Origin: a virus
Taxonomy: Duplodnaviria; Heunggongvirae; Uroviricota; Caudoviricetes
Strand: one strand, 5' to 3'
Virus record (IMG/VR): IMGVR_UViG_3300018065_000012
DNA: 64,000 nt
Under the pieces are notes generated by a model. That model was not told the origin of the DNA, made no database searches, and saw only the letters and a list, made by a program, of their open reading frames with translations. A program made the translations under genes and the position numbers. Below are positions 1 through 64,000 of this stretch, one piece after another (position 1 is the stretch's first letter; each line of letters opens with the position of its first letter).

Positions 1-2
1 CA

Positions 3-146
3 TTGCCAGAATGGGAGGAAGGAAAACATTGGGTGATGTGTCCAAAAGGAGGGTTGCTTTCACATACAGATGATGCGCCAAAAGAATGTCCATATAAACT
101 TGAGCATTTAATGAGGACAAGCAATGTTGAGCAAAGGCATTTGTGA
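3..146 (+). CDS. Array unit (5'-partial)
   Basis: ..VMCP..DAPKECPYKLEHLMRT; not in ORF track. Confidence 0.8.
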   Translation: MPEWEEGKHWVMCPKGGLLSHTDDAPKECPYKLEHLMRTSNVEQRHL

Positions 147-606
147 CCAATGTCTGAAAAAGAAGAACATTCCGCGCATCAGCCATGTTGAATGGTATTT
201 GGATAAAGAATTGTCTTGTGCAGAGCTGGGCCTCCGATTGGGAATTGAAAGCCTTGTTCCGAAGGAATGCCCTTTTCACTTGGAGCAGACTATTGAAGGT
301 AAACGGTTTAAAGAACGGCTCAAACGCGGGATTGCTTATGTTGCAAGACCAGCTTTGTGGACCTTTGCTTGTATCGCAATCATCATAATTATTTTTGGTT
401 TTGTGCGGATAGTTACCGAAGATGAAGTTACCATGAGACCATATAGGGAAGATAAAGTTACGAAATATTATCGAGAAGAATTTCGACCAAAATTAGCACG
501 GACTGATTCAGTTGTTTCGCGGGGCAAAATCAGTCAGCTTGAAAATGAAGTTGAAAAATTGAAAAAGGTAATTCAGGAGATGAAAGATGGAACAACCGGA
601 AATTGA
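124..606 (+). CDS. Array unit fused to a TM helix and coiled-coil tail
   Basis: MLSKGICDQC..VPKECPFHLEQ, then LWTFACIAIIIIIFGFVRIV. Confidence 0.8.
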   Translation: MLSKGICDQCLKKKNIPRISHVEWYLDKELSCAELGLRLGIESLVPKECPFHLEQTIEGKRFKERLKRGIAYVARPALWTFACIAIIIIIFGFVRIVTEDEVTMRPYREDKVTKYYREEFRPKLARTDSVVSRGKISQLENEVEKLKKVIQEMKDGTTGN

Positions 607-805
607 TTGGGCGGTTTTTGACAAATATCCAGAAAACACTTGTTATTGCCGCTGTGATGCAGTTTTCAGAAGTCATGCTAAAAGCGTTATTATGCCAGAT
701 GAAAGCCTTCAAATGATTACGCGAAGCCCTTGTCCCAATTGTGGCAAGAACGATGACTGTTGGAGAATCTCAGGTGATCCAGAAACCTTTATGGTGAACG
801 AATGA
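587..805 (+). CDS. Hypothetical Cys-rich (zinc-ribbon-like) protein
   Basis: CYCRC..CPNC; overlaps neighbours. Confidence 0.65.
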   Translation: MEQPEIDWAVFDKYPENTCYCRCDAVFRSHAKSVIMPDESLQMITRSPCPNCGKNDDCWRISGDPETFMVNE

Positions 806-1215
806 TCACAGAACAAGTCAAACGGTTTTATGAGGAACAGACTGGCAAAAAAGTTAAGCATGCGAGAGTTTGTCTTCATAACATTCAGCGTGTTTTGGAA
901 GTTTGGAAATTCAACGTTGAAGATGCTGTGATTGAGAACCACAAAGACAGCAAATGGAATCAGCGAAGCAATCGGACAAAGTTGGAAAGGCACGCGGCTT
1001 GTGTTGGTGGAAATGAAAAAGAAAAATTACGTTGGTGGGTTGTTCCGAAAAAGCTTCCGACAGAATTGCGATTAAGTAAAACGTGTCAAAGTTGTATGAA
1101 GAATAACGAGAACTCACATTGGCATTGCTTGATACGGTTGTATTGTTATCATTCATCGTATCCAAAATTTTGTGAATACAAAATGGAAAAGATGGTTGAG
1201 TTTCAAACATGTTGA
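802..1215 (+). CDS. Hypothetical protein with a degenerate array unit at its C-terminus
   Basis: LSKTCQSC..C..YPKFCEYKMEKMVEFQ. Confidence 0.65.
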   Translation: MITEQVKRFYEEQTGKKVKHARVCLHNIQRVLEVWKFNVEDAVIENHKDSKWNQRSNRTKLERHAACVGGNEKEKLRWWVVPKKLPTELRLSKTCQSCMKNNENSHWHCLIRLYCYHSSYPKFCEYKMEKMVEFQTC

Positions 1216-1412
1216 GTAGGCGCATTTGCAAAAAATGTAAGCACTTTGAAGCACTCTGCATGCGCAGATGGGGGTGTTGGTTGAAACATCCTGAAGCGAA
1301 ACATTGGACGGCTTTTATGGATTCGCGGGAAAAGAAAGACAGCCCTTTTGAATTTGATTGCCCTTATGCTATGGAGCACATGCTGGTTGAAGGCAAAAAG
1401 CTTTGGTGGTAA
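1209..1412 (+). CDS. Array unit
   Basis: MLSRRICKKC..DCPYAMEHML. Confidence 0.85.
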   Translation: MLSRRICKKCKHFEALCMRRWGCWLKHPEAKHWTAFMDSREKKDSPFEFDCPYAMEHMLVEGKKLWW

Positions 1413-1415
1413 TAG

Positions 1416-1628
1416 ATGCTTAATAAGAAAATATGCCAACAATGTTTCAAACGACGCAACGTTGAATGGGATTTTGAAGACGAAAACGATTGGAACGGGG
1501 AAGAATACAACCCGCATGTCCATTGCTTTTCTGAGTGGCAAAGCAGGTTTGCGTTTGTTGAGGGCGAACCTCCAGAATGGTGTAATTATTATTTGGAACA
1601 ATTTTTGTTGCAAAAGGGAGAAAAATGA
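1416..1628 (+). CDS. Array unit
   Basis: MLNKKICQQC..PPEWCNYYLEQF. Confidence 0.85.
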   Translation: MLNKKICQQCFKRRNVEWDFEDENDWNGEEYNPHVHCFSEWQSRFAFVEGEPPEWCNYYLEQFLLQKGEK

Positions 1629-1813
1629 TTACAATAGAGACCCAGACTCAAATTGTGATTACGATCAACGCCAAGACAAAGGGTGATTTTGAAACGTTGA
1701 AGGAAGCCAAAGATGTTATATCCAAAGCTGCGGTGAATACCAAATTGGCGGAGGCAGTAAAGAATACGCTCATTACGATCTCGGGCGGGATTGAGACAGT
1801 GGTTGGAGTGTAG
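1625..1813 (+). CDS. Hypothetical protein
   Basis: ATGA-coupled ORF. Confidence 0.6.
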   Translation: MITIETQTQIVITINAKTKGDFETLKEAKDVISKAAVNTKLAEAVKNTLITISGGIETVVGV

Positions 1814-1815
1814 CA

Positions 1816-2238
1816 ATGAAGCACGATTTGCTCCCGCATATTGAAAAAGATTTGATAACTGTTTCAAAAGCATTTATAGATATTGGTTGGAAACGGGAAC
1901 AGTTTGATGCGGTTTCATTGAAAACTCCTGTTGATGTTTTTCTTGTGTTTGCTCCAGAGTTGATGTATTTTTGGACAAAGGACCGGGAAAAAGCAAGGAC
2001 GGTTTGGATAGCGTGTATTTATCAAAATACACTATCGGAAAGTGAACTAAGAGACGTTGGAGAATTTCTTAAATCAGAAGTTGCAAAACTCCCTTGGCGT
2101 CCGTTCAAGGATGAAGATGCTTTTTTACAGATGTTCAGAAGGAGACGGGATAGGCGTGGAAGGAAATGGAGCGACCTTGTTTTCTATTTGAACCCAGACT
2201 TTCCGAAAGGCATTTGGGTTAATCATGCATTAGGTTGA
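1816..2238 (+). CDS. Hypothetical protein
   Basis: 140-aa ORF. Confidence 0.65.
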   Translation: MKHDLLPHIEKDLITVSKAFIDIGWKREQFDAVSLKTPVDVFLVFAPELMYFWTKDREKARTVWIACIYQNTLSESELRDVGEFLKSEVAKLPWRPFKDEDAFLQMFRRRRDRRGRKWSDLVFYLNPDFPKGIWVNHALG

Positions 2239-2241
2239 CAA

Positions 2242-2493
2242 ATGTTGAACAAAGAAGTTTGCAAAACGTGTATCAATAAATTCGGTCCCAAAATGGGCGC
2301 AGGGACGAAGTGGCAAAGTCAAAAGATGGACGATGAGGGAGCTTGGAAAAACAATAGGGTGACGTGCCCATTTTATTTCATTCGCCGAGAAAGGCCAATT
2401 GTAAATCAGAAGCAGGATATACGCAAGTTGCCGCCAAAGCATTGTAGATACGCTCTTGAACATTTGGTGGAGATGAAAAGTGTTGAAGTGTAA
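2242..2493 (+). CDS. Array unit
   Basis: MLNKEVCKTC..PPKHCRYALEHLVE. Confidence 0.85.
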   Translation: MLNKEVCKTCINKFGPKMGAGTKWQSQKMDDEGAWKNNRVTCPFYFIRRERPIVNQKQDIRKLPPKHCRYALEHLVEMKSVEV

Positions 2494-2698
2494 AGACTTC
2501 TGTAGAAAACGGTGCCCAGCGACAGAGCAATGGGCTTGTATCAGCACGGTAAATCTTATTCGTAGTTATTGGCGCAACAGGAAAGCCGATTACACGGCGG
2601 AGATTGAGCATTATGCGGCGCATGTTCCAGATGATTGCCCGTATTATCTTGAACAATTTTTTGAAAATCAGGAAATTTTACAGACTGAGATTGTATAA
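2480..2698 (+). CDS. Array unit
   Basis: MLKCKDFCRKRC..PDDCPYYLEQF. Confidence 0.8.
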   Translation: MLKCKDFCRKRCPATEQWACISTVNLIRSYWRNRKADYTAEIEHYAAHVPDDCPYYLEQFFENQEILQTEIV

Positions 2699-2699
2699 T
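2691..2699 (+). promoter_or_regulatory. TTGTATAAT -10-like element
   Basis: Same 9-mer at 7296, 17114, 23282, 28087 and 44324, each at or near a gene boundary ahead of a gene start. Confidence 0.55.
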
Positions 2700-2731
2700 T
2701 TAGCAATCTATTTTTCTAAAGGAGGAATGTA

Positions 2732-2893
2732 ATGGCTGACGAGCAACGGAAGATGTGTCCTATCTTGACCGCTGGTCTTGTTGCAAAACAAGGTATTCCA
2801 GAAGACAAATGGACGTCATTGCTCTGTCGGGGTGATGACTGTCAGTGTTGGAAATTGTGTTCTGGCGAAGAAGCTGAAGACGACGACGAATAA
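2732..2893 (+). CDS. Small Cys-containing hypothetical protein
   Basis: AAAGGAGG RBS; MADEQRKMCPIL..CRGDDCQCW; not in ORF track. Confidence 0.7.
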   Translation: MADEQRKMCPILTAGLVAKQGIPEDKWTSLLCRGDDCQCWKLCSGEEAEDDDE

Positions 2894-2936
2894 CTTTTGA
2901 AGTTGTTTTTGCTAAACGAGCTAACAGGGATTCTCT

Positions 2937-3227
2937 GTGCTGAGCAAACGTATTTGTTATCAGTGTCATAAGGTATACCATCATTATTGGAACCATCATG
3001 ATGATAAACTTTGGGGCGAAGGTCGTGTGAAATGCAAATTTATGGGCATGCCGGAAGATGCCCCGCGTTGTTTTGGAGATTGGAAAAAAGTTAGCTACTG
3101 GTGTTCCAATTGTGAAATTTCGGTTCAATGCAGCCGTTACAAAGACAAGATAGTTTTCACGCGGTATTCACCGCCTGCGAAATGTCCTTTCCGCTTGGAG
3201 CAATTATTGGATTTGCAAAATGAATGA
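2937..3227 (+). CDS. Array unit
   Basis: MLSKRICYQC..PPAKCPFRLEQL. Confidence 0.85.
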   Translation: MLSKRICYQCHKVYHHYWNHHDDKLWGEGRVKCKFMGMPEDAPRCFGDWKKVSYWCSNCEISVQCSRYKDKIVFTRYSPPAKCPFRLEQLLDLQNE

Positions 3228-3453
3228 CACGACAGTTCAATGCAAAGAATGCGGCAATGAGAAAGCTGTGGTGTTTGAAGAATGTCTTGTCAACGGTTGG
3301 CCAAAGTGTTGTGGCTATACGATGATGACGAAAGAAACAAAGACTGACATCGGGAAAGCAATCAACAACAAGGTTGGAAAACCGTTTAAGACGTTCCTTG
3401 ATTCAATGGAAAAGCATTTCAAGGAGCAAGACGAAAACTCAAAAGGGAAATAG
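3220..3453 (+). CDS. Zinc-ribbon-like hypothetical protein
   Basis: CKEC..CC; coupled start. Confidence 0.65.
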   Translation: MNDTTVQCKECGNEKAVVFEECLVNGWPKCCGYTMMTKETKTDIGKAINNKVGKPFKTFLDSMEKHFKEQDENSKGK

Positions 3454-3455
3454 AA

Positions 3456-3677
3456 ATGTTAAAACATGATTTTGAATGTAAACGTTGCGGCAAGCCGGTT
3501 CAACTTGAGAGAGCCTTCCCAGAAAGTACAATCATAGAGTATTGTTCCAGTTGTATCCAACCAAAAGAGAAAATTACCGCAAAGCAAATATGCAAAAACA
3601 TTCGTCCAGAAGGATATTCGCCTTATAGACAATTGGTGAAGGCGGTGATACCTGATGCTGAGCAAGAGGGTTTGTGA
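3456..3677 (+). CDS. Zinc-ribbon-like hypothetical protein
   Basis: CKRC..CSSC. Confidence 0.6.
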   Translation: MLKHDFECKRCGKPVQLERAFPESTIIEYCSSCIQPKEKITAKQICKNIRPEGYSPYRQLVKAVIPDAEQEGL

Positions 3678-3864
3678 ACAATGTAGGCATTGCAAGTCAG
3701 CGGTCTTTTATGGTCCAATTCATTGGCTGCTGAAATGTGATAAAAGTGCATACATGATCATCACACCACCCCAAACAAGTACAGACGATATTTGCTATAC
3801 AAATCCTACCCCAGAAGGGTGTCCTTACGATTTGGAACATCTTTTGGAGATGCAAGATGGCTAA
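3655..3864 (+). CDS. Array unit
   Basis: MLSKRVCEQC..PEGCPYDLEHLL. Confidence 0.85.
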   Translation: MLSKRVCEQCRHCKSAVFYGPIHWLLKCDKSAYMIITPPQTSTDDICYTNPTPEGCPYDLEHLLEMQDG

Positions 3865-4021
3865 TGAAATTCTTGCCATGCCTGAAGAAAGTCTTGACGA
3901 GGTCATCAAAGTCATCCGTACTGGACTGGAACATGTAGTGGTGGCTAAGAAAGTCAGAAAAAATTTGCTTAAATGATGCGATGAAGAGGAAGAGTATTTG
4001 GAACGGCTGATGAGCGAATAA
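3857..4021 (+). pseudogene. Small hypothetical gene with an internal TGA
   Basis: MANEILAMPEESLDEVIK..NLLK*CDEEEEYLERLMSE; TGA at 3974-3976, frame continues to TAA just before the next unit. Confidence 0.45.
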
Positions 4022-4237
4022 ATGTTGAGCTTAGAGATTTGCAAACGTTGTAAAAGTTACAAGGACCGGCCTTTTGGATTTCTCACACATCCTCGTTGGG
4101 AATGTAAAGCGAATCAGGAGCTTGCTGATTTTGGTCGGGTGCGTTTGAATCGGGTTTTGTTCAAGTATTCAGAAGTCCCGCCCCATTGCCCGTTTGAGCT
4201 TGAACATGTAGTTGATACACAAAAGGAGAAAAAATGA
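4022..4237 (+). CDS. Array unit
   Basis: MLSLEICKRC..PPHCPFELEHVV. Confidence 0.85.
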   Translation: MLSLEICKRCKSYKDRPFGFLTHPRWECKANQELADFGRVRLNRVLFKYSEVPPHCPFELEHVVDTQKEKK

Positions 4238-4818
4238 ATTCGGGGAAAGCCCTTCTTGTCATTATTGTCTTAATCGTTCTTATGGCGCTTGCTCAGATAG
4301 TTAATATTATTGCAGAATATGCTGCAAAACAAGAAAGAAAGAAGCTTGGGTGGAAACCAGTTGAAACAGTTTCTGCTGAAGAAGTCAAGAAAATCAAAAA
4401 GGAAGCCAAAGAGGAATTCAAAAAGTCTCGGGGGAAAATTATCGAACCGGACCTTTCCGTTTTGAGCGTTTTGGATTTCAAGACAATTACAAGCGCCAAA
4501 GGGAATAGCGCAGGCATAGTAGAGACCGCTGTTGGTAAACAACTGGATGGAACGTTTGTTCTTTTCGACGTTGAAGATAGGAACGGGAAATACAAGCTCA
4601 ACATTGATTCTGTGGAAGTGTTGCCCAACTTGAATCTGTCTGTCTGGAGCGTTTTTGTTCAGGATAAAACTGTAGCTTTGAGCCTCAAACGCGGAGACAA
4701 AGTACGCGTAAGGGGAAAAATAGCGGCTGCGAAATTTAACTTATTGACTTATGGTACAAATTTATCCGTTGAGCTTGAAGGCGTCAAAGTTGAAAAGGTT
4801 AAGTTTGATGCTGAGTAA
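4234..4818 (+). CDS. Membrane-anchored protein with a probable OB-fold (tRNA_anti-like) domain
   Basis: N-terminal TM helix; LKRGDKVRVRGKI strand pattern. Confidence 0.55.
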   Translation: MNSGKALLVIIVLIVLMALAQIVNIIAEYAAKQERKKLGWKPVETVSAEEVKKIKKEAKEEFKKSRGKIIEPDLSVLSVLDFKTITSAKGNSAGIVETAVGKQLDGTFVLFDVEDRNGKYKLNIDSVEVLPNLNLSVWSVFVQDKTVALSLKRGDKVRVRGKIAAAKFNLLTYGTNLSVELEGVKVEKVKFDAE

Positions 4819-5110
4819 ACGTGTTTGTAAATCATGTATGGACAGAAGAAAATTCATCGTTGATTGGAATAGCGATAGCGAGAAGTGCTGGCGTAATGAA
4901 AAAGCAATTGACGCGCCCTGCGTAACGCATGACGATTATTGGTCGTACATCGTCAGAGAACAGCTGAGGCAAAAACAGTTTCCGCTTTGGTGTCAATATC
5001 GGCTTGAACACATGATGGATTTGCAAGGAGATGAAAATGAAACTCGAAAGAAAAATCGTCGCTCATGGGATCAGAAAATTCATGAGCAAGAAGAAGCAAA
5101 AGAAGCATAG
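4808..5110 (+). CDS. Array unit
   Basis: MLSKRVCKSC..PLWCQYRLEHMM (ATG at 4808). Confidence 0.8.
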   Translation: MLSKRVCKSCMDRRKFIVDWNSDSEKCWRNEKAIDAPCVTHDDYWSYIVREQLRQKQFPLWCQYRLEHMMDLQGDENETRKKNRRSWDQKIHEQEEAKEA

Positions 5111-5255
5111 CAAATGTCCTGAGTGCGGAAGTAAGGATTGCGGTTTTACTGTTCACGAAGATGATATTGATTTCTTTTGTACAGAATGTAGTTGTAGATG
5201 GAACGTTTCTCCCGAAAAGACAAAGGCAAAACGATCAAGGAAGCAAAGTGCTTAG
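5031..5255 (+). CDS. Zinc-ribbon protein
   Basis: CPECGS..FCTECSCRW. Confidence 0.65.
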   Translation: MKMKLERKIVAHGIRKFMSKKKQKKHSKCPECGSKDCGFTVHEDDIDFFCTECSCRWNVSPEKTKAKRSRKQSA

Positions 5256-5442
5256 CAGAAAAGTCTGTATCAAATGTAAGCATTATTGCGGGTTTTCCAA
5301 AGGCAAGGGCGTCTTGTGTCATGCCGCATTTACAAGGCTTTGGGGTTCTGCTCGGTTTTTAGACGAACCGCCAGAGGAATGTCGCTTTGGTTTGGAACAT
5401 CTTATTGAAACTCAGAACAACAAGGAGTACGACCAATTTTAA
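5248..5442 (+). CDS. Array unit
   Basis: GTG start; LSRKVCIKC..PPEECRFGLEHLI. Confidence 0.8.
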   Translation: MLSRKVCIKCKHYCGFSKGKGVLCHAAFTRLWGSARFLDEPPEECRFGLEHLIETQNNKEYDQF

Positions 5443-5672
5443 GCAAAGAAATTTGTATTCATTGCCATGGTACTTATATTCAAAGAAAGTGCAATGAAGA
5501 GCATAAAGCGTGCGGTCCGGGAACTCATGATTGGAAGGAATCAGATGAGGAAAAATGGATTGACCCCGAGTGGCATCACGTTACTTGCTGGGGCGGTTCA
5601 ACAGGCGTTGAGGAACCACCGCCAGAATGGTGCCCTTTTCATCTTGAGCATTTAATGAAGGAACAACAATGA
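5436..5672 (+). CDS. Array unit with a probable ATT start
   Basis: AAGGAG 8 nt before ATT; ILSKEICIHC..PPPEWCPFHLEHLM; missed by ORF track. Confidence 0.7.
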   Translation: MLSKEICIHCHGTYIQRKCNEEHKACGPGTHDWKESDEEKWIDPEWHHVTCWGGSTGVEEPPPEWCPFHLEHLMKEQQ

Positions 5673-6355
5673 GTAATATCACATCCAACAATACTGCGAT
5701 CATTGCTCAGAACAAAACCAATTTGCTCATGCGGTGCCCCAATTTGATAGAAGATAGCGCAATTGCTTTGGATGAACTTCAAACCATTCTTAAAACTGAC
5801 TTGACAAAATATACATTCGTTGATTTCTGCTTGCTCGAAGATACTGGTGAACGTTTTGTTTGGAAAACTGAGTTTCAGTCTTTTGGAATTTCAAAGCAAT
5901 GGATTGATGACCATTTCCCGAGCGATAAATTCCCACCGTGGAGTTATTCAAAAATTTGGAACCCAAAAACGTTTTACGGAACACAATTCAAAGTTGAAGG
6001 AAAAGAGCACGACGGTTCTTTTGTCTGGTGGCCTTTGACCGGAGTTCACAACCCATCAGACAAAACGGAAGCGCACAACGCCGTTGCGCCAGACGGTTGG
6101 AACTTTTCGGGTTGTGTTGACTATCTAATTGAGTTGTTTCAAAACAAGAAAAAGACGGCTGTCGCTTTTCATTGCATGTCTGGTGCTGATAGAACTGGCG
6201 CGTTACACGCTGGATATTTGATGAAGACAGAAAGTTTGAACGTAACGGATGCCGTTAAGAAGGCGACGAGTTATGTCAGAATTGGCGCGCCCAGTGTAGA
6301 TTATATTAACTTGCTTACGGTTTATGAACGCTGGCTTGCTGGGAGTTCAAAATGA
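5669..6355 (+). CDS. Protein-tyrosine/dual-specificity phosphatase family protein
   Basis: HCMSGADRTG is the HCX5R P-loop. Confidence 0.85.
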   Translation: MSNITSNNTAIIAQNKTNLLMRCPNLIEDSAIALDELQTILKTDLTKYTFVDFCLLEDTGERFVWKTEFQSFGISKQWIDDHFPSDKFPPWSYSKIWNPKTFYGTQFKVEGKEHDGSFVWWPLTGVHNPSDKTEAHNAVAPDGWNFSGCVDYLIELFQNKKKTAVAFHCMSGADRTGALHAGYLMKTESLNVTDAVKKATSYVRIGAPSVDYINLLTVYERWLAGSSK

Positions 6356-6675
6356 AACAGCAAGATATAATTGATGAGATTGAAGAGAAGCTTTCCGAAC
6401 GGGAAAGTCGCATCAAGATGCTCCACAAAGAAATTGGAAAGCTTGTTGACGAGAATTTGAGGCTCAAACGGCGAATTAAATCTGACGTTGTCGCGTTGCA
6501 TAACGCTCTTGCTGAAATCAAAAAGTTAAATGAGATGATGGGAATTGCGGCAGGTACAACGTCGTCTGGTTGGAACAAGATTGCTGATATTGTAGCCAAG
6601 AAAGCAAACTGTCAGCCTATGACGGATATACTCAGGAGTCTTGCGAGAATTTCCGATAAGAAGGGTTCATGGTAA
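6352..6675 (+). CDS. Coiled-coil hypothetical protein
   Basis: Heptad pattern, coupled. Confidence 0.65.
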   Translation: MKQQDIIDEIEEKLSERESRIKMLHKEIGKLVDENLRLKRRIKSDVVALHNALAEIKKLNEMMGIAAGTTSSGWNKIADIVAKKANCQPMTDILRSLARISDKKGSW

Positions 6676-7226
6676 GAAAATTACCACATTGGGCTGATTT
6701 GGAATTACTAAAGACACATATCGTTGGAACCAATACGTTTTTCTACAAAAGCGACCTCAAGAAAAAGAAATCAAGATACATTCGTTGCTTTCCTGCTCTT
6801 TGGCATAAGCAAATGAGTTGGTTGACATTCCTATACCGAGGAAAGTTTCAGCTACGAAAGAAAACGCGACTGAATGGATCAGCGGAGCTTGATCCAAGAA
6901 CGGGGACGATCATTATCATCACGGACGAGGCAAGGATCAAACTTCATGGAAAGCCTTGGAAGATACGTTCGCTCGTATCAACGTATTTTCATGAGCTTGC
7001 TCATCTCGTTCAGACGAATATTCGAGTTGTGACCGGACAGTATCCAAAAAAGACGTCGTTTGAAGAAAACTTTCTTTACGAGAGAACGGCTGAACGGCTG
7101 GGATATTTTCTCGCTAAACAGCATGCTCCGAATTTGAAATTTCACCACGGAGAATTTCGTGGCTACCTTTCGAAGTACGATAAGAATTTCATCCGCGAAT
7201 GTCTTGCGGGGGAAATGTATTCATGA
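6669..7226 (+). CDS. Putative zincin-like metallopeptidase-domain protein
   Basis: FHELAH (HExxH) with a downstream E..AE. Confidence 0.6.
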   Translation: MVRKLPHWADLELLKTHIVGTNTFFYKSDLKKKKSRYIRCFPALWHKQMSWLTFLYRGKFQLRKKTRLNGSAELDPRTGTIIIITDEARIKLHGKPWKIRSLVSTYFHELAHLVQTNIRVVTGQYPKKTSFEENFLYERTAERLGYFLAKQHAPNLKFHHGEFRGYLSKYDKNFIRECLAGEMYS

Positions 7227-7295
7227 ACATCATGCCTTCCGGCCTAAATTAAAAGACAAAACCAATTGAATTTCAGCAAAATTTGGGCGTCGAAA

Positions 7296-7304
7296 TTGTA
7301 TAAT
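7296..7304 (+). promoter_or_regulatory. TTGTATAAT -10-like element
   Basis: Intergenic copy, preceded by CAGCAAAAT as in other copies. Confidence 0.55.
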
Positions 7305-7333
7305 TTAACAAGGAAACGTATCGGGAGAACGTG

Positions 7334-7507
7334 ATGCCTGTCTACTCAGCAACCAATCAGTTGCGCTGGTTGGTCAAGGATGGAAAGATTGTATTGCAAC
7401 AGGCTTACGCCATACAAGGAAGATTCATAAAGCAAGAAATCCAATGGCGGGACGTTCCTATTGTGGAGGAAAACGATGAAGAGGTTTGCGATGAAAATGG
7501 AAAGTGA
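7334..7507 (+). CDS. Small hypothetical protein
   Basis: GGGAG RBS; LQQAY..QWRDVPIV; not in ORF track. Confidence 0.6.
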   Translation: MPVYSATNQLRWLVKDGKIVLQQAYAIQGRFIKQEIQWRDVPIVEENDEEVCDENGK

Positions 7508-8045
7508 AGAAATTATTGGACAAGGCGATCATCTTGTTTTGAAGCGGTTGAAATATCACGACGGTGAAAAACAGCGGGAGTGGGAAAGCGCTGATAGAAA
7601 GAACCAAGTCAAGGCGGTGAACGTCATTTCTCAATTTCAGCCGTCTGGCCATTACCTTTTGGTACAGCAATTTCGCCCACCTGCTCTTGGAAGTGTGATT
7701 GAATTTCCTGCGGGGTTGATCGATAAGGGCGAAACGATTGAACAAGCCGCGTTGAGAGAACTCAAAGAGGAAACAGGTTATGAAGGGGTTGTTGACCATG
7801 TTTCTCCACCTTCGTTCAGTTCTCCGGGGATGAGCGGAGAGCAGGTTTATACGACGTTGGTCACAATTGACGAAAAGTTTTATGCGAACCGGAAAGCGCC
7901 CAAACAAGACCTTGATCTTGGCGAACGCATTGAGGTTCACATCGTAATAGACGTAGAAAAGTTTTTGAAAGCAGCCAGAGAGAAAGGCTGTGTATTGAGC
8001 GGCAGAATGCTGAGTTACTTTTTGGGGAAAGGTTTCAAGGTATGA
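7476..8045 (+). CDS. Nudix hydrolase (ADP-ribose pyrophosphatase-like)
   Basis: EFPAGLIDKGETIEQAALRELKEETGY Nudix box; downstream SPGMSGE. Confidence 0.9.
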   Translation: MKRFAMKMESEEIIGQGDHLVLKRLKYHDGEKQREWESADRKNQVKAVNVISQFQPSGHYLLVQQFRPPALGSVIEFPAGLIDKGETIEQAALRELKEETGYEGVVDHVSPPSFSSPGMSGEQVYTTLVTIDEKFYANRKAPKQDLDLGERIEVHIVIDVEKFLKAAREKGCVLSGRMLSYFLGKGFKV

Positions 8046-8284
8046 AAGTACAAAGAGAAACTATTGAAAAGGTTTTGATTTTCCTTGAGCTTTTCTGCGT
8101 GATCATTCTCGCTATCAGCGCTTTGAAGATTATTTTCTACCTATTCATGATTCCAAACAGCCTTGATATGTTGGAAACGACCAGAGCAGAAGCTTTTGCT
8201 GAAATCAAAGTACAAGCAATGGTAATGGTTGCGTTTGCTATTGCTGCAATGTATACACATGGTTCGCGGAAGGATTTGTTGTGA
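8042..8284 (+). CDS. Small membrane protein
   Basis: Two hydrophobic segments. Confidence 0.6.
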   Translation: MKVQRETIEKVLIFLELFCVIILAISALKIIFYLFMIPNSLDMLETTRAEAFAEIKVQAMVMVAFAIAAMYTHGSRKDLL

Positions 8285-8499
8285 GACAATTGAGCAAAAA
8301 GGTTTGCAAAGGTTGCCGCAAACAATATGGCTGGGCGTGGTATGAAGACATTGAAAGGGCTTGGAACAAGGAAGGGAAAATAGTTTGTCCTGCGACCTTA
8401 AGGCCAGACGACCCTCATGCAAATGATATTTCTGAAGGACCGCCTGAGTTTTGTCCGTTTGTTCTCGAACACTTGTTGGAATTGCAAGATGTTAAGTAG
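8281..8499 (+). CDS. Array unit
   Basis: LSKKVCKGC..PPEFCPFVLEHLL. Confidence 0.85.
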   Translation: MRQLSKKVCKGCRKQYGWAWYEDIERAWNKEGKIVCPATLRPDDPHANDISEGPPEFCPFVLEHLLELQDVK

Positions 8500-8692
8500 A
8501 AAGATTTGCATACAATGTCAAGGGGATGATTGGTTCGACTATGACGACATGTGTTGGAGGAAGCATGAAACGGTTCATTGTATGCCCCAAAGGAGAACGC
8601 TTGAAAATTATTTTGGAACAAATGTAAAAGGGCCAGCTCCAGATTGGTGTCCTTTTGCTCTTGAACATTTGATGGAAGCTCAAAGATGTTAA
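8489..8692 (+). CDS. Array unit
   Basis: MLSRKICIQC..APDWCPFALEHLM. Confidence 0.85.
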   Translation: MLSRKICIQCQGDDWFDYDDMCWRKHETVHCMPQRRTLENYFGTNVKGPAPDWCPFALEHLMEAQRC

Positions 8693-8883
8693 GCAAGGAG
8701 ATTTGTAAAAAGTGCATAAATTCAGAAGACAAATGGGACAAATATGATGAAAAGAATTGGAAGAAATTTTGCGAAGTAATTTGTCTGATAGGCCACGAAG
8801 GACGCCCTGATAATATAAGCATAAAAGAGGAACCGCCGGAGAATTGTCCTTTTACTTTGGAACATATTATGGAAACGCAATGA
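8686..8883 (+). CDS. Array unit
   Basis: MLSKEICKKC..PPENCPFTLEHIM. Confidence 0.85.
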   Translation: MLSKEICKKCINSEDKWDKYDEKNWKKFCEVICLIGHEGRPDNISIKEEPPENCPFTLEHIMETQ

Positions 8884-9164
8884 AACGCTGCTGTGCAACA
8901 TGTGACATGTTTCCAACTTGCGCTATTGCAAGAAACTATATAAAACATACTGACTGGACGAGGGTCGGCGGAAGTTGTCTTGAATGGTCAAACAAAGATT
9001 TTTTTGAAAGCGCTGAGCGGAATATAGAAATTTGCAAGAAGTGTGAAGAAACGAAAATGACTTACAATTGCTGGATGCATTGCTACGTTGCTGACTTGGA
9101 TACTATTCCGCGTGATTGTCCGTTTTTCCTTGAGCAATTTATGAGTAAGAAAAATGCTGAGTAA
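8880..9164 (+). CDS. Array unit with an extra Cys-rich N-terminal segment
   Basis: MKRCCATC..EICKKC..IPRDCPFFLEQF. Confidence 0.75.
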   Translation: MKRCCATCDMFPTCAIARNYIKHTDWTRVGGSCLEWSNKDFFESAERNIEICKKCEETKMTYNCWMHCYVADLDTIPRDCPFFLEQFMSKKNAE

Positions 9165-9390
9165 AAAGATATGTCAGAAGTGTTACGAATATTACGATTG
9201 GCCTTGGGAAAGCGCACAAAACAATTTGATGGTTCCAAGAGACGATGGTCCACCGTGGCGCACAAGTCAAAGAATAATGTGTCTTTCAAGAGAAACGTTG
9301 CCACTACATATTGCGCGGACAAACGAGCCGCCACCGGAATGGTGCCCGTTTTCTTTGGAACATGTTTTGGAAATGCAAGATGGATCATGA
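9154..9390 (+). CDS. Array unit
   Basis: MLSKKICQKC..PPPEWCPFSLEHVL. Confidence 0.85.
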   Translation: MLSKKICQKCYEYYDWPWESAQNNLMVPRDDGPPWRTSQRIMCLSRETLPLHIARTNEPPPEWCPFSLEHVLEMQDGS

Positions 9391-9556
9391 CAAAATTGAT
9401 AGAAAGATTTGCGGAAGCTGTAAAAATGTGTTCAAACTTCATCGTGGAGGCATGGAAATTGCCATTTCGTGTCCGGTGTTTGAAAAGCATTGTCCATATG
9501 CTCTTGAATTGTTGATGCTGAAAGAGAAAAGAGATGCTGAGCAAAGACATCTGTAA
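9380..9556 (+). CDS. Array unit (LEL type)
   Basis: DRKICGSC..HCPYALELLM. Confidence 0.75.
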   Translation: MDHDKIDRKICGSCKNVFKLHRGGMEIAISCPVFEKHCPYALELLMLKEKRDAEQRHL

Positions 9557-9845
9557 ACGCTGTTACGAACGGCAAGGTTATATTTGGGAAGTGTCGTGGA
9601 TCAGGGGAGTCAGATTTCCTCGACATCATGATGCTGAAAAATATTGGAAGAAAGAGAGTGCGGTCAAGTGTCCGTGTCGCCACAAAGATGACCCAGAAGG
9701 ATACAAGCCCATTGCAGGGAAATTTAGCATTGAAGGAAATCCACCAGAGCATTGCGTTTATGCTATGGAGCATATTATAGCTACAGGGCATTATGACCCC
9801 AAGTTGCCAATTGAGAATATACCACCAATGGAAGCAGAATGGTAA
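9534..9845 (+). CDS. Array unit
   Basis: MLSKDICKRC..PPEHCVYAMEHII. Confidence 0.85.
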   Translation: MLSKDICKRCYERQGYIWEVSWIRGVRFPRHHDAEKYWKKESAVKCPCRHKDDPEGYKPIAGKFSIEGNPPEHCVYAMEHIIATGHYDPKLPIENIPPMEAEW

Positions 9846-10171
9846 TGTACGACCCTTGGAAACAACACGAGTGTCATTATTGCAAAGAGAAGTTTCACGA
9901 CCTTCAAAAACATTATGACGAATGCGAAATCAGGCGCAAAGCCTATTGCGCGGAAGCATGTAAGAATTGTTTTGCGGAAAAGACAGTAATAAAACCGCAA
10001 ACAAAAGCTACAAAGGAAAGCTTGCTCTTTATACTTATTTGGAATCCAATGTTGCTTGGAATCCCTTACGGATGTCCGGCTTGTAATCATTTGACCAATT
10101 GGGAACCGCCAAAACATTGCGTGCTTTCAAAACGGTTTGTTCAAAAGCTTTTGGCTGAGAGAAAGAAATGA
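9839..10171 (+). CDS. Cys-rich hypothetical protein, possibly a divergent array relative
   Basis: CHYC..CKNC..CPAC..EPPKHC. Confidence 0.6.
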   Translation: MVMYDPWKQHECHYCKEKFHDLQKHYDECEIRRKAYCAEACKNCFAEKTVIKPQTKATKESLLFILIWNPMLLGIPYGCPACNHLTNWEPPKHCVLSKRFVQKLLAERKK

Positions 10172-10386
10172 CGTATCAAATACCAAAACAAGTTCATCTT
10201 GATTTGGACTTGTTGATTTGTTACAGCAAATGTAAGCGCAGTTTGAAAGTGCGGCCATTTTCAGGAGTGATTTGTGTTGAAGATTCTTCAACTTCTTATT
10301 ACATGGAATATGATGAGCCGTTTACAAACCCGCCAAAGTGGTGTCCATTTGTTCTCGAACATTTGTTGAGCAAACAAAATGGATAG
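10168..10386 (+). CDS. Array unit
   Basis: ICYSKC..PPKWCPFVLEHLL. Confidence 0.8.
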   Translation: MTYQIPKQVHLDLDLLICYSKCKRSLKVRPFSGVICVEDSSTSYYMEYDEPFTNPPKWCPFVLEHLLSKQNG

Positions 10387-10570
10387 ATGTTATTTTTGCG
10401 ATTGTGAATCTGAAAAGCAAGTATGCGGTTTTTGGTTATGCCCGCATTGTGAGAAGAAATACAGCGCGTCATACTTGAGGCGTTTGTATCATGCGCTTTG
10501 GCCTTGGAGATTCGATGCTGTTAAGTGTAGCTTCCTTTTGGAACACTTGATGGAGACTCAAAATGACTGA
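10379..10570 (+). CDS. Zinc-ribbon protein ending in the array C-terminal motif
   Basis: CYFC..CPHC..KCSFLLEHLMETQND. Confidence 0.7.
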   Translation: MDRCYFCDCESEKQVCGFWLCPHCEKKYSASYLRRLYHALWPWRFDAVKCSFLLEHLMETQND

Positions 10571-11441
10571 TAGAATGGACGCTACGGACATTGGCATGAA
10601 AAGGTTTCCATTGTCTAACAAAGGCGACTTGGACATCTGTTTCATAGGCGTGGGAGCTGCTTTTGCAAAGACGATGCACCAAACCAACTTTATCATCGTC
10701 AAAGGCAACAGGCATATCCTCGTTGATTTTGGGATGACTGGCCCTCGGGCGTTGCGAGAATCTGCTTTCCTTGACCCTTCTGACATTGAATTGCTGTTGC
10801 CAACTCATTCGCACGCAGACCACGTTGGGGGTATTGAATGTCTTGCGTTGATGAATCGTTACGTTGGCCGCAGGCATCTGAAGAAGCGCAAGCTACGTAT
10901 GATTGTCACTGAAGCGTATCAGAACACGCTTTGGGATCAAACGCTACGCGGTGGTCTTGAGTGGAACGAGATGGATGATAATTCCGGTCAGAAGTTGGAC
11001 TTCACCGACTTCTTCGACGTCATTCGTCCAACGTGGAAGAAGAAGCAACCACGCGAGATTTTTGAGGTTGAGATGGACACGGGTCTTGGTACAAAACTCA
11101 AGATTGAGCTTTTCCGCACGAAACATATTCCAGAACAATCTGGCTCGTGGGAAGAGTCATTCATCAGCTACGGGCTGTTTATTGATGACCGCATTTTCAT
11201 TTCAGGCGATACACGTTTTGACCCGGAACTCGTCGAGATGTATGGCGACAGGTCAGAAGCGATGTTTCATGATGTGCAGTTCTTTCCGGGAGCCGTACAC
11301 GCTCCGTTGGCTGATATCAAAACGTTGCCGGGAAAGTACAAGAGCAAGATGATGCTCATACATTACGCGGATAATTGGAAAGAACAAGACATCACAGACT
11401 TTGCGGGGTTTGCTCGCGAAGGACAAGCTTATAGGTTTTGA
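10563..11441 (+). CDS. apyc1: MBL-fold metallo-hydrolase, Apyc1-like (candidate anti-Pycsar cyclic-nucleotide phosphodiesterase)
   Basis: THSHADHVGG MBL motif, plus GxGxAFxK, LWxxxLxGGL, DTxFD, FHDxQFFxGxVHAxL and HYxDN blocks, which match my recollection of phage Apyc1. Confidence 0.75.
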   Translation: MTDRMDATDIGMKRFPLSNKGDLDICFIGVGAAFAKTMHQTNFIIVKGNRHILVDFGMTGPRALRESAFLDPSDIELLLPTHSHADHVGGIECLALMNRYVGRRHLKKRKLRMIVTEAYQNTLWDQTLRGGLEWNEMDDNSGQKLDFTDFFDVIRPTWKKKQPREIFEVEMDTGLGTKLKIELFRTKHIPEQSGSWEESFISYGLFIDDRIFISGDTRFDPELVEMYGDRSEAMFHDVQFFPGAVHAPLADIKTLPGKYKSKMMLIHYADNWKEQDITDFAGFAREGQAYRF

Positions 11442-11443
11442 AA

Positions 11444-11668
11444 ATGCTGAGTAAAGAAGTCTGTAAAAGATGTTTCAATGCTGAAAAGGAAATATTGCGA
11501 CATTGGAACGTCGAATATGACGAATTCAACTGGAAACACGGAAGCGTCAATTGCCGAGCCGCAATACACCGTTGGATAGGGGATGCAGGAGTCAGTATTC
11601 AAGGTAATCCACCGCCTGAATGCCCGTTTCCTTTGGAACATTTGTTGGATACGCAGGATGCTGAATAA
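11444..11668 (+). CDS. Array unit
   Basis: MLSKEVCKRC..PPPECPFPLEHLL. Confidence 0.85.
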   Translation: MLSKEVCKRCFNAEKEILRHWNVEYDEFNWKHGSVNCRAAIHRWIGDAGVSIQGNPPPECPFPLEHLLDTQDAE

Positions 11669-11864
11669 AGAGATTTGTATGCAATGTGTTGAGAAAAGCG
11701 AACATATGCTGCCTCCGGGTTGGCGCGGACTGGACGAAGAAATCTGGCGCAAGTGGAAGTCAGTGCGGTGCGATGCTGCGGGCGGGTGGTATGAATACAA
11801 AAAGAAGCCGCCAAAGAATTGCCCTTATCTCCTTGAGCATCTGATGAAAAGACAAAAATGCTGA
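11658..11864 (+). CDS. Array unit
   Basis: MLNKEICMQC..PPKNCPYLLEHLM. Confidence 0.85.
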   Translation: MLNKEICMQCVEKSEHMLPPGWRGLDEEIWRKWKSVRCDAAGGWYEYKKKPPKNCPYLLEHLMKRQKC

Positions 11865-12184
11865 GCATGAAAGTTTGTAGAAAATGCCGAGACTGCGATG
11901 ATGATTCAAGCGAGATGATTCATCGTTGGTTTCATTTTGGCCGGTCGCCCTGCGGGGACGACACATATGGGCCACCTAATGTGAAAGAGTGTGATTATCA
12001 TTTGGAGCATTTGATAGCTATGCAAAACATGTTTCCAAAATTTGAACTCAACAAAACGGTTTGTAAGAAATGTGAAGTCAAAGATTGCACTGTGTTCAAA
12101 TGGCCAACCAGCTTGAGGCCAGAGGTAATGCATGTGCTTTGTGATTATCATTTGGAGCATTTGGTGAGTGGAAATGTTAAGTAA
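11858..12184 (+). CDS. Two array units fused in one ORF
   Basis: KVCRKC..ECDYHLEHL, then NKTVCKKC..LCDYHLEHL. Confidence 0.8.
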   Translation: MLSMKVCRKCRDCDDDSSEMIHRWFHFGRSPCGDDTYGPPNVKECDYHLEHLIAMQNMFPKFELNKTVCKKCEVKDCTVFKWPTSLRPEVMHVLCDYHLEHLVSGNVK

Positions 12185-12383
12185 AAAGGTTTGCATAGCT
12201 TGTATCAAAAGGGGTCTTGGTTTTGATATTTCCACAGACAGCCTTGAAAAAGACTGTTACGAAGAATGGTGGTTAAAAACGCCCAAATGGTATTGCTATA
12301 TCTGCGAACGGTGGATTTTTCGGAAAGGAAAACCGCCGAAGGAATGCGAATACATTCTGGAGCACTTAGTAGATGTTAAGTAA
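12174..12383 (+). CDS. Array unit
   Basis: MLSKKVCIAC..PPKECEYILEHLV. Confidence 0.85.
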   Translation: MLSKKVCIACIKRGLGFDISTDSLEKDCYEEWWLKTPKWYCYICERWIFRKGKPPKECEYILEHLVDVK

Positions 12384-12603
12384 AGAGATTTGTAAACAAT
12401 GCTGCAACGAACAACAGCGACGTTCCAAAATTCGCAATTGGAACGTGTGGAGCAACAGCGATGAAACACGATGGGCAAACGGTGAAATCTATTGTCGGTT
12501 TTTCTTTTGGAAGATTCCGCTTACGTTCCATACAACAACGTCGTCGCCTAAACACTGCCCTTATCATCTTGAGCACTTGATGGAGTCGCAAGTTGTTGAG
12601 TAA
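12373..12603 (+). CDS. Array unit
   Basis: MLSKEICKQC..SPKHCPYHLEHLM. Confidence 0.85.
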   Translation: MLSKEICKQCCNEQQRRSKIRNWNVWSNSDETRWANGEIYCRFFFWKIPLTFHTTTSSPKHCPYHLEHLMESQVVE

Positions 12604-12853
12604 AGCGGTTTGTAAATATTGCCGCAGCAAATATAGCCCTGTTTGGAAGTGGCAGGCGTGTGATGATCTGAGTTGGCGTACTTTTGAAATGATCAGATGT
12701 CCAGAAATGAAGTTGAGGGGTGGCTTGTCAAACAACGGAACGTGGGCATGGCCAAAAACGCCCATTGACAAAATACCGGATGAGTGCCCTTATCATTTGG
12801 AGCACCTGATGGAAAACAGTCGGCCAAAGCCAAAGCGGATTGAACGATGCTAA
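12593..12853 (+). CDS. Array unit
   Basis: MLSKAVCKYC..IPDECPYHLEHLM. Confidence 0.85.
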   Translation: MLSKAVCKYCRSKYSPVWKWQACDDLSWRTFEMIRCPEMKLRGGLSNNGTWAWPKTPIDKIPDECPYHLEHLMENSRPKPKRIERC

Positions 12854-13047
12854 ACAAAAAGGCTTGTAAAACTTGTCGCGGAGATTTTTGGGATAAGCAC
12901 GACGAATATTGGTGGCAAACAGGCCACATGACTTGTCGGTATATTCCCAAAGGCAATTGTAACAATTTGATTGATATTGATAAGCCTCCGCCAGAGAAGT
13001 GCGAATACTGGCTGGAGCATTTCATGGAGAATCAAGGTGCTCAGTAA
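12847..13047 (+). CDS. Array unit
   Basis: MLNKKACKTC..PPEKCEYWLEHFM. Confidence 0.85.
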   Translation: MLNKKACKTCRGDFWDKHDEYWWQTGHMTCRYIPKGNCNNLIDIDKPPPEKCEYWLEHFMENQGAQ

Positions 13048-13243
13048 ACAAGTTTGCAAACATTGTAAGAATTCTACTGTTCATAATAAATATGGCGAAG
13101 CTTCTAACCGTATGTGGGTGTTTGATAAAATAGTTTGGTGTCCACTTAGAAAAAAAGGCGGTGCGCGACATACAGATGTTGAAAAACCTCCTCCAGAGTG
13201 GTGTCAATATCAACTTGAGCACTTGATGAAAACACAAAGATGA
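13037..13243 (+). CDS. Array unit
   Basis: GTG start; LSKQVCKHC..PPEWCQYQLEHLM. Confidence 0.8.
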   Translation: MLSKQVCKHCKNSTVHNKYGEASNRMWVFDKIVWCPLRKKGGARHTDVEKPPPEWCQYQLEHLMKTQR

Positions 13244-14094
13244 TTCCAGAGAAAGATAGAAAACGATTCTTATCAAAAGTCAAGCCTCAAGGGGAATGTT
13301 TGATCTGGACTGGGAGGCCCAATCACTTTTTCTTTCAAAGCGAAAGAGGGAACAGCGTAATCAGAAGACCAAGGAATGTTCTTTTTGAACTTGTAACAGG
13401 TAAAAAAATCAATAACAGAAAGTTTTTCATCACGTGTAAGAATTCAAATTGCATACGACCAGAGCATATGCGTTTTGGCAACGAAAATATTGAAAAAGAT
13501 TTTTGGGAAAAGGTTGAAAAGGAAAATGATTGTTGGGTTTGGACTGATAAGACGATGAGATTCATACGGATCGGGGGGAAAACTTCGCGCCCCAGCCGGA
13601 TTGCTTGGGAAATGTTGCGCGGCCCTATTCCAAAGAATTATATTCTGACACAGGTATGTGGGAACAAAAGATGTGTAAGGCCAGATCATTTGCTATGTTG
13701 TACACGGTCTGATTTCTTAAAGTTGTTTGTCCCTAACATTGGAGCGCCGAAGAAGCCAAGCACGAAAATGGAACGGCTGCAAAAATCAAAGTATAAACGC
13801 CTTTGTGAATCAGAAATCCGTGAAGTTTATGAGATGAGAAAAGCAGGAAAATCACAAAAGGAAATTGCTGATCATTTGAGCGTGACTGAAGCGGCTGTTA
13901 GTAGGTGGTGCAGAAAACTCGGTTTCAAAAAGCAAGATATCAAATTGACGCCAAGAAAAATGAGGACTATTCAGAAACACTGGCAGGCTGGAAAGACTGC
14001 CCGTTGGATTGCCAAACGGGTGAACCTTTCGAATTGCACGATCTATTTTGCGCTTAAAAAATTGAAAGCAGAAGGAAAGATCAGTGTTGAGTAA
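13240..14094 (+). CDS. HNH (His-Me finger) endonuclease-like protein, tandem domains plus C-terminal HTH
   Basis: CLIWTG..CKNSNCIRPEH and CWVWT..CGNKRCVRPDHL; SQKEIADHLSVTEAAVSRW HTH. Confidence 0.8.
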   Translation: MIPEKDRKRFLSKVKPQGECLIWTGRPNHFFFQSERGNSVIRRPRNVLFELVTGKKINNRKFFITCKNSNCIRPEHMRFGNENIEKDFWEKVEKENDCWVWTDKTMRFIRIGGKTSRPSRIAWEMLRGPIPKNYILTQVCGNKRCVRPDHLLCCTRSDFLKLFVPNIGAPKKPSTKMERLQKSKYKRLCESEIREVYEMRKAGKSQKEIADHLSVTEAAVSRWCRKLGFKKQDIKLTPRKMRTIQKHWQAGKTARWIAKRVNLSNCTIYFALKKLKAEGKISVE

Positions 14095-14365
14095 AAGCAT
14101 CTGTATCAAATGCCCGTGGGCGCGCACCAAAGGAAGCGAGTTGATACCAGACCATACCCCTGAGAAGTGGTTGAAAAAATTTGATCAGATGTGGGATCAT
14201 TCACATTGGGAAAAATCCAATCGTTTATCAGGATATACGGGTACCTTATGTAGCTATAGAATAAAAGAAAGCAGGCCCATTGGAACTGATTCAGAAATAC
14301 CTTGTTACTGCCCTTACGTTTTGGAGCACTTGATGACTCAGAAAGGAAGTTCAAATGGCGGCTAA
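14084..14365 (+). CDS. Array unit
   Basis: MLSKSICIKC..IPCYCPYVLEHLM. Confidence 0.85.
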   Translation: MLSKSICIKCPWARTKGSELIPDHTPEKWLKKFDQMWDHSHWEKSNRLSGYTGTLCSYRIKESRPIGTDSEIPCYCPYVLEHLMTQKGSSNGG

Positions 14366-14864
14366 GCGAAAACACTTTGTTGATTTCTTCAGTCCCGGAA
14401 CGTTTGCGGCTGAAGGTAGCAGACGATCAATTCCTTCTTGGGATACCGCAAAGGCAGTCAAGATAGCAAAAAAGATTAAAGAGCGTCATGGCGCAGTGCC
14501 ATATTGCTTTTGCTTTGTAACGTATATTTGCGCTGATCCAGTTTCAGACGGTGAAGGCGGCAAAATGGAAGTGAAGCCGAAAGAAGTTGAACGAAGTGGG
14601 ATGTATTATCTCACTGGTGAAATTTTGAAATACGATGACATCCCAGAAAATGAAGACAATCACATTTTGCGGTCAAATATGCGGTGTAATGATAATCCTG
14701 TTTCTGTTGTAAATACTAACTCGTACAAATGGACTGCGAATTTCAACAAGGATGATGTTATTGTGGACGACAAGGGGAAAGTCGTTCGTTGTGGTAGTGA
14801 TGACGACATCAGGAAGTATCGTGAACAGAAAATCAAGGAGTTCAAAGCAAGCTATGCTGAGTAA
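14355..14864 (+). CDS. Hypothetical protein
   Basis: 169-aa coupled ORF. Confidence 0.7.
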   Translation: MAAKRKHFVDFFSPGTFAAEGSRRSIPSWDTAKAVKIAKKIKERHGAVPYCFCFVTYICADPVSDGEGGKMEVKPKEVERSGMYYLTGEILKYDDIPENEDNHILRSNMRCNDNPVSVVNTNSYKWTANFNKDDVIVDDKGKVVRCGSDDDIRKYREQKIKEFKASYAE

Positions 14865-15042
14865 ATCAGTTTGCCAAAAGTGTGAAATGTTCAAGACCAA
14901 GTGTTTGAATTGTCAAAGGGACAACTGTTGGGCTTGTAAAGGAACAAGTCATACTCTTCAAAGGGATTTCGATGTTCCAAAGGGCTGTCCTTATGCGCTC
15001 GAACATCTCATGAAAACGCAAGCAAGCGGTGCGACAAAGTGA
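14854..15042 (+). CDS. Array unit
   Basis: MLSKSVCQKC..VPKGCPYALEHLM. Confidence 0.85.
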   Translation: MLSKSVCQKCEMFKTKCLNCQRDNCWACKGTSHTLQRDFDVPKGCPYALEHLMKTQASGATK

Positions 15043-15074
15043 TGAGCGAAAGGGTTTGTAAAAGTGCTGAGTAA
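15039..15074 (+). pseudogene. Array-unit remnant (N-terminus only)
   Basis: VMSERVCKSAE*, joined straight to the next junction. Confidence 0.6.
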
Positions 15075-15363
15075 AGAAATCTGTCAACGCTGCCAAAAAG
15101 ATGACTTCAAAAAATACAATTGGTATGTGCTAAACAGCGTTGAGTGCTCAAAAATAGGGGTATCTGTTCACATTCACGCGGATGTCCCAGACCAATGTCC
15201 CTTTCAGCTTGAGCATGTTCTAAAACGTCACAAATGGAGCAACGTGGATGCGTGGGCGGTAGAACAAGGATGTGCAATATTGTTTTATTTTTGTATTTTT
15301 GGATCGCTTATTGGGTCTGCAATTTTCGCAATTGTTGCGTTGATAGTGAGTAAGAACAACTAA
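15064..15363 (+). CDS. Array unit with a C-terminal TM helix
   Basis: MLSKEICQRC..VPDQCPFQLEHVL, then AILFYFCIFGSLIGSAIFAIVALIV. Confidence 0.8.
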   Translation: MLSKEICQRCQKDDFKKYNWYVLNSVECSKIGVSVHIHADVPDQCPFQLEHVLKRHKWSNVDAWAVEQGCAILFYFCIFGSLIGSAIFAIVALIVSKNN

Positions 15364-15375
15364 GGAGACAACTTC

Positions 15376-15558
15376 ATGGCATTTTATGCGATTCAGATTG
15401 ATGGAGAAAAGTATCTCGCTCATGACGAAAAGCTCAAGAACGCAGTTGATGATAAAGCGTGGGCCAGAACGTGGTCCACAAAAAGCGGTGCTGAAAAAGC
15501 AGTCGGGCGGTTGGCAGGAAAACTCAAAGGGAGCAAATTAAAAGCTGTGAGGGTATAA
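15376..15558 (+). CDS. Hypothetical protein
   Basis: AAGGAG RBS. Confidence 0.65.
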   Translation: MAFYAIQIDGEKYLAHDEKLKNAVDDKAWARTWSTKSGAEKAVGRLAGKLKGSKLKAVRV

Positions 15559-15863
15559 TGCTGAGTGAAGTGATTTGTATGCAATGTTTTGTGAGCCGGG
15601 GAAATCCAATTGAGGAACGTTCAGGCTATCGTAATTACGACGGAAAGAAATGGTGGTGCGGCTGGGAACGTGCATATCAGTGGGTTGTGAAGGATGATCC
15701 TGTTCCTGACTATTGCTCTTATCGTTTGGAGCATTTGGTGGAGACGCAAAATGAAAAATCGCCCGACGTCATTGGAAGCGGCAATATGGCAGTTGAAATT
15801 AGAAAAGCAAGCAGAAGAGTTCGCGAATCGCGTTTGGAAGAAAGTGAAAGAGATCAATGCTGA
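15558..15863 (+). CDS. Array unit
   Basis: MLSEVICMQC..VPDYCSYRLEHLV. Confidence 0.85.
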   Translation: MLSEVICMQCFVSRGNPIEERSGYRNYDGKKWWCGWERAYQWVVKDDPVPDYCSYRLEHLVETQNEKSPDVIGSGNMAVEIRKASRRVRESRLEESERDQC

Positions 15864-16045
15864 GAGAAAGAATAAGCAAAAGAGTTTGTGAAAGTTGTTC
15901 AAGACAAAACGTTGATGAACATTTCAAGGAGTGTTCGTATTATCGCGCTTACTGTCCGAAAATGAACACATGGTTCAATCGGGCAATTGTCCCGACGCGA
16001 TGTCCGTTCCGGCTCGAACATTTAATGGAAATGCAAAATGCTTAG
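15857..16045 (+). CDS. Array unit
   Basis: SKRVCESC..VPTRCPFRLEHLM. Confidence 0.85.
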   Translation: MLRERISKRVCESCSRQNVDEHFKECSYYRAYCPKMNTWFNRAIVPTRCPFRLEHLMEMQNA

Positions 16046-16205
16046 CGAAGAAGTTTGCGAAAAATGTAAGCATTACAGAGAGTGGAACGATCACGATAGT
16101 TGGTACTGTGTCGCTGGGCCGTGGTATTTGGTTAGTAAAGAGGAAAAACGCATGCCAAAAAATTGCCCTTATACTTTGGAACATTTAGTGGAAACGCAGG
16201 GATGA
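16038..16205 (+). CDS. Array unit
   Basis: MLSEEVCEKC..MPKNCPYTLEHLV; below ORF-track cutoff. Confidence 0.8.
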   Translation: MLSEEVCEKCKHYREWNDHDSWYCVAGPWYLVSKEEKRMPKNCPYTLEHLVETQG

Positions 16206-16390
16206 TAAAAGTCAATCAGAAAGTTTGCGCGTCTTGTAAATGGTGTAGCCATCGAAAAGCTTTTGGCTTCAATCTTGATTGGGGTTGCTTTCTGCCGCGT
16301 GACGGTTATATAAGATTCATGACAGAAGGCGATCGGATTCCTAAAGATTGCCCATTTCATTTAGAACACTTGATGGAAACACAATGCTGA
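16202..16390 (+). CDS. Array unit
   Basis: NQKVCASC..IPKDCPFHLEHLM. Confidence 0.85.
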   Translation: MIKVNQKVCASCKWCSHRKAFGFNLDWGCFLPRDGYIRFMTEGDRIPKDCPFHLEHLMETQC

Positions 16391-16611
16391 ATTATCTAAA
16401 TCACAATGCTTGCAAGGCGTGCTTTCAAGGGCGAGTCGATTTGGGAATTTGGTGCGCTGTCGGAAGCGACCCAAAAAGTTTGTCGCCAGATACATGCCCT
16501 TATTATTTGGAGCAGCTATTGACGTTGCAGAAACATTCCGAAGCTTGGATAGTTCCATATGATGGCCCTGCGTATCAGATAAAGGATTTGTTGAAAAGTG
16601 TTGCGAAATAA
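16384..16611 (+). CDS. Array unit
   Basis: NHNACKAC..SPDTCPYYLEQL. Confidence 0.8.
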   Translation: MLNYLNHNACKACFQGRVDLGIWCAVGSDPKSLSPDTCPYYLEQLLTLQKHSEAWIVPYDGPAYQIKDLLKSVAK

Positions 16612-16843
16612 GACCATCTGTCTAAAGCATTTCAAGCAAGCCAAGTTTCGGGGCAAATATGAGCTTGAAGATTTCAACAAGCTTTGGGACGAAGGGAAAG
16701 GTATTTGTTTCAAAGGTATTGCGTTAACCGTTGGACCAAAACAGAAGCGGAAATATAGCAATATTGAATTGTCATGGGTAACTGGCAATATTGAAGTTCC
16801 TGAAAAGTGCCCTTTCGTTCTCGAACATTTGATGGAAGCGTGA
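16598..16843 (+). CDS. Array unit
   Basis: NKTICLKH..VPEKCPFVLEHLM. Confidence 0.8.
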   Translation: MLRNKTICLKHFKQAKFRGKYELEDFNKLWDEGKGICFKGIALTVGPKQKRKYSNIELSWVTGNIEVPEKCPFVLEHLMEA

Positions 16844-17064
16844 TGTCGATAAACGTTGACGAAAAAGGTCAAGAGTGGGTTGAAATACAGGTTGAAATCT
16901 GCGAGCGTTGCCAAAAGAAGTGCTTGCTGTACGTGCTGAGTCAAGGGCAAAACATCATCGAGAGCTACGCGAGTAACTATGCAGATGGTCACGTGGAAAC
17001 AAGGTTGTATTTGAAGAATAAGCAATGTCCTTACGCGCTCGAACATTTGATGAAAAGTCAGTAA
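16843..17064 (+). CDS. Array unit
   Basis: EICERC..KQCPYALEHLM. Confidence 0.8.
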   Translation: MSINVDEKGQEWVEIQVEICERCQKKCLLYVLSQGQNIIESYASNYADGHVETRLYLKNKQCPYALEHLMKSQ

Positions 17065-17089
17065 ATTTTTCTCACTTCTTCTCAATAAA

Positions 17090-17127
17090 AACCGCAAAAA
17101 TCAAGATTTTTAGTTGTATAATTAACC
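17090..17127 (+). promoter_or_regulatory. Internal array promoter-like element
   Basis: GCAAAAATCAAG..TTGTATAATTAACC, shared with the 23225 and 28031 copies. Confidence 0.65.
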
Positions 17128-17169
17128 AGTGAAAATATGTTTTGAGGTCGTTTGTGCAAAGGGAAGGAA

Positions 17170-17418
<249 letters not shown>

Positions 17419-17424
17419 AAGAAA

Positions 17425-17697
17425 ATGTTGAGTAAAGAAATTTGTATCAAGTGCAGTAAAATGGTTTTTCAAAACCCGTGGAAAGAAGTTGCGGTGATGT
17501 GTATCAAGTCGGGCCGGTTGTTGAAAATATTTTATGACGACCCGCCAGATGATTGCGATTTCTTGCTTGAACATCTGATGGAAAATCAAGATAAGACACC
17601 GCCAGAAGTGAAAGTAAGTTCTCAAAAAACGCATCCGTTGTTTTCTCATCCGATCTTCTCAAAACGACGGCGCAGAAGAAGGCCCAATGTTAAGTGA
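17425..17697 (+). CDS. Array unit with an Arg-rich tail (paralogue of 20017-20286)
   Basis: MLSKEICIKC..PPDDCDFLLEHLM..KRRRRRR. Confidence 0.85.
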   Translation: MLSKEICIKCSKMVFQNPWKEVAVMCIKSGRLLKIFYDDPPDDCDFLLEHLMENQDKTPPEVKVSSQKTHPLFSHPIFSKRRRRRRPNVK

Positions 17698-17881
17698 AGT
17701 TGTTTGTAAACGATGCATGGACAGCGAGACAAAGCGTAGAAGGTACAAATGGCTTGCTTGCTTTCGCGTGCGGAAAGATTTTCCAGTGCTCAAGCCTTTT
17801 TACAGTTGTCCCGATCAAGAGATTCCATCGTGGTGCCCTTATGTTTTAGAGCATGTATTGGAAACCAAGAATGTTGAATAA
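17687..17881 (+). CDS. Array unit
   Basis: MLSEVVCKRC..IPSWCPYVLEHVL. Confidence 0.85.
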   Translation: MLSEVVCKRCMDSETKRRRYKWLACFRVRKDFPVLKPFYSCPDQEIPSWCPYVLEHVLETKNVE

Positions 17882-18062
17882 AGACATCTGTAAAAAATGC
17901 GTTGGAAAGCATTATCCAAAAGTGAGAGACATTGTGGATTCATGGGAAAATCCTCGCATCCTTTCGCCTTGTCCGTTTGGCGGGTGGATTCATCCGTTCT
18001 TGTCTGCTCCCAAATGGTGTCCCTTTGTTTTGGAACACTTAATGGAGTTGCAGAAACGTTGA
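17871..18062 (+). CDS. Array unit
   Basis: MLNKDICKKC..APKWCPFVLEHLM. Confidence 0.85.
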   Translation: MLNKDICKKCVGKHYPKVRDIVDSWENPRILSPCPFGGWIHPFLSAPKWCPFVLEHLMELQKR

Positions 18063-18259
18063 GTAAAGAAATCTGCAAGCGGTGTATAAATAGAAAGTGT
18101 TTGGCTATGAAATGGTCAGACCTCGACGATTTGCTTTGGTTGGAGGGAGTTGTGATTTGCGGAATGTACCCTATGTCGCACAGTCTGTGGCCGATAAAAT
18201 ACAAACCGCCTGCTAACTGTAATTTTGCTCTTGAGCATTTGTTGGATGTACAGAAATGA
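18056..18259 (+). CDS. Array unit (ACG or TTG start)
   Basis: TLSKEICKRC..PPANCNFALEHLL. Confidence 0.75.
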   Translation, partial: TLSKEICKRCINRKCLAMKWSDLDDLLWLEGVVICGMYPMSHSLWPIKYKPPANCNFALEHLLDVQK

Positions 18260-18624
18260 TAATCAGCCGGCTAAAAGAAAATCATAAAGGGCGAAGAGTT
18301 GTCTATACTCCCCATCATAACCTGATAGAGTTTGGACGGATTTCCTCATGGAATGAAAAATTTGTCTTTGTATACTATGACGTTGGCCTTCATACGCAAG
18401 CGACAAGCCCAGAGGATTTGATCATGCTTGACAAAGGGATTTGCAAAAAATGTTTTGACAACAGGGTGAACAGCAAAGAGATAAAACCGCCACCTTTGGA
18501 TTTCGACAAGCTTTGGGATAACGGATTAAGTTGGTGTCTCATGCTAAACGCAAGCGTGAACGCTGAAGTACCCAGACGATGCCCTTATGCTCTTGAGCAT
18601 TTAATGGAAACGCAAAATGATTGA
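18256..18624 (+). CDS. Unknown N-terminal domain fused in frame to an array unit
   Basis: Unit starts at internal ATG 18423: MLDKGICKKC..VPRRCPYALEHLM. Confidence 0.75.
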   Translation: MIISRLKENHKGRRVVYTPHHNLIEFGRISSWNEKFVFVYYDVGLHTQATSPEDLIMLDKGICKKCFDNRVNSKEIKPPPLDFDKLWDNGLSWCLMLNASVNAEVPRRCPYALEHLMETQND

Positions 18625-18814
18625 TGAATTCATATGCCGTCGACATTGTCATCCTCATATGAATGATATGATAATGACGATTTATGAAGTTGAGATGTCT
18701 GGTTCAGATCGTGATTACAATGAATGGTTTTGTCCAAGGCTAAGAGTGCATTTGGAAAGTGATGGAAAAGCGCCGGTGGAATGTCCTTATTTTTTAGAGC
18801 ACTTTGTGCAATAA
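18617..18814 (+). CDS. Array unit
   Basis: FICRRHC..APVECPYFLEHF. Confidence 0.8.
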   Translation: MIDEFICRRHCHPHMNDMIMTIYEVEMSGSDRDYNEWFCPRLRVHLESDGKAPVECPYFLEHFVQ

Positions 18815-19062
18815 TGCTAAACAAGAAAACATGCAATAGATGCTGGAAGAAAAGGATCAAACAAAAAGGTTGGACGGTAACGAGTATGATTGAGGGTATT
18901 GGCTTGTATATTCGCGGTGAACAGTATGGTGGTAAATATTTGTTCAAGCACTTTGGAATGTTGCCGTGCTGTTTGGAAGAAAAATTCAAGCCAGTAATAG
19001 AGCCGCCAAAAAAGTGCCCTTTTATTTTGGAGCACTTGATGGAAACGCAAAAGAACAAATGA
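18814..19062 (+). CDS. Array unit
   Basis: MLNKKTCNRC..PPKKCPFILEHLM. Confidence 0.85.
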   Translation: MLNKKTCNRCWKKRIKQKGWTVTSMIEGIGLYIRGEQYGGKYLFKHFGMLPCCLEEKFKPVIEPPKKCPFILEHLMETQKNK

Positions 19063-19238
19063 TCAGCAGAGAAGTCTGTAAACGATGTTGGATCAACAGC
19101 GGGGGCGAATGGGATTCCGATGGTCACTTCAAGTGGCATTGTGGTAAAAATTGGAATACGACAATCAGCGTGGAAGACAAAACTATTCCGTACGATTGCC
19201 CATACAGTCTCGAACACGTAGTGAAAACAAAATGCTAA
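19059..19238 (+). CDS. Array unit
   Basis: MISREVCKRC..IPYDCPYSLEHVV. Confidence 0.85.
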   Translation: MISREVCKRCWINSGGEWDSDGHFKWHCGKNWNTTISVEDKTIPYDCPYSLEHVVKTKC

Positions 19239-19429
19239 CAAACATGGACATCTGTAAAAAGAAATGCAAAGAGAAATGCGAGACTTACTTAGCAATTGAA
19301 CATATAAGTCTCATGAGGGCGACGGGACGAATTGCGCGATATTTTGACCCATTGGCTTCTCCTTTCAGAGTCCCTGATGATTGCCCATTCAGTTTAGAGC
19401 ATCTTATGAAGGTTCAAAATGCTGAGTAA
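19232..19429 (+). CDS. Array unit
   Basis: DICKKKC..VPDDCPFSLEHLM. Confidence 0.8.
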   Translation: MLTNMDICKKKCKEKCETYLAIEHISLMRATGRIARYFDPLASPFRVPDDCPFSLEHLMKVQNAE

Positions 19430-19643
19430 AAGCATCTGTCAAAAATGTTGGAGGGAATATTTGAATTCAGATAATCCGCATCATGATTGTTGGAACGAAG
19501 CTGATGATTACGATTGGGAGCATGGAGCAGTTTTCTGTCCATATTCTCCAGAAGGATTTTCAAACTTTGTAAATATTGATGTGAAAGTATCAACATGGTG
19601 CCCTTATATTCTTGAGCAACTTATGGAAACTCAAAATGCTTAG
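19419..19643 (+). CDS. Array unit
   Basis: MLSKSICQKC..STWCPYILEQLM. Confidence 0.85.
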   Translation: MLSKSICQKCWREYLNSDNPHHDCWNEADDYDWEHGAVFCPYSPEGFSNFVNIDVKVSTWCPYILEQLMETQNA

Positions 19644-19818
19644 CAGAAAAATCTGTGAACGATGCAAAAAGTATTCAGCCCTTTTAGCAATAGATGGTTC
19701 AGAAGAAACAAGGTTGTGGCGTTGTGGTCGATGGGGCCAAGTCAACAAGCAGGATAGAATACCTGTGTCTTGCGAGTATGAAGCTGAACATGTGGTGGAA
19801 ACACAAAATGCTGAGTAA
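19636..19818 (+). CDS. Array unit
   Basis: MLSRKICERC..IPVSCEYEAEHVV. Confidence 0.85.
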   Translation: MLSRKICERCKKYSALLAIDGSEETRLWRCGRWGQVNKQDRIPVSCEYEAEHVVETQNAE

Positions 19819-20023
19819 AACAGTTTGTAAACAATGCATCAATAACTCGCTGGATAGAAAGGGTAGGTGGAGGCGTTGGCATGAAACAAACTGGAAAGAC
19901 GGCGTTGTGTGGTGCGGGGTTGTAAACCGGGGATCAAGTTGGTTGTTTCATGGAAAAGATGCGCCACCTTGTAAATGCCCTTATGGGCTTGAACACATTG
20001 TAGGAACGCAAAAGAAATGTTGA
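19808..20023 (+). CDS. Array unit
   Basis: MLSKTVCKQC..PPCKCPYGLEHIV. Confidence 0.85.
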   Translation: MLSKTVCKQCINNSLDRKGRWRRWHETNWKDGVVWCGVVNRGSSWLFHGKDAPPCKCPYGLEHIVGTQKKC

Positions 20024-20286
20024 GCGAACACATATGTTTGAAATGCAGTCAAACGGCTTTTCAAAACCCGTGGAATAACGTCGCGGTAATATGCGTCAAG
20101 TCAGGCCGTTTGTTGAAATTGCTTTATGATGATCCACCAAACGACTGCGATTTCTTGCTTGAACATCTTATGGAGAATCAAAACAAAGTGCCGCCAGAAG
20201 TTAAAGCTGGGACAACGAGAACGAATCCATTATACTATCGTCCAGCGCCCTCAAGACGACGCCGGAGAAGGGGACTGGATAGATGA
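20017..20286 (+). CDS. Array unit with an Arg-rich tail (paralogue of 17425-17697)
   Basis: MLSEHICLKC..PPNDCDFLLEHLM..RRRRRR. Confidence 0.85.
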   Translation: MLSEHICLKCSQTAFQNPWNNVAVICVKSGRLLKLLYDDPPNDCDFLLEHLMENQNKVPPEVKAGTTRTNPLYYRPAPSRRRRRRGLDR

Positions 20287-20305
20287 TATATGTTGGATAC
20301 TCAAA

Positions 20306-20482
20306 ATGTTGATTGAAGATATCTGCAAGCAATGCAAATGGCGGATGACACATTTTGATGTTTGCAAGATTGAATTTTGTAGAACAGGAGCAGATCGCAA
20401 AATTTTGTCAATGCGAGAAATCAAAAAGAAAACGCCTCGTAATTGCCCTTATTATTTGGAGCATTTACTCGTGGAGATGTAA
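20306..20482 (+). CDS. Array unit
   Basis: MLIEDICKQC..TPRNCPYYLEHLL. Confidence 0.8.
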   Translation: MLIEDICKQCKWRMTHFDVCKIEFCRTGADRKILSMREIKKKTPRNCPYYLEHLLVEM

Positions 20483-20484
20483 TA

Positions 20485-20685
20485 GTGCTGAACAAAACGA
20501 TATGTGACAGGTGTGAGTTTCGGGTTAATGGGTTCCACTATCCAGCAAAACCGTTGGATTGGCATTGCGATAGAGCTATCAAACAAAAAGATGGGAACAT
20601 GAGATGGCCCAACGGCAGAGAAGAACTGCCGCCGAATTGCCCTTATTATTTGGAGCATGTAATTTTTGGAGGGAACAATGGCTAA
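20485..20685 (+). CDS. Array unit
   Basis: LNKTICDRC..LPPNCPYYLEHVI. Confidence 0.8.
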   Translation: MLNKTICDRCEFRVNGFHYPAKPLDWHCDRAIKQKDGNMRWPNGREELPPNCPYYLEHVIFGGNNG

Positions 20686-21112
20686 GACGAAATTTGTTGT
20701 TGGCTTTTACTTTGATATGTTCCAAAAAAAGCCATCCGTTCTTCTTATAAAAAAGAAACGACCACAATGGCAGGCAGGACTTTACAATGGTATCGGAGGG
20801 CATATCGAAGAAGGAGAAACGCCACTTCAAGCAATGATACGCGAGTTCAAAGAAGAAACAGATGTTCATGAAGAAAACTGGATTCATAAAATAACTATCA
20901 ACAGTCCTAAATGGATTTTGCATGTCTTCGCCGTCATCCAAGGTGATTCAAAAAAACCTAAAACGATGACAGATGAAGAACTCAGATTCGTTCCAGTTCA
21001 AGAACTCTATTCTATGCCGCTTGTCTATAATATAACGTGGCTTGTTCCCATAATGCTTGACGCCACCATCGTCAAACCGTTCTCCTTTGAGTGCGAATTA
21101 TATGGAGAATGA
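20678..21112 (+). CDS. Nudix hydrolase
   Basis: GGHIEEGETPLQAMIREFKEET Nudix box. Confidence 0.88.
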   Translation: MAKTKFVVGFYFDMFQKKPSVLLIKKKRPQWQAGLYNGIGGHIEEGETPLQAMIREFKEETDVHEENWIHKITINSPKWILHVFAVIQGDSKKPKTMTDEELRFVPVQELYSMPLVYNITWLVPIMLDATIVKPFSFECELYGE

Positions 21113-21115
21113 ACA

Positions 21116-21355
21116 ATGCTGAGCAAAAAAGCTTGTAAACTTTGCATGGATAGGTTTGGTCCTAAAACTACATTTGGGGTGGGCTGGCAACAAAACGGAG
21201 CAAAAGACGAACAGCGCTGGAAAGACAACATGGTAATGTGTCCATGGTATTTTCACAAAGGTCATCCAGAGAAGCAACGGATGCGAGACATCAACAAACC
21301 ACCGCCTGATTTTTGTGGTTATACTTTGGAGCATGTAGTGCAAAATGCTAAGTAA
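21116..21355 (+). CDS. Array unit
   Basis: MLSKKACKLC..PPDFCGYTLEHVV. Confidence 0.85.
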   Translation: MLSKKACKLCMDRFGPKTTFGVGWQQNGAKDEQRWKDNMVMCPWYFHKGHPEKQRMRDINKPPPDFCGYTLEHVVQNAK

Positions 21356-21590
21356 AACTATCTGCAAAAAATGCTGAGAAAAAGAACATACGCCACTCAA
21401 ATGGATCAAGCAACATCGAGACACCGGATGTCCTGAAATGTTTTGGGAACGCAAAGAAGCACCGTGTCCAATTACTCACCGATGGTTCAATTGGGGTGGA
21501 TTGGCTCCTTTTCCGAGTATTGATGGTTTCGCGCCTGCTCGTTGTCCCTACAGCCTTGAGCACTTGATAGAAAGTCAAAATGTTGAGTGA
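21345..21590 (+). pseudogene. Array unit with a nonsense mutation
   Basis: MLSKTICKKC*EK..APARCPYSLEHLI; TGA at 21375-21377 where many siblings have TGG (CxxCW). Confidence 0.75.
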
Positions 21591-21759
21591 AACTGTTTGT
21601 TACAGATGCAAAAAACAGAAGCCAGAATGGGAAAACCGTTGGGCCGCAAAAGGATATATTTGGTGCAAAAGGTTGGGCGTGTTGATTTGCAAACAGGGCA
21701 ATCTCCCTACTGGCTGTCCTTATGAACTCGAACATCTTTTGGAAAATCAAAATGTTTAA
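21580..21759 (+). CDS. Array unit
   Basis: MLSETVCYRC..LPTGCPYELEHLL; below cutoff. Confidence 0.8.
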   Translation: MLSETVCYRCKKQKPEWENRWAAKGYIWCKRLGVLICKQGNLPTGCPYELEHLLENQNV

Positions 21760-21949
21760 TGACGATGAAATCCAAAGAAAATGTTGCTCCAGTTTTCCAA
21801 AGGTAAAACAAGAGGAACTCAAAGAAGACCTTCTCAAGTACTGGGTGGAGTGCGAGAAATGCAATCAGAAAACAGATTGCTATGAAACCAAGTTCACTGC
21901 TGTTCTGACTTGGAATAACAACATGCTTGTGAAGAAAAATGCTAAGTAA
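21752..21949 (+). CDS. Lar (restriction-alleviation)-like zinc-ribbon protein
   Basis: WVECEKC..ETKFTAVLTWN resembles the Lar-family C-terminal pattern. Confidence 0.5.
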   Translation: MFNDDEIQRKCCSSFPKVKQEELKEDLLKYWVECEKCNQKTDCYETKFTAVLTWNNNMLVKKNAK

Positions 21950-22121
21950 ACGAATCTGCGTATCTTGCTGGGGCGGTAAAGGGTGGATTTCAGAAGACGA
22001 TAACAGCGAATGGAGATGTCGTTATTCGGAATATAGATGGGTGAAAATCAAATACAAAGTTCCTGACAGCTGCCCTTTTATTCTTGAGCAACTGATGGAT
22101 ACACAGCATGTTTGTGAGTAA
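21939..22121 (+). CDS. Array unit
   Basis: MLSKRICVSC..VPDSCPFILEQL. Confidence 0.85.
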   Translation: MLSKRICVSCWGGKGWISEDDNSEWRCRYSEYRWVKIKYKVPDSCPFILEQLMDTQHVCE

Positions 22122-22278
22122 AACTATCTGTCTAAGATGCAGAAAATCATACTGCTATATCTACAAATGGTGGCGTTGGAATCGGTATGATTGCAGTATA
22201 GTTAGAGCAAACCCGATGAAATGCGGTTATGAACTTGAGCATTTGATTGAGACTCAAAACAAAATGGAGATGAAATGA
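22108..22278 (+). CDS. Array unit
   Basis: VSKTICLRC..PMKCGYELEHLI; below cutoff. Confidence 0.75.
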   Translation: MFVSKTICLRCRKSYCYIYKWWRWNRYDCSIVRANPMKCGYELEHLIETQNKMEMK

Positions 22279-22670
22279 AACCAGTTGATTGGTCCACACA
22301 ATGCGAAGCCTTGATACGTGGGACGAAACAGCGCTGTCCACACAGATGCCGTTTCCAAATTCCAAACATTCTTGCTGGTCATTTTGTTATGGATAAAGAA
22401 TACTTTGAGGTTTATGGCCGACCTGTTCATCTTTGCTATGGACACTGGAGGCACTGGCACGCAAGACAAAAACGTCTTCTGACCGTTGCGTTGATAGACG
22501 GGGGCTATCTGTCTGCTTACAATCATCATGCTTACGGATCAATCGTTACGGCCCATGAGCGCATTGATTTTAAGCAGCCATCGTCACAGGTGCCAAAAGA
22601 ATGGGGTGTTGATGAATGGAAAGGAAACGTTCCTGATCTTGTAAGGAAGGCGTTGAAGATTACGGCTTGA
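22275..22670 (+). CDS. Hypothetical protein
   Basis: 131-aa coupled ORF. Confidence 0.65.
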   Translation: MKPVDWSTQCEALIRGTKQRCPHRCRFQIPNILAGHFVMDKEYFEVYGRPVHLCYGHWRHWHARQKRLLTVALIDGGYLSAYNHHAYGSIVTAHERIDFKQPSSQVPKEWGVDEWKGNVPDLVRKALKITA

Positions 22671-22681
22671 CAGGATTCAAA

Positions 22682-22918
22682 ATGCTAAACAAAAGCATCT
22701 GTAGCAAATGTTATGAGCGTCACAATATCCCTTGGGAGGATATTTACAGCGGAGTTTATCCTGATGAGCTTTGGGAGAAAGGGAAAGTCCGATGCCCGAT
22801 TCCGGAGAAAGTTTGGGATAGGCGACCTGATAATGTTCCGATTTTCATAAGCAGATTTTCAAACAAGAAAGTTCCCGACCATTGCGAGTATTCTCTGGAG
22901 CACGTCATTGCCGAATAA
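22682..22918 (+). CDS. Array unit
   Basis: MLNKSICSKC..VPDHCEYSLEHVI. Confidence 0.85.
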   Translation: MLNKSICSKCYERHNIPWEDIYSGVYPDELWEKGKVRCPIPEKVWDRRPDNVPIFISRFSNKKVPDHCEYSLEHVIAE

Positions 22919-23189
22919 GAAAGTCAAAAGGATCAGAGACAAAGCGGGCATGGCAGTTTTTATTGCGTTCAATAGACTGTACGAAGAGGGCGTAACATCG
23001 CCAAAAGATGAAACGGTGGAAGCAAGGGCCAAGATGTTGATGAAAAGATCAAGCGAAGACTTGAGAAGATTGATGTATGAATATTGCCGCAAGTGCATTG
23101 AAAATCCTTTGAGGGCGACGTTCTATTGCGATTTTCGAGGGAAAGCTAAATGCCCTTATTGTCTCGAACATCTGATGCAAAATCAATGA
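22908..23189 (+). CDS. Helical N-terminal domain fused to an array unit
   Basis: ..YCRKC..FYC..KAKCPYCLEHLMQNQ. Confidence 0.7.
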   Translation: MPNKKVKRIRDKAGMAVFIAFNRLYEEGVTSPKDETVEARAKMLMKRSSEDLRRLMYEYCRKCIENPLRATFYCDFRGKAKCPYCLEHLMQNQ

Positions 23190-23224
23190 AATTTTTCACT
23201 CCTCGATTATTAAAGGCAAAAATT

Positions 23225-23313
23225 GAGCAACATTTTTTCTCAACCTTCCTCAAAAAAACCAGCAAAAATCAAGCGATTTAATTGTATAATTAACCAAGCG
23301 AGCGTGTCTTCAA
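23225..23313 (+). promoter_or_regulatory. Internal array promoter module (near-identical to 28031-28118)
   Basis: GAGCAACATTTTT..GCAAAAATCAAGCGATTTAATTGTATAATTAACCAAG..GTGTCTTCAA. Confidence 0.7.
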
Positions 23314-23336
23314 AACTCGCGAGACGGAGTTTCGGA

Positions 23337-23516
23337 ATGCTGAGTAAACAAGTTTGTAAAAAGTGCAAATTCTTTTTTGAAGGTCACAAGCAGATCGGCT
23401 ATTGGCTGTGTAGTTTCATAGTTGATCCAAAGTGTGCTTGTATGGTGCGTCCTGACTCTGAACCAAGAAGTAGATGTCCATTCGCTCTCGAACATTTGAT
23501 GGAAACTCAATGCTAA
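23337..23516 (+). CDS. Array unit
   Basis: MLSKQVCKKC..RSRCPFALEHLM. Confidence 0.85.
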   Translation: MLSKQVCKKCKFFFEGHKQIGYWLCSFIVDPKCACMVRPDSEPRSRCPFALEHLMETQC

Positions 23517-23728
23517 GCAAAGCAGTTTGTGAAAAATGCCGCAATAAAATCTGCACAGGGGCATTGTCTGCTTTCAGATGGCGGGACATCGATGACATAA
23601 CGTGGAAGAATGGCGCTGTGCTATGCGTGACTCCGAAAGGGGCGGTTGAAAATACACAGGTTCAAAAACCGCCTGACCACTGCGGATACAGCTTGGAACA
23701 TTTGATGGACGCACAACATGCTGAGTAA
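23510..23728 (+). CDS. Array unit
   Basis: MLSKAVCEKC..PPDHCGYSLEHLM. Confidence 0.85.
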   Translation: MLSKAVCEKCRNKICTGALSAFRWRDIDDITWKNGAVLCVTPKGAVENTQVQKPPDHCGYSLEHLMDAQHAE

Positions 23729-23942
23729 GGACATCTGTAAAAAGTGCTGGGGCAAAAGCGTTAAAACAAATAAGGAAAGGATTCATCACCGGACGATAGA
23801 TAGTTGCGATTATGATCAATGGTTTGAAGCGGTATGGCTTCGGAAAACTCATTGCTATTATGCTTGGAAAGCAAGCAATACGAAAAATCTTTCGGATGAG
23901 TGCCCATATCACTTGGAACACATATTGGAAATGCAATGCTGA
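23718..23942 (+). CDS. Array unit
   Basis: MLSKDICKKC..SDECPYHLEHIL. Confidence 0.85.
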   Translation: MLSKDICKKCWGKSVKTNKERIHHRTIDSCDYDQWFEAVWLRKTHCYYAWKASNTKNLSDECPYHLEHILEMQC

Positions 23943-24217
23943 ACAAAAGTTTCTGTAAAAAATGCCGCACCAGAGCCTACGAACAAGCATGTGAATATGA
24001 ATGGCCTAAAAACGTTGCGTTGATTTTCAAATGGACTGAAGAAAGCGATGAGGAATGGAACAACAAAACGGTTTATTGCCTTTGGAGACACGCTGACAAT
24101 ATCAAACGAGGCGAGACGACTGAAAGGCATGAAGCGTTTGTTTCGACAAAACAAAACGCACCGAATGAATGTCCATTTGTCTTAGAGCACTTTATGGAAG
24201 CTCAAAACAATGCTTAG
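23936..24217 (+). CDS. Array unit
   Basis: MLNKSFCKKC..APNECPFVLEHFM. Confidence 0.85.
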   Translation: MLNKSFCKKCRTRAYEQACEYEWPKNVALIFKWTEESDEEWNNKTVYCLWRHADNIKRGETTERHEAFVSTKQNAPNECPFVLEHFMEAQNNA

Positions 24218-24392
24218 CAAAAAGATATGCCAACGGTGTCAGCATTTCAGCCAGTTCTTGGGCGAGGAACAGCAGGATAGTTGGGAATGTAATGCGTTCA
24301 TATATTCCTTCAAAATGTGTAGAAAGGCTAACTCGGCTCCCGATTGGTGCCCTTATCAATTGGAGCACCTGATGGAAAATCAAGTACAATGA
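24210..24392 (+). CDS. Array unit
   Basis: MLSKKICQRC..APDWCPYQLEHLM. Confidence 0.85.
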   Translation: MLSKKICQRCQHFSQFLGEEQQDSWECNAFIYSFKMCRKANSAPDWCPYQLEHLMENQVQ

Positions 24393-24568
24393 AAATTTGC
24401 ATCTTACATTGCTGGAAAGAAAAGATCATCAAAGGCAAATGGCCCATCGACCTTCACGGAGGAATTGCAAAAAGAATTTGCAATCGTTGTGACAAAACAC
24501 AATACACTAACGGTTATACTCCTTGGAAGTGGTTTGAAACGTTAAAGGAAGCTCAAAATGCTGAGTAA
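24389..24568 (+). CDS. Small hypothetical cargo protein ending in the array junction
   Basis: MKICILHCW..RICNRC..KEAQNAE. Confidence 0.6.
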   Translation: MKICILHCWKEKIIKGKWPIDLHGGIAKRICNRCDKTQYTNGYTPWKWFETLKEAQNAE

Positions 24569-24764
24569 AGAAATTTGTATGAACTGTGAAAGGCTTGTCC
24601 TTACTTCGCGGGACAGGTTGACGCCTTTTTCTGAAAAAGCTTTTTGTAATGTCGTAACGCTCAGAAACCGAATATCCGAGATGAAAACTGCTCCAAGCTA
24701 TTGTCCTTTTGTCCTTGAACACCTGATGGAGAATCAAGATGGAAATGAGAATCGAAATGCTTGA
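24558..24764 (+). CDS. Array unit
   Basis: MLSKEICMNC..APSYCPFVLEHLM. Confidence 0.85.
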   Translation: MLSKEICMNCERLVLTSRDRLTPFSEKAFCNVVTLRNRISEMKTAPSYCPFVLEHLMENQDGNENRNA

Positions 24765-24894
24765 AATGCATGTGAAAGAACTCGAAAGAATAACAGCCAA
24801 ACAAACTGAATTGATCGATGCGTTGATTGAAGAACATAACAAAAAGCCCCTTGCCCGACAAATTGCAAGGACTGCTGAATTCTTGAAAGAGTGA
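24757..24894 (+). CDS. Small helical hypothetical protein
   Basis: 45 aa, coupled; not in ORF track. Confidence 0.5.
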   Translation: MLEMHVKELERITAKQTELIDALIEEHNKKPLARQIARTAEFLKE

Positions 24895-24895
24895 A

Positions 24896-25129
24896 ATGCT
24901 TAGCAAACAGATATGTCAACAATGCTGGAAGAAAATAATGTCTGGGAAAATAACGCTCTGGGATTTTTCCAAAACGAATTTCAACAAATATACGTGGGGC
25001 CGCTGGTCTGTCAATTGCCCTTTCGACCATAGCCGAAAACAAGGCGGTGCTGTGGCGATGAGGTTTAGACCACCACCTGACTGGTGTCCTTACGCTCTTG
25101 AGCACTTAATGGAAACGCAACAATGCTAA
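24896..25129 (+). CDS. Array unit
   Basis: MLSKQICQQC..PPDWCPYALEHLM. Confidence 0.85.
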   Translation: MLSKQICQQCWKKIMSGKITLWDFSKTNFNKYTWGRWSVNCPFDHSRKQGGAVAMRFRPPPDWCPYALEHLMETQQC

Positions 25130-25352
25130 GTAAACAAGTGTGTCAAGCATGCCTGAAAAACCATGCTGTCACAGGTTGGACAAAAACAGATGAGGCTCAC
25201 TGGGAAGAAAAGCAAGAAATATGCTGTCCTATTCAATTTACATTCAGGTTTCCATCTAACATGGTTTTACGCCGAAGAAAAAGTTTCTGGCAAGACCTCA
25301 ATGGTGTCCTTACGCTCTTGAGCACTTAATGGAAACGCAAAATGCTGAGTAG
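25123..25352 (+). pseudogene. Frameshifted array unit
   Basis: MLSKQVCQAC in one frame, PQWCPYALEHLMETQNAE in another. Confidence 0.7.
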
Positions 25353-25411
25353 AAGCATCTGTCGATAAGCCGCCACACTATTGCCCGCACAAAACTGAAA
25401 TGGTGAAGTGA
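25342..25411 (+). pseudogene. Array-unit remnant with the variable core deleted
   Basis: MLSRSICR* joined out of frame to DKPPHYCPH. Confidence 0.65.
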
Positions 25412-25609
25412 ATGCTGAGCAAAGCAATCTGTAAACGATGCCCCGATGCAAAAGCCCTGCGGTGGGATGGTAGAGTGTGGAGATGTCACAACACAAACGT
25501 CGCCAGAAGATTCATAGGAGGATATGTTGTTGTCACTGAATTCTTTGAAGTTTCCGACCAATGTCCATATTCTTTAGAACACCTATTGAAAATGCAGAAA
25601 CAATGTTAA
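25412..25609 (+). CDS. Array unit (shares its 3' half with 26353-26631)
   Basis: MLSKAICKRC..VARRFIGGY..SDQCPYSLEHLL. Confidence 0.85.
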   Translation: MLSKAICKRCPDAKALRWDGRVWRCHNTNVARRFIGGYVVVTEFFEVSDQCPYSLEHLLKMQKQC

Positions 25610-25824
25610 GCAAAGCGATATGTCAACGGTGCTATAAATCTTTCAATCATCAATGGTTTAGAATTGATGAGGTTTTTGGAAATGGAAAAGCGTTGACGCC
25701 TGATTTGCGTTGGAAACAAGGATTCGTTTCTTGTTTCACGTATCGTAGAAGTATTCGGCGTTCACCGCCTGTTCGATGTCCTTTTGTTTTAGAACATCTG
25801 ATGGAAACTCAAAGCAATGCTTAG
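25603..25824 (+). CDS. Array unit
   Basis: MLSKAICQRC..PPVRCPFVLEHLM. Confidence 0.85.
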   Translation: MLSKAICQRCYKSFNHQWFRIDEVFGNGKALTPDLRWKQGFVSCFTYRRSIRRSPPVRCPFVLEHLMETQSNA

Positions 25825-25996
25825 TAAAGAAATCTGTGAACAATGTGAGCACAGTCATCATCCTTTGACCGGAACAAAGCGACCAAAGAAGGAAAGAGGA
25901 GGCATAGTCTGTTACCCAACAATAGACGAGTATGTACCCGTCTGGTGTCCATATAGTCTCGAACACCTTTTGGAAAATCAAAGTCATGCTGAGTAA
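25817..25996 (+). CDS. Array unit
   Basis: MLSKEICEQC..VPVWCPYSLEHLL; below cutoff. Confidence 0.8.
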   Translation: MLSKEICEQCEHSHHPLTGTKRPKKERGGIVCYPTIDEYVPVWCPYSLEHLLENQSHAE

Positions 25997-26219
25997 TAAA
26001 ATATGCTTGAAGTGCAAAAGGTATGGCCAGTGCCCAATTGAAGGTCGATGGTTTTGGGGCAAAAGTGAAAAGAAGACAAACACAGAACTTGAAAATGAAA
26101 CACTTACTGAATGCCCATATTCTTTGGAACATCTAATGAAGGTGCAAAATGCTGAACAAAGGCGTATGCAAAACATGTTGGAAAAGTGCCAGAGGCGAAT
26201 GGTCTCGCGAAGCAGATAA
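25986..26219 (+). CDS. Array unit
   Basis: MLSNKICLKC..TECPYSLEHLM. Confidence 0.8.
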   Translation: MLSNKICLKCKRYGQCPIEGRWFWGKSEKKTNTELENETLTECPYSLEHLMKVQNAEQRRMQNMLEKCQRRMVSRSR

Positions 26220-26349
26220 AGAATGGAACAATGGAATTACTATTTGTCCCTATACGATCAAAGGAATTGCTCCTTGCGCAACTTCTATCATGGTGAAAGT
26301 TGCTCCCAAATGGTGTGATTATTCTCTTGAACATTTGATGGAAGCATAA
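26149..26349 (+). CDS. Array unit
   Basis: MLNKGVCKTC..APKWCDYSLEHLM. Confidence 0.85.
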   Translation: MLNKGVCKTCWKSARGEWSREADKEWNNGITICPYTIKGIAPCATSIMVKVAPKWCDYSLEHLMEA

Positions 26350-26352
26350 ACA

Positions 26353-26631
26353 ATGCTTAGTAAAACTGTCTGCCAGAAATGTGACTACTACAGAGAGTTG
26401 CTCCTAACTGCGTGGGAAAAGAAAATTTGGCCGAGTAGTAGAATTTGGAAATGTTATAACACAGGCGTCGCCAGAAGGTTCATAGGAGGATATTTTGTTG
26501 TTGCTGAATTCTTTGAAGTTTCCGACCAATGTCCGTATTCCTTAGAGCATCTAATGCAAAATGATAAAAATCGAGCGAAACAAAAATGCTCAGTAGAAAA
26601 ATCTGTGAAAAGTGCGAGCATTACAGAGTGA
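26353..26631 (+). CDS. Array unit (shares its 3' half with 25412-25609)
   Basis: MLSKTVCQKC..VARRFIGGY..SDQCPYSLEHLM. Confidence 0.85.
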   Translation: MLSKTVCQKCDYYRELLLTAWEKKIWPSSRIWKCYNTGVARRFIGGYFVVAEFFEVSDQCPYSLEHLMQNDKNRAKQKCSVEKSVKSASITE

Positions 26632-26774
26632 GATATTCAGTTACGTTTTGGGTTTGTGAATGTCCACCCTCAAGCAAACGTTCCCTTTTAACATGCTACA
26701 AAACGTCCTTGCCGCCTGCTCATTGTCCTTTTGCCTTAGAACATGTAGTTGAAACGCAAAATGATGTTGAATAA
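26586..26774 (+). CDS. Array unit
   Basis: MLSRKICEKC..PPAHCPFALEHVV. Confidence 0.85.
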   Translation: MLSRKICEKCEHYRVRYSVTFWVCECPPSSKRSLLTCYKTSLPPAHCPFALEHVVETQNDVE

Positions 26775-27003
26775 AGAAGTCTGTAAAAAATGCTGGAGAA
26801 AAATGGGCCGAAAGAGTTGGACCAAGTATGATGAAAAATACTGGAACAAAGGAGAGTTTGATTGCCCCTTGTTTTCAGAAAGCGGAGAATTTACGGAAGA
26901 CAAAGAGTTTGACGGCATAGACCCAAAAAAAGGTCCGCCTGATAATTGTCCATATAGTCTCGAACATCTTATGAGAACGCAAAATGCTGAAAGGACAACA
27001 TGA
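26761..27003 (+). CDS. Array unit
   Basis: MLNKEVCKKC..PPDNCPYSLEHLM. Confidence 0.85.
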   Translation: MMLNKEVCKKCWRKMGRKSWTKYDEKYWNKGEFDCPLFSESGEFTEDKEFDGIDPKKGPPDNCPYSLEHLMRTQNAERTT

Positions 27004-27482
27004 TAACCTTCAAGAAAAATCAGTATGATAACCAAATGGATTCAGAAGTCATTGAACTGTGTGACGCCATGAACTGTATGCCCGGCATCAGAACAACGGG
27101 TTCCTGCTGCGGACACGGAAAAGAACGGCTGATGATTTTCTTCGAAGTGCGTGATCCTGTTGTTGGCATATTCTTCATGGCCCGATGCGTCGATAAGAGA
27201 TATTTCAAGCATGGAGATACTTGGGACATAAGAATAACAGTGGGTGACACAATTGGCGATGGTGGATACTTGCCGACTGCCTACGTGCTGGAAAGCACGC
27301 ACAAAGGCGAGGAAGCATACAAGGAAGCAAAAGATTTGGTTGCAAATATCGTCCAACATTTGAACCATAAAAATTTCCTAAAAGGCTACTTCATTGACCT
27401 CGGCAAGTTTGACGTTGAAGGTGAAGAACTCGGTGATGACTGGTGGGAAGTAATACAGAAGGCGACAAAAAATGCTGAGTAA
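27000..27482 (+). CDS. Hypothetical cargo protein
   Basis: LCDAMNCMPGIRTTGSCCGHG motif; ends KNAE at a junction. Confidence 0.7.
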   Translation: MITFKKNQYDNQMDSEVIELCDAMNCMPGIRTTGSCCGHGKERLMIFFEVRDPVVGIFFMARCVDKRYFKHGDTWDIRITVGDTIGDGGYLPTAYVLESTHKGEEAYKEAKDLVANIVQHLNHKNFLKGYFIDLGKFDVEGEELGDDWWEVIQKATKNAE

Positions 27483-27657
27483 AGCAATCTGCCAACGTTG
27501 TAATAAACATGATGGCTACGATAACTGGATGTATGATTATACTCTAAAAGAATGGGCCAGAGGAGTCTTGTTCCCATGTAAGACTGATTGGTTTCATAGC
27601 TCAAAGTCGCCACCTGACTGCTGCCCATATTCTTTGGAACACCTAATGAAAAATTGA
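27472..27657 (+). CDS. Array unit
   Basis: MLSKAICQRC..PPDCCPYSLEHLM. Confidence 0.85.
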   Translation: MLSKAICQRCNKHDGYDNWMYDYTLKEWARGVLFPCKTDWFHSSKSPPDCCPYSLEHLMKN

Positions 27658-27667
27658 GCGAAACAAA

Positions 27668-27865
27668 ATGCTCAGTAGAAAAATCTGTAAACAATGCACG
27701 TATTATCTGTACAGGGAAAAGTACCACTGGGATAAATTCTGGTGGTGCCGGTTTGCTGGAGTGGCAGATTCTGTCGATGACCCTCCCAATGAATGCCCAT
27801 ATACTCTGGAGCATCTAATGACAAAAATCAAGAGAAAACAAAATGCTGAACAAAGCAATCTGTAA
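27668..27865 (+). CDS. Array unit
   Basis: MLSRKICKQC..PPNECPYTLEHLM. Confidence 0.85.
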   Translation: MLSRKICKQCTYYLYREKYHWDKFWWCRFAGVADSVDDPPNECPYTLEHLMTKIKRKQNAEQSNL

Positions 27866-28067
27866 ACAGTGCTGGAAAAAGCAATGGAACTCAACAAAGG
27901 ATAAAACATGGAGCTGCCGCCTTGATAAACCCGGTGGCTTTGGAGTGTATACTCAATATGATACCAACAGTGAAATCCCTGATAACTGCCCGTACATCTT
28001 AGAGCACTTGATGCAAAATCACCAAAAATCGAGCAACATTTTTCTCAACCCTCCTCAAGAAAAATAG
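27843..28067 (+). CDS. Array unit
   Basis: MLNKAICKQC..IPDNCPYILEHLM. Confidence 0.85.
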   Translation: MLNKAICKQCWKKQWNSTKDKTWSCRLDKPGGFGVYTQYDTNSEIPDNCPYILEHLMQNHQKSSNIFLNPPQEK

Positions 28068-28118
28068 CAAAAATCAAGCGATTTAATTGTATAATTAACC
28101 AAGTGATCGTGTCTTCAA
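28031..28118 (+). promoter_or_regulatory. Internal array promoter module (near-identical to 23225-23313)
   Basis: About 89-bp near-identical copy containing TTGTATAAT. Confidence 0.7.
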
Positions 28119-28150
28119 CGAAAGGCTCAAAGAGTTGAAAGGAGAGAAGT

Positions 28151-28354
28151 ATGACGGATGAACAAAAAGCTGCTTATATTTTCGCTCAGGCTTCTTGTGC
28201 CTTGATTCAGGCGATGGGCGCTTTTTCAGAAAATATGCAACGCAATCGCTTGGGACAATCTGTGGCTTATGACGAAAATGCGTTTCAAGGAATTATCCAA
28301 GAATATGGCATCCATCACAATGCAACTATAGGACTGTTTCACGAGTTGCCATAA
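28151..28354 (+). CDS. Hypothetical protein
   Basis: AAAGGAG RBS directly after the promoter module. Confidence 0.7.
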   Translation: MTDEQKAAYIFAQASCALIQAMGAFSENMQRNRLGQSVAYDENAFQGIIQEYGIHHNATIGLFHELP

Positions 28355-28406
28355 CGTCTCTCCGTTTCAAAGATAAAAGCCAATATGCAAAATCGAGAGC
28401 AAAGAA

Positions 28407-28613
28407 ATGCTGAGTAAAAAAGTCTGTAAAAAATGTTGGGCCAAAATTGGCGTAAAATGGGGTTCTTATAGACAAAAAGAATGGTGTTGCTCCGACCGTT
28501 GGAAAAGGGACATTGAAATTGTGTTTTTGACGAAGGAAAGCAATCCTCCGAATAAGTGCCCCTATACTCTCGAACACCTTATGCAAAATCAAGAGAAAAT
28601 AAATGCTGAGTAA
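28407..28613 (+). CDS. Array unit
   Basis: MLSKKVCKKC..PPNKCPYTLEHLM. Confidence 0.85.
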   Translation: MLSKKVCKKCWAKIGVKWGSYRQKEWCCSDRWKRDIEIVFLTKESNPPNKCPYTLEHLMQNQEKINAE

Positions 28614-28833
28614 AGCTATATGCCAGCAGTGTGAACACAGGGTCAGAGCGGGTAGATGGAATGACACGGCTGAGAAAGAGTGGGAGCAGGGGAAAGTGCA
28701 TTGTCATCATAAGCCGATAAAGGAAGCCCGAAATTTGTTCGATTTTTACACGGTCGAAGTAAACGAAATTCCTGATTGGTGCCCATACAGTTTAGAACAC
28801 CTGATGGAAACGCAAAATCGCGAGAAAAACTAA
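28603..28833 (+). CDS. Array unit
   Basis: MLSKAICQQC..IPDWCPYSLEHLM. Confidence 0.85.
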   Translation: MLSKAICQQCEHRVRAGRWNDTAEKEWEQGKVHCHHKPIKEARNLFDFYTVEVNEIPDWCPYSLEHLMETQNREKN

Positions 28834-29025
28834 ATGCTAAGTAAAAAAGTCTGCCAAAAATGTAAGTGCTTTCAAAAAGTCAGAGGAAAACCGAAAAGTT
28901 TCGAGTGGTGGTGTAGTACTGTCGATGATTCCAGCTATGGTATTGCGATGCATCGCAATGCTAATCCAAAACACGGATGCCCTTACGCTTTAGAGCATCT
29001 ACTGGAAACGCAAAATGCCAAGTAA
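28834..29025 (+). CDS. Array unit
   Basis: MLSKKVCQKC..KHGCPYALEHLL. Confidence 0.85.
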   Translation: MLSKKVCQKCKCFQKVRGKPKSFEWWCSTVDDSSYGIAMHRNANPKHGCPYALEHLLETQNAK

Positions 29026-29245
29026 AAAAATCTGTAACAAATGTGAGTACTATTACGGAAGTTCAATTAACGGAAAATCTTGGTCATGCGAAAAAATAGG
29101 AACTATCGAACAACGAAGTAAATTGTACCGATGCCCTTATGAACTCGAACACCTAATGCAACTTCAAAGGCCCATGCAAATGCATGATGCTTCAGAAATT
29201 ATCTATGTTGCAATATGTCGTAATCGCGAGAAAAAACCGCTGTGA
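29015..29245 (+). CDS. Array unit
   Basis: MPSKKICNKC..YRCPYELEHLM. Confidence 0.85.
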   Translation: MPSKKICNKCEYYYGSSINGKSWSCEKIGTIEQRSKLYRCPYELEHLMQLQRPMQMHDASEIIYVAICRNREKKPL

Positions 29246-29448
29246 CTTTTCAAATTTTTACTACCCAAATGTGCGGCATGAAACCAATCAAAGCAATCTG
29301 TAAAAAATGCAAACAATACGAAGACCCTGCGTTTGGGTTCGTCGGATGGACGTGCGGAAACTTCCACCTGATGCCAGATGACGAAATCCCAAACGACTGT
29401 CCATTCGCTCTCGAACACCTGATGGGAACGCAAAGCAATGCTGAGTAG
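29242..29448 (+). CDS. Array unit
   Basis: KAICKKC..IPNDCPFALEHLM. Confidence 0.8.
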   Translation: MTFQIFTTQMCGMKPIKAICKKCKQYEDPAFGFVGWTCGNFHLMPDDEIPNDCPFALEHLMGTQSNAE

Positions 29449-29605
29449 AAAAATCTGCGAAAAATGCGAACATGCAAGATTCTCATTTGGGCTTGTAGGA
29501 TGGTTGTGCGTTAAACACTATGCTATGCCCAATGATAAAACCCCTGACCAATGCCCTTTTATCTTGGAGCACTTAATTCAAAATGACAAAAATCGAGAGA
29601 AATAA
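29438..29605 (+). CDS. Array unit
   Basis: MLSRKICEKC..TPDQCPFILEHLI; below cutoff. Confidence 0.8.
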   Translation: MLSRKICEKCEHARFSFGLVGWLCVKHYAMPNDKTPDQCPFILEHLIQNDKNREK

Positions 29606-29826
29606 TGCTGAGTAAACAGGTATGTCAAATATGTCTTAAAAAAAGGCCAAACCATCGCTGGAGCAAAGCGGATGAATTACAATGGGGTAAAGGAAAGTTT
29701 ATCTGTGTCGTGAGATATAGAAAACTTAAACTCACCGTAGAACACTCTGTCAATGATTTACCACCAAATGATTGCCCGTATTTCCTTGAACACCTTATGC
29801 AAATCAACAAAAATCGAGCGAAATAA
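29605..29826 (+). CDS. Array unit
   Basis: MLSKQVCQIC..PPNDCPYFLEHLM. Confidence 0.85.
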   Translation: MLSKQVCQICLKKRPNHRWSKADELQWGKGKFICVVRYRKLKLTVEHSVNDLPPNDCPYFLEHLMQINKNRAK

Positions 29827-30042
29827 ATGCTGAGTGAAAAAGTCTGTAGGAAATGCAAACATTATGAACCGGCTAAAGTGCTTCTCAAAAAAAATCATTG
29901 GTGGTGCTGGAGAAAAGGAAAATCACCGGAAAGGGCAACATTAACAGGCGTTGCAGCAACAGTGGCTACAACTTGCCCATACTATCTTGAGCACCTTGTA
30001 GCTACCCAAAAAACCGAAACCCGTGAGAAAAAAACGTCGTGA
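29827..30042 (+). CDS. Array unit
   Basis: MLSEKVCRKC..TTCPYYLEHLV. Confidence 0.85.
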   Translation: MLSEKVCRKCKHYEPAKVLLKKNHWWCWRKGKSPERATLTGVAATVATTCPYYLEHLVATQKTETREKKTS

Positions 30043-30096
30043 CCTTTCAAATTTTTTATATCAACCACCCGCACAAAGGAGCGGTGCTAAAACCAA

Positions 30097-30297
30097 ATGC
30101 TAAACAAAACGGTGTGTAATAAATGCAAGCATTCATATCATACTGACAATAGACTATGGGTGGAATGGCTCTGCTGTGTTGTCCCTAATTCCGTAACCAG
30201 CCGATGGGTTACAAAAGCTACACCAATACCAAAACGGTGCCCCTTTAGCCTTGAGCATGTTTTACAAAATGATAAAAATCGAGCAAAAAATCTGTAA
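30097..30297 (+). CDS. Array unit
   Basis: MLNKTVCNKC..IPKRCPFSLEHVL. Confidence 0.85.
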   Translation: MLNKTVCNKCKHSYHTDNRLWVEWLCCVVPNSVTSRWVTKATPIPKRCPFSLEHVLQNDKNRAKNL

Positions 30298-30445
30298 CCA
30301 GTGTAAATGGTTCAAAATGTTAGAGACACAACGCTGGTGTCTTTTTCCAGAAGGCTGGTATAATCTGACTAAACGGATTGTATTACCTCACAGTTATTGC
30401 CCGTTTACTCTTGAGCATCTAATGCAAAATCGAGAGCAAAATTAA
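30269..30445 (+). CDS. Array unit
   Basis: EQKICNQC..HSYCPFTLEHLM. Confidence 0.8.
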   Translation: MIKIEQKICNQCKWFKMLETQRWCLFPEGWYNLTKRIVLPHSYCPFTLEHLMQNREQN

Positions 30446-30646
30446 ATGCTGAATAGACAGCTATGTCAAAAATGCCCAGAGTGTTCTGGCGGACAATGGC
30501 ACTCCGACACACTGAAAGTAACAATAACGTGTTATGTGAAACACCCTGAAGCAAATAATAGCCCTGTGTTCCTTAGCTCAGAAGATAATCCTCCGTCAAC
30601 GTGCCCTTTTATCCTTGAACATCTAATGACAAAAATCGAGCGATAA
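30446..30646 (+). CDS. Array unit
   Basis: MLNRQLCQKC..PPSTCPFILEHLM. Confidence 0.85.
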   Translation: MLNRQLCQKCPECSGGQWHSDTLKVTITCYVKHPEANNSPVFLSSEDNPPSTCPFILEHLMTKIER

Positions 30647-30647
30647 A

Positions 30648-30833
30648 ATGCTAAGCGAACAAATATGCCAAAAATGCAAATACTATTTCCATAGCTACTA
30701 CAACCGCAACTACTGGCCTACTGTCTGGTACTGCCGTGCTCTCGGAGCTGCAAACTGTGAAAGTAATCCACCTGATAATTGCCCGTACACCTTGGAACAT
30801 TGTATTGCAAAAACAGAGAACAAAATATGCTAA
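30648..30833 (+). CDS. Array unit
   Basis: MLSEQICQKC..PPDNCPYTLEHCI. Confidence 0.85.
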   Translation: MLSEQICQKCKYYFHSYYNRNYWPTVWYCRALGAANCESNPPDNCPYTLEHCIAKTENKIC

Positions 30834-30959
30834 GTAAAGCTGTGCAAGTATTATGGAGGACAAACAGGAACAGAACTGGTTTGTGCTATCGAACATCTAA
30901 TGCAAGCTCAAAAACTCAAAACACAGAAACGATACCAAAGAAGCTGCCTCTGGAAATGA
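30827..30959 (+). pseudogene. Degenerate, frameshifted array unit
   Basis: MLSKA, then in another frame CKYY..CAIEHLMQAQ. Confidence 0.55.
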
Positions 30960-31244
30960 ACGTGTACATACTATGATTGAAGCTTCTGAAAGCATCTATG
31001 ATAGCTATTATCGAACGCTGAAGGCCATTATAGGAAGCAAATGCTTTTGAAAGTGAGATATATGCTTTGTTTTGGTGCGTCAAATGAAATGCGTAGTATT
31101 TTTATACATAATGTTCTTTGAAGGATGCATTCTGGGTGCGTCAAAATTGAGAAAGCTTGTGAGAAGCTGAGAAGTGTAGCAAAACGCCGTAGAATTTTTT
31201 GATTCAACGAATTTCAAATTTTGAAAAAGAAAGGGATTTTGAAA

Positions 31245-31427
31245 ATGGGAAAGGGAAAAAAGAATCCAATGATCGATGCTGACCCAAATGCCGTTTTGAT
31301 CAGCACAGCAATTGATTTGTCCGTGACGGCTTTTGAAAAATGTCAAGCAATTGGAATGAGCGGCAAGGCATGTGGAACAATTGCTATTGAAACTTTCGTG
31401 CGATATTTGGGCGCACATGGGATGTGA
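31245..31427 (+). CDS. Hypothetical protein
   Basis: AAAGGGA RBS; MGKGKKNPM.. Confidence 0.55.
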   Translation: MGKGKKNPMIDADPNAVLISTAIDLSVTAFEKCQAIGMSGKACGTIAIETFVRYLGAHGM

Positions 31428-31430
31428 GCA

Positions 31431-31613
31431 ATGCTTAAAAATTTAACAGAAAAATACATTGCTGAGCGCGATTTGCTTCCTGTGGCAGAGATTGAGATAC
31501 GAAAATTTGCGCAATGGTTGGCCGTTGAGGAACTCAAAAAGCAGCCGCCTGAAGTGCAGCGGTTGTTTGAGCATTTGCAAAAGACTGCTGCGAAAAAGAG
31601 GAAAAATCGGTGA
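31431..31613 (+). CDS. Hypothetical protein
   Basis: 60-aa ORF. Confidence 0.55.
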   Translation: MLKNLTEKYIAERDLLPVAEIEIRKFAQWLAVEELKKQPPEVQRLFEHLQKTAAKKRKNR

Positions 31614-31756
31614 AAATTGATACTGTAATTTGCAGAAGATGTAAACATTTGATGCAGGAACATTGGATTGACGGAACTTTTTATTTTTGCAATCGTTACG
31701 ATGATGAATGCCCATATGAGCTTGAATTGCTTATGAAAGAGCAAGAAATCGAATGA
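31610..31756 (+). CDS. Array unit, short LEL subfamily
   Basis: VICRRCKH..FC..DECPYELELLMKEQEIE; below cutoff. Confidence 0.8.
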   Translation: MKIDTVICRRCKHLMQEHWIDGTFYFCNRYDDECPYELELLMKEQEIE

Positions 31757-31932
31757 AAACAGTTTATGAGATTTGCAAGGGATGTGGCAATCATACATAC
31801 ACATTGTCCCGTGACCCTGCATGGCAATGGGTTTGCAGAGAGCGCGGAACAGATGATTGTCCATATCATTTGGAGTTATTGATGATGAGGCAAAGCAATG
31901 AAGGAATCAACAGCGCAACAGATTGCGAATGA
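31753..31932 (+). CDS. Array unit, short LEL subfamily
   Basis: EICKGC..VC..DDCPYHLELLM; below cutoff. Confidence 0.8.
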   Translation: MKTVYEICKGCGNHTYTLSRDPAWQWVCRERGTDDCPYHLELLMMRQSNEGINSATDCE

Positions 31933-32053
31933 GATTTGCAAGAAGTGCAAATACGTATTTCCAGTTTCACCGGGATTGGCAATAATTTGCATGCGGTTCA
32001 ATAAGCCATGTCCATATGAATTGGAACGATTGATGTTGAAGGAAATCGAATGA
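31898..32053 (+). CDS. Array unit, short LEL subfamily
   Basis: EICKKC..IC..KPCPYELERLM; below cutoff. Confidence 0.8.
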   Translation: MKESTAQQIANEICKKCKYVFPVSPGLAIICMRFNKPCPYELERLMLKEIE

Positions 32054-32214
32054 AAGCAAATTACAAAGCTTGTAAGCACTGCAAGCACTTAGCACGAATT
32101 AAGCAGAAAAATAGTTCTGAGTTAAGAATCTGTTTTCGAGATCAGTATGATGACTGTCCTTACGAGTTGGAGTTATTGATGATACAGCAGAAAGAAATCG
32201 ATGAGACAAGTTGA
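32050..32214 (+). CDS. Array unit, short LEL subfamily
   Basis: KACKHCKH..IC..DDCPYELELLM; below cutoff. Confidence 0.8.
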   Translation: MKANYKACKHCKHLARIKQKNSSELRICFRDQYDDCPYELELLMIQQKEIDETS

Positions 32215-32350
32215 CATATCAATTTGCAAGCGATGTAGGCATTGGGCGATCATATGGACTAACGAAGAGAAGCAGCTTTGTTGTCATGGGACAGTTGATG
32301 ATTGTCCATATGTTTTGGAATTGCTTATGAAAAGGCAGAAATCAGAATGA
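32201..32350 (+). CDS. Array unit, short LEL subfamily
   Basis: SICKRCRH..CC..DDCPYVLELLM; below cutoff. Confidence 0.8.
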   Translation: MRQVDISICKRCRHWAIIWTNEEKQLCCHGTVDDCPYVLELLMKRQKSE

Positions 32351-32526
32351 GAGAAATTGACGACAACGAAGAGATTTGCAGCAAAATATGCAAACATTGG
32401 GCGCTCATATGGCATGGGGAGACAAGGCGATTGTTTTGTATGAAGGAAGATGATTGTCCATATTTGCTTGAATTATTGATGAAGGAACAAAAATCGAATG
32501 AAAATGGATTGGGAGATTTGCACTAA
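32347..32526 (+). CDS. Array unit, short LEL subfamily
   Basis: EICSKICKH..FC..DDCPYLLELLM. Confidence 0.8.
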   Translation: MREIDDNEEICSKICKHWALIWHGETRRLFCMKEDDCPYLLELLMKEQKSNENGLGDLH

Positions 32527-32650
32527 CTGTCGGCATTATTATGTCCGCAGATCAGGGGTCGCATCACATTATTGCGAATTAAAAATGAATGAAAAGAAGT
32601 GTCCCTATGTGCTTGAGTTGCTTTTGAAGGCGCAAGATGATAACGTTTGA
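32498..32650 (+). CDS. Array unit, short LEL subfamily
   Basis: EICTNCRH..YC..KKCPYVLELLL; below cutoff. Confidence 0.8.
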   Translation: MKMDWEICTNCRHYYVRRSGVASHYCELKMNEKKCPYVLELLLKAQDDNV

Positions 32651-32789
32651 GGTTTGCAAAAGATGCCAGCATTTGTTACAGCATCCAAGGATCAGTCCAG
32701 ATGGCCTTTATTGCAATAGGTGTGACGAGGAGTGCCCATTTGAGTTGGAATTGTTGATGATGAGGCAAAGCAATGACTTTGAGAATTGA
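32637..32789 (+). CDS. Array unit, short LEL subfamily
   Basis: EVCKRCQH..YC..EECPFELELLM; below cutoff. Confidence 0.8.
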   Translation: MITFEVCKRCQHLLQHPRISPDGLYCNRCDEECPFELELLMMRQSNDFEN

Positions 32790-32982
32790 CAAGATATGTA
32801 ACTCATGCAAGGAAACGGTTTGTACTTTGGAGACGATAATGCGCAGGAGGAAATGGGGCGCTGAGAACATAGCTCGCATCATGGCAGTCAAAAGACGAAT
32901 GAATGCGGTTGAAGATGACACAAAGGTTCGCGAAGGGTGCCCTTATGAATTGGAGCATTTGATGGCAGGGCAGAGACGATGA
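32773..32982 (+). CDS. Array unit
   Basis: KICNSC..VC..EGCPYELEHLM. Confidence 0.8.
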   Translation: MTLRIDKICNSCKETVCTLETIMRRRKWGAENIARIMAVKRRMNAVEDDTKVREGCPYELEHLMAGQRR

Positions 32983-33164
32983 TTGCATTTCTTGAAGTTT
33001 GTGGCAAGTGCAAGCATTTCATACAACAGAGGATGTTCGGGTCGATACAGGTATTTTGCGGGAAGCAGCAGAATGAAGAATGCCCTTATGAGCTTGAGAT
33101 ATTGATGATGAAGCAAGAGTTCAAGGAGATAGCAAAGCGTGCTGGACAAAGAGATTTGCCTTAA
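32979..33164 (+). CDS. Array unit, short LEL subfamily
   Basis: EVCGKCKH..FC..EECPYELEILM. Confidence 0.8.
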   Translation: MIAFLEVCGKCKHFIQQRMFGSIQVFCGKQQNEECPYELEILMMKQEFKEIAKRAGQRDLP

Positions 33165-33387
33165 ATGCGTTTCAGGAAAGCATTCATTCCATCGAGCTTG
33201 GGAGATACATGGCGTATATGAGGACGATTGGAGCGAGGGAGTCTCGTTTCCATGCGTACAGGCCGAGAGTTCGAACCAAGCACATGGGAAGTTTTTCTTC
33301 GGATTTTGGTACAGTTTGGAGGGTCCGCCGAGGGATTGTCCATATTCGCTCGAACATATCGTGCAGAGTGAGGGGATAAATGCGTGA
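33139..33387 (+). CDS. Array unit (last one)
   Basis: MLDKEICLKC..PPRDCPYSLEHIV. Confidence 0.85.
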   Translation: MLDKEICLKCVSGKHSFHRAWEIHGVYEDDWSEGVSFPCVQAESSNQAHGKFFFGFWYSLEGPPRDCPYSLEHIVQSEGINA

Positions 33388-33548
33388 AAAGGCAGACCAG
33401 TTAAATCCCAACGAAACATGGATTTCGTCCGGCTCTACGCAAAACTGCGTCAAGAAGCAAATGGGGTAGCATGACGCAGCATGGCACCGGCAGGCGGTGG
33501 TATTGGCACCGGCACCCGGTGGTAGACAATAAATGAGGAAAAATCTGA

Positions 33549-33584
33549 GAAAGTTCACGGCAAATGGTTGGAAATGCGGTTAAG
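33549..33584 (+). promoter_or_regulatory. Bipartite 36-bp motif, copy 1 (GAAAGTTCACGGCAA-N10-ATGCGGTTAAG)
   Basis: Six copies with invariant spacing, A-rich upstream, each heading a gene block. Confidence 0.75.
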
Positions 33585-33619
33585 GCTCCCGGTAAGACTT
33601 TTTTTGAGGGAGCGAAGCG

Positions 33620-33838
33620 ATGGATATCAACGATGACAGAACAGTCAGAAGATGGACGACAGCCGAGCGTCTTGAACGGCTCACTGGCAAGACGCTTCAC
33701 AGAAACGAAGAGGACCGGGACAATAACGATTACGATAAGGCAAATGACGAGTTTCATTTCAGCGCCAAAACTACGCTGTCTTATGAAGAGCGTTTGAAGG
33801 ATGGTTTCCAACTGTTGGGTTTAGCTGGAGACGCATAA
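33620..33838 (+). CDS. Hypothetical protein, YxERLxxGFQ family
   Basis: C-terminal SYEERLKDGFQLL, shared with 41289 and 51398. Confidence 0.65.
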   Translation: MDINDDRTVRRWTTAERLERLTGKTLHRNEEDRDNNDYDKANDEFHFSAKTTLSYEERLKDGFQLLGLAGDA

Positions 33839-33839
33839 C

Positions 33840-33980
33840 ATGAAAGATATTTACAAGAAAACTTCTTTCAAGAAAGTCGCTGTTGGCGGTGTGCGTTGTA
33901 GCTGCTGCAATGACTTCCATGGACAGAAGAAAAAGCTGCGCCGGTGGACACGCCGTAAGGTGAAAGGAACAGGAAAATGA
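33840..33980 (+). CDS. Small basic hypothetical protein
   Basis: GGVRCSCC..KKKLRRWTRRK; below cutoff. Confidence 0.55.
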   Translation: MKDIYKKTSFKKVAVGGVRCSCCNDFHGQKKKLRRWTRRKVKGTGK

Positions 33981-34321
33981 AAGTATCGTTAGATTTCAAA
34001 GTAGGGAAATGCCTTATTGAGCGGGAAAAGGGCGACCCGCAATTCCGCGACAGTGAATGGGGTTCTGGTGAATCCAGACTTCTGTATCATATCAAAAAGG
34101 TTCTGAACGCAGAGGGTTGGGATTTCATCAAGAAGCGCATGTACAAGGACGGCCATTTGGTGAGCGACCAGCAGCTGTATCTGCGCGAACGGAAAGTAGA
34201 CAAAGGTTGTAATTGCTGCTGGGCCATTTGGAATCAGAATTGGGCCGTGGCTTCTGCGAACAAGAGTTTCAATGAAGACGGCAAGGCGGTTTTGAGTTTG
34301 ACGAACATGGGAGCAGAGTGA
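33977..34321 (+). CDS. Hypothetical protein
   Basis: 114 aa, coupled. Confidence 0.7.
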   Translation: MKVSLDFKVGKCLIEREKGDPQFRDSEWGSGESRLLYHIKKVLNAEGWDFIKKRMYKDGHLVSDQQLYLRERKVDKGCNCCWAIWNQNWAVASANKSFNEDGKAVLSLTNMGAE

Positions 34322-34512
34322 TGGACGAAAATCTCAGAATGATTGCGGATGAATTGGATTGTTTGAGGGAAAAGATAGTCACGGATGCACGGGCGCACAA
34401 ACCACCTTCAAAACATCTTTATAGGCGTTTTGAAAGGCTTTTGGAACGACTCAAAGAGCTTGGCTATGTAAAGGAAGACGATAATGAAGAGCAAACTGGA
34501 CAAAGCGGTTGA
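34318..34512 (+). CDS. Hypothetical protein
   Basis: Coupled ORF. Confidence 0.6.
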   Translation: MMDENLRMIADELDCLREKIVTDARAHKPPSKHLYRRFERLLERLKELGYVKEDDNEEQTGQSG

Positions 34513-34768
34513 GGTCATCGAGCACGAGCTTCAGAAGATGCCAAATGAGCAGCGCAAGCATATTGAAGCGCTACTTGAGGCTGCAAAGCTGGTGAGACCT
34601 TTGTTGGACATAATGGAGGCTTACGTTGACATGGCTTCAGTCTACGAGAGTGAGCTTATGAAAAAGGCTAACGATTTGACTCGCGAACGGACGGTGGAGG
34701 AAGTCATGAAGGATGAATGCGGCAAGCAGTTTTATTCAAGAGTAGGCCAAGAAGGGAATCAAAAGTAA
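34484..34768 (+). CDS. Hypothetical protein
   Basis: AAGGAAG RBS. Confidence 0.65.
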   Translation: MKSKLDKAVEVIEHELQKMPNEQRKHIEALLEAAKLVRPLLDIMEAYVDMASVYESELMKKANDLTRERTVEEVMKDECGKQFYSRVGQEGNQK

Positions 34769-35142
34769 TGAGCAAATCAGAAAATCAAAAAATGCGTGAA
34801 GCCATCGCCAAATCGTTTGGCGCTATGGGCATCGGGGGCATTAATTTCGTCGATGGCCAAGGCAAGACAGTCGACCATATTGACACTGTCAAGCCCAAAA
34901 GCATCCGTGCGAAGGTTTACAAGCACGGTGGTGGGATGACGTATCTCAAGGTTGGTGACAAAGTGAAGATATATTTTGTCAATGGCGGTAAGAGGAAACT
35001 GGAACATGACGGCAGCGTGGAAGTTGTCAAGGCGATTACCAAAGAGCGCAGCGGTGATTACTGCATTGCTCTTGAGTCAGGGAAGTTCTTCAACGCTGGA
35101 ATTGGTAACAGTTGGCGTAGGGAGTTCGAGCACATCAAGTGA
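34768..35142 (+). CDS. Hypothetical protein
   Basis: TAATG coupling, MSKSENQK.. Confidence 0.65.
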   Translation: MSKSENQKMREAIAKSFGAMGIGGINFVDGQGKTVDHIDTVKPKSIRAKVYKHGGGMTYLKVGDKVKIYFVNGGKRKLEHDGSVEVVKAITKERSGDYCIALESGKFFNAGIGNSWRREFEHIK

Positions 35143-35154
35143 AAGGATGAAAGA

Positions 35155-35493
35155 ATGAAAAGTATTCATCTTGACGCCCCTATTGAAGAGTTTTTTAAGC
35201 TCGTTCCTAAACAGTACAAAGCAACGTGTGGTTTTAGAAAAGCTTGTAAATTTCTTAAATGTAAAACAGTCCGGGACATCGTTAAGCATCCTGTTCAACA
35301 TTTTGAAATACAATTCGGAATTGGCGCGGGAACAATCAAATACATAAATCAAACACTTGCTGATTTTGGGCTTCATTTGAAAGACGAGATTGTTCCACGG
35401 ACTCATTCGGAATCGGGAATCGCTAATAAACTTGATTCTATTGCCAAAGGACTTTTTGCTATCGCTGATGCTCTCAATCATATGAGAGGATGA
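35155..35493 (+). CDS. RNA polymerase alpha-CTD-like (HhH) domain protein
   Basis: LDAPIEE..KCKTVRDIV..GIGAGTIKYINQTLADFGLHL follows the alpha-CTD pattern. Confidence 0.55.
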   Translation: MKSIHLDAPIEEFFKLVPKQYKATCGFRKACKFLKCKTVRDIVKHPVQHFEIQFGIGAGTIKYINQTLADFGLHLKDEIVPRTHSESGIANKLDSIAKGLFAIADALNHMRG

Positions 35494-35497
35494 AAGA

Positions 35498-35779
35498 ATG
35501 AACGACATTGAGCGTGGATTGATTGGTTCTCCAATTCAAGGCAGTCGTTGGCTTCGCGCATTTTGTTGTGCTTGCGGCGAGCCAATGCGCGTTCCAAAGT
35601 GCAAATGTGAGTACGGGGATATTGATATACATGAAGATTCCTGCGAGTATTTGAACAAGCATTGTGGAAGGTGTTTAGCGAATCTGAGTCCGGGACAAAA
35701 TTACAGTGTTAGGTATTGTTGGAAAACGGAAGACAGCCCTTGGCAGCAGAATGCAGTCAAGATACTGGAAGATGGATAG
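35498..35779 (+). CDS. Cys-rich hypothetical protein
   Basis: CCACG..CGRC. Confidence 0.6.
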   Translation: MNDIERGLIGSPIQGSRWLRAFCCACGEPMRVPKCKCEYGDIDIHEDSCEYLNKHCGRCLANLSPGQNYSVRYCWKTEDSPWQQNAVKILEDG

Positions 35780-35796
35780 TGAAGGAGAATGAAAGA

Positions 35797-36018
35797 ATGG
35801 TTTACACGTTCAAAGATGGTCAATTTCGATTCTACACTGCTCTTTACGGCAGTTGGAATCATGACCGGCGTATCGTTTTTCGAGTCCGAACTGACACAAC
35901 GCCCAAAAAGAGGGCTTGTGAAAAGAGTATCAAATATTACGACAGGCTTGTTCCTTCGAGCATGCAGGAAATTTCCGCGTGGCTCAGGGGACATTTGGAA
36001 TTCGCAATGAAAGGATGA
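35797..36018 (+). CDS. Hypothetical protein
   Basis: AAGGAG RBS 9 nt upstream. Confidence 0.55.
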   Translation: MVYTFKDGQFRFYTALYGSWNHDRRIVFRVRTDTTPKKRACEKSIKYYDRLVPSSMQEISAWLRGHLEFAMKG

Positions 36019-36021
36019 GCG

Positions 36022-36519
36022 ATGAAAGAACACAGCGTACGCAAGGTTGGAACGTTTGAAATTGGTTCTGGCGAGGTTGTTGTTTCTGACCCGTGCTACA
36101 GTTTGGGCACATGGTGTCAGGGTCAAGTCCATGCCAAAAACGGCAATTGGATTGGCTCTGTCGTGATGTCAGACGAAGACGACTGGGGCATTCGGGTTGG
36201 CAAGCTGATCGCCAAACACGAAGACCACCAGAACGTTGAATTCAGTGACAATCCGTCCAACATCGATGCGGGTGTCGACAGCGGTCAGATGTCGATTTTT
36301 GACTTTGACCACTACAACTTGGGCGATGAGGACGAGGACAGCGGTGAGTTCGGCAGAGGGGACTGGTACGATTTGGTTTGCAGAAAGACATTGAAGGACC
36401 AGTTCGGCGTTTTGCCGGGAGGCGTTGTTTCATCCAGCGGAGTTGGCGATGGCAGCTATCCGGTTTTCATCGAATACGAGGGCGAGAAAGCAGTGGCCAT
36501 CAAGGTCGAGTTCCTTTAA
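36022..36519 (+). CDS. DUF4241-like protein
   Basis: SGEVVVSDPCY, VDSGQ, SSGVGDGSYPV motifs. Confidence 0.7.
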   Translation: MKEHSVRKVGTFEIGSGEVVVSDPCYSLGTWCQGQVHAKNGNWIGSVVMSDEDDWGIRVGKLIAKHEDHQNVEFSDNPSNIDAGVDSGQMSIFDFDHYNLGDEDEDSGEFGRGDWYDLVCRKTLKDQFGVLPGGVVSSSGVGDGSYPVFIEYEGEKAVAIKVEFL

Positions 36520-36531
36520 GGAGAGTCTACT

Positions 36532-36726
36532 ATGACAATGAAAGCATTCAAGCGCATCGGGGCTGAGTATGTTGAAACTCCTTTGGAGGAAGGCACCAAG
36601 ATACGGATTGGCGACATCACGGTTTTTGAGCGCAATGGCGAGGTCATTGTGCATTCGGAAAACGGCTACTTAGTAATTGAGCCGCAATGCACTAATCAGG
36701 TCATTGTGACTTCAAAGGAAGAATAA
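36532..36726 (+). CDS. Hypothetical protein
   Basis: AAGGAG RBS. Confidence 0.65.
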   Translation: MTMKAFKRIGAEYVETPLEEGTKIRIGDITVFERNGEVIVHSENGYLVIEPQCTNQVIVTSKEE

Positions 36727-36826
36727 ATGACCATCTGGGCGAAATTCAAAGTGTTCATGAAGCGCGTCAGGTTGCGTTGGGCGGCTGGAGACGAGTTGGC
36801 CAAGCGCAAGAAGGGATTCGACAGCT

Positions 36827-37162
36827 ATGCGTAATTTATGGACATGGATACGTTTGCTTTGGTTTTTCTTTTGGTTCAAAGTGACCATTTGGAAGATGTC
36901 GCTAATGAAGACGCGTATCTACATGTTCTATTTTGGAATAAAAGCTCATATCAAATTCGCATGGCATCATTGGGCTAACGTTGCTATTCTGGTTTGGTCA
37001 GGGCATCCGTTTTTGAGAGCGTGTAGGCTATCATTGGATGAAATCAGCGAAGGCACAAAAAGAAAGGAAGCGGAAACTGAAGAAAAACAAAAACAACTTA
37101 TCAAGATGTGGGAAGAGATCGGACAGAGAAAAGAGGATAATGAAAGGATGAAAGGAAAATGA
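36827..37162 (+). CDS. Hypothetical (possibly membrane) protein
   Basis: Aromatic/hydrophobic N-terminus. Confidence 0.55.
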   Translation: MRNLWTWIRLLWFFFWFKVTIWKMSLMKTRIYMFYFGIKAHIKFAWHHWANVAILVWSGHPFLRACRLSLDEISEGTKRKEAETEEKQKQLIKMWEEIGQRKEDNERMKGK

Positions 37163-37419
37163 CCAATGAGCAAATCAAAGAACAGATGGTCCAAGCAGTC
37201 AAAGTCCGAGCTATGGGAGGGAAGCTCGAATTTGAACGTGAGTATGCTGACAATTACTATGGTGTCAGTGTCGGTAGTGATGGAAACGTTTCCGGCACTG
37301 CCTACGCAAAAGAAGTTGTCCCAAATAAGGTCGAATTCCTGAGCATGGTTGACCTTGCTTACTTGTTAGAGCAGGGAAAATATATACCGTTCACTTTGGA
37401 CAAGGAGAAGGAAGAATGA
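37159..37419 (+). CDS. Hypothetical protein
   Basis: TGAAAGGA RBS, coupled. Confidence 0.65.
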   Translation: MTNEQIKEQMVQAVKVRAMGGKLEFEREYADNYYGVSVGSDGNVSGTAYAKEVVPNKVEFLSMVDLAYLLEQGKYIPFTLDKEKEE

Positions 37420-37886
37420 AAGAAATTGTCGTAATGGCAAAACTGGTTGCCAAGTCAATGCTTGTGCTGACGCGCAAGGTGGCAAAGCTGGAAAAGGTTG
37501 TCGCCAAGCTGAAGGCCAAGAAGGGAAAACCGGGGCGCAAGCCCAAAGCGGTTGCTAAGAAGAAGGCAACCAAGAAGAAAGTGGCCACGAAAAAGAAGGG
37601 TAAACCGGGCAGGCCCAAGGGCAGCGGCAAAAAGCCCAAGGCCAAAAAGAAAACGGTCACGAAGAAAAAGGCAAAGCCCGGACGCCCGAAAAAGGCAAAG
37701 CCCGGACCCAAACCCGGCAAGAAGGCTGTTAAAAAGCGCGGACCCAAGCCCAAGAAGAAGGGTGGCCGTCCGAAGGGCAGCAAAAACAAGCCCAAGAAGG
37801 AACCCGCTGCGCCAGCGTCAGCTCCGGAAAAACCGGCTGGAGAAAAAGCTCCTCTGCCGCCTGTGGATATTTCCGACGAGCAGTAG
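37416..37886 (+). CDS. Histone H1-like / AT-hook-like basic DNA-binding protein
   Basis: Repeated KPGRPK, GRPK and KKK motifs. Confidence 0.7.
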   Translation: MKEIVVMAKLVAKSMLVLTRKVAKLEKVVAKLKAKKGKPGRKPKAVAKKKATKKKVATKKKGKPGRPKGSGKKPKAKKKTVTKKKAKPGRPKKAKPGPKPGKKAVKKRGPKPKKKGGRPKGSKNKPKKEPAAPASAPEKPAGEKAPLPPVDISDEQ

Positions 37887-37956
37887 CAGTTGGAACGGTG
37901 CCGTGGTGGGTTGAAATACATCTGCCACGGCATTTTTATCAAAGGAGGATGAAAGC

Positions 37957-38745
37957 ATGGTTGAGACTTACACAAGAAGGCGAGTGATCATCGACAGAAT
38001 TGAAACTGAAACGCACAAGGGCGTGATGGCCGTACGCTATCGGCCAGCCAACAGTGGGAAAAAGGACGTTCCTTCTCACTTCATCAGCGTCAAGGACTTC
38101 AAAGCGTTCTGGAAAACGCATCCCAAGTGGAATATGGTCAACGTTATTCGAAACATCAAGCCGATTTATCATTATTACGGTGGCGTTTGGAACGCATTGC
38201 TCAAAGCGTTGGCTTCGGGCACGGAAGATATGTTCAAAGTCATGGAAAAAGCGGTGAGATACAACGCTTTGGGTTTTGTCGCTTCAAAAGGCTTTGACAA
38301 AACCAAGCTTTTGCGCTTTGAAAACAGTTCACACACGTTTTATCCGTTTGAAAAAGATATGCCAATGTCGATGCCTTACCATTTTGGCTATATTGGCGGC
38401 ATTAGCAACACTGATTTCGATTTGGATATGGTGGAAAAGATACTACGCAAGAATAAAACCGTGTCCAACGTCAAGCGCATTGAGATTCCGTACTACAACG
38501 CGCATGATGACCACACTCACGCGGTGGAATTCAGCGTTCAATTGCCGCAGAAAGATCACGACAAGCTTGTCCGATATTGGCGTGATAAACGCAAGGCTGA
38601 TTATTGGGAGGGTCGGTTGAAAGAAGGGTTGGTGCATTACTGGCATTGGAATTCAGTGAGGAATCATAAGCGCAAAATCATCTGTCGCGGTGCGCCTGAC
38701 CTGTTGGGACTCAAGAAGGCTTTGAAAAAGGACAAGAAATCATGA
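37957..38745 (+). CDS. Hypothetical protein
   Basis: 262 aa; AAAGGAGG upstream. Confidence 0.75.
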   Translation: MVETYTRRRVIIDRIETETHKGVMAVRYRPANSGKKDVPSHFISVKDFKAFWKTHPKWNMVNVIRNIKPIYHYYGGVWNALLKALASGTEDMFKVMEKAVRYNALGFVASKGFDKTKLLRFENSSHTFYPFEKDMPMSMPYHFGYIGGISNTDFDLDMVEKILRKNKTVSNVKRIEIPYYNAHDDHTHAVEFSVQLPQKDHDKLVRYWRDKRKADYWEGRLKEGLVHYWHWNSVRNHKRKIICRGAPDLLGLKKALKKDKKS

Positions 38746-39167
38746 AAATTCCATTGATGTGCAGTTTGTTTGGTCACAAAATGGTACCTCAACGCGGCAA
38801 CATGGTAGTTTGCGAACGGTGCGACCATCCTGCTGAATGGTCGCCAGAGGTCGTTTGTCGGAAGTTTGGGCACAAGTTCAACGATGACGGCATTTGCGAG
38901 CGGTGCAAGGAAAGGCTCACACCAAAGAATTGTCGCAGTCACAACTTTGTCGTATGTGGGATAACGCGTCTTGAGAGAGGCAGCATTCTTCACGATGAGT
39001 CGCGTCCCATCGCCATTCGGCATTACCGCTGTAAGTGCGGTACCACGAAGTCCGACGACCCTGTTCGCGAAGCCCTTGAAGGCTCGTGGTGGTTTAAGGA
39101 TGGAAAATTGATGTCCGATAGTGAGATTCGGGCGCAAGGCTATACCATAACCCGCCGAGATGGTTAA
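38742..39167 (+). CDS. Cys/His-rich repeat protein (CxxxGHK motifs, DUF1660-like)
   Basis: CSLFGHK..CERC, CRKFGHK..CERC, CRSH. Confidence 0.6.
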   Translation: MKIPLMCSLFGHKMVPQRGNMVVCERCDHPAEWSPEVVCRKFGHKFNDDGICERCKERLTPKNCRSHNFVVCGITRLERGSILHDESRPIAIRHYRCKCGTTKSDDPVREALEGSWWFKDGKLMSDSEIRAQGYTITRRDG

Positions 39168-39221
39168 AACCAACCGAAGGCTCGTTTTTCGAGTGGCCAA
39201 AAAAACTTAGAAAAATACCAA

Positions 39222-39257
39222 GAAAGTTCACGGCAAGTGGGCTTGCATGCGGTTAAG
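39222..39257 (+). promoter_or_regulatory. Bipartite 36-bp motif, copy 2
   Basis: GAAAGTTCACGGCAAGTGGGCTTGCATGCGGTTAAG. Confidence 0.75.
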
Positions 39258-39279
39258 TCTTTCGAAAGGAGGGCTGAAC

Positions 39280-39630
39280 GATGAAGCTCATTTTTGCTTT
39301 TCTCTGTGTTCTGGTTGGGTACGAAAAGCCTCGCACAGCGCCGATTCGTTTGGCCCATGCGACGCGAAGAGCGCGATGAATATAAATCCTATAGAATCTA
39401 ATGAGGAGGGCACTGCCAATGGGCTAACATGACCCCAGAACCCAACCGCACGGGGAACGTTTTCCCGTGCGGACCCAGTTCCAGCGTGACAAAACCTTGT
39501 TGAAAGGAAGCGAGGTGTTTGATATGAAGCTTGGGTGGTTAAAGCCACTCTGGTGTTCCACTTGTTGGAGTAGCCGGAAGAATAGACCCCGTCACTCGCG
39601 ACAAAGTGGACATCCAAAGTCGCTTTGACT
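39280..39630 (+). ncRNA. Candidate structured leader/ncRNA
   Basis: About 350 nt with no credible ORF; strong hairpin at 39446-39472 (CCGCACGGG/CCCGTGCGG). Confidence 0.3.
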
Positions 39631-39649
39631 TAAAATGAAAGGATGTAAA

Positions 39650-40537
39650 ATGAGCCATCCCTTGTACATGGGTTGCGATGGACACATCAGCCCAGATGAA
39701 CTTGACGTATACGAGAAAACCGGCAAGTACGTTGCTGAACCAAAGCGCGACGGCAACTGGGGCATCGTCAAGGCAGTTGATCGTGAACAGCGCATTTGGG
39801 GCCGCAGTGGTTTGCCTCAAGCCGTTGAATTTCCGCAACTGCCCGCTGGAACGGTCATCGTTGGCGAGCTTGGGATTGGGCAGCAAGCAGCGCTGGAACG
39901 TCAGAAATCCATCGGGCATGAGTTCATGGATGTGTACGACATCCTGCGGATTGATTACAAAGACATCACTGAGCACGATGATCCTGTGCGACGCAACTTC
40001 TTGAAATCGGCTTATGACAGTTGGAGTGACGAGGCCAAAGAATGGTTTCTGCTCAATCCACGCTGGAACAGCAATTTCAGGTTCCGTTACGGGCGCGAGG
40101 ATGAAGGGCTGGTTCTGAAACTTGTAAAAGGTATGCCCACGCCATACAAAGGCGGGACGCGTAGTCCGTACTGGATCAAGTGCAAGCGCGAAATGACCGT
40201 GGATATGATCGTCATGGGTTGGCAGGAAACTGGCGCGGTGACCTTCAAGAAAAAGGGCTTGCGAGCCGCCAAGTACATTTTGTGCGGCGTTCTCAAAGAT
40301 GGCAAGCTTGTGAGCATGGTCAAGGTTGGAAGCATGCCGCATCAACTCAAGATTGACATTGCGGCTGACTTCAAGAAATACAAATGGAAGGTTGCTGAGA
40401 TCAAATGCAACAAGGTTTTCAAAAGCGGGAGTTTGCGACATCCCAGCTTTGTGCGGTTTAGAACGGACAAGAAGACAGACGATTGCACTTGGGAAAGTCT
40501 GTTGCCCTTGATAAACGTCGGAAAGGGGAAAAACTAA
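39650..40537 (+). CDS. lig: ATP-dependent DNA ligase
   Basis: EPKRDG (KxDG motif I), VGEL, YDIL, EGLVLK, WIKCK, C-terminal OB domain ..SLRHPSFVRFRTDK. Confidence 0.9.
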   Translation: MSHPLYMGCDGHISPDELDVYEKTGKYVAEPKRDGNWGIVKAVDREQRIWGRSGLPQAVEFPQLPAGTVIVGELGIGQQAALERQKSIGHEFMDVYDILRIDYKDITEHDDPVRRNFLKSAYDSWSDEAKEWFLLNPRWNSNFRFRYGREDEGLVLKLVKGMPTPYKGGTRSPYWIKCKREMTVDMIVMGWQETGAVTFKKKGLRAAKYILCGVLKDGKLVSMVKVGSMPHQLKIDIAADFKKYKWKVAEIKCNKVFKSGSLRHPSFVRFRTDKKTDDCTWESLLPLINVGKGKN

Positions 40538-40878
40538 TGAAGAAAATGGACGCAAACGAAATCAAAGCGGTGCTGGACACGTGCGCTCAGAATGCCGTTC
40601 ACGGCGTTGGGAGCTACGTGCATTTCATGTACCATCGCATTCCGGGCCGCGTGGCTTCTGCCAAGGCGATTGAGGAAGCCAAACGCGCAGATGACCTCGG
40701 GATTGAGAAGACCCGCTACACGGGACAGGTCGAGCGCATTTGGAAGTCCAAAGCTGGGGATTTGATCCTCACGCTGCTGGTCACGTTGGAACGGGCTGAC
40801 GAAAACGGTAAGCCCGTGTATCGCGCCTTCAACATCGACAAGGGCGAACTCGTGCTCATCACCAAAATGCAAAGGTAG
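40537..40878 (+). CDS. Hypothetical protein
   Basis: TAATG coupling. Confidence 0.7.
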   Translation: MKKMDANEIKAVLDTCAQNAVHGVGSYVHFMYHRIPGRVASAKAIEEAKRADDLGIEKTRYTGQVERIWKSKAGDLILTLLVTLERADENGKPVYRAFNIDKGELVLITKMQR

Positions 40879-40886
40879 GGTGGATT

Positions 40887-41270
40887 ATGGAACGAGAGAA
40901 AGTGAGAGCATTGCGTGAAGCAATGGAAGCCGCGCTCAAAAGCGTTGAGAAGGAATTCAGTGTCGTTATCGAATTCGGCACGGCACGCTTCAACGAACAA
41001 AACGCACGCTTCAAACTTGAGGTGTCCGACGTCGTTGGCGGCAAAGCGCTGACCAAGCAGGTGGTTGATTGGAACAATCTGTACAAGTCATACGGATTCA
41101 AGAAAAAGGACTTGGGTCGGCCTTTCAAGTTCCAAGGCCGCATCTACAAGATCACGGGACTTTTGCCGCGTAGTCGAAAGTTCTCAGTCGCGGCTGAGCG
41201 TCAATCGGACGGCAAACCGTACAAGTTCAACCATGAGGACGTTCTGATGTTCCTGAAGGCAAATGCCTAA
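40887..41270 (+). CDS. Hypothetical protein
   Basis: 127 aa. Confidence 0.7.
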   Translation: MEREKVRALREAMEAALKSVEKEFSVVIEFGTARFNEQNARFKLEVSDVVGGKALTKQVVDWNNLYKSYGFKKKDLGRPFKFQGRIYKITGLLPRSRKFSVAAERQSDGKPYKFNHEDVLMFLKANA

Positions 41271-41288
41271 TGAAAGGAAAATGAAATT

Positions 41289-41594
41289 ATGGCACGTTGG
41301 CGCAGAAAAACCAATCTGGACAAAATTAAACTCACAGAAAACGTAGGTTTGTTCGGCTTAATGCCCTTGAATGTTTACGGAAATAAGTATCCCTATGTTT
41401 GCGAAATCTGTGGGAAAATAGTTCAAGGTCATCTTACCTGCAATCATAGTGAGGATAGAGAAAAGCGGTCAGAACGGGGGATAAAAGCGGCAGAGACGAG
41501 GGATGATCGGTATGGGTTTTCTGGCCCAATTAAAAGGCCATATGCAGAACGGCTTAAGGAAGGGTTTCAGCTTTTGCAGATGAGACACAACTAA
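41289..41594 (+). CDS. Hypothetical zinc-finger protein, YxERLxxGFQ family
   Basis: YVCEICGKIV..C.H..YGFSG..YAERLKEGFQ. Confidence 0.7.
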   Translation: MARWRRKTNLDKIKLTENVGLFGLMPLNVYGNKYPYVCEICGKIVQGHLTCNHSEDREKRSERGIKAAETRDDRYGFSGPIKRPYAERLKEGFQLLQMRHN

Positions 41595-41608
41595 TGAAAG
41601 GATGAACC

Positions 41609-42502
41609 ATGAGCGACATACGTATCAAGGTTGCCGATGCGCTTTACGAACTCGCCAGCCTGTCTGGTCTGGCCGGTGAAAGCCCATACAAAACACGGTC
41701 ATACGCCACGGCAGCGTCAACAATCAAGCAGTGTCCGGGCGTCGATTTGCACAACCCCAAATCAATTGATGGCGTCGGCGACAGTATTGCGAAGAAAATC
41801 AAGCAGATTGTCGAAACCGGAACGTGCCCAAAGCTTGAGGAACTGCGTGATCGGTTTTTCCATCTGCTTGAGCTGATGAAGATTCCCGGCATTGGCCCGA
41901 AAACGGCGCTTAAGCTTTATGAAGTTCATGGCGTCACGAATGCCAAGCAGGTTGATGGGTTGATCAAGACAGGGTACGGTATGCCCAAGTCCATCCGCGA
42001 AGGCGTTCAGGCGGTTTTGAGCGGTCACGATAAGCGGATCACGTTCAACGAGGCTGACAAGATTGCCGCGCCAATGGTCCGTAAGATTGAAAAATGCAAG
42101 CACGTTGGCCGCGTGGTAGTCTGTGGAAGTTACCGACGTTACAAGGAAACAATCGGCGACATCGATATTGTCGTTGAGACGACAAAACCGGGAAAAGTAA
42201 TCGCCCATTGCAGTATGCTGCTGGATACGGTTCTGGTTGACGGTATGAAGAAAGTCAGCGGCATTAAAAACGGCGTACAGGTTGACTTCAGGTTTATTGC
42301 GCCGGAAAGCTTTGGCGCTTGTGTTTTGTACTTTACCGGCAGCAAAGATCACAATATCAAGATGCGCCAGATGGCAAAGGATCAAGGCTTCAAACTCAAT
42401 GAGTACGGGCTATACAAAGGCACTGACGCCATTGCTGGCCGCACTGAAAAGGATGTTTTCGATGCGCTGGGCATGGGCTATGTTGAGCCGGAGGATAGAT
42501 GA
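41609..42502 (+). CDS. polX: DNA polymerase X family protein lacking the PHP domain
   Basis: GVGDSIAKKI and IPGIGPKTA HhH motifs; GSYRR..IGDIDI; FTGSKDHN..LNEYGL. Confidence 0.92.
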   Translation: MSDIRIKVADALYELASLSGLAGESPYKTRSYATAASTIKQCPGVDLHNPKSIDGVGDSIAKKIKQIVETGTCPKLEELRDRFFHLLELMKIPGIGPKTALKLYEVHGVTNAKQVDGLIKTGYGMPKSIREGVQAVLSGHDKRITFNEADKIAAPMVRKIEKCKHVGRVVVCGSYRRYKETIGDIDIVVETTKPGKVIAHCSMLLDTVLVDGMKKVSGIKNGVQVDFRFIAPESFGACVLYFTGSKDHNIKMRQMAKDQGFKLNEYGLYKGTDAIAGRTEKDVFDALGMGYVEPEDR

Positions 42503-43080
42503 TGGGAGCTAAAACTTGTCCCCAATGCAAGCATCGATTCTCAGCGAAATATTTCTGCACAAAGTGCGGATGCTTTGTTGATGCTCACGACATACCGTAT
42601 TCATGGAAGCAGCTTGAGCGCAAAGCGAAAGTGATTTTGTCACGGGTCAACTTTGAGACAACAGAACTCATTTCCAAAGAAGATGCTGTGATTGAGCTTA
42701 TTATTGCCGCCAAAAGTATGGACGGTAAAGAATACAAACACTACAAGAAGGGAATGCAATACACCGTAATGAGAAACACGGCACTTTACATCATGGAACG
42801 AAGCCAGTCTGATAAAGTTGTTATTGACGAGCATCAGCGACGATTGGACTTACACCATGATGTCATTGCCCAACGAGAAAAGACAGGCGCGAAAGTTCAC
42901 GACACGTTGTGTGAACTGAGAAAAGAAGAGCAGGATATACTGCGAATGTCTTTTGATTTTGATCATCAGGGCAAATCTCTTTTTAAGCGTTGTGAAAGAG
43001 ATCGGAACAAATACAAACCAATGCAAGAAAAGAGAAAACTTGCGCTTGAAGCATTCAAGGAGAAGTTCAATGAAGTGTAG
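42499..43080 (+). CDS. Hypothetical protein with an N-terminal zinc ribbon
   Basis: CPQC..CTKCG. Confidence 0.65.
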   Translation: MMGAKTCPQCKHRFSAKYFCTKCGCFVDAHDIPYSWKQLERKAKVILSRVNFETTELISKEDAVIELIIAAKSMDGKEYKHYKKGMQYTVMRNTALYIMERSQSDKVVIDEHQRRLDLHHDVIAQREKTGAKVHDTLCELRKEEQDILRMSFDFDHQGKSLFKRCERDRNKYKPMQEKRKLALEAFKEKFNEV

Positions 43081-43091
43081 TTGATGGAATA

Positions 43092-43317
43092 AGCCACCCG
43101 AACGTCTGCTGATCCGGCTGAGCTGTTGGCAAATTAAATTTGGTTAGTGATGTTAAAATTTAGTTTGTTGATGGTAAAAAGTTGAAAATTGGTTGGTATG
43201 GATGAAATGCGCCCGTCTGATCAGCGGGGCAAATAAGGAAACTGCCAGCAGCCATGTTCCAGTGTTCAAACCGCTTGCCATGGAACCAACGGTGAAGGGG
43301 AGGCAAGTGGGGTGGCT
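43092..43317 (+). ncRNA. Candidate structured ncRNA with crossing helices and a 79-nt C-free loop
   Basis: Five complementary pairs read by eye (see findings). Confidence 0.5.
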
Positions 43318-43344
43318 AATACTTAACACAAAAGGAAGTGCATC

Positions 43345-43593
43345 ATGAACCTCAAAGAAGAGAAGAGAGAAAACATTTTGGCAGTGCTCATGGACTATTA
43401 CGGTTTGCCGGAGAATGCGTCAAATGAGCAGGTTGGAATCGCGCTCATTGATGTACTCTGTGAAGTGAGGCTCACTGCCGATGTCGTAGCAGAATTCGAT
43501 TTTGAAGAACTGCTCGAAAAGTCCGCCAATGCGGTACACGCGATTGATGGTACCAAGGAGGAAAACGATGGCGCTCAAACTCAAGAAGGGTGA
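43345..43593 (+). CDS. Hypothetical protein
   Basis: AAAAGGAAG RBS. Confidence 0.65.
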   Translation: MNLKEEKRENILAVLMDYYGLPENASNEQVGIALIDVLCEVRLTADVVAEFDFEELLEKSANAVHAIDGTKEENDGAQTQEG

Positions 43594-44062
43594 CCGCGTT
43601 GAATTTATCAGCGGGCGCGGACTTAAGTATGGTGTCGTGTTCAAGGGCGGCGCAAAGAATATCAAAGTCATTCTGGATGGTGGCCGCGTTCAAGTCAGGG
43701 GAGACGTTTCAGCATTCGACAAAAGCGACCATCCCTTGCCGAAAGACAGCGACAACGTAATGGACAGATGGGCGGTTGTCGGCTACAAAGAGCTTGCTGA
43801 TCCATGGGGCGACGGCCCAGCATTCTCCGCTGCAATTACGTTGAACGGCAAGAAGGTAATCGTCGTGAACAATAATGGCACTGGTGGGCCGAATATGTAC
43901 CACGCCAAATCGAAGCATCTCGTTGATATGTTGAAGAAAGACGCAGAGAAATGGCATAAGCTTTTCAGCAAACATGAAGCTGTTGAGCCAGAAGACCTTT
44001 GGGTGGAATGGTTTGTCCTAAATCGCCCATACGGAGTTTTGGCAAAGGAGTATCTCAAATGA
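43568..44062 (+). CDS. Hypothetical protein with an SH3/KOW-like N-terminus
   Basis: LKKGDRVEF..YGVV..IKVILDGG. Confidence 0.65.
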   Translation: MALKLKKGDRVEFISGRGLKYGVVFKGGAKNIKVILDGGRVQVRGDVSAFDKSDHPLPKDSDNVMDRWAVVGYKELADPWGDGPAFSAAITLNGKKVIVVNNNGTGGPNMYHAKSKHLVDMLKKDAEKWHKLFSKHEAVEPEDLWVEWFVLNRPYGVLAKEYLK

Positions 44063-44307
44063 GTAAGAACATCCCAGCGTTCCTGAAGCAGATAACAGCA
44101 ATGACCGATAAGTTTATGGAGCAACTCGAAGAAAACGAGAAATTGGATACAGGGTTGCTTCGGCTTATTGGCGACCGATTTCACAAGCTGGCCGATTCCA
44201 TTGATGAAACAAACACGCCTGAAGGAAAACTCCCACCGCTCGAATTACCCGCCGACATCCTGACGCTGATGAAGCTGATGGGCAAATTTTCTGAAGATAA
44301 ATCATAA
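44059..44307 (+). CDS. Hypothetical protein
   Basis: AAGGAG RBS, coupled. Confidence 0.65.
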   Translation: MSKNIPAFLKQITAMTDKFMEQLEENEKLDTGLLRLIGDRFHKLADSIDETNTPEGKLPPLELPADILTLMKLMGKFSEDKS

Positions 44308-44323
44308 AATCCATGCCTCTTCG

Positions 44324-44332
44324 TTGTATAAT
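44324..44332 (+). promoter_or_regulatory. TTGTATAAT -10-like element; downstream gene may be nearly leaderless
   Basis: 6 nt before ATG 44339. Confidence 0.45.
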
Positions 44333-44338
44333 AAACCA

Positions 44339-44737
44339 ATGAAAATCATGCTTTTCTTCGCGTTGCTACTTCTCGCAGGAGGCGCATCGCGTAAACCACT
44401 AAGTTGGGGCGAGCGAATTGAGGTCAATTCTACCGGCTATTGCCCTTGCAAAATCTGTTGTGGGAAACATGCCGACGGCTTGACCGCAATCAATCGTGAC
44501 GCATACAAAGCTGGCGTAGCGGTTGACCCCGAATTGATTCCGCTCCGTTCTCATTTGGATATACCGGGCTACACTCGCGGCCCAAACGAGAACGGTTCGT
44601 GGATATATGCGGACGATACCGGCAAGGATGTGAAGGGATACAGGGTTGACGTCCGTTTTGAAACGCATGACGAGGCGGTTGACTGGGGAAGGAAAACCAT
44701 CACCGTGCGAGTCTGGCCGAAAGGAAAGAAACCATGA
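44339..44737 (+). CDS. 3D-domain (MltA-type) peptidoglycan hydrolase-like protein with a signal peptide
   Basis: TGYCPC..GLTA..GVAVDP..IPL..ADDTG..KGYRVDV..A..WG. Confidence 0.85.
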   Translation: MKIMLFFALLLLAGGASRKPLSWGERIEVNSTGYCPCKICCGKHADGLTAINRDAYKAGVAVDPELIPLRSHLDIPGYTRGPNENGSWIYADDTGKDVKGYRVDVRFETHDEAVDWGRKTITVRVWPKGKKP

Positions 44738-44985
44738 AGACCGAGCTGGCCCTGTTTATCGTGGAGTATCCCGACGGGACCGTAGCGGTACAGGCGTATA
44801 AGGAGAACGAGGTAGCCGATGACCTATTCGCCAACTGTCAAAAGGCCGAGAAAACGACCGAAGAGCTTCGAATGACGCTGATAAACGTGAATTACGGCCC
44901 AATCTCGGGCGACCCCCAAAGCTTACCAGTCGAAGCCACCGCTCGGGCGAAAATAATCAACCGAAAGACACCCAAAAAAACTTAG
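44734..44985 (+). CDS. Hypothetical protein
   Basis: Coupled ORF. Confidence 0.6.
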   Translation: MKTELALFIVEYPDGTVAVQAYKENEVADDLFANCQKAEKTTEELRMTLINVNYGPISGDPQSLPVEATARAKIINRKTPKKT

Positions 44986-44996
44986 GAAAATACCAA

Positions 44997-45032
44997 GAAA
45001 GTTCACGGCAAGTGGGCTTGCATGCGGTTAAG
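44997..45032 (+). promoter_or_regulatory. Bipartite 36-bp motif, copy 3
   Basis: Identical core to copy 2; 45 nt before the vWA gene. Confidence 0.78.
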
Positions 45033-45077
45033 TCTTTTGAAGGGTGGAAAAGGTTCAGTAATATGAAAGGATGAAAA

Positions 45078-47153
45078 ATGGTCAATCCGAAAACCGCAAC
45101 TATGAACGCGATTGAGGACAAAGCGGCTCGCGAAGTCGAAGCTGCCCTCAAGGTCATAGTTCCGTGGCTCGCAAAAAACCGCGATATCAAGATTGTTCCC
45201 ATTCCCCAAGGCGCACCCCACGCAGACATTCACAAGGGAATTCTCTACATCCCTCCGATGAATGGTATTGCGAACATCATGACCGCTCGCGCGTTCTACT
45301 TCCACGAATCACTCCACTGCCTGCTCACCAAGCTTAGCAAGAGTGAACAGCCCACGGGTGCGCTGTTCAGCATTCTCAACTCGCTTGAGGATTGCCGGAT
45401 TGAGTGGGCTGGCGCTGCGGAACACGAAGGTTGCAAAACCGTTTTTAATTGGGCCACTGATTTCTTCAACAAGCGCATTGCCAAACAGATCACCACTGGT
45501 GAGGCAGAAGCGCCGTTGTGGGAAGCACTTTGCGCAATGAGCTTCATGGTTCGCGCTCGCCAACCGGCTTGGACGCTGACCGAAAAAGCGCAGGTTTATG
45601 TTGACGCTGCGTATGAAGCGTATCGCAAAGTCACTCGCTGCAAAAGCACCAAGGCTTGCCTGAAGCTCGCCAAGGAAATTTACGAACTGCTTAAGCAGGC
45701 CAAGCAGGGGTTTGAGCAGGAACAGGAAAAATCGCCCAATGGTCAGCCGCAGGACGGCGATGACGGTGAGGGCGAAGAACAGGACAGCGAAAATCAGCAG
45801 CAGGGTCAGTCCAAGGATGATGGCGAGACGCAGGAAAGCCAGTCCAAGGATGATGGCGAAGAGCAGTCTGGTGAAGGCGAAGGTTCGCAGTCCGAAGCTC
45901 CCGCTGACATTGAGGATGAGGACGAAGGCGAGGGCAACGGCAGTGATGGCGCGGAAAGCGATGACGACAGCGAGGCCAACGGCGCTGGCGATGACGGTGA
46001 GGGCGAAGATGAGGATGATGGCGAATCCGCTGAGGGCGATGAGAGCGACAGCGGTGACGAAGGTAAAGGTAAGGCCAGCGACAAGGCTAACGATAGCAAA
46101 GCGCACAGAGACGACAAGGAAGCTCCCTCTGGTTGCGATGACGACAAAAAGTCGGATGAAGAGCACGAAGCTGAGATGGATGAGGAAGCCAAGGGTGAGG
46201 ACGAGGGCCATGCGCTTCAGGAAGAGTTGAAGGACCAGATTGAGGATGCTGTTGATAATCGCGGTGGCTATACCTCACTGCGCGAGAACGATGAAATCAA
46301 CGTTCCTAAAACAACCATTAACGACAACCATGAGTACGATGAACTGCGCCGCAGCGTGTCCAGCAAAATCATGGGCCTGTCCCGTGCGCTGGAGCAGGCG
46401 TTGCGAACGCTGTCCCGTACTCGCAAGGATTACGGCAAACGCGCAGGAGAAGTTGACCTTGGCCGTCTGGTTGACATTGCGAAAAGACTGGCCGATGACG
46501 TTTACTTCCAAACGCGCAAAGGTCAGAAGCTTGACACAGCCGTGAGCATCGTGATCGACGAATCCGGCTCGATGGGCGGTGGCCAAATGCACAACACGCG
46601 TTTGCTCGCAATCGCGCTGGGCGAGTGCCTGACGCGCATCAATGTCCCGTTTGAAATGATCGGGTCAACCACGAAGTACAGCTACGGTAGTCTGCCCACT
46701 CCCCTTTCCAAACTTTACCGTGATGGCTACGACCGCACCAATCCGCTTGTGCTGAGCCTGTACAAAAGCTTTGGCGAAACGTGGGCACGCACGAAAGTCC
46801 GCACGACCAAAATGCGTCCGCAGAACCACAACATCGACGGTGAGGTAGTTGAGCTGTGCGCCAGACGGCTGAGCCAACGGCGCGAAAGCCGCAAAGTCAT
46901 CCTGTCGCTGTCTGATGGGGAGCCTTGCGGTGGTCACGGCAACAATCAGGAAATGGCAAAGAACCTGATCAAAGTTTGCGAAAAGGTTCGCAAAGCCGGT
47001 ATTGAAGTTTACGGTTTTGGAATCGGCACGGAAGACCCCGAAGAGTTTTACGGGAAAAAGCATTTCGTGTTCCTCAAATCGGTTGAGGAAATGGGTCACA
47101 GCTTTTTCAAAGCGTTTGCGAAGATCATCACCAAGGGTCGGTTCCATAAGTAG
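45078..47153 (+). CDS. CobT-like vWA domain protein with a long acidic linker
   Basis: N-terminal HESLH..LEDCRIE; D/E/G-rich linker; MIDAS DESGSM..LSDGEP. Confidence 0.85.
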   Translation: MVNPKTATMNAIEDKAAREVEAALKVIVPWLAKNRDIKIVPIPQGAPHADIHKGILYIPPMNGIANIMTARAFYFHESLHCLLTKLSKSEQPTGALFSILNSLEDCRIEWAGAAEHEGCKTVFNWATDFFNKRIAKQITTGEAEAPLWEALCAMSFMVRARQPAWTLTEKAQVYVDAAYEAYRKVTRCKSTKACLKLAKEIYELLKQAKQGFEQEQEKSPNGQPQDGDDGEGEEQDSENQQQGQSKDDGETQESQSKDDGEEQSGEGEGSQSEAPADIEDEDEGEGNGSDGAESDDDSEANGAGDDGEGEDEDDGESAEGDESDSGDEGKGKASDKANDSKAHRDDKEAPSGCDDDKKSDEEHEAEMDEEAKGEDEGHALQEELKDQIEDAVDNRGGYTSLRENDEINVPKTTINDNHEYDELRRSVSSKIMGLSRALEQALRTLSRTRKDYGKRAGEVDLGRLVDIAKRLADDVYFQTRKGQKLDTAVSIVIDESGSMGGGQMHNTRLLAIALGECLTRINVPFEMIGSTTKYSYGSLPTPLSKLYRDGYDRTNPLVLSLYKSFGETWARTKVRTTKMRPQNHNIDGEVVELCARRLSQRRESRKVILSLSDGEPCGGHGNNQEMAKNLIKVCEKVRKAGIEVYGFGIGTEDPEEFYGKKHFVFLKSVEEMGHSFFKAFAKIITKGRFHK

Positions 47154-47204
47154 CGCCGACCTTTGGTCTTGTCTTTTGTATTTTGTCTTTTGGAGGGATT
47201 TGAA

Positions 47205-47816
47205 ATGAGCGGTAAAACAAAAGAGAAAACGAATTTTGTTGGTCACTGCGATACCGGCAAGCATGACAAGATTTACATGGCATGCATCCGCAGATGCAAG
47301 GGCGGCTGGGTAGTTGTCGGCAAATGGGGTCGTCGCGGTTACGCGCTCAAGGAGCAGGAAAAGGAAGCGCGCAAGGGCGCAGGTGTCATGATTTACAAGA
47401 ACCGCGATGCGGCAATGTATGCGGCGCAAGAGTTGTTCGCAAAGAAGCAGCGGAGCAGCGGCTATAGGAATATTGACGACGCTGACTACTCTGGGCCGGT
47501 GACCTACGGTAGCGTCAAGGATTATCTCGAAGGCGACGACCCGCGTGCTGGCAGTGGTAAGATGGACACCACTCCTACGTTGCGTCGGCCTTACAAAAAG
47601 AAGCCCGTGCGTGGCCGTCCTCGCAAGACGGTTGTTGAGCCTGAAGAATTGGTGCTGCGTTGCACCGATAACAAGGGCTACGAAGACCTGTTCGACGTTG
47701 GCGTGACCTACCTCGCCGTGAGAACGGATGACCCTGACATGTTCAGGGTGACCGACAAAATGGGCGAAGACCGTGAGGTGTTCGCGGACCGCTTTGAGGT
47801 GACGGATGAAGAGTAA
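47205..47816 (+). CDS. WGR-domain protein with a C-terminal SH3-like repeat-family domain
   Basis: HDKIY..WVVVGKWGRRG; C-terminal CTDNKGYEDLFDVGVTY..DRFEV. Confidence 0.7.
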   Translation: MSGKTKEKTNFVGHCDTGKHDKIYMACIRRCKGGWVVVGKWGRRGYALKEQEKEARKGAGVMIYKNRDAAMYAAQELFAKKQRSSGYRNIDDADYSGPVTYGSVKDYLEGDDPRAGSGKMDTTPTLRRPYKKKPVRGRPRKTVVEPEELVLRCTDNKGYEDLFDVGVTYLAVRTDDPDMFRVTDKMGEDREVFADRFEVTDEE

Positions 47817-48087
47817 AGAAGACTGGGCAGCATACGCAAAGAAATATCCGTGCGTCAAGTGCGGATATTGCTGCACCAAAAGACCTTGCGCTTTTGGCGT
47901 TTGGGATCACAAGAATAACCGTTGCGCGTTTTTAACGGAGGACAACCTCTGCCATCAATATGATAAGATCATCAAGCATCCAGACCAATGGATGAGCCCG
48001 GCTTTTGGCGCTGGTTGCTCTTCTCCGATGTTCAACACAGAGCGTGAGAAAAAGCTATGCGAGATGAACTCAAGAAACGACTCATAA
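47806..48087 (+). CDS. YkgJ-like Cys-cluster (Zn/Fe-chelating) protein
   Basis: CVKCGYCC..C..CAFL..LCHQY. Confidence 0.7.
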   Translation: MKSKEDWAAYAKKYPCVKCGYCCTKRPCAFGVWDHKNNRCAFLTEDNLCHQYDKIIKHPDQWMSPAFGAGCSSPMFNTEREKKLCEMNSRNDS

Positions 48088-48974
48088 GGATTGCGAAAGA
48101 ACTTGGCGATGATCGCAAGCCTCCGAAGGAAAAGCGTGTCGCGGCATCAGATTTGGACAGCATGAACAAGTTGCGCAAGGATGTACGCAGGCAAAAGTTG
48201 ATAAAGCGGTTGCAAGCGATTCGGAACAATGCTGGTAAATGGAAGAAGACGGTTGGCGATAATGGCGAACGTCTTTTGGTTTATTCAACAGGGCAAGCAC
48301 GCTTTGATATCGACACGCGAGAAATGGAAGTTTTTACTGGTACGGAATGGGTTCCTATTCCGGAGGAAAGTCAAATGAAAGGCGACCTTGCCATCAATGA
48401 CCTGAAAAAAGTAATCCGCATGTTAGGGGAAAACGTAACCGACCCAACCATGCTCAAGCAGCTGAAACAATTGACCGGCAGCGCACCGATAGAAAAGGAG
48501 GAAGACAACGAGATAAAGGGCTGCGAAAAGAAGTACAAGGAAGCTAAAGAATATGTACCCACGGAAGATTACATGGAAGATTACATCGAGGAAAACTACG
48601 CCGATTACGGCGAAGAATTACTCTGTGCTGATTGCCAAGATTGTAAACATATCGATGGCAATACATGCATGATGACTGAAATGGATATCAAATACGAGGT
48701 TTGCCCGCAATATAAAAAGCAAAATCCATGGAAAGGAGGAATGCCCCGCGTCAACAGGAAAAAGAGGCCCAAGCTCAAACCGAAACCGGAGCCTGAAGAA
48801 GCCCTCGTCGCGGAATGCATCAATAACAAAGGCTATGAAGATCAGTTTGACGTCGGCGTAACATATTGCTTTACAGTTACCGCAGCAGAATTGGACATGT
48901 TTACCGTGACGAATAAATTCGGGAATGAAGTGTCCGTTTTCAAAGACCGCTTCAAGATTGTGAGGGAAGAATAA
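48057..48974 (+). CDS. Hypothetical protein with a Cys motif and C-terminal SH3-like repeat-family domain
   Basis: CADCQDC..C..CP; ECINNKGYEDQFDVGVTY..DRFKI. Confidence 0.7.
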   Translation: MRDELKKRLIRIAKELGDDRKPPKEKRVAASDLDSMNKLRKDVRRQKLIKRLQAIRNNAGKWKKTVGDNGERLLVYSTGQARFDIDTREMEVFTGTEWVPIPEESQMKGDLAINDLKKVIRMLGENVTDPTMLKQLKQLTGSAPIEKEEDNEIKGCEKKYKEAKEYVPTEDYMEDYIEENYADYGEELLCADCQDCKHIDGNTCMMTEMDIKYEVCPQYKKQNPWKGGMPRVNRKKRPKLKPKPEPEEALVAECINNKGYEDQFDVGVTYCFTVTAAELDMFTVTNKFGNEVSVFKDRFKIVREE

Positions 48975-48975
48975 C

Positions 48976-49248
48976 ATGAAATGCTCCAGCTGCAACAGAT
49001 TCAACAACTGCCTTCTCAAGAGCGACTCTGTCGAGCAGTGCTCTGGATATGAGGAGGAAGAGTCGTCGCGTTTTGTCATGGTCTGCGTCAATAACAAAGG
49101 CTATGAGGATCACTTCGACGAAGGCATTGGCTATGACTTCAACGACATTCCGCTTGTGCCTGAACCGGAATTCATCACCGTGTATGACCGTTTTGGGGAA
49201 CCGAAGGAATGCTTCACCAATCGTTTTGAACTGGGTGTTGAGGATTAA
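48976..49248 (+). CDS. Small protein with a Cys motif and SH3-like repeat-family domain
   Basis: CSSC..C..C; CVNNKGYEDHFDEG..NRFEL. Confidence 0.7.
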   Translation: MKCSSCNRFNNCLLKSDSVEQCSGYEEEESSRFVMVCVNNKGYEDHFDEGIGYDFNDIPLVPEPEFITVYDRFGEPKECFTNRFELGVED

Positions 49249-49261
49249 GGAGGCATGACCA

Positions 49262-49954
49262 ATGTATTTCATGAAGTACAAGGGTGGTGCTGACGAGGGA
49301 GATTTCATCGAGGAGAAAATCTATGCAGCGCGTGATGTTCTTGAAGTTGATGCAGTTGGGCGCAAGAAGTTCTACGTCCTTGATGAGAATCAGGACAGGC
49401 AAAAGTTCGAGTTTGAGGGCGAATGTTTTCGGGAATACGAGATGGTGTACGCCGCATGGCTTGGAACGATTCCCTGCAATTACGAAACTGGACAGGTGGT
49501 TGTGATTGACCGCGCAACAGAAACGCAATATGGTATTCTGGATGGCGGCTATTACAATCATGAGTGCTTTGAGATCATCGATGGCACCAACCTACGCACC
49601 GGCATTCTGGTCTGCGATATCGAAACCGGGCGCTGGGTCAAGGTGAGCCGAACGGACGACAAGTTCAATATCTCCAGCGAGGAGAACCCCGACGACTATC
49701 ATACGCTAACCGACTTTCGCCTTGCTATTGGTGATGGAAGCGTAATGGACTTCCCCCTCGCCTATTGCGTCAATAATACCGGGGCAAACCTTACCCTATC
49801 CAAAGGCTACCCGCTCGTGGCGAGCGAGGGCGACCTCGTTTGCGTAGCGGACGATAGTGGCGTCGTGGGCGAATTCGACGTGAAGCGGTTTGTGTGGTTC
49901 GAACCCAACGAGAGTAACGATTCGGATCAATCGAACGTGGCCAAAAAAACCTAA
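49262..49954 (+). CDS. Hypothetical protein with divergent SH3-like repeats
   Basis: AAGGAGG RBS; CVNNTG..LSKGY..VADDSG..KRF. Confidence 0.65.
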   Translation: MYFMKYKGGADEGDFIEEKIYAARDVLEVDAVGRKKFYVLDENQDRQKFEFEGECFREYEMVYAAWLGTIPCNYETGQVVVIDRATETQYGILDGGYYNHECFEIIDGTNLRTGILVCDIETGRWVKVSRTDDKFNISSEENPDDYHTLTDFRLAIGDGSVMDFPLAYCVNNTGANLTLSKGYPLVASEGDLVCVADDSGVVGEFDVKRFVWFEPNESNDSDQSNVAKKT

Positions 49955-49965
49955 GAAAATGTCAA

Positions 49966-50001
49966 GAAAGTTCACGGCAAATGGGGTTGCATGCGGTTAA
50001 G
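49966..50001 (+). promoter_or_regulatory. Bipartite 36-bp motif, copy 4
   Basis: 56 nt before the AAA gene. Confidence 0.78.
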
Positions 50002-50057
50002 TCTTTTGAAGGTTGATATGAGCGCTTTTTGTCCTATGTCTTGAGCGGAGGGTAAAA

Positions 50058-51287
50058 ATGAGCTTAAACGCAAAAGAGCAGGCAGCGGTTGATGCTGCCG
50101 TCAAGCTTGCCGAGCAGCATGGCAAGGTTGATGTCGCGTGGGACGACCCTGCGGTTGAGGGACACATCGACTACTGGCGCAAAGCCAAGGTCCGGAATGA
50201 GCTTGTCCGGACGCACAAAGTGGTCGTGGGCCTTGACCCGTTCGGTAAGTCCGTCACGCTGACGTCCCGAACGGCGCTGGCCGCTGGTGCTACCACGGCG
50301 ACCACACTGGGCACGACTGACACCAAGAAATCGAAGAAGGACGATGCAGTCAAGTCCAAGAAGCGCAAGCGGACGCGCCACGAGTACCGTGACCCCAAGG
50401 AGCTGAGCGACATCGTTGAGGCGCTGAAGGGTGGCCTCAAGCCCATGATCGTCGGCCCGACGGGAACCGGCAAAACGCACCTGATGCATCGCATCGCTGA
50501 GATGCTGGACATGGAACTGATCCTCATCAACTGCAAGCGCGATATGCTGTCCAAGCACTTTTACGGCCAACAGGTCATCGAGAACGGTGACATTGTCTAT
50601 CAAGACGGTCCGGTGACCCGTGCTTGCCAGTGCGGGAAGGACAAGGACGGCAATGAGGTTGAGGAAATCGAAGTTGAGCGCGACGGGAAGATGGTGAAGG
50701 AAAAGGTAAAGCCTGCGCTGTTGGTCTTCGACGAATTCAACCAGTGCGACCCGAACATCGCCATGGGCATGAACAACCTGCTCGACGATTTCACTGGGGA
50801 GCGCTTCATCCGCTTGGACAACGACGGTGGCCGCAAGGTCGTCGCTCACAGCGGAATGCGGATTGCCTTCTTGGGCAATACCATTGGCCGTGGATTGACC
50901 GGCGAAGGCGATGACCTCTACGTCGCCCAGTCCGACGCGCTCGACATCAGCACGCTTGACCGCGTGGACGTTGTCTTCGAACTGAGCTGGAACGTTGACG
51001 CGGAAGAGGAAATCCTGCGGCTCAAAATCGGGGATGACCGCATCGTCAAGCAGTGCCTGAAATTCCGCAATCAGGTGCGTGACCACCTCAAGCAAGGTGA
51101 CACGGCTACGCCACTGTCCACACGGTTGGTCGTCGCCCTTGGCAACGCGTACGAAATCTGGGGCGATATCAACAAGGCGGTGAAGTACGGCGTGCTCAAC
51201 AAGACGATGCCCGAGGAACGGGCACTCTACAACGAGGCTGCGATGATGGCCTTTGGGCGGGACATTCAGGATATGTTCCGCAAGTAA
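50058..51287 (+). CDS. CobS/MoxR-like AAA+ ATPase
   Basis: Walker A GPTGTGKT, Walker B LLVFDEFN, GNT sensor, LDR arginine finger. Confidence 0.9.
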   Translation: MSLNAKEQAAVDAAVKLAEQHGKVDVAWDDPAVEGHIDYWRKAKVRNELVRTHKVVVGLDPFGKSVTLTSRTALAAGATTATTLGTTDTKKSKKDDAVKSKKRKRTRHEYRDPKELSDIVEALKGGLKPMIVGPTGTGKTHLMHRIAEMLDMELILINCKRDMLSKHFYGQQVIENGDIVYQDGPVTRACQCGKDKDGNEVEEIEVERDGKMVKEKVKPALLVFDEFNQCDPNIAMGMNNLLDDFTGERFIRLDNDGGRKVVAHSGMRIAFLGNTIGRGLTGEGDDLYVAQSDALDISTLDRVDVVFELSWNVDAEEEILRLKIGDDRIVKQCLKFRNQVRDHLKQGDTATPLSTRLVVALGNAYEIWGDINKAVKYGVLNKTMPEERALYNEAAMMAFGRDIQDMFRK

Positions 51288-51335
51288 CAGTCAACCCTCC
51301 GTAGCGCCTCATTGGGAGAGGCGCATATGCGGCGA

Positions 51336-51373
51336 GGGGCTGGGTCCCGCTCAGCCCAGCCCCTCTTTTTTTT
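51336..51373 (+). terminator. Rho-independent terminator
   Basis: GGGGCTGGG/CCCAGCCCC stem followed by a T8 run; extra GCGCCTC/GAGGCGC hairpin at 51304-51323. Confidence 0.85.
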
Positions 51374-51397
51374 CTTTTGGGCGCTGAGGATGAAAGG

Positions 51398-51736
51398 ATG
51401 AAAAAAGCATTTCATGAACTTGAAGGATTTTTATGGGATGCCGGATTCCTTGATTACAGTTGTAGAACACAGCCAAACCGCTTGAAAACGGAAATGGGAC
51501 AGAAACTTTCAACGTACGGACACAAACACAAGTATGTCTGTGAGATTTGCGGACGGATAGTTCACGGTGATCAATTCTGCTCTCACACAAAAGCAGAGGA
51601 AAAAGCGAGTGATCGCGCTACAAGGGGAGCAGAAACGCGAGACGAGCGGTACGGTTTTTCAGGCCGTACTACAAAAACTTACGGTGAACGGCTTGAGGAT
51701 GGTTTTCAAAAAATGGTACAACGGGCAGTAGGATAA
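51398..51736 (+). CDS. Hypothetical zinc-finger protein, YxERLxxGFQ family
   Basis: YVCEICGRIV..C.H..YGFSG..YGERLEDGFQ. Confidence 0.7.
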   Translation: MKKAFHELEGFLWDAGFLDYSCRTQPNRLKTEMGQKLSTYGHKHKYVCEICGRIVHGDQFCSHTKAEEKASDRATRGAETRDERYGFSGRTTKTYGERLEDGFQKMVQRAVG

Positions 51737-51745
51737 GGAGTAATC

Positions 51746-52654
51746 ATGCCAAGGTATTACGCACCCATCTCAGTCGAAGCGTTAGCGCAGAAAATCCTGA
51801 ACGCAGCGTACGCTAATCGCGACTATGAAGGCGACTATGAAGGCTGGGTCAATAACAAACCACCAGAGAAAAGCGCACGCGAAAACGTCGAAAAACATGC
51901 ATACCATTTGAACCTTCCGTACCTGACCAAGACCGTCGAAAAGGATTTGGCCAAGGTCGATTTCGACACGGAGAACCTTGAGGCCGAGCGAGGGGAAGGC
52001 TATGCTGGTTGCGATTTGGCAGGCTTCCATACATACGGCCTTACGTTTCTGGGCGTCACTGCCGGTGGCGACTGGGAGTGCCCGCTGTTCTTCATCATCT
52101 ACTGGGATGGCAAACAGTTACGCGGCTACATTCCCACGGCTGGAAATTCGTGGAACACCGACAACAAGAAGGCTTACGGCAACGATTGGAAAGACAAAAA
52201 CAGCAGTGATGCCATCAACTACAAAAAGCGTTATGGCGTTGAGATAGAAGAAAGTTACAGTGCGGCAAGTTTCAGCGATGGCGAGATGATTGACGACATT
52301 CAGAAGCGTATCAAACCCAACAACTTTCCTGCGGTCAATTCCGAGCCTGAAGCGTCCCCAGCTGCGCCGTCAAAGGAGAAGCGTGTCCAGTCTGCTAATG
52401 AAGGGCAGACTCTCTCTGTTGTCTTGGGCAAAGCGGACGAACAGAAAGCGAAAGCGAAAGCCAAGCTTGAAATCCCGTCCAACGACAGTGACGCCGTGAA
52501 GAAGCATTTCAGCGAGCGCATGGGATTGGCCATTGAGGGATTCCTTTCCATGATGGGTGACAGCGAAGAAAACCTTCAAGGTCTTGTCGATGCGCTGGGC
52601 GAGCTTCAGGGCAAATACGCCATCAAGCTTCTCAGCAAGAAAAAGGAGAGTTGA
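51746..52654 (+). CDS. Hypothetical protein
   Basis: TAAGGAG RBS; 302 aa. Confidence 0.75.
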   Translation: MPRYYAPISVEALAQKILNAAYANRDYEGDYEGWVNNKPPEKSARENVEKHAYHLNLPYLTKTVEKDLAKVDFDTENLEAERGEGYAGCDLAGFHTYGLTFLGVTAGGDWECPLFFIIYWDGKQLRGYIPTAGNSWNTDNKKAYGNDWKDKNSSDAINYKKRYGVEIEESYSAASFSDGEMIDDIQKRIKPNNFPAVNSEPEASPAAPSKEKRVQSANEGQTLSVVLGKADEQKAKAKAKLEIPSNDSDAVKKHFSERMGLAIEGFLSMMGDSEENLQGLVDALGELQGKYAIKLLSKKKES

Positions 52655-52655
52655 G

Positions 52656-52844
52656 ATGGAGAAACGCGAGTTTGATAAGGCGTATGGCAGGATCATTAAG
52701 CTGGCGAAGGAAGCAGGCATCCCTGAGCGCAATAATCGTTGGGACGATTTTCTCGAATTTGTTTGGGAAGCTTTTGTGTATATTTGCGCTATCACTATCA
52801 TTGGCGCGTCAGTAGGCTACATTCTTTGGGCGCTTTTCTGCTAA
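52656..52844 (+). CDS. Small membrane protein
   Basis: C-terminal TM segment. Confidence 0.55.
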   Translation: MEKREFDKAYGRIIKLAKEAGIPERNNRWDDFLEFVWEAFVYICAITIIGASVGYILWALFC

Positions 52845-52853
52845 GGGGAAGTC

Positions 52854-53015
52854 ATGCCAAAAGTTAATCTTGAGGATTGTCCGCAATGCAAGTCTTCACT
52901 TGAAGTCAAAAGGTGGGGACAAGCTTATGTGTGTTGCACAAAGTGCGATTGGACAATAAGCCTTGTCCTTTATGTTACAAAAAACGAGCAGAAGGGGATT
53001 CAATGCGCTACCTGA
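52854..53015 (+). CDS. Zinc-ribbon small protein
   Basis: CPQC..CTKCDW; below cutoff. Confidence 0.55.
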   Translation: MPKVNLEDCPQCKSSLEVKRWGQAYVCCTKCDWTISLVLYVTKNEQKGIQCAT

Positions 53016-53476
53016 TTTACGAAATGATTGGCAAGGTGGTCAAGTTCAAACTTCCCCAACGCATGGGTGGCGACAAAGTGCGCGGTGTCGTGGAAGACGT
53101 TTACCGCGATGTGCTCCGGCATGAAATCGAAATAATCTTCAGGAGCAAGAAGTACGTGTTCCGCGAACCAACTGAAATCATGCTCTCAGAAAACAATGTG
53201 CTGTTTGTCTATGGCGACATCGACACGGACACCGACGATGACTTTTTCGATCAGCTACGCAACCTATCGATGAAAGGCTACGGCGCTGACGAGGTCTTCA
53301 AATCCATGTCGAAGGTTTCCACCGTTATCACCTTCGAACTAACCGAACCGCCCAAAGAGAAGATAAGCCGAAGAGATAAGACGCGTAAGTTGTTGAACGA
53401 GAACAAGAAACGGGCCACAAAAAAACTGCGTAAAATGCGAAGAAAGTTCACGGCAAATGGCGATTCATGCGGTTAA
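53003..53476 (+). CDS. Hypothetical protein
   Basis: AAGGGG RBS before MRYLIY. Confidence 0.65.
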   Translation: MRYLIYEMIGKVVKFKLPQRMGGDKVRGVVEDVYRDVLRHEIEIIFRSKKYVFREPTEIMLSENNVLFVYGDIDTDTDDDFFDQLRNLSMKGYGADEVFKSMSKVSTVITFELTEPPKEKISRRDKTRKLLNENKKRATKKLRKMRRKFTANGDSCG

Positions 53477-53477
53477 G
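53442..53477 (+). promoter_or_regulatory. Bipartite 36-bp motif, copy 5
   Basis: Shares a downstream extension with copy 6. Confidence 0.78.
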
Positions 53478-53544
53478 TCTTTTGAAGGGTGGTTTGGACA
53501 CCTGCATTTGCAAGGCAAACCTTTTCGCGGAGGGCAATGAAATC

Positions 53545-54435
53545 ATGGCAACATATCTCAGCAACGTCAAAGTGATCGGCTACGAAGTCAAGGCCGAATT
53601 GACCGAAACCGTCATCCCGTCGGATATGGTCAAGGAAGCTGCGCGCAACGCAGGCCTGCCCGACGCGCTGGTGCCGGAGAAGTCCACGAAGTCGGCGCTC
53701 ATTCGCGCTGCCAAAGCCGTGAGCAAAACGCTCAAGGACGGCAGGCAGTCCAAGACGGGTCGCTTCAACGACCACCTCGCACGCAAGGTGCTGGACAACG
53801 GCATTCGCACGGTTGTCGGCATCGTCGATGAGTCGCGTGATGAGGCCAATGAAATCCTCGGGTACGAGCAGACCACAACCATTCGGCTCAACAAGGAGTC
53901 GGGACAGGTTGAGGCCGAAGGTTCAAAGGCCGCAGAGTTCAAGGAAGAGTTCGACCTGTACAGCGTCGGCCTGACGTCTGGCGACATCCGCAGCTACATC
54001 TACCGCATCATTCGGCGCGAGGGCAAGGGCATTGCGCTCATCCCCACGGGTGGGCTGTACTTTGTTCCCGAACCGCAGGTTGAGGTAATCGAACGCCTCA
54101 ACAAGTTCACGACAGCGCTGAGCATCGGACGCGTGTGGTACGACTGCAAGGTCGAGTCCGAGAATGCGCTGGAGTGGGTGTGGGACAGCGCCAAGCGCAC
54201 CGTGAAGCAGCAGCTGACCGACATCCTGCGCTCGGTGGCCAAGCCCAGCAAGACTGTCCGTGGGCTTGAGGGACGCAAGAAGGACTTGGCGGAAGCCGAA
54301 GCGCTCGTCAAGGCTTACTCAGAGATCACCGGCTTCGGGGAGCAGTTCGAGGAGCTGCTGGAAGAGATCAATGACGCCGCCAACCTCATCGCCAACCGGA
54401 TTGGCGAGGTGGAAGCGGCCAAAGGTAAAAAGTAA
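53545..54435 (+). CDS. Conserved phage hypothetical protein (DUF6744-like, tentative)
   Basis: GGAGGG RBS; GC-rich biased codons; GGLYFVP motif; coiled-coil C-terminus. Confidence 0.65.
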   Translation: MATYLSNVKVIGYEVKAELTETVIPSDMVKEAARNAGLPDALVPEKSTKSALIRAAKAVSKTLKDGRQSKTGRFNDHLARKVLDNGIRTVVGIVDESRDEANEILGYEQTTTIRLNKESGQVEAEGSKAAEFKEEFDLYSVGLTSGDIRSYIYRIIRREGKGIALIPTGGLYFVPEPQVEVIERLNKFTTALSIGRVWYDCKVESENALEWVWDSAKRTVKQQLTDILRSVAKPSKTVRGLEGRKKDLAEAEALVKAYSEITGFGEQFEELLEEINDAANLIANRIGEVEAAKGKK

Positions 54436-54454
54436 CCGTCCTCCCTCTACGGCA

Positions 54455-54504
54455 GGGGTGGCTGGTCTTCCTTTGCGCGGGAGATTCAGCCACCCCATTT
54501 TTTT
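54455..54504 (+). terminator. Rho-independent terminator
   Basis: GGGGTGGCTG/CAGCCACCCC stem followed by a T7 run. Confidence 0.8.
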
Positions 54505-54529
54505 CTTGAGGGACATGAATAAATCCTCG

Positions 54530-54640
54530 ACGGCGACAGGATTCGTCCACGAAATGGGCCGGGGTTTGTCCCCTCGTTAAGTCTCTTGCGGCTGGCGTGT
54601 CGCCCATACTGTTCGCCAGTACGGGAATCCTGTCTGCCGT
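54530..54640 (+). ncRNA. Candidate structured RNA/leader
   Basis: GACAGGATTC/GAATCCTGTC 10-bp closing stem plus ACGGC/GCCGT; inner ATGGG/CCCAT and CTGGCG/CGCCAG. Confidence 0.35.
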
Positions 54641-54663
54641 TGACGGATTGAAAGGATGCGATC

Positions 54664-55032
54664 ATGAGTAACTATGCGTGTAATGGAACGGTCAAGCCGA
54701 GACCAAAGCCTGTTGAACCGGAATTTTCAGAACACTCAACATTCTTCAAGATCAAAGCGGTTCCGGTAATGTACCATAGTCAAAATGGAGAGCTTGTCGC
54801 AGCGAAAGATTTGCCGCCAGTGTGCCAACACCCGCATTACATGTGCGCGGCGCAAGGCCCATGGGAGATCAAAGTAGTTACGCTTGAAAAAGCTCAAAAG
54901 AAAAGAGATTGGATTGACGAGAACAATGGAGTTTCATTCAATGAAAGCCGGACTGCATACCGCTATGAGTACGTAATCGAAGAATGGACAAAACTCTTTG
55001 GCCAAGAGCGGTTTGTGAGGGAAATATCATGA
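54664..55032 (+). CDS. Hypothetical protein
   Basis: GAAAGGA RBS. Confidence 0.65.
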   Translation: MSNYACNGTVKPRPKPVEPEFSEHSTFFKIKAVPVMYHSQNGELVAAKDLPPVCQHPHYMCAAQGPWEIKVVTLEKAQKKRDWIDENNGVSFNESRTAYRYEYVIEEWTKLFGQERFVREIS

Positions 55033-55700
55033 GCGAATTACTGCCAAAAAAGCAAGACGAATGCAGGAACTTCTGGGTGCGATTTCACGTCATGCTCAAC
55101 AACCTGTCTGGAAACGTCTACAAACTCGTCATGGAAAATGATGAGGGCAAGATGAAACCGCAACATTGGCACATTGTCCGCAAAGAGACGTACGGCGAAG
55201 AAGTTAAAATCACCATTCGCCGTAAGAGTTTTTACCACGGTTGGAGCAGAAGCCAAGTTACCAACAAAATCGTGGCTACGCCCAGCCGCGTGGGAAACGG
55301 GGATGACCGCATCCGAGAACGCCGCATCAATTCGGATTTTGACCAGATCAAGAATCTGGATAAGGCTGCGAAAAGCATGCACGAGCGGTGCGACGCTATG
55401 ATGGATGAAATTCACGAATTCATTGACAAGCAGATCAAACTAAAAAACTACGAAAAGGGACAGGTAGCAGACCTTCACAAACACTTTCCCAACGCCACCT
55501 ACCCGCGTGAAAACGCAACCAGCTGCTCGTACAACGTTGGGAAACACACGTTCGGAATTCACGCGAAAGGGAGGGGCAAATTCACGATACGAATCGACCC
55601 GTCCCGAGAGTATTCAGCGGAGCACGTTCAGAAGCTTTTAGCCGTGTTCTCCGGTTTTGAAGAGGACTTGGCCTTTGAACGAAAAAGAAACGGCGAGTGA
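55029..55700 (+). CDS. Hypothetical protein
   Basis: Coupled ORF. Confidence 0.7.
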   Translation: MSELLPKKQDECRNFWVRFHVMLNNLSGNVYKLVMENDEGKMKPQHWHIVRKETYGEEVKITIRRKSFYHGWSRSQVTNKIVATPSRVGNGDDRIRERRINSDFDQIKNLDKAAKSMHERCDAMMDEIHEFIDKQIKLKNYEKGQVADLHKHFPNATYPRENATSCSYNVGKHTFGIHAKGRGKFTIRIDPSREYSAEHVQKLLAVFSGFEEDLAFERKRNGE

Positions 55701-55728
55701 GGCTCTATTCAATCGAGAGGACGAACCG

Positions 55729-55920
55729 ATGAGCGACACAGATACCAAATTCTCGAAGGAAAACGCCCACTGCTTCGCGTGTGAACATTCCGACGCCTGT
55801 ATGCAGTGGCAGAATAAGCGCATGCTTATTTCGTGTGCCGCGAAAAAGGGAGCAGAGCAGGTGGAGTTGATGGGAGAAAGTTGCGACAAGTTCAAAGAAG
55901 CTGACCTTCCAGAAGACTGA
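55729..55920 (+). CDS. Small Cys-containing hypothetical protein
   Basis: CFACEH..C..C..C. Confidence 0.6.
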   Translation: MSDTDTKFSKENAHCFACEHSDACMQWQNKRMLISCAAKKGAEQVELMGESCDKFKEADLPED

Positions 55921-55933
55921 AAGGAGCGGCGAA

Positions 55934-56245
55934 ATGGCTATGACGAAAAAGCAGAGAAAGGCATTGGAACGGTTCCGGTTCTTGCTCAGACAGTACGACG
56001 CGACTATTGTAGCCATCGATAATGGCCAGCAGTATCTGGAGGAGCTGGCGGAAGTTCTTCCGGCTTCAGACGACAAGGACTTCAACGAAACCGTAAAAAG
56101 CGCACGCGAAGGTCTCAAGAAGTTTGCCAAGCAGTTGGAAGCCATCCACATCGGAAATCTTGACGAGGACATTGCGTACCTTCGCTGTGACGTTCCCATC
56201 GTGCTGAAAGGCAAGCAGCTTACTGAAATGACCCGTTGGCCGTAA
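55934..56245 (+). CDS. Hypothetical protein
   Basis: AAAGGAG RBS. Confidence 0.65.
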   Translation: MAMTKKQRKALERFRFLLRQYDATIVAIDNGQQYLEELAEVLPASDDKDFNETVKSAREGLKKFAKQLEAIHIGNLDEDIAYLRCDVPIVLKGKQLTEMTRWP

Positions 56246-56254
56246 GGAGGAAGC

Positions 56255-56437
56255 ATGATCGAAGCGACATATTCTTTAGCCTGTGATAAGTGTTGTTATG
56301 AGTTCGGACAGGGTGACGACGAAAAGCACTTGCGTGATATGGCAAAGGCTACAGGCTGGACCAGTTTTGATGGTGTCGATTTCTGTTCGAATTGCAGCAA
56401 AGAGGAAAGTGAAACCTCAAAGACAGAACCACAATAG
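56255..56437 (+). CDS. Zinc-finger-like small protein
   Basis: CDKC..A..GW..DFCSNC; AAGGAGG RBS. Confidence 0.65.
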   Translation: MIEATYSLACDKCCYEFGQGDDEKHLRDMAKATGWTSFDGVDFCSNCSKEESETSKTEPQ

Positions 56438-56469
56438 GAGGGCGTACCGTGAAGCGCAGTAAGCTTCCA

Positions 56470-56592
56470 AACTCCCGCAGTCTGCTCTGATTGGGTTGGA
56501 TTCCCAATGCCCTTAATTATAGGATGAAACCTTCGAAAGAGGAAGCCTCAGAGTTAGTCATGACCGGAGTTAAATAGCCGGGAGCGGGAGTT
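56470..56592 (+). ncRNA. Candidate structured RNA
   Basis: AACTCCCGC/GCGGGAGTT closing stem; CTCTGA/TCAGAG; TTGGG/CCCAA; GAAA tetraloop hairpin. Confidence 0.35.
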
Positions 56593-56619
56593 GCCCTCCT
56601 TTTCTAAAGGAATGAAAGC

Positions 56620-56745
56620 GTGAAGACAACTCAAGAGCTTAAAGACGTCCCGTTCCCTGAATGCGCCGATGAATGTGCGGTTGTAAGAATCCTCGGCGTC
56701 GGGGAATGTGAAAGCGTTTGCCCACATAAGGAGAATGAAGAATGA
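56620..56745 (+). CDS. Small Cys-containing hypothetical protein
   Basis: CADEC..CESVCPH; below cutoff. Confidence 0.5.
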   Translation: MKTTQELKDVPFPECADECAVVRILGVGECESVCPHKENEE

Positions 56746-56981
56746 AGTTCTTATTCAATTATCCCACATTTCATTTCACGATGTGGGATTGTACGGAAAA
56801 CGAAGTAACACAATTACGATTACAACTTATTCAAACTCGTGGCGTCTTTGGTGTATTTTATAAGAAAGGCGTTGGTAACACATATTACATTGAAGTTTCA
56901 CTTTCTCCGGATTGTTCTTTTATGAGAGAAGGGGCAACGAAGAAAATGTTGTCAAAGCTTAGGGCAGCGGGGAGGAAATAA
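56742..56981 (+). CDS. Hypothetical protein
   Basis: Coupled ORF. Confidence 0.55.
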   Translation: MKFLFNYPTFHFTMWDCTENEVTQLRLQLIQTRGVFGVFYKKGVGNTYYIEVSLSPDCSFMREGATKKMLSKLRAAGRK

Positions 56982-56984
56982 ACA

Positions 56985-57170
56985 ATGGACGAAAAGCAAT
57001 TCCGTGAAGCCGCGAGAGAATGTATCCACTGGCTGTTCTACGAGTTCGATTTGTCGGAGCGTTACGAGCCTAATACGACAAACGAAGATTTGAAGAACAG
57101 TCACCGGATTGCAGACAACAAGCTGGGCGTGCTGTTGGAAGAACTCGGAACAACCCTTGATGATCTGTAA
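56985..57170 (+). CDS. Hypothetical protein
   Basis: GGAGG RBS. Confidence 0.6.
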   Translation: MDEKQFREAARECIHWLFYEFDLSERYEPNTTNEDLKNSHRIADNKLGVLLEELGTTLDDL

Positions 57171-57181
57171 AGGATGAAACA

Positions 57182-57460
57182 ATGGGATGCTACATCAACC
57201 CTCCAACCGAAGAAAAAGAGTCCTTCCTGAACAAGCACGGCACAAGAGTCGGCGAAAACCCTGTCTGGCCTGCGCCAGAAGGCGAGATGTATGTCGTGCT
57301 GGTGGACAACGGTCCCTTCACGGCTGCTGCTGTGGCGTACAGTGAGGAGGAATTCAACGTCTTCTCAGCGCCTGACCCGCGCCCGACAATCTGGTACAGT
57401 GTCCCTGTTGACAAGATCAAAGCAGCCAGCAATTGGGAGACTTACAAAGAGTATTTCTAA
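57182..57460 (+). CDS. Hypothetical protein
   Basis: AAAGGA RBS. Confidence 0.7.
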   Translation: MGCYINPPTEEKESFLNKHGTRVGENPVWPAPEGEMYVVLVDNGPFTAAAVAYSEEEFNVFSAPDPRPTIWYSVPVDKIKAASNWETYKEYF

Positions 57461-57488
57461 CTGGGGAATTCCCCAGTGGGGAGAAACC

Positions 57489-57779
57489 ATGAAAAAGAAT
57501 TTGACAATCCAGACGGCAACTATCGAAATCAAAGTGATTCGCGTTGACAATCACAAAATGACCAAAGCCACCTTCCGACAGATTGAAGAGAAACGCAAAA
57601 ACTTCTCTGTTCAAGATATCTTGGGATGGGTAACCGATAACGGCAAGATTTACGTTGTGGGAAATGAGGATGGTTGCATAAAGAAAGTCAGAATATCAGA
57701 AGTCGTAAAAGGAGGGGAGAGAAAGAAAGCAGAGGCAATTGTCAAAGCTAAATTCGACCAGCTTTTTATCGCGACTTAA
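57489..57779 (+). CDS. Hypothetical protein
   Basis: GGGAG RBS; TIEIKVIRVD..MTKATFRQI. Confidence 0.65.
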   Translation: MKKNLTIQTATIEIKVIRVDNHKMTKATFRQIEEKRKNFSVQDILGWVTDNGKIYVVGNEDGCIKKVRISEVVKGGERKKAEAIVKAKFDQLFIAT

Positions 57780-57794
57780 CCGTGAGGGAAAACC

Positions 57795-58022
57795 ATGAAA
57801 AATCGCCTACTATTCGCCCTCAAATGTGTGCTTCTCGCCGCCGAGGAGCCTCACGAAACCCACGAGGGCCGTTCGCTGGTACAACGGGCTATGGAGTACG
57901 GAAGGTCAGCGAGAATCACCAAGGAAGAAATCCGGAATGTTCTGGATAGCAAGCTGATTGATACTTTACTTTACCCTTGGAAGGAAAAAACCGATGATCG
58001 ATCCTGTCCAATCAAGCCTTGA
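57795..58022 (+). CDS. Hypothetical protein
   Basis: GAGGG RBS. Confidence 0.6.
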   Translation: MKNRLLFALKCVLLAAEEPHETHEGRSLVQRAMEYGRSARITKEEIRNVLDSKLIDTLLYPWKEKTDDRSCPIKP

Positions 58023-58164
58023 TACTTATCTTCGCCAGCAGGACGATATGGAACAAGCGCTGATGGACCAATGCTGCGCGCATCGCAAGAAAAACGGATA
58101 CCTGACAGAATACGAAGGTGACTGTCCCTGTGAATGCGGCAGTGACTGCCCGCTGAACCCTTGA
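57994..58164 (+). CDS. Small Cys-rich hypothetical protein
   Basis: CPCECGSDCP. Confidence 0.55.
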   Translation: MIDPVQSSLDTYLRQQDDMEQALMDQCCAHRKKNGYLTEYEGDCPCECGSDCPLNP

Positions 58165-58175
58165 AGGAGAAAACA

Positions 58176-58622
58176 ATGTCAGGCGAAGACCAGAAAATTA
58201 TTCAAAACGCAATATATGACCACACAACTAAAGACGGTTTGACAATCATGTGGTACCACACCACACTCAATGAAAATCAAAAACAGTGGTGTCAATGGTT
58301 TGAAGCCAGTTTGAGTGATGCGTATCCACAAGCCGCAGAAGAATGGGAAAACGATTTTAAGTGCGATGTTCATCCCGACAAAGAAATTCGGATTTGGATT
58401 TACATCACACTTGCTTACCTTTGGTACAAGGAAATCTATCCTTCTGGAAAGAAGGATGTGCTCAATGTTTTGTTGGCGACCTCGATGAAAAATGAAACAG
58501 CAGCCTTGGAGAGCTTGGAAAAGCTAAGTAAGGAACAAGCCTTAGATATTGTTTCTAACTATAAGAATAAGGAATGGTTGACAGAAAGAGTACATCAAAC
58601 CTTTGGGGAGAACAAACAATGA
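58176..58622 (+). CDS. Hypothetical protein
   Basis: AAGGAG RBS. Confidence 0.65.
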   Translation: MSGEDQKIIQNAIYDHTTKDGLTIMWYHTTLNENQKQWCQWFEASLSDAYPQAAEEWENDFKCDVHPDKEIRIWIYITLAYLWYKEIYPSGKKDVLNVLLATSMKNETAALESLEKLSKEQALDIVSNYKNKEWLTERVHQTFGENKQ

Positions 58623-59404
58623 AACGAATGATTATCATGCTACTGTTGTGCTGCACAAGCTTCGCATTCGCCGAAGAAAAGCCTACTATCAAGGAGGGTC
58701 AGCAATACCTTGCTGACGCACAGCTGGCCGTCCATCACTTCTTTACGTCCGAAGAAAAGAGCGTGATGGATGTCTACTCCAAACTCGCTGCAATCCGGAA
58801 CGCTGTTAAGAAAGACGAAACCCTGAAGAACAAGGAACAGCTCCTCGAAATCCTGCAAATGAACAAGGACGTCGTAACTTCGCTGCGCAAGGGATTGGAC
58901 TCCTCGTGGATTCAAAGGGCTGTTACGAACAAGGCGAAAGAGAAAGAATCCGAAGTAGAAGTTAAGGAACCCGACAAACCAGAAAAGACGTCAAGAGAAG
59001 ATCAACAGTATTACAACGAAGACAATTGGTGGAAGATCAACAAAGTGAACAAGCGATGGAAACACTTCTTGGAGTATAAAAGGGAAAGCGAGAAATCCGA
59101 ATTCAATCAGAAGACGAGAAAATACAAACCGATTCGCGGACTCTCGGCCACGGTTAAAAAGAAGGACGAGAAGACGTTAAGCGTCACCCTTCGCAACAGC
59201 ACAAGCAAACGTATCGTATTTTGCACTGTGCAAATCAAAGGCTGGATACCTCCAGCAACACGAGGTTGGCAAGGGTCAGCTACGTTCACAGGGGTCAACC
59301 CTAAAAGTACAGCGAAGACGACTGTCAATCTGAACGCAAACAGACCCACGCGTTTCTCTACTCTTCGCTTCAACGTTATTTGGCTCGTGAAGAAAGAGAA
59401 GTAA
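58619..59404 (+). CDS. Secreted/exported hypothetical protein
   Basis: Signal-peptide-like MKRMIIMLLLCCTSFAFA. Confidence 0.65.
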   Translation: MKRMIIMLLLCCTSFAFAEEKPTIKEGQQYLADAQLAVHHFFTSEEKSVMDVYSKLAAIRNAVKKDETLKNKEQLLEILQMNKDVVTSLRKGLDSSWIQRAVTNKAKEKESEVEVKEPDKPEKTSREDQQYYNEDNWWKINKVNKRWKHFLEYKRESEKSEFNQKTRKYKPIRGLSATVKKKDEKTLSVTLRNSTSKRIVFCTVQIKGWIPPATRGWQGSATFTGVNPKSTAKTTVNLNANRPTRFSTLRFNVIWLVKKEK

Positions 59405-59713
59405 ATGATCGGCGTGGCGCTCGAATGCACGAACTACATGGTCCTTGAAGGCGGGCCATTAACGCCTCCTGACGGCATGAATCGCAGTACACTGGCCCTG
59501 CACAAAGACGGGTGGGCGCTGGAAATCTGCTTCGAAAACAAAAAAATCCCCAAAGTATTACGCGAAGGATTGTATAACTTTACAGCGGTCTATAAAGCGT
59601 TGCACGAGATGCTTGACGAATTGCATTTCCACGCAACAAGGATTGACGGACCGGGAATACATCGCTACATGGATCGGGTCGCGGCTTATGTCGCGAAATA
59701 TCCCGTCCGATGA
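59405..59713 (+). CDS. Hypothetical protein
   Basis: Adjacent ORF. Confidence 0.55.
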   Translation: MIGVALECTNYMVLEGGPLTPPDGMNRSTLALHKDGWALEICFENKKIPKVLREGLYNFTAVYKALHEMLDELHFHATRIDGPGIHRYMDRVAAYVAKYPVR

Positions 59714-59726
59714 AAGGATGCAAACA

Positions 59727-60290
59727 ATGGACTCACTGAATAAGGTCATGCAAAAAGCAGAAAAACTCGCGGAGAAAAACGGACACAAGATAGCCCAATG
59801 GGAACGGCTTGAAGCCCGCAACATGGCGAACTTCTGTGGCGAATGCTTTCAACACATCACTGTCTACTCCACCCCGCAAGCTTCGCAAACCTTTCGCATC
59901 GGCGGACCTCTCGCAACCCTTCCCTGCGTGAAGTTCCAAACCAGCCAAGCCAAGGCGAAGAAAACTCGTGCGAAAATCGAAGCATTATACGAACATCTCG
60001 CAAAACTAAAAACCAACTGCCACCATCACTTCGAGCGAATAAAAGACAGCGACTGGAAAGACAAATGGATGTCTGTTGGCGCGTGGTGCAAGGGCTGCGG
60101 CGTTTCTTTCGGATGGCGCTGCCGCTACTCTCCGGACGGGGTGTGCCACTACGACTCGTTCCCAAAAGACGGTAAACAGCACATACGGCTTATCAATGAC
60201 GACCTCTGGCCGTTGCCGGAGGAATACGACCCAGAGAACGAATCAGGTGACTGGTGCATATTCTGCGGACACCCGGAGGAGAGAAAATGA
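59727..60290 (+). CDS. Cys-rich hypothetical protein
   Basis: CGEC, CKGCG, WCIFCGHPEERK. Confidence 0.65.
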   Translation: MDSLNKVMQKAEKLAEKNGHKIAQWERLEARNMANFCGECFQHITVYSTPQASQTFRIGGPLATLPCVKFQTSQAKAKKTRAKIEALYEHLAKLKTNCHHHFERIKDSDWKDKWMSVGAWCKGCGVSFGWRCRYSPDGVCHYDSFPKDGKQHIRLINDDLWPLPEEYDPENESGDWCIFCGHPEERK

Positions 60291-60499
60291 CATCTGCTGA
60301 AAAAACCACAATTCTTCGCTTCGCTGCGGGAGACTCGGGACTTCGCAACCAAGCCATTGAAATCTATCGAAGCTGCTTTCGTGCTGGCGAAGGTCGAACG
60401 TCCCCTGAAATGCGTTTCATGAGCGAAATCGATACACCTGTCCCAGACCTCGCATTACGGGCAACGGCTCGAAAAGAGCTAATTGGAGAAAAACCATGA
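60287..60499 (+). CDS. Hypothetical protein
   Basis: Coupled ORF. Confidence 0.6.
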   Translation: MTSAEKTTILRFAAGDSGLRNQAIEIYRSCFRAGEGRTSPEMRFMSEIDTPVPDLALRATARKELIGEKP

Positions 60500-60509
60500 A
60501 AAATGCGAA

Positions 60510-60545
60510 GAAAGTTCACGGCAAATGGCGATTCATGCGGTTAAG
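60510..60545 (+). promoter_or_regulatory. Bipartite 36-bp motif, copy 6
   Basis: Identical core to copy 5, with a shared CACCTGCATTT..GCAAGGCAAACCTTTTC extension. Confidence 0.78.
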
Positions 60546-60608
60546 TCTTTTGAAGGGTGGTTGAGACACCTGCATTTTGCAAGGCAAACCTTTTCTTGGA
60601 GAAAAACC

Positions 60609-60815
60609 ATGAAAAAATTCAAACACAGCTCGACCAGAATCCTGTGGGGACTCATCTGCCCCGGACTCGATGGCGAACCCCCAGAGTCCCCCGATACCTA
60701 CGATACGCGCAAAGAAGCCCGCGAAGACCTGCGCCGATTGAGAAAAGACGGTTTGGCGGGGCCAGACTCCCGAATCGCTCGGGTCAAGGAGACCATCGCT
60801 TATAAAGAACTATGA
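60609..60815 (+). CDS. Hypothetical protein
   Basis: GGAG RBS. Confidence 0.6.
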   Translation: MKKFKHSSTRILWGLICPGLDGEPPESPDTYDTRKEAREDLRRLRKDGLAGPDSRIARVKETIAYKEL

Positions 60816-60828
60816 AAGGAATGAAATT

Positions 60829-61164
60829 ATGTACCCTGTCAAGGAAATCAAAGGATTTGTGGCTCGTACAGCAGACATCGTTCCGGAGTATAAGGAAATC
60901 CCAGACGAGTTCAAGAAACAACACAATCCATGGGTAAAACTCCAACAACGCTGGTTCTTCGAAGGACTGCCAAAATCGACGGAATTTGTCCTAAAGGAAG
61001 GTGTCGACGGAAAAAAAGCGACACGACACCTTGCAACAGTCCAACGCTGCTGGGATTTGCAGCACGAGCACAAAGAAGCTTCCGTAGCATACCTGATGTC
61101 CCAATGGTTCAAAGATGTAAAAATCGACGGAAAATCCGCCGTCACAGAAGGGACCACACAATGA
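60829..61164 (+). CDS. Hypothetical protein
   Basis: GAAAGGA RBS. Confidence 0.7.
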   Translation: MYPVKEIKGFVARTADIVPEYKEIPDEFKKQHNPWVKLQQRWFFEGLPKSTEFVLKEGVDGKKATRHLATVQRCWDLQHEHKEASVAYLMSQWFKDVKIDGKSAVTEGTTQ

Positions 61165-61505
61165 CAGAAAAAGACGAAAAAACCGCAACAGAACTCCTCG
61201 GATGCCTCGTCACAGTCGTTAGTGCAGTCATCCTAATGCCAATCAGCTACGTCATCAATGGCTATGCCCTGATGAAGCTGTGGCAATGGTTTATCGCTAC
61301 GACGTTTAAGGTTCAAACTCTTTCCCTCGTGCAAGCTATCGGTCTTGGAATGATCATATCGTTTCTGACATACAAGCCGAACTTCGACGGAAAAAAGACA
61401 GAGCTGGAGGAATCCAAAAAAGCACTCATGGCCCAGTGCGTCTGGGCATTCATGAAACCAGTAGCGGCGTTGATTGTTGGATACGCTGTCAAACTCTTTA
61501 TGTGA
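61161..61505 (+). CDS. Membrane protein
   Basis: Three hydrophobic segments. Confidence 0.65.
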   Translation: MTEKDEKTATELLGCLVTVVSAVILMPISYVINGYALMKLWQWFIATTFKVQTLSLVQAIGLGMIISFLTYKPNFDGKKTELEESKKALMAQCVWAFMKPVAALIVGYAVKLFM

Positions 61506-61568
61506 AACAAGAGACGTTAGCGTAATATCTCTTTTGAAAAGAATTAACAATGAAAAGGAGGATGTGTA

Positions 61569-62249
61569 ATGGCAAAAAAGAAAAATCGGTCTGATTTTGT
61601 ATCCCTGTATGACGGAGCAGCAAAAGGAATGTACATGACTGCTGCGCTGTACAGAATTCTGGCAGCACAAAAGCCGAAATTCCTTCGCATTGGAGTCTCG
61701 CCCGGAGGCCGTCGGGTTCGCATCTATCCCATGACCCATTGTGGCAAACTCTCTGATAAATCCATGATGGCTCCCTTTGATAAAGTCCGAAAAAATGGCG
61801 ATGGCTATCGGCTTTTTTCCAACAAGCTCTTCTTCAAAGTCTTTAGGGCTGTCGATAAAAGACTTCCGACACTCTCGCGTCCTGTCGTCGTTCGAGAACT
61901 GCACGAAGGTGGTGTCGATAAGACTGTCATCGATGTGCTGCTGCATAAGGGCGCTGGACTCTCCCCGCGAAGAAAAAGACGAAGGACGATTAAAACACAT
62001 CCCGCGTTGGTCAAAAAAAGTCCCGTGAAGTCAGCTGTGATGAAAACCTCCGTGCTGAGAGCCAACAAAGCAAGAGAAATCGAGGAAACAGTCTACTCGA
62101 TTTTTGGCAAAGATATGTCAGTCGACACCCTGATCCAACGCTGGGATGAACTTCCCAAAACCTTCCGGAAAAAACGCATCGCCTCCATGTCACCGGAAGA
62201 ACTCGACGCACTCCTGAAAGAAGCACATAAGCTCACGACAGCAATATAA
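61569..62249 (+). CDS. Basic hypothetical protein
   Basis: AAAGGAGG RBS. Confidence 0.7.
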   Translation: MAKKKNRSDFVSLYDGAAKGMYMTAALYRILAAQKPKFLRIGVSPGGRRVRIYPMTHCGKLSDKSMMAPFDKVRKNGDGYRLFSNKLFFKVFRAVDKRLPTLSRPVVVRELHEGGVDKTVIDVLLHKGAGLSPRRKRRRTIKTHPALVKKSPVKSAVMKTSVLRANKAREIEETVYSIFGKDMSVDTLIQRWDELPKTFRKKRIASMSPEELDALLKEAHKLTTAI

Positions 62250-62274
62250 GTCTATAATGAAAGGATGGCCCACG

Positions 62275-62511
62275 ATGGAACAACAGCAGCAGTATGAAAC
62301 GTCGGATTTCCTTACAGCAGCGTACCTTGTTGCCAAAGATCAGTCCATCCAAGATACGAAACGCAATGGCAAACGGGTAGTCTTTGAATTCAGAGATAAG
62401 CAGAACTGTGACACCCTTGCCAAAAATCTACTCATGGGTAATGACGATGTCTCGGCGACGGTCCTTTTCAATGCGATAAAACGACTGAAAAAAATCATCT
62501 ACAGTGACTGA
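62275..62511 (+). CDS. DUF5659-like small protein
   Basis: YETSDFLTAAYLVA..KRVVFEF..F..IKRLKKIIY. Confidence 0.65.
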   Translation: MEQQQQYETSDFLTAAYLVAKDQSIQDTKRNGKRVVFEFRDKQNCDTLAKNLLMGNDDVSATVLFNAIKRLKKIIYSD

Positions 62512-63076
62512 AGCTTTCTTTGCGAGTCCTTCGGGGACGTACCAACCCTCCTTGATGCTACCTCTGTGACCAAGAGCTGCTAAAAGGAATATTTCCCGGA
62601 GGACTCGCTTCTCTTTACCTGCCCAGAACCCCTCTTATTCCCGCGATAAAGCCCCCTCCGTTGTACTTTACCACTCCCAAAGCCCTTTCCCTTATCACCC
62701 CTTCGAAACCTCCCTAAAACGACCTATTGGTAATTACACCTCGTCATACACCTCGACCCTCTCTAAATCCTGCGGCAAGAAGCATACTACACACTTCGGA
62801 TCGAAGTAGAGATGATTCTAAACTAAGCAGTACGAAGTAATTACGGAAGCAGTAACTGCTGAGGAGCATCTCAAAAATCGCCAATTGCTTCTTGACGCAG
62901 AACTCGAAGGACTATAACGACGAATTAAGAAAGCTTTAAGCACTATAATAGACCTGCCTTAAGCAGTAACACAATACTGCTAAATTGCACATATCTCTAA
63001 CTTCCTGCCAATGCCATCTTTACAAGAACCCTCCACCCCAACGAAAATATTTTTTTATATTCAGCGGTTTAGTAGA

Positions 63077-63451
63077 ATGGAACAAGAGCAGCCCTATCAA
63101 TTTGGAAAAGGAAAACGTACGCCAACGCAACGTCGTAAGCTTCGCAAGTATTACCGACAGAATAAAAGCAAAATGAAACGTGAACAACGTAAGAGATATA
63201 ACCGCTATGGCCCTGAGAAGCTTGATAGACCCGGAGGCGTAACGCGTAAGAAAAGAAAGCAGCGTAGACCACGCAAGTACCCAGAGTCTATAAAACAGCC
63301 TCGTCGAAGTTCACCGTGGGACATCTGGCTGATCGACCATCCTACTGATGATTGCTGTAACAAAGTGGCAACGGACTTTCTATTACACTGTACTGTCCTA
63401 TCTGAGATACGCCGCGTAGCTCGCCTTTTATCCACGGGGGAGTTCCTTTAG
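63077..63451 (+). CDS. Arg/Lys-rich hypothetical protein
   Basis: RRKLRKYYRQNKSKMKREQRKRY. Confidence 0.55.
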   Translation: MEQEQPYQFGKGKRTPTQRRKLRKYYRQNKSKMKREQRKRYNRYGPEKLDRPGGVTRKKRKQRRPRKYPESIKQPRRSSPWDIWLIDHPTDDCCNKVATDFLLHCTVLSEIRRVARLLSTGEFL

Positions 63452-63785
63452 ACATTAAAAAATAGGTTAGTTACTTTTTTTTGGCACAACAGATTGACGT
63501 AACACGATTTGCGGCAGAATATTCGAGAATGGTTTTTTACAATGGTCTTCGAGCATCAAATATTCGAGAATGGAAAAATACAATGATATTTCGATCACGT
63601 TTTTTTGGCACCATTGATACAGATGACACTGATAGGGACATTAAAAATAGAACGGTTATCATTCAGGGCGTGTAGGAAGTTCGTTAAAGCCTATATGCGA
63701 GAAAATACGGCAGAGTAGATTTTGGTTTGATATATTCGTTTTGACGCATAACATTGCTTTTTTGAAGCAAAAAAGGGGATGGGAA

Positions 63786-64000
63786 ATGGAAAAAATCGCA
63801 AGAGAGATTTTGGAGATAGCAAATAGAATAGCGGCATCTGGGAAACCGGGAGCAAAGCCTTGTTTGAAGAAATTGAGAAGTGCGATGACGCATTTGGACA
63901 AGGCTCAAATGGAATTTGTTGATGCTGTTGATTTATTTCCTGAAGTTGAGGGTAACAAGAAACACGAGCAGATGAAAAAGAGAATGAAAGCAATAGAAAA
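63786..64000 (+). CDS. Hypothetical protein (3'-partial)
   Basis: MEKIAREILEIANRIAA.. open to the window end; not in ORF track. Confidence 0.55.
   Translation, partial: MEKIAREILEIANRIAASGKPGAKPCLKKLRSAMTHLDKAQMEFVDAVDLFPEVEGNKKHEQMKKRMKAIE

Follow-up and report, generated by a model that had tools for sequence, protein, structure and literature searches.

Gene boundaries in a tandem array of four-cysteine mini-protein genes of an uncultured giant phage

Successive short genes in a long chain of an uncultured giant phage meet at a recurrent junction, which raises the question whether the junction is a DNA element with functions of its own or the place where the ends of two proteins are encoded back to back. 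The initial annotation of 8440–30660, the core of the array, had assigned three jobs to it, a C-terminal motif, a ribosome-binding site (RBS) for the next gene, and an overlapping stop and start, and had suggested that units are duplicated, deleted and swapped through its ~60-bp homology, making the array an integrase-free cassette system. Two of the three jobs stand. Our own explanation, which taken as a whole we regard as moderately probable, is that the junction is the boundary of successive members of a very large and old tandem family of four-cysteine mini-proteins, and consists of two protein motifs rather than a single DNA element.

The Array and Its Junctions

Approximately 100 paralogs of 48–110 aa have been identified on the plus strand in positions 1–33400 of the window, that is, the whole 64,000-nt stretch of phage DNA analyzed here (Table 1). 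The proteins start with M-L-S/N-K-x-I/V-C-x-x-C and end with P-x-x-C-P-Y/F-x-L-E-H-L-M-E-T-Q, with C7, C10, C33, C54, and E59 invariant in the family alignment. Searches of Pfam and PHROG with the family yielded 0 matching families, and a tblastn search with one unit gave 0 matches among 50,697 phage records.

Table 1. Features of the array and of selected junctions (all on the plus strand)
Feature	Coordinates	Strand	Remarks
Tandem array of ~100 paralogous Cys4 mini-protein genes with interspersed non-family genes	1..33387	+	regular expression and ORF maps
GGAG (10552-10555) 7 nt before ATG 10563, example of the initial annotation	10552..10570	+	
Fused double unit, two C-terminal motifs per ORF	11858..12184	+	24-nt exact repeat 11990 / 12140
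HNH endonuclease gene inserted in the chain	13240..14094	+	
Non-family 169-aa gene, -11 overlap on each side	14355..14864	+	ends …YAE* in next start
Junction, -11 overlap, C-P-F-S-L-E-H-L-M-K-V-Q-N-A-E*	19382..19429	+	
Junction nearest the initial consensus (…EHVVETQNAE*)	19770..19818	+	next unit from 19808, overlap 11 nt
Promoter-like intergenic repeat, extended -10 (TGTATAAT)	23217..23313	+	further copies 17065-17132, 28023-28118
Example of the -7 class, …LEHLMETQC*	23475..23516	+	stop TAA = CTA+A of next start, 23510
Recent partial duplication and decay	25075..25368	+	
Non-family 160-aa gene	27000..27482	+	ATGA start on upstream stop; …KNAE* end in next start

The last 24 nt of the initial junction consensus occur with at most three mismatches at 8 places, compared to 0 by chance, and the protein-motif pattern TGYCCNTWYNNNYTNGARCAY has 65 matches against 0.01 expected. 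Over 92 units the motif residues are found in the following numbers: C 92, Y/F 92, L 89, E 92, H 76, L 68, M 52, E 38, T 29, and Q 62. The junction is real, but its consensus was idealized. Synonymous codons at the motif Leu, Cys, Pro, and His show a background-like spread; for example, use of the Leu codons (TTG 33, CTT 29, CTC 13, TTA 10, CTG 4) is near background, and the free variation of third codon positions noticed initially is confirmed. In the AlphaFold model of the unit 8686–8883 (pLDDT 90.2) residues 57–64, LEHIMETQ, form a helix. The stretch P-x-x-C-P-Y/F-x-L-E-H-L-M is the C-terminal core of the protein, comprising the fourth invariant cysteine and the terminal helix, and is maintained by selection on the protein. 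The C-terminal motif is thus confirmed, being conserved as protein while synonymous sites are saturated.

The overlap of stop and start is also confirmed: of 60 pairs of neighboring family genes, 41 have the upstream stop no more than 14 nt behind the next ATG. The most frequent classes are –11 (17 pairs), –7 (9), and –4 (7), followed by –8 (4), –14 (3), and 0 to +3 (7), with longer overlaps in seven pairs and gaps in five; in 12 pairs the upstream gene has its own stop before the next ATG. An overlap of about 11 nt with a QNAE* tail had been described as typical: it is indeed the commonest class, but covers only 17 pairs, and the literal TQNAE* tail, proposed as a rule, is present in just one or two junctions. 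Similar classes are observed in arrays of unrelated metagenomic phages (–7 in 13, –11 in 12, and –4 in 6 of 55 adjacent pairs).

The tails are explained by the downstream gene, whose start follows the upstream motif after 0–5 A-rich bases and reads ATG-CTG-AGT-AAA, then CxxC. These four codons contain off-frame stops, TGA/TAA at nt 5–7 and TAA/TAG/TGA at nt 9–11 (or TAG at 6–8), and since both other frames are stopped, an upstream gene in any register ends 4–14 nt past the next ATG. The actual tail is x-[A/V]-[E/K/Q], decided by the Leu codon of the next gene (CTG yields AE, TTA, VK, and TTG, VE), and the NAE* and C* tails are by-products of ATG-CTG-AGT-AAA read out of frame. For instance, at the junction 19382..19429 the variant unit 19232–19429 ends within the ATG-CTG-AGT-AAA starting from 19419.

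The chain also holds at least nine genes from outside the family, among them Apyc1-like, HNH, and NUDIX genes, which join it with like overlaps. The HNH gene begins with a 4-nt overlap on the upstream stop (ATGA) and ends with the TAA in the VLSK start of the next unit (–11). As the 160-aa non-family gene ends with KNAE*, NAE* is no family motif. The inserted genes bring their own ATG, mostly as ATGA sited at the upstream stop, and calling the translation of any inserted fragment automatic was an overstatement. Translational coupling itself is plausible from the overlaps of stops and starts.

Shine–Dalgarno Sequences and Probable Translational Coupling

The third proposed job, the M-E codons serving as the RBS of the next gene, is supported neither by codon use nor by anti-Shine–Dalgarno (anti-SD) pairing. 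Only 38 of 92 units have M-E, with Glu encoded by GAA in 28 and by GAG in 10 (26% vs. 25% background, p = 0.49). Conservation of the junction, initially ascribed to the protein and RBS levels, is seen in the protein rather than in the DNA. No GGA is found between –20 and –4 at 42 of 92 family starts, and GGAG is rare. The GGAG cited as an example (given as 10554–10565) exists, its coordinates being 2 nt off, and the gene downstream is no MLSK unit but a non-family Apyc1-like MBL hydrolase (10563–11441), which overlaps the stop of the upstream unit by 8 nt. With an assumed anti-SD sequence, a choice supported by the AAAGGAGG motifs before non-family genes, pairing energy at coupled junctions is –4.3 kcal/mol vs. 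–4.0 under synonymous recoding (p = 0.09), compared to –3.8 for random 22-mers and –8.3 kcal/mol for the non-family genes of the phage. Family starts without an upstream ORF end nearby have stronger SD sequences (–6.4 kcal/mol, p = 0.008). The M-E codons probably supply no SD sequence.

Judging by the gene geometry, termination–reinitiation coupling is the most likely mechanism. Long polycistronic transcripts would probably be translated as a chain, a ribosome terminating just past the next ATG would reinitiate there, and the start region may aid it, being A-rich and unstructured. A makes up 52% of the bases from –6 to –1 (32% overall), the motif Gln is CAA in 51 of 62 cases (82% vs. 59% background, p = 8e-5), and junction RNA folds at –7.3 kcal/mol vs. 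–10.6 in gene bodies (z = 0.09). Such coupling requires overlaps or very short distances, and its SD dependence differs between gene pairs (Huber et al., 2019, PMC6728339; Huber et al., 2023, PMC10666635). Reinitiation at overlaps also gains from SD in most SD-using bacteria (PMC6728339), and hence the SD-poor junctions could mean low or uneven translation instead of efficient coupling; the reporter work cited tested –4 and –1 overlaps, with the 7–11 nt classes outside it (PMC6728339, PMC10666635). Sigma-70-like promoters and terminators in the array do not exceed their frequency in shuffled sequences. Three promoter-like repeats, spaced by 5–6 kb, probably head sub-operons of at least 20 genes each.

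Codon Bias at Gene Starts

In the ATG-anchored logo the information is concentrated at +1 to +12 and in the CxxC codons, with upstream positions at or below 0.63 bit. Codon 2 is CTG in 46% of cases vs. 11% background (p = 6e-14), Leu2 is NTR in 59 of 71 units vs. 67% background (p = 0.002), AGT comprises 65% vs. 42% among AGY codons at Ser3 (p = 6e-4), and Lys4 is AAA in 90% vs. 69% (p = 4e-4). Stops in the +1 frame are observed in 74 of 92 units vs. 62.9 ± 3.9 expected under synonymous recoding, and the excess recurs in 113 units of other phages (96 vs. 77.7 ± 4.3, z = 4.3). This synonymous bias at codons 2–4 is suggestive of some selection acting on the RNA of the start region, including keeping of the +1-frame stop.

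Codons 2–4 might then be kept at the nucleotide level as a selected stop trap, which makes an upstream ORF terminate just after the next ATG whatever its frame. If true, this would preserve coupling and prevent run-on fusions in a fast-changing array despite frequent 1–2-nt indels and insertions, an organized use of off-frame hidden stops. Of 92 units, 39 have stops in both other frames within 14 nt, compared to 24.6 ± 4.2 when codons are synonymously recoded and Ser and Arg restricted to AGN (0 of 1000 replicates reached 39, the maximum being 37) and to just 2.4% at internal codon positions, and neighboring units do use all three registers. On the other hand, the +2-frame excess seen here turns into depletion in other phages (47 vs. 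62 ± 4.8), where both-frame stops are at expectation (37 vs. 35.5), and shared ancestry of the start codons may be a source of the bias. The preference for CTG is not explained by stops, as TTG would serve equally, and in 7 of 60 pairs (12%) the upstream gene reads 17–46 nt into the next one with no evident harm. On balance, we consider such a selected trap unlikely.

Another reading takes the A-rich leader with AUG-CUG-AGU-AAA for an RNA operator, through which one putative phage repressor or enhancer of translation would turn the entire family on or off at once. Its model is RegA of phage T4, which exerts translational control over many early mRNAs. It would account for start bias unexplained by the protein, that is, the CTG, AAA, and CAA preferences and the abundance of A before the ATG given above, for the start word also found in arrays of other phages, and for the start region being single-stranded in folds. 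Still, most positions show only a modest bias, which could be a general start-context preference. We regard an operator as very improbable.

Recombination and Array Evolution

The cassette system is not supported, given poor identity, short matches, and lack of homogenization. Junctions are 57–66% identical on average, and the longest exact match between two of them has a median of 8 nt, is at least 20 nt in only 2 of 1378 pairs, and reaches 25 nt in none. Concerted evolution at synonymous sites was not found, and N-terminal codons are not homogenized (p = 0.5); synonymous identity of the C-terminal motif is slightly higher between neighbors (0.49 vs. 0.44, p = 0.015). Nine other assemblies carry the array gap-free and at least 99.94% identical, and no unit-level change is seen in those parts of the array that are covered by contig pieces of four further runs.

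As for the breakpoints, initially expected to cluster in the junctions, the few datable rearrangements end partly there and partly elsewhere. One recent event copied the junction alone: a C-terminal motif with its junction is repeated at 25082 and 25302 (39 nt exact, 58 nt at 93%) between unrelated unit bodies, with the unit 25123–25352 frameshifted and the start remnant 25342–25368 truncated. Neighboring units share 24-nt exact stretches of the motif at 20441/20635 and, likewise, at 11990/12140, and a related phage has one unrelated unit between orthologous anchor units vs. two here. On the contrary, the only well-supported candidate structural variant, a joint 23260->28066 seen in two runs, falls in the promoter-like intergenic repeat, an indel of ~330 nt relative to a related phage ends ~18 nt inside ORFs, and a half-body shared by 25470 and 26438 starts mid-body. 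Even with the two confirmed jobs and the like overlaps of non-family genes in its favor, the tri-functional junction with homology-driven exchange is very improbable. The family explanation would need no junction-guided recombination: the array may have grown by tandem duplication, divergence, and decay, with unrelated genes carrying their own ATG occasionally inserted.

Comparison With Known Systems

The array layout is best taken as a neat form of the usual gene overlap, not as an RBS or a recombination cassette system. As in co-directional overlapping pairs (PMC6728339, PMC10666635), same-strand neighbors have the stop at or just past the next start, forming long chains with no intergenic space, with coupling as the expected benefit. 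The overlap modes differ, being –11 and –7 compared to the near-universal –4 and –1 of the known pairs (PMC6728339, PMC10666635). Unlike in those pairs, the overlaps here are set by four conserved opening codons that recur about 100 times in a single paralog family, and SD sequences are weak at the junctions though strong at other genes of the phage.

Integron arrays, with attC sites and the IntI integrase, similarly consist of short diverse same-strand genes with a recurring boundary and interspersed unrelated cargo. In contrast to them, the boundary here is maintained at the level of the protein instead of a DNA site and lacks a conserved fold, and the units are paralogs of one family. No integrase is seen among the scanned ORFs.

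Off-frame hidden stop codons are reportedly the subject of the ambush hypothesis of Seligmann and Pollock (2004), and here, too, stops in non-coding frames exceed synonymous expectation. The differences are that the stops cluster within the first 12 nt of each gene, that they end the normal frame of a neighbor rather than stop frameshifted ribosomes, and that a firm excess is limited to the +1 frame.

A lineage-specific expansion of a zinc ribbon protein to about 35 copies is known in Bacillus phage G (Iyer et al., 2021, PMC7824862). Relation in sequence to that zinc ribbon was not found by the one-unit tblastn; the likeness is that, in each case, a small protein rich in Cys and probably binding zinc has been very greatly expanded in a jumbo phage, and the copy number here is approximately three times that of phage G.

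The Cys4 gene array

Approximately 100 paralogous genes encoding proteins of 48–110 aa have been mapped by regular-expression and ORF searches on the + strand, from position 1 to about 33400 of the window. Their products start with M-L-S/N-K-x-I/V-C-x-x-C, continue with a middle Cys and end with P-x-x-C-P-Y/F-x-L-E-H-L-M-E-T-Q, and all features defining the Cys4 family are present, that is, the N-terminal CxxC, the middle Cys and the C-terminal C-P-[YF]-x-L-E-H in proteins of about 50–110 aa. In an alignment of 47 units, four Cys and one Glu are invariant, and the His is retained in at least 90% of sequences. The AlphaFold model of the unit at 8686–8883 is of high confidence (pLDDT 90.2), with L-E-H-I-M-E-T-Q forming the terminal helix; a search of PDB with this model (E ≤ 0.001) found nothing.

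No family in Pfam or PHROG fits the units, and the exact-protein look-up of one unit yielded no record. Neither tblastn of one unit nor megablast and blastn with two segments of the window produced a match among 50,697 records of cultured phages. Other metagenomic contigs carry arrays of the same Cys4 family; the DNA motif pattern retrieved one locus from IMG/VR, and the Apyc1-like protein retrieved no relative there. The source is a large uncultured phage, whose non-family genes encode an Apyc1-like MBL hydrolase, an HNH endonuclease, CobT/AAA (CobS-like) proteins, Pol X and a DNA ligase. Of broader interest is the family as such, with more than 100 copies and a fold without a match.

Among described expansions of small Zn-binding proteins in jumbo phages, the nearest is that of the zinc ribbon in Bacillus phage G, present in roughly 35 copies (PMC7824862). 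The likeness is that of a small-protein expansion, and the two are set side by side by description.

The C-terminal motif, one of three functions that the initial annotation assigned to the junction between units, holds as a protein feature, with Leu, Cys, Pro and His codons spread much as in gene bodies and third codon positions free, as had been claimed. The junction consensus proposed there is real but idealized: its last 24 nt have eight matches with at most three mismatches, none being expected, and the residue counts over 92 units are C 92, Y/F 92, L 89, E 92, H 76, L 68, M 52, E 38, T 29, and Q 62. As synonymous-codon identity between units is low (0.44–0.50), and the effect of neighborhood is weak in the C-terminal motif (0.49 vs. 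0.44, p = 0.015) and absent in the N-terminal codons, the units are old paralogs without concerted evolution.

Features of the array and their positions in the window
Feature	Position	Observation
Embedded non-family genes	5669–6355, 7461–8045, 20666–21112	Dual-specificity phosphatase-like (PF00782) and two NUDIX; from Pfam marks on identical contigs
Fused double unit (recent event)	11858–12184
Promoter-like intergenic repeat, three copies	17065–17132, 23217–23313, 28023–28118	83–92% identical; T-rich stretch and extended –10 TGTATAAT; 5–6 kb apart
(AAGC)n tetranucleotide microsatellite	17361–17424	About 16 copies, immediately before unit 17425; translates to (QASK)n within ORF 17152–17418; contigs of other runs break there
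Whole-unit duplicate (recent event)	17418 and 20011
Two units with Arg run	17425–17697, 20017–20286	DNA about 80% identical; C-terminal extension ending in RRRRRR, unlike other units
Junction-only copy (recent event)	25082 and 25302	Beside frameshifted unit and truncated remnant
Decay products	25123–25411	Frameshifted unit 25123–25352 (C-terminal motif in another frame), then 8-codon start remnant 25342–25368
Shared half-body (recent event)	25470 and 26438	Starts mid-body
Terminal sub-array of shorter units	31610–33164	C-P-Y-x-L-E-L replaces L-E-H; no MLSK start; joins mostly ATGA or –14 overlaps

Overlaps between adjacent genes

The cause of the overlaps between adjacent units is clear: the first four codons of each gene terminate the upstream gene in any frame. 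The stop/start overlap, another of the functions proposed for the junction, is confirmed: the upstream stop lies at most 14 nt past the next ATG in 41 of 60 adjacent family pairs. By the distance from the upstream stop to the next start, these are overlaps of 11 nt (17 pairs), 7 nt (9), 4 nt (7), 8 nt (4), 14 nt (3), and 1 nt (1); the other pairs have a distance of 0 to +3 (7), overlaps of 17–46 nt (7), or gaps of 10–54 nt (5). The family pairs have the layout of coupled overlapping genes, same-strand with the stop at or near the downstream start, and for 78 of the 92 family starts the end of an upstream ORF of at least 40 codons falls between –25 and +14.

Neighbors are found in each of the three relative registers, and in 35 of the 60 pairs the next ATG falls close to where the Gln codon ends, in the range from 1 nt before to 5 nt after this point. 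In the logo anchored at the ATG, information is concentrated at +1 to +12 (ATG-CTG-AGT-AAA, hereinafter the start word) and in the CxxC codons, while upstream positions carry at most 0.63 bit. The start word contains a +1-frame stop at nt 5–7 in 58 of 92 units and at nt 2–4 in 14 more, and a +2-frame stop at nt 9–11 in 40 units and at nt 6–8 in 12. The same architecture is observed in arrays of unrelated metagenomic phages, where 55 adjacent pairs include overlaps of 7 nt (13 pairs), 11 nt (12), and 4 nt (6).

Both the unusual overlap classes, –11 and –7, and the spurious “NAE” tails result from start codons doubling as the upstream terminator. In the –11 class the tails have the form x-[A/V]-[E/K/Q], set by the Leu codon of the next gene, and embedded non-family genes carry the same tails (…YAE*, …KNAE*, …SVE*, …QTC*). 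As the tails track the next Leu codon and end non-family genes as well, “NAE*” is rejected as a family motif and considered a by-product; in annotation, such tails should not be counted with the protein family. The terminal sub-array overlaps without the MLSK start, so the overlap habit persists without this word.

Co-directional overlapping genes are a known kind of feature, and the overlaps described here are of the same kind. The difference is that here one conserved start word of four codons, present about 100 times, imposes the unusual overlaps of 11 and 7 nt and acts as a stop for upstream genes whatever their frame. For this arrangement, the tests reported here reject the role of the junction as a ribosome-binding site, provide evidence against homologous recombination and partly support selection for the +1-frame stop.

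Translation initiation signals

The remaining proposed function, a ribosome-binding site supplied by the Met-Glu codons of the motif, is not supported, as pairing is close to the recoded null and GAG is not preferred. Met-Glu is present in 38 of 92 units, with Glu encoded by GAA in 28 and by GAG in 10 (26% GAG vs. 25% in the background, p = 0.49); in other phages Glu after Met is encoded by GAA in 19 and GAG in 11 cases, compared to the background of 39%. Moreover, GGA is absent between –20 and –4 in 42 of 92 family starts. The example given in support of this function does have GGAG before the ATG, but its coordinates were shifted by 2 nt (GGAG is at 10552–10555, ATG at 10563), and the gene downstream is the Apyc1-like one.

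The mean energy of anti-SD pairing is –4.3 kcal/mol at coupled family junctions, –4.0 kcal/mol at the same junctions recoded synonymously (p = 0.09), and –3.8 kcal/mol in random 22-mers from the array. It reaches –6.4 kcal/mol at family starts without a nearby upstream ORF end (p = 0.008) and –8.3 kcal/mol at non-family genes, which are preceded by AAAGGAGG-like motifs. An SD sequence inside the upstream gene is usual for coupled pairs in SD-using bacteria, albeit not essential; the mean anti-SD pairing at the coupled family junctions does not indicate one before the downstream start.

Selection immediately upstream of the ATG does appear, but it favors A-rich sequence with little structure. 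The fraction of A is 52% at positions –6 to –1 vs. 32% overall, the Gln codon is CAA in 51 of 62 cases vs. 59% in the background (p = 8e-5), and the junction RNA folds at –7.3 kcal/mol compared to –10.6 kcal/mol in gene bodies. A conserved RNA hairpin at the junction was considered and rejected, the folds being no stabler than those of shuffled sequences (z = 0.09).

Possible selection on the start word

Off-frame stops within 14 nt of the ATG were compared with a null in which codons 2–6 were synonymously recoded with the codon usage of gene bodies, Ser and Arg being held to AGN, for 92 window units and 113 units from other phages. In the window, +1-frame stops are found in 74 units vs. 62.9 ± 3.9 in the null, +2-frame stops in 55 vs. 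48.2 ± 4.4, and stops in both frames in 39 vs. 24.6 ± 4.2 (the maximum of 1000 recodings being 37). In other phages the respective values are 96 vs. 77.7 ± 4.3, 47 vs. 62 ± 4.8, and 37 vs. 35.5, so that only the +1-frame excess is repeated, and the +2-frame stop is depleted. The overlap is mostly, not entirely, passive, and the evidence for selection on the +1-frame stop is partial.

Leu at codon 2 (e.g., 19422–19424) is encoded by CTG in 46% of units vs. 11% in gene bodies (p = 6e-14), a preference not explained by off-frame stops, because TTG would do equally well. In the arrays of other phages CTG and CTA are enriched at codon 2, too, and C at nt 4 is not explained by stops.

It seems unlikely that the start word of every unit is an RNA-level control element under synonymous-site selection, acting either as a frame-independent “stop trap” or as a shared operator. 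A stop trap would maintain coupling along a chain of a hundred genes that is constantly subject to indels and insertions; a shared operator would allow one factor to switch the whole family together.

The proposed recombination at junctions

The initial annotation also suggested that junction homology of about 60 bp serves as a template for recombination in an integrase-free cassette system. The flanks are too short and too divergent for this: the mean DNA identity is 57% in the C-terminal 45 nt and 66% in the N-terminal 30 nt, and the longest exact match between junctions has the median of 8 nt, reaching 20 nt or more in 2 of 1378 pairs and 25 nt in none. Homologous recombination needs an exact match of roughly 20–30 nt. 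No conserved, structured DNA site of the integron type is observed at the boundaries, given free third positions, at most 0.63 bit upstream and z = 0.09 for folding, and no integrase is found among 20 window ORFs scanned against Pfam. Two attractive ideas, the ribosome-binding site within a protein motif and the integrase-free cassette system, are unsupported.

The Apyc1-like gene is also present in nine other assemblies, which match the window over up to 20.9 kb with no gap and an identity of 99.94% or more, and the look-up of the Apyc1 protein yields nothing but copies of this phage. Contigs of four further runs, compared with positions 8440–28400, contain long identical pieces and no unit-level change in the covered parts. 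Most apparent joints in these contigs have sides of only 23–36 nt, which are other family copies matching short junction stretches, and were rejected as rearrangements. The one well-supported joint, 23260→28066 (two runs), falls outside the coding junctions, in a 38-nt exact stretch of the promoter-like intergenic repeat that exceeds the assembler’s word. This joint represents either a variant with a 4.8-kb deletion or an artifact of assembly.

In the related phage contig L037 only a handful of units are orthologous to those of the window, and where a pair of conserved anchors encloses two units in the window, the contig has a single unrelated one. An indel of about 330 nt between the window and this contig ends about 18 nt inside two ORFs. 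In the comparison of window positions 9839–10386 with 1940–2184 of L037, the single L037 gene consists of the first six codons (MYDPWK) of 9845–10171 and the body of 10168–10386, which would reflect either a gene-sized insertion in the window or a deletion-fusion in L037.

Breakpoints in this sample of few events are mixed, coinciding with junctions (25082/25302, 17418/20011) or located elsewhere (the 23260/28066 repeat, mid-body at 25470, and about 18 nt inside ORFs). Junction-guided recombination is not required, and ordinary tandem duplication, divergence and decay suffice.

Probable expression of the array

As the scan for sigma-70-like promoters and terminators gave no excess over shuffled sequences, and the promoter-like repeats lie 5–6 kb apart, the transcripts of the array are probably long. 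The three-copy intergenic repeat is probably a phage promoter, judging by its sequence; two copies are followed by an SD-bearing gene start within about 50 nt. The transcripts would then probably be translated as a chain, the first cistrons via SD sequences and later ones by termination-reinitiation at overlaps of 1–14 nt and at open, A-rich starts. A post-termination ribosome reportedly searches in both directions over such distances, an observation credited to Adhin and van Duin in 1990. In reporter experiments, coupling requires overlaps or very short distances, and its dependence on SD differs by gene pair (PMC6728339, PMC10666635). The observed junction geometry suggests translational coupling, which would allow a giant phage to pack, and probably to express, about 100 tiny genes without a ribosome-binding site for each.

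The chain also takes in at least nine non-family genes, each overlapping one or both of its neighbors. As these genes overlap their neighbors too, the array is one continuous chain of closely abutting ORFs. This agrees with part of the suggestion that any fragment placed between two junctions is automatically translated, but “automatic” does not apply, as an inserted gene comes with an ATG of its own, in most cases within an ATGA at the stop of the gene upstream.
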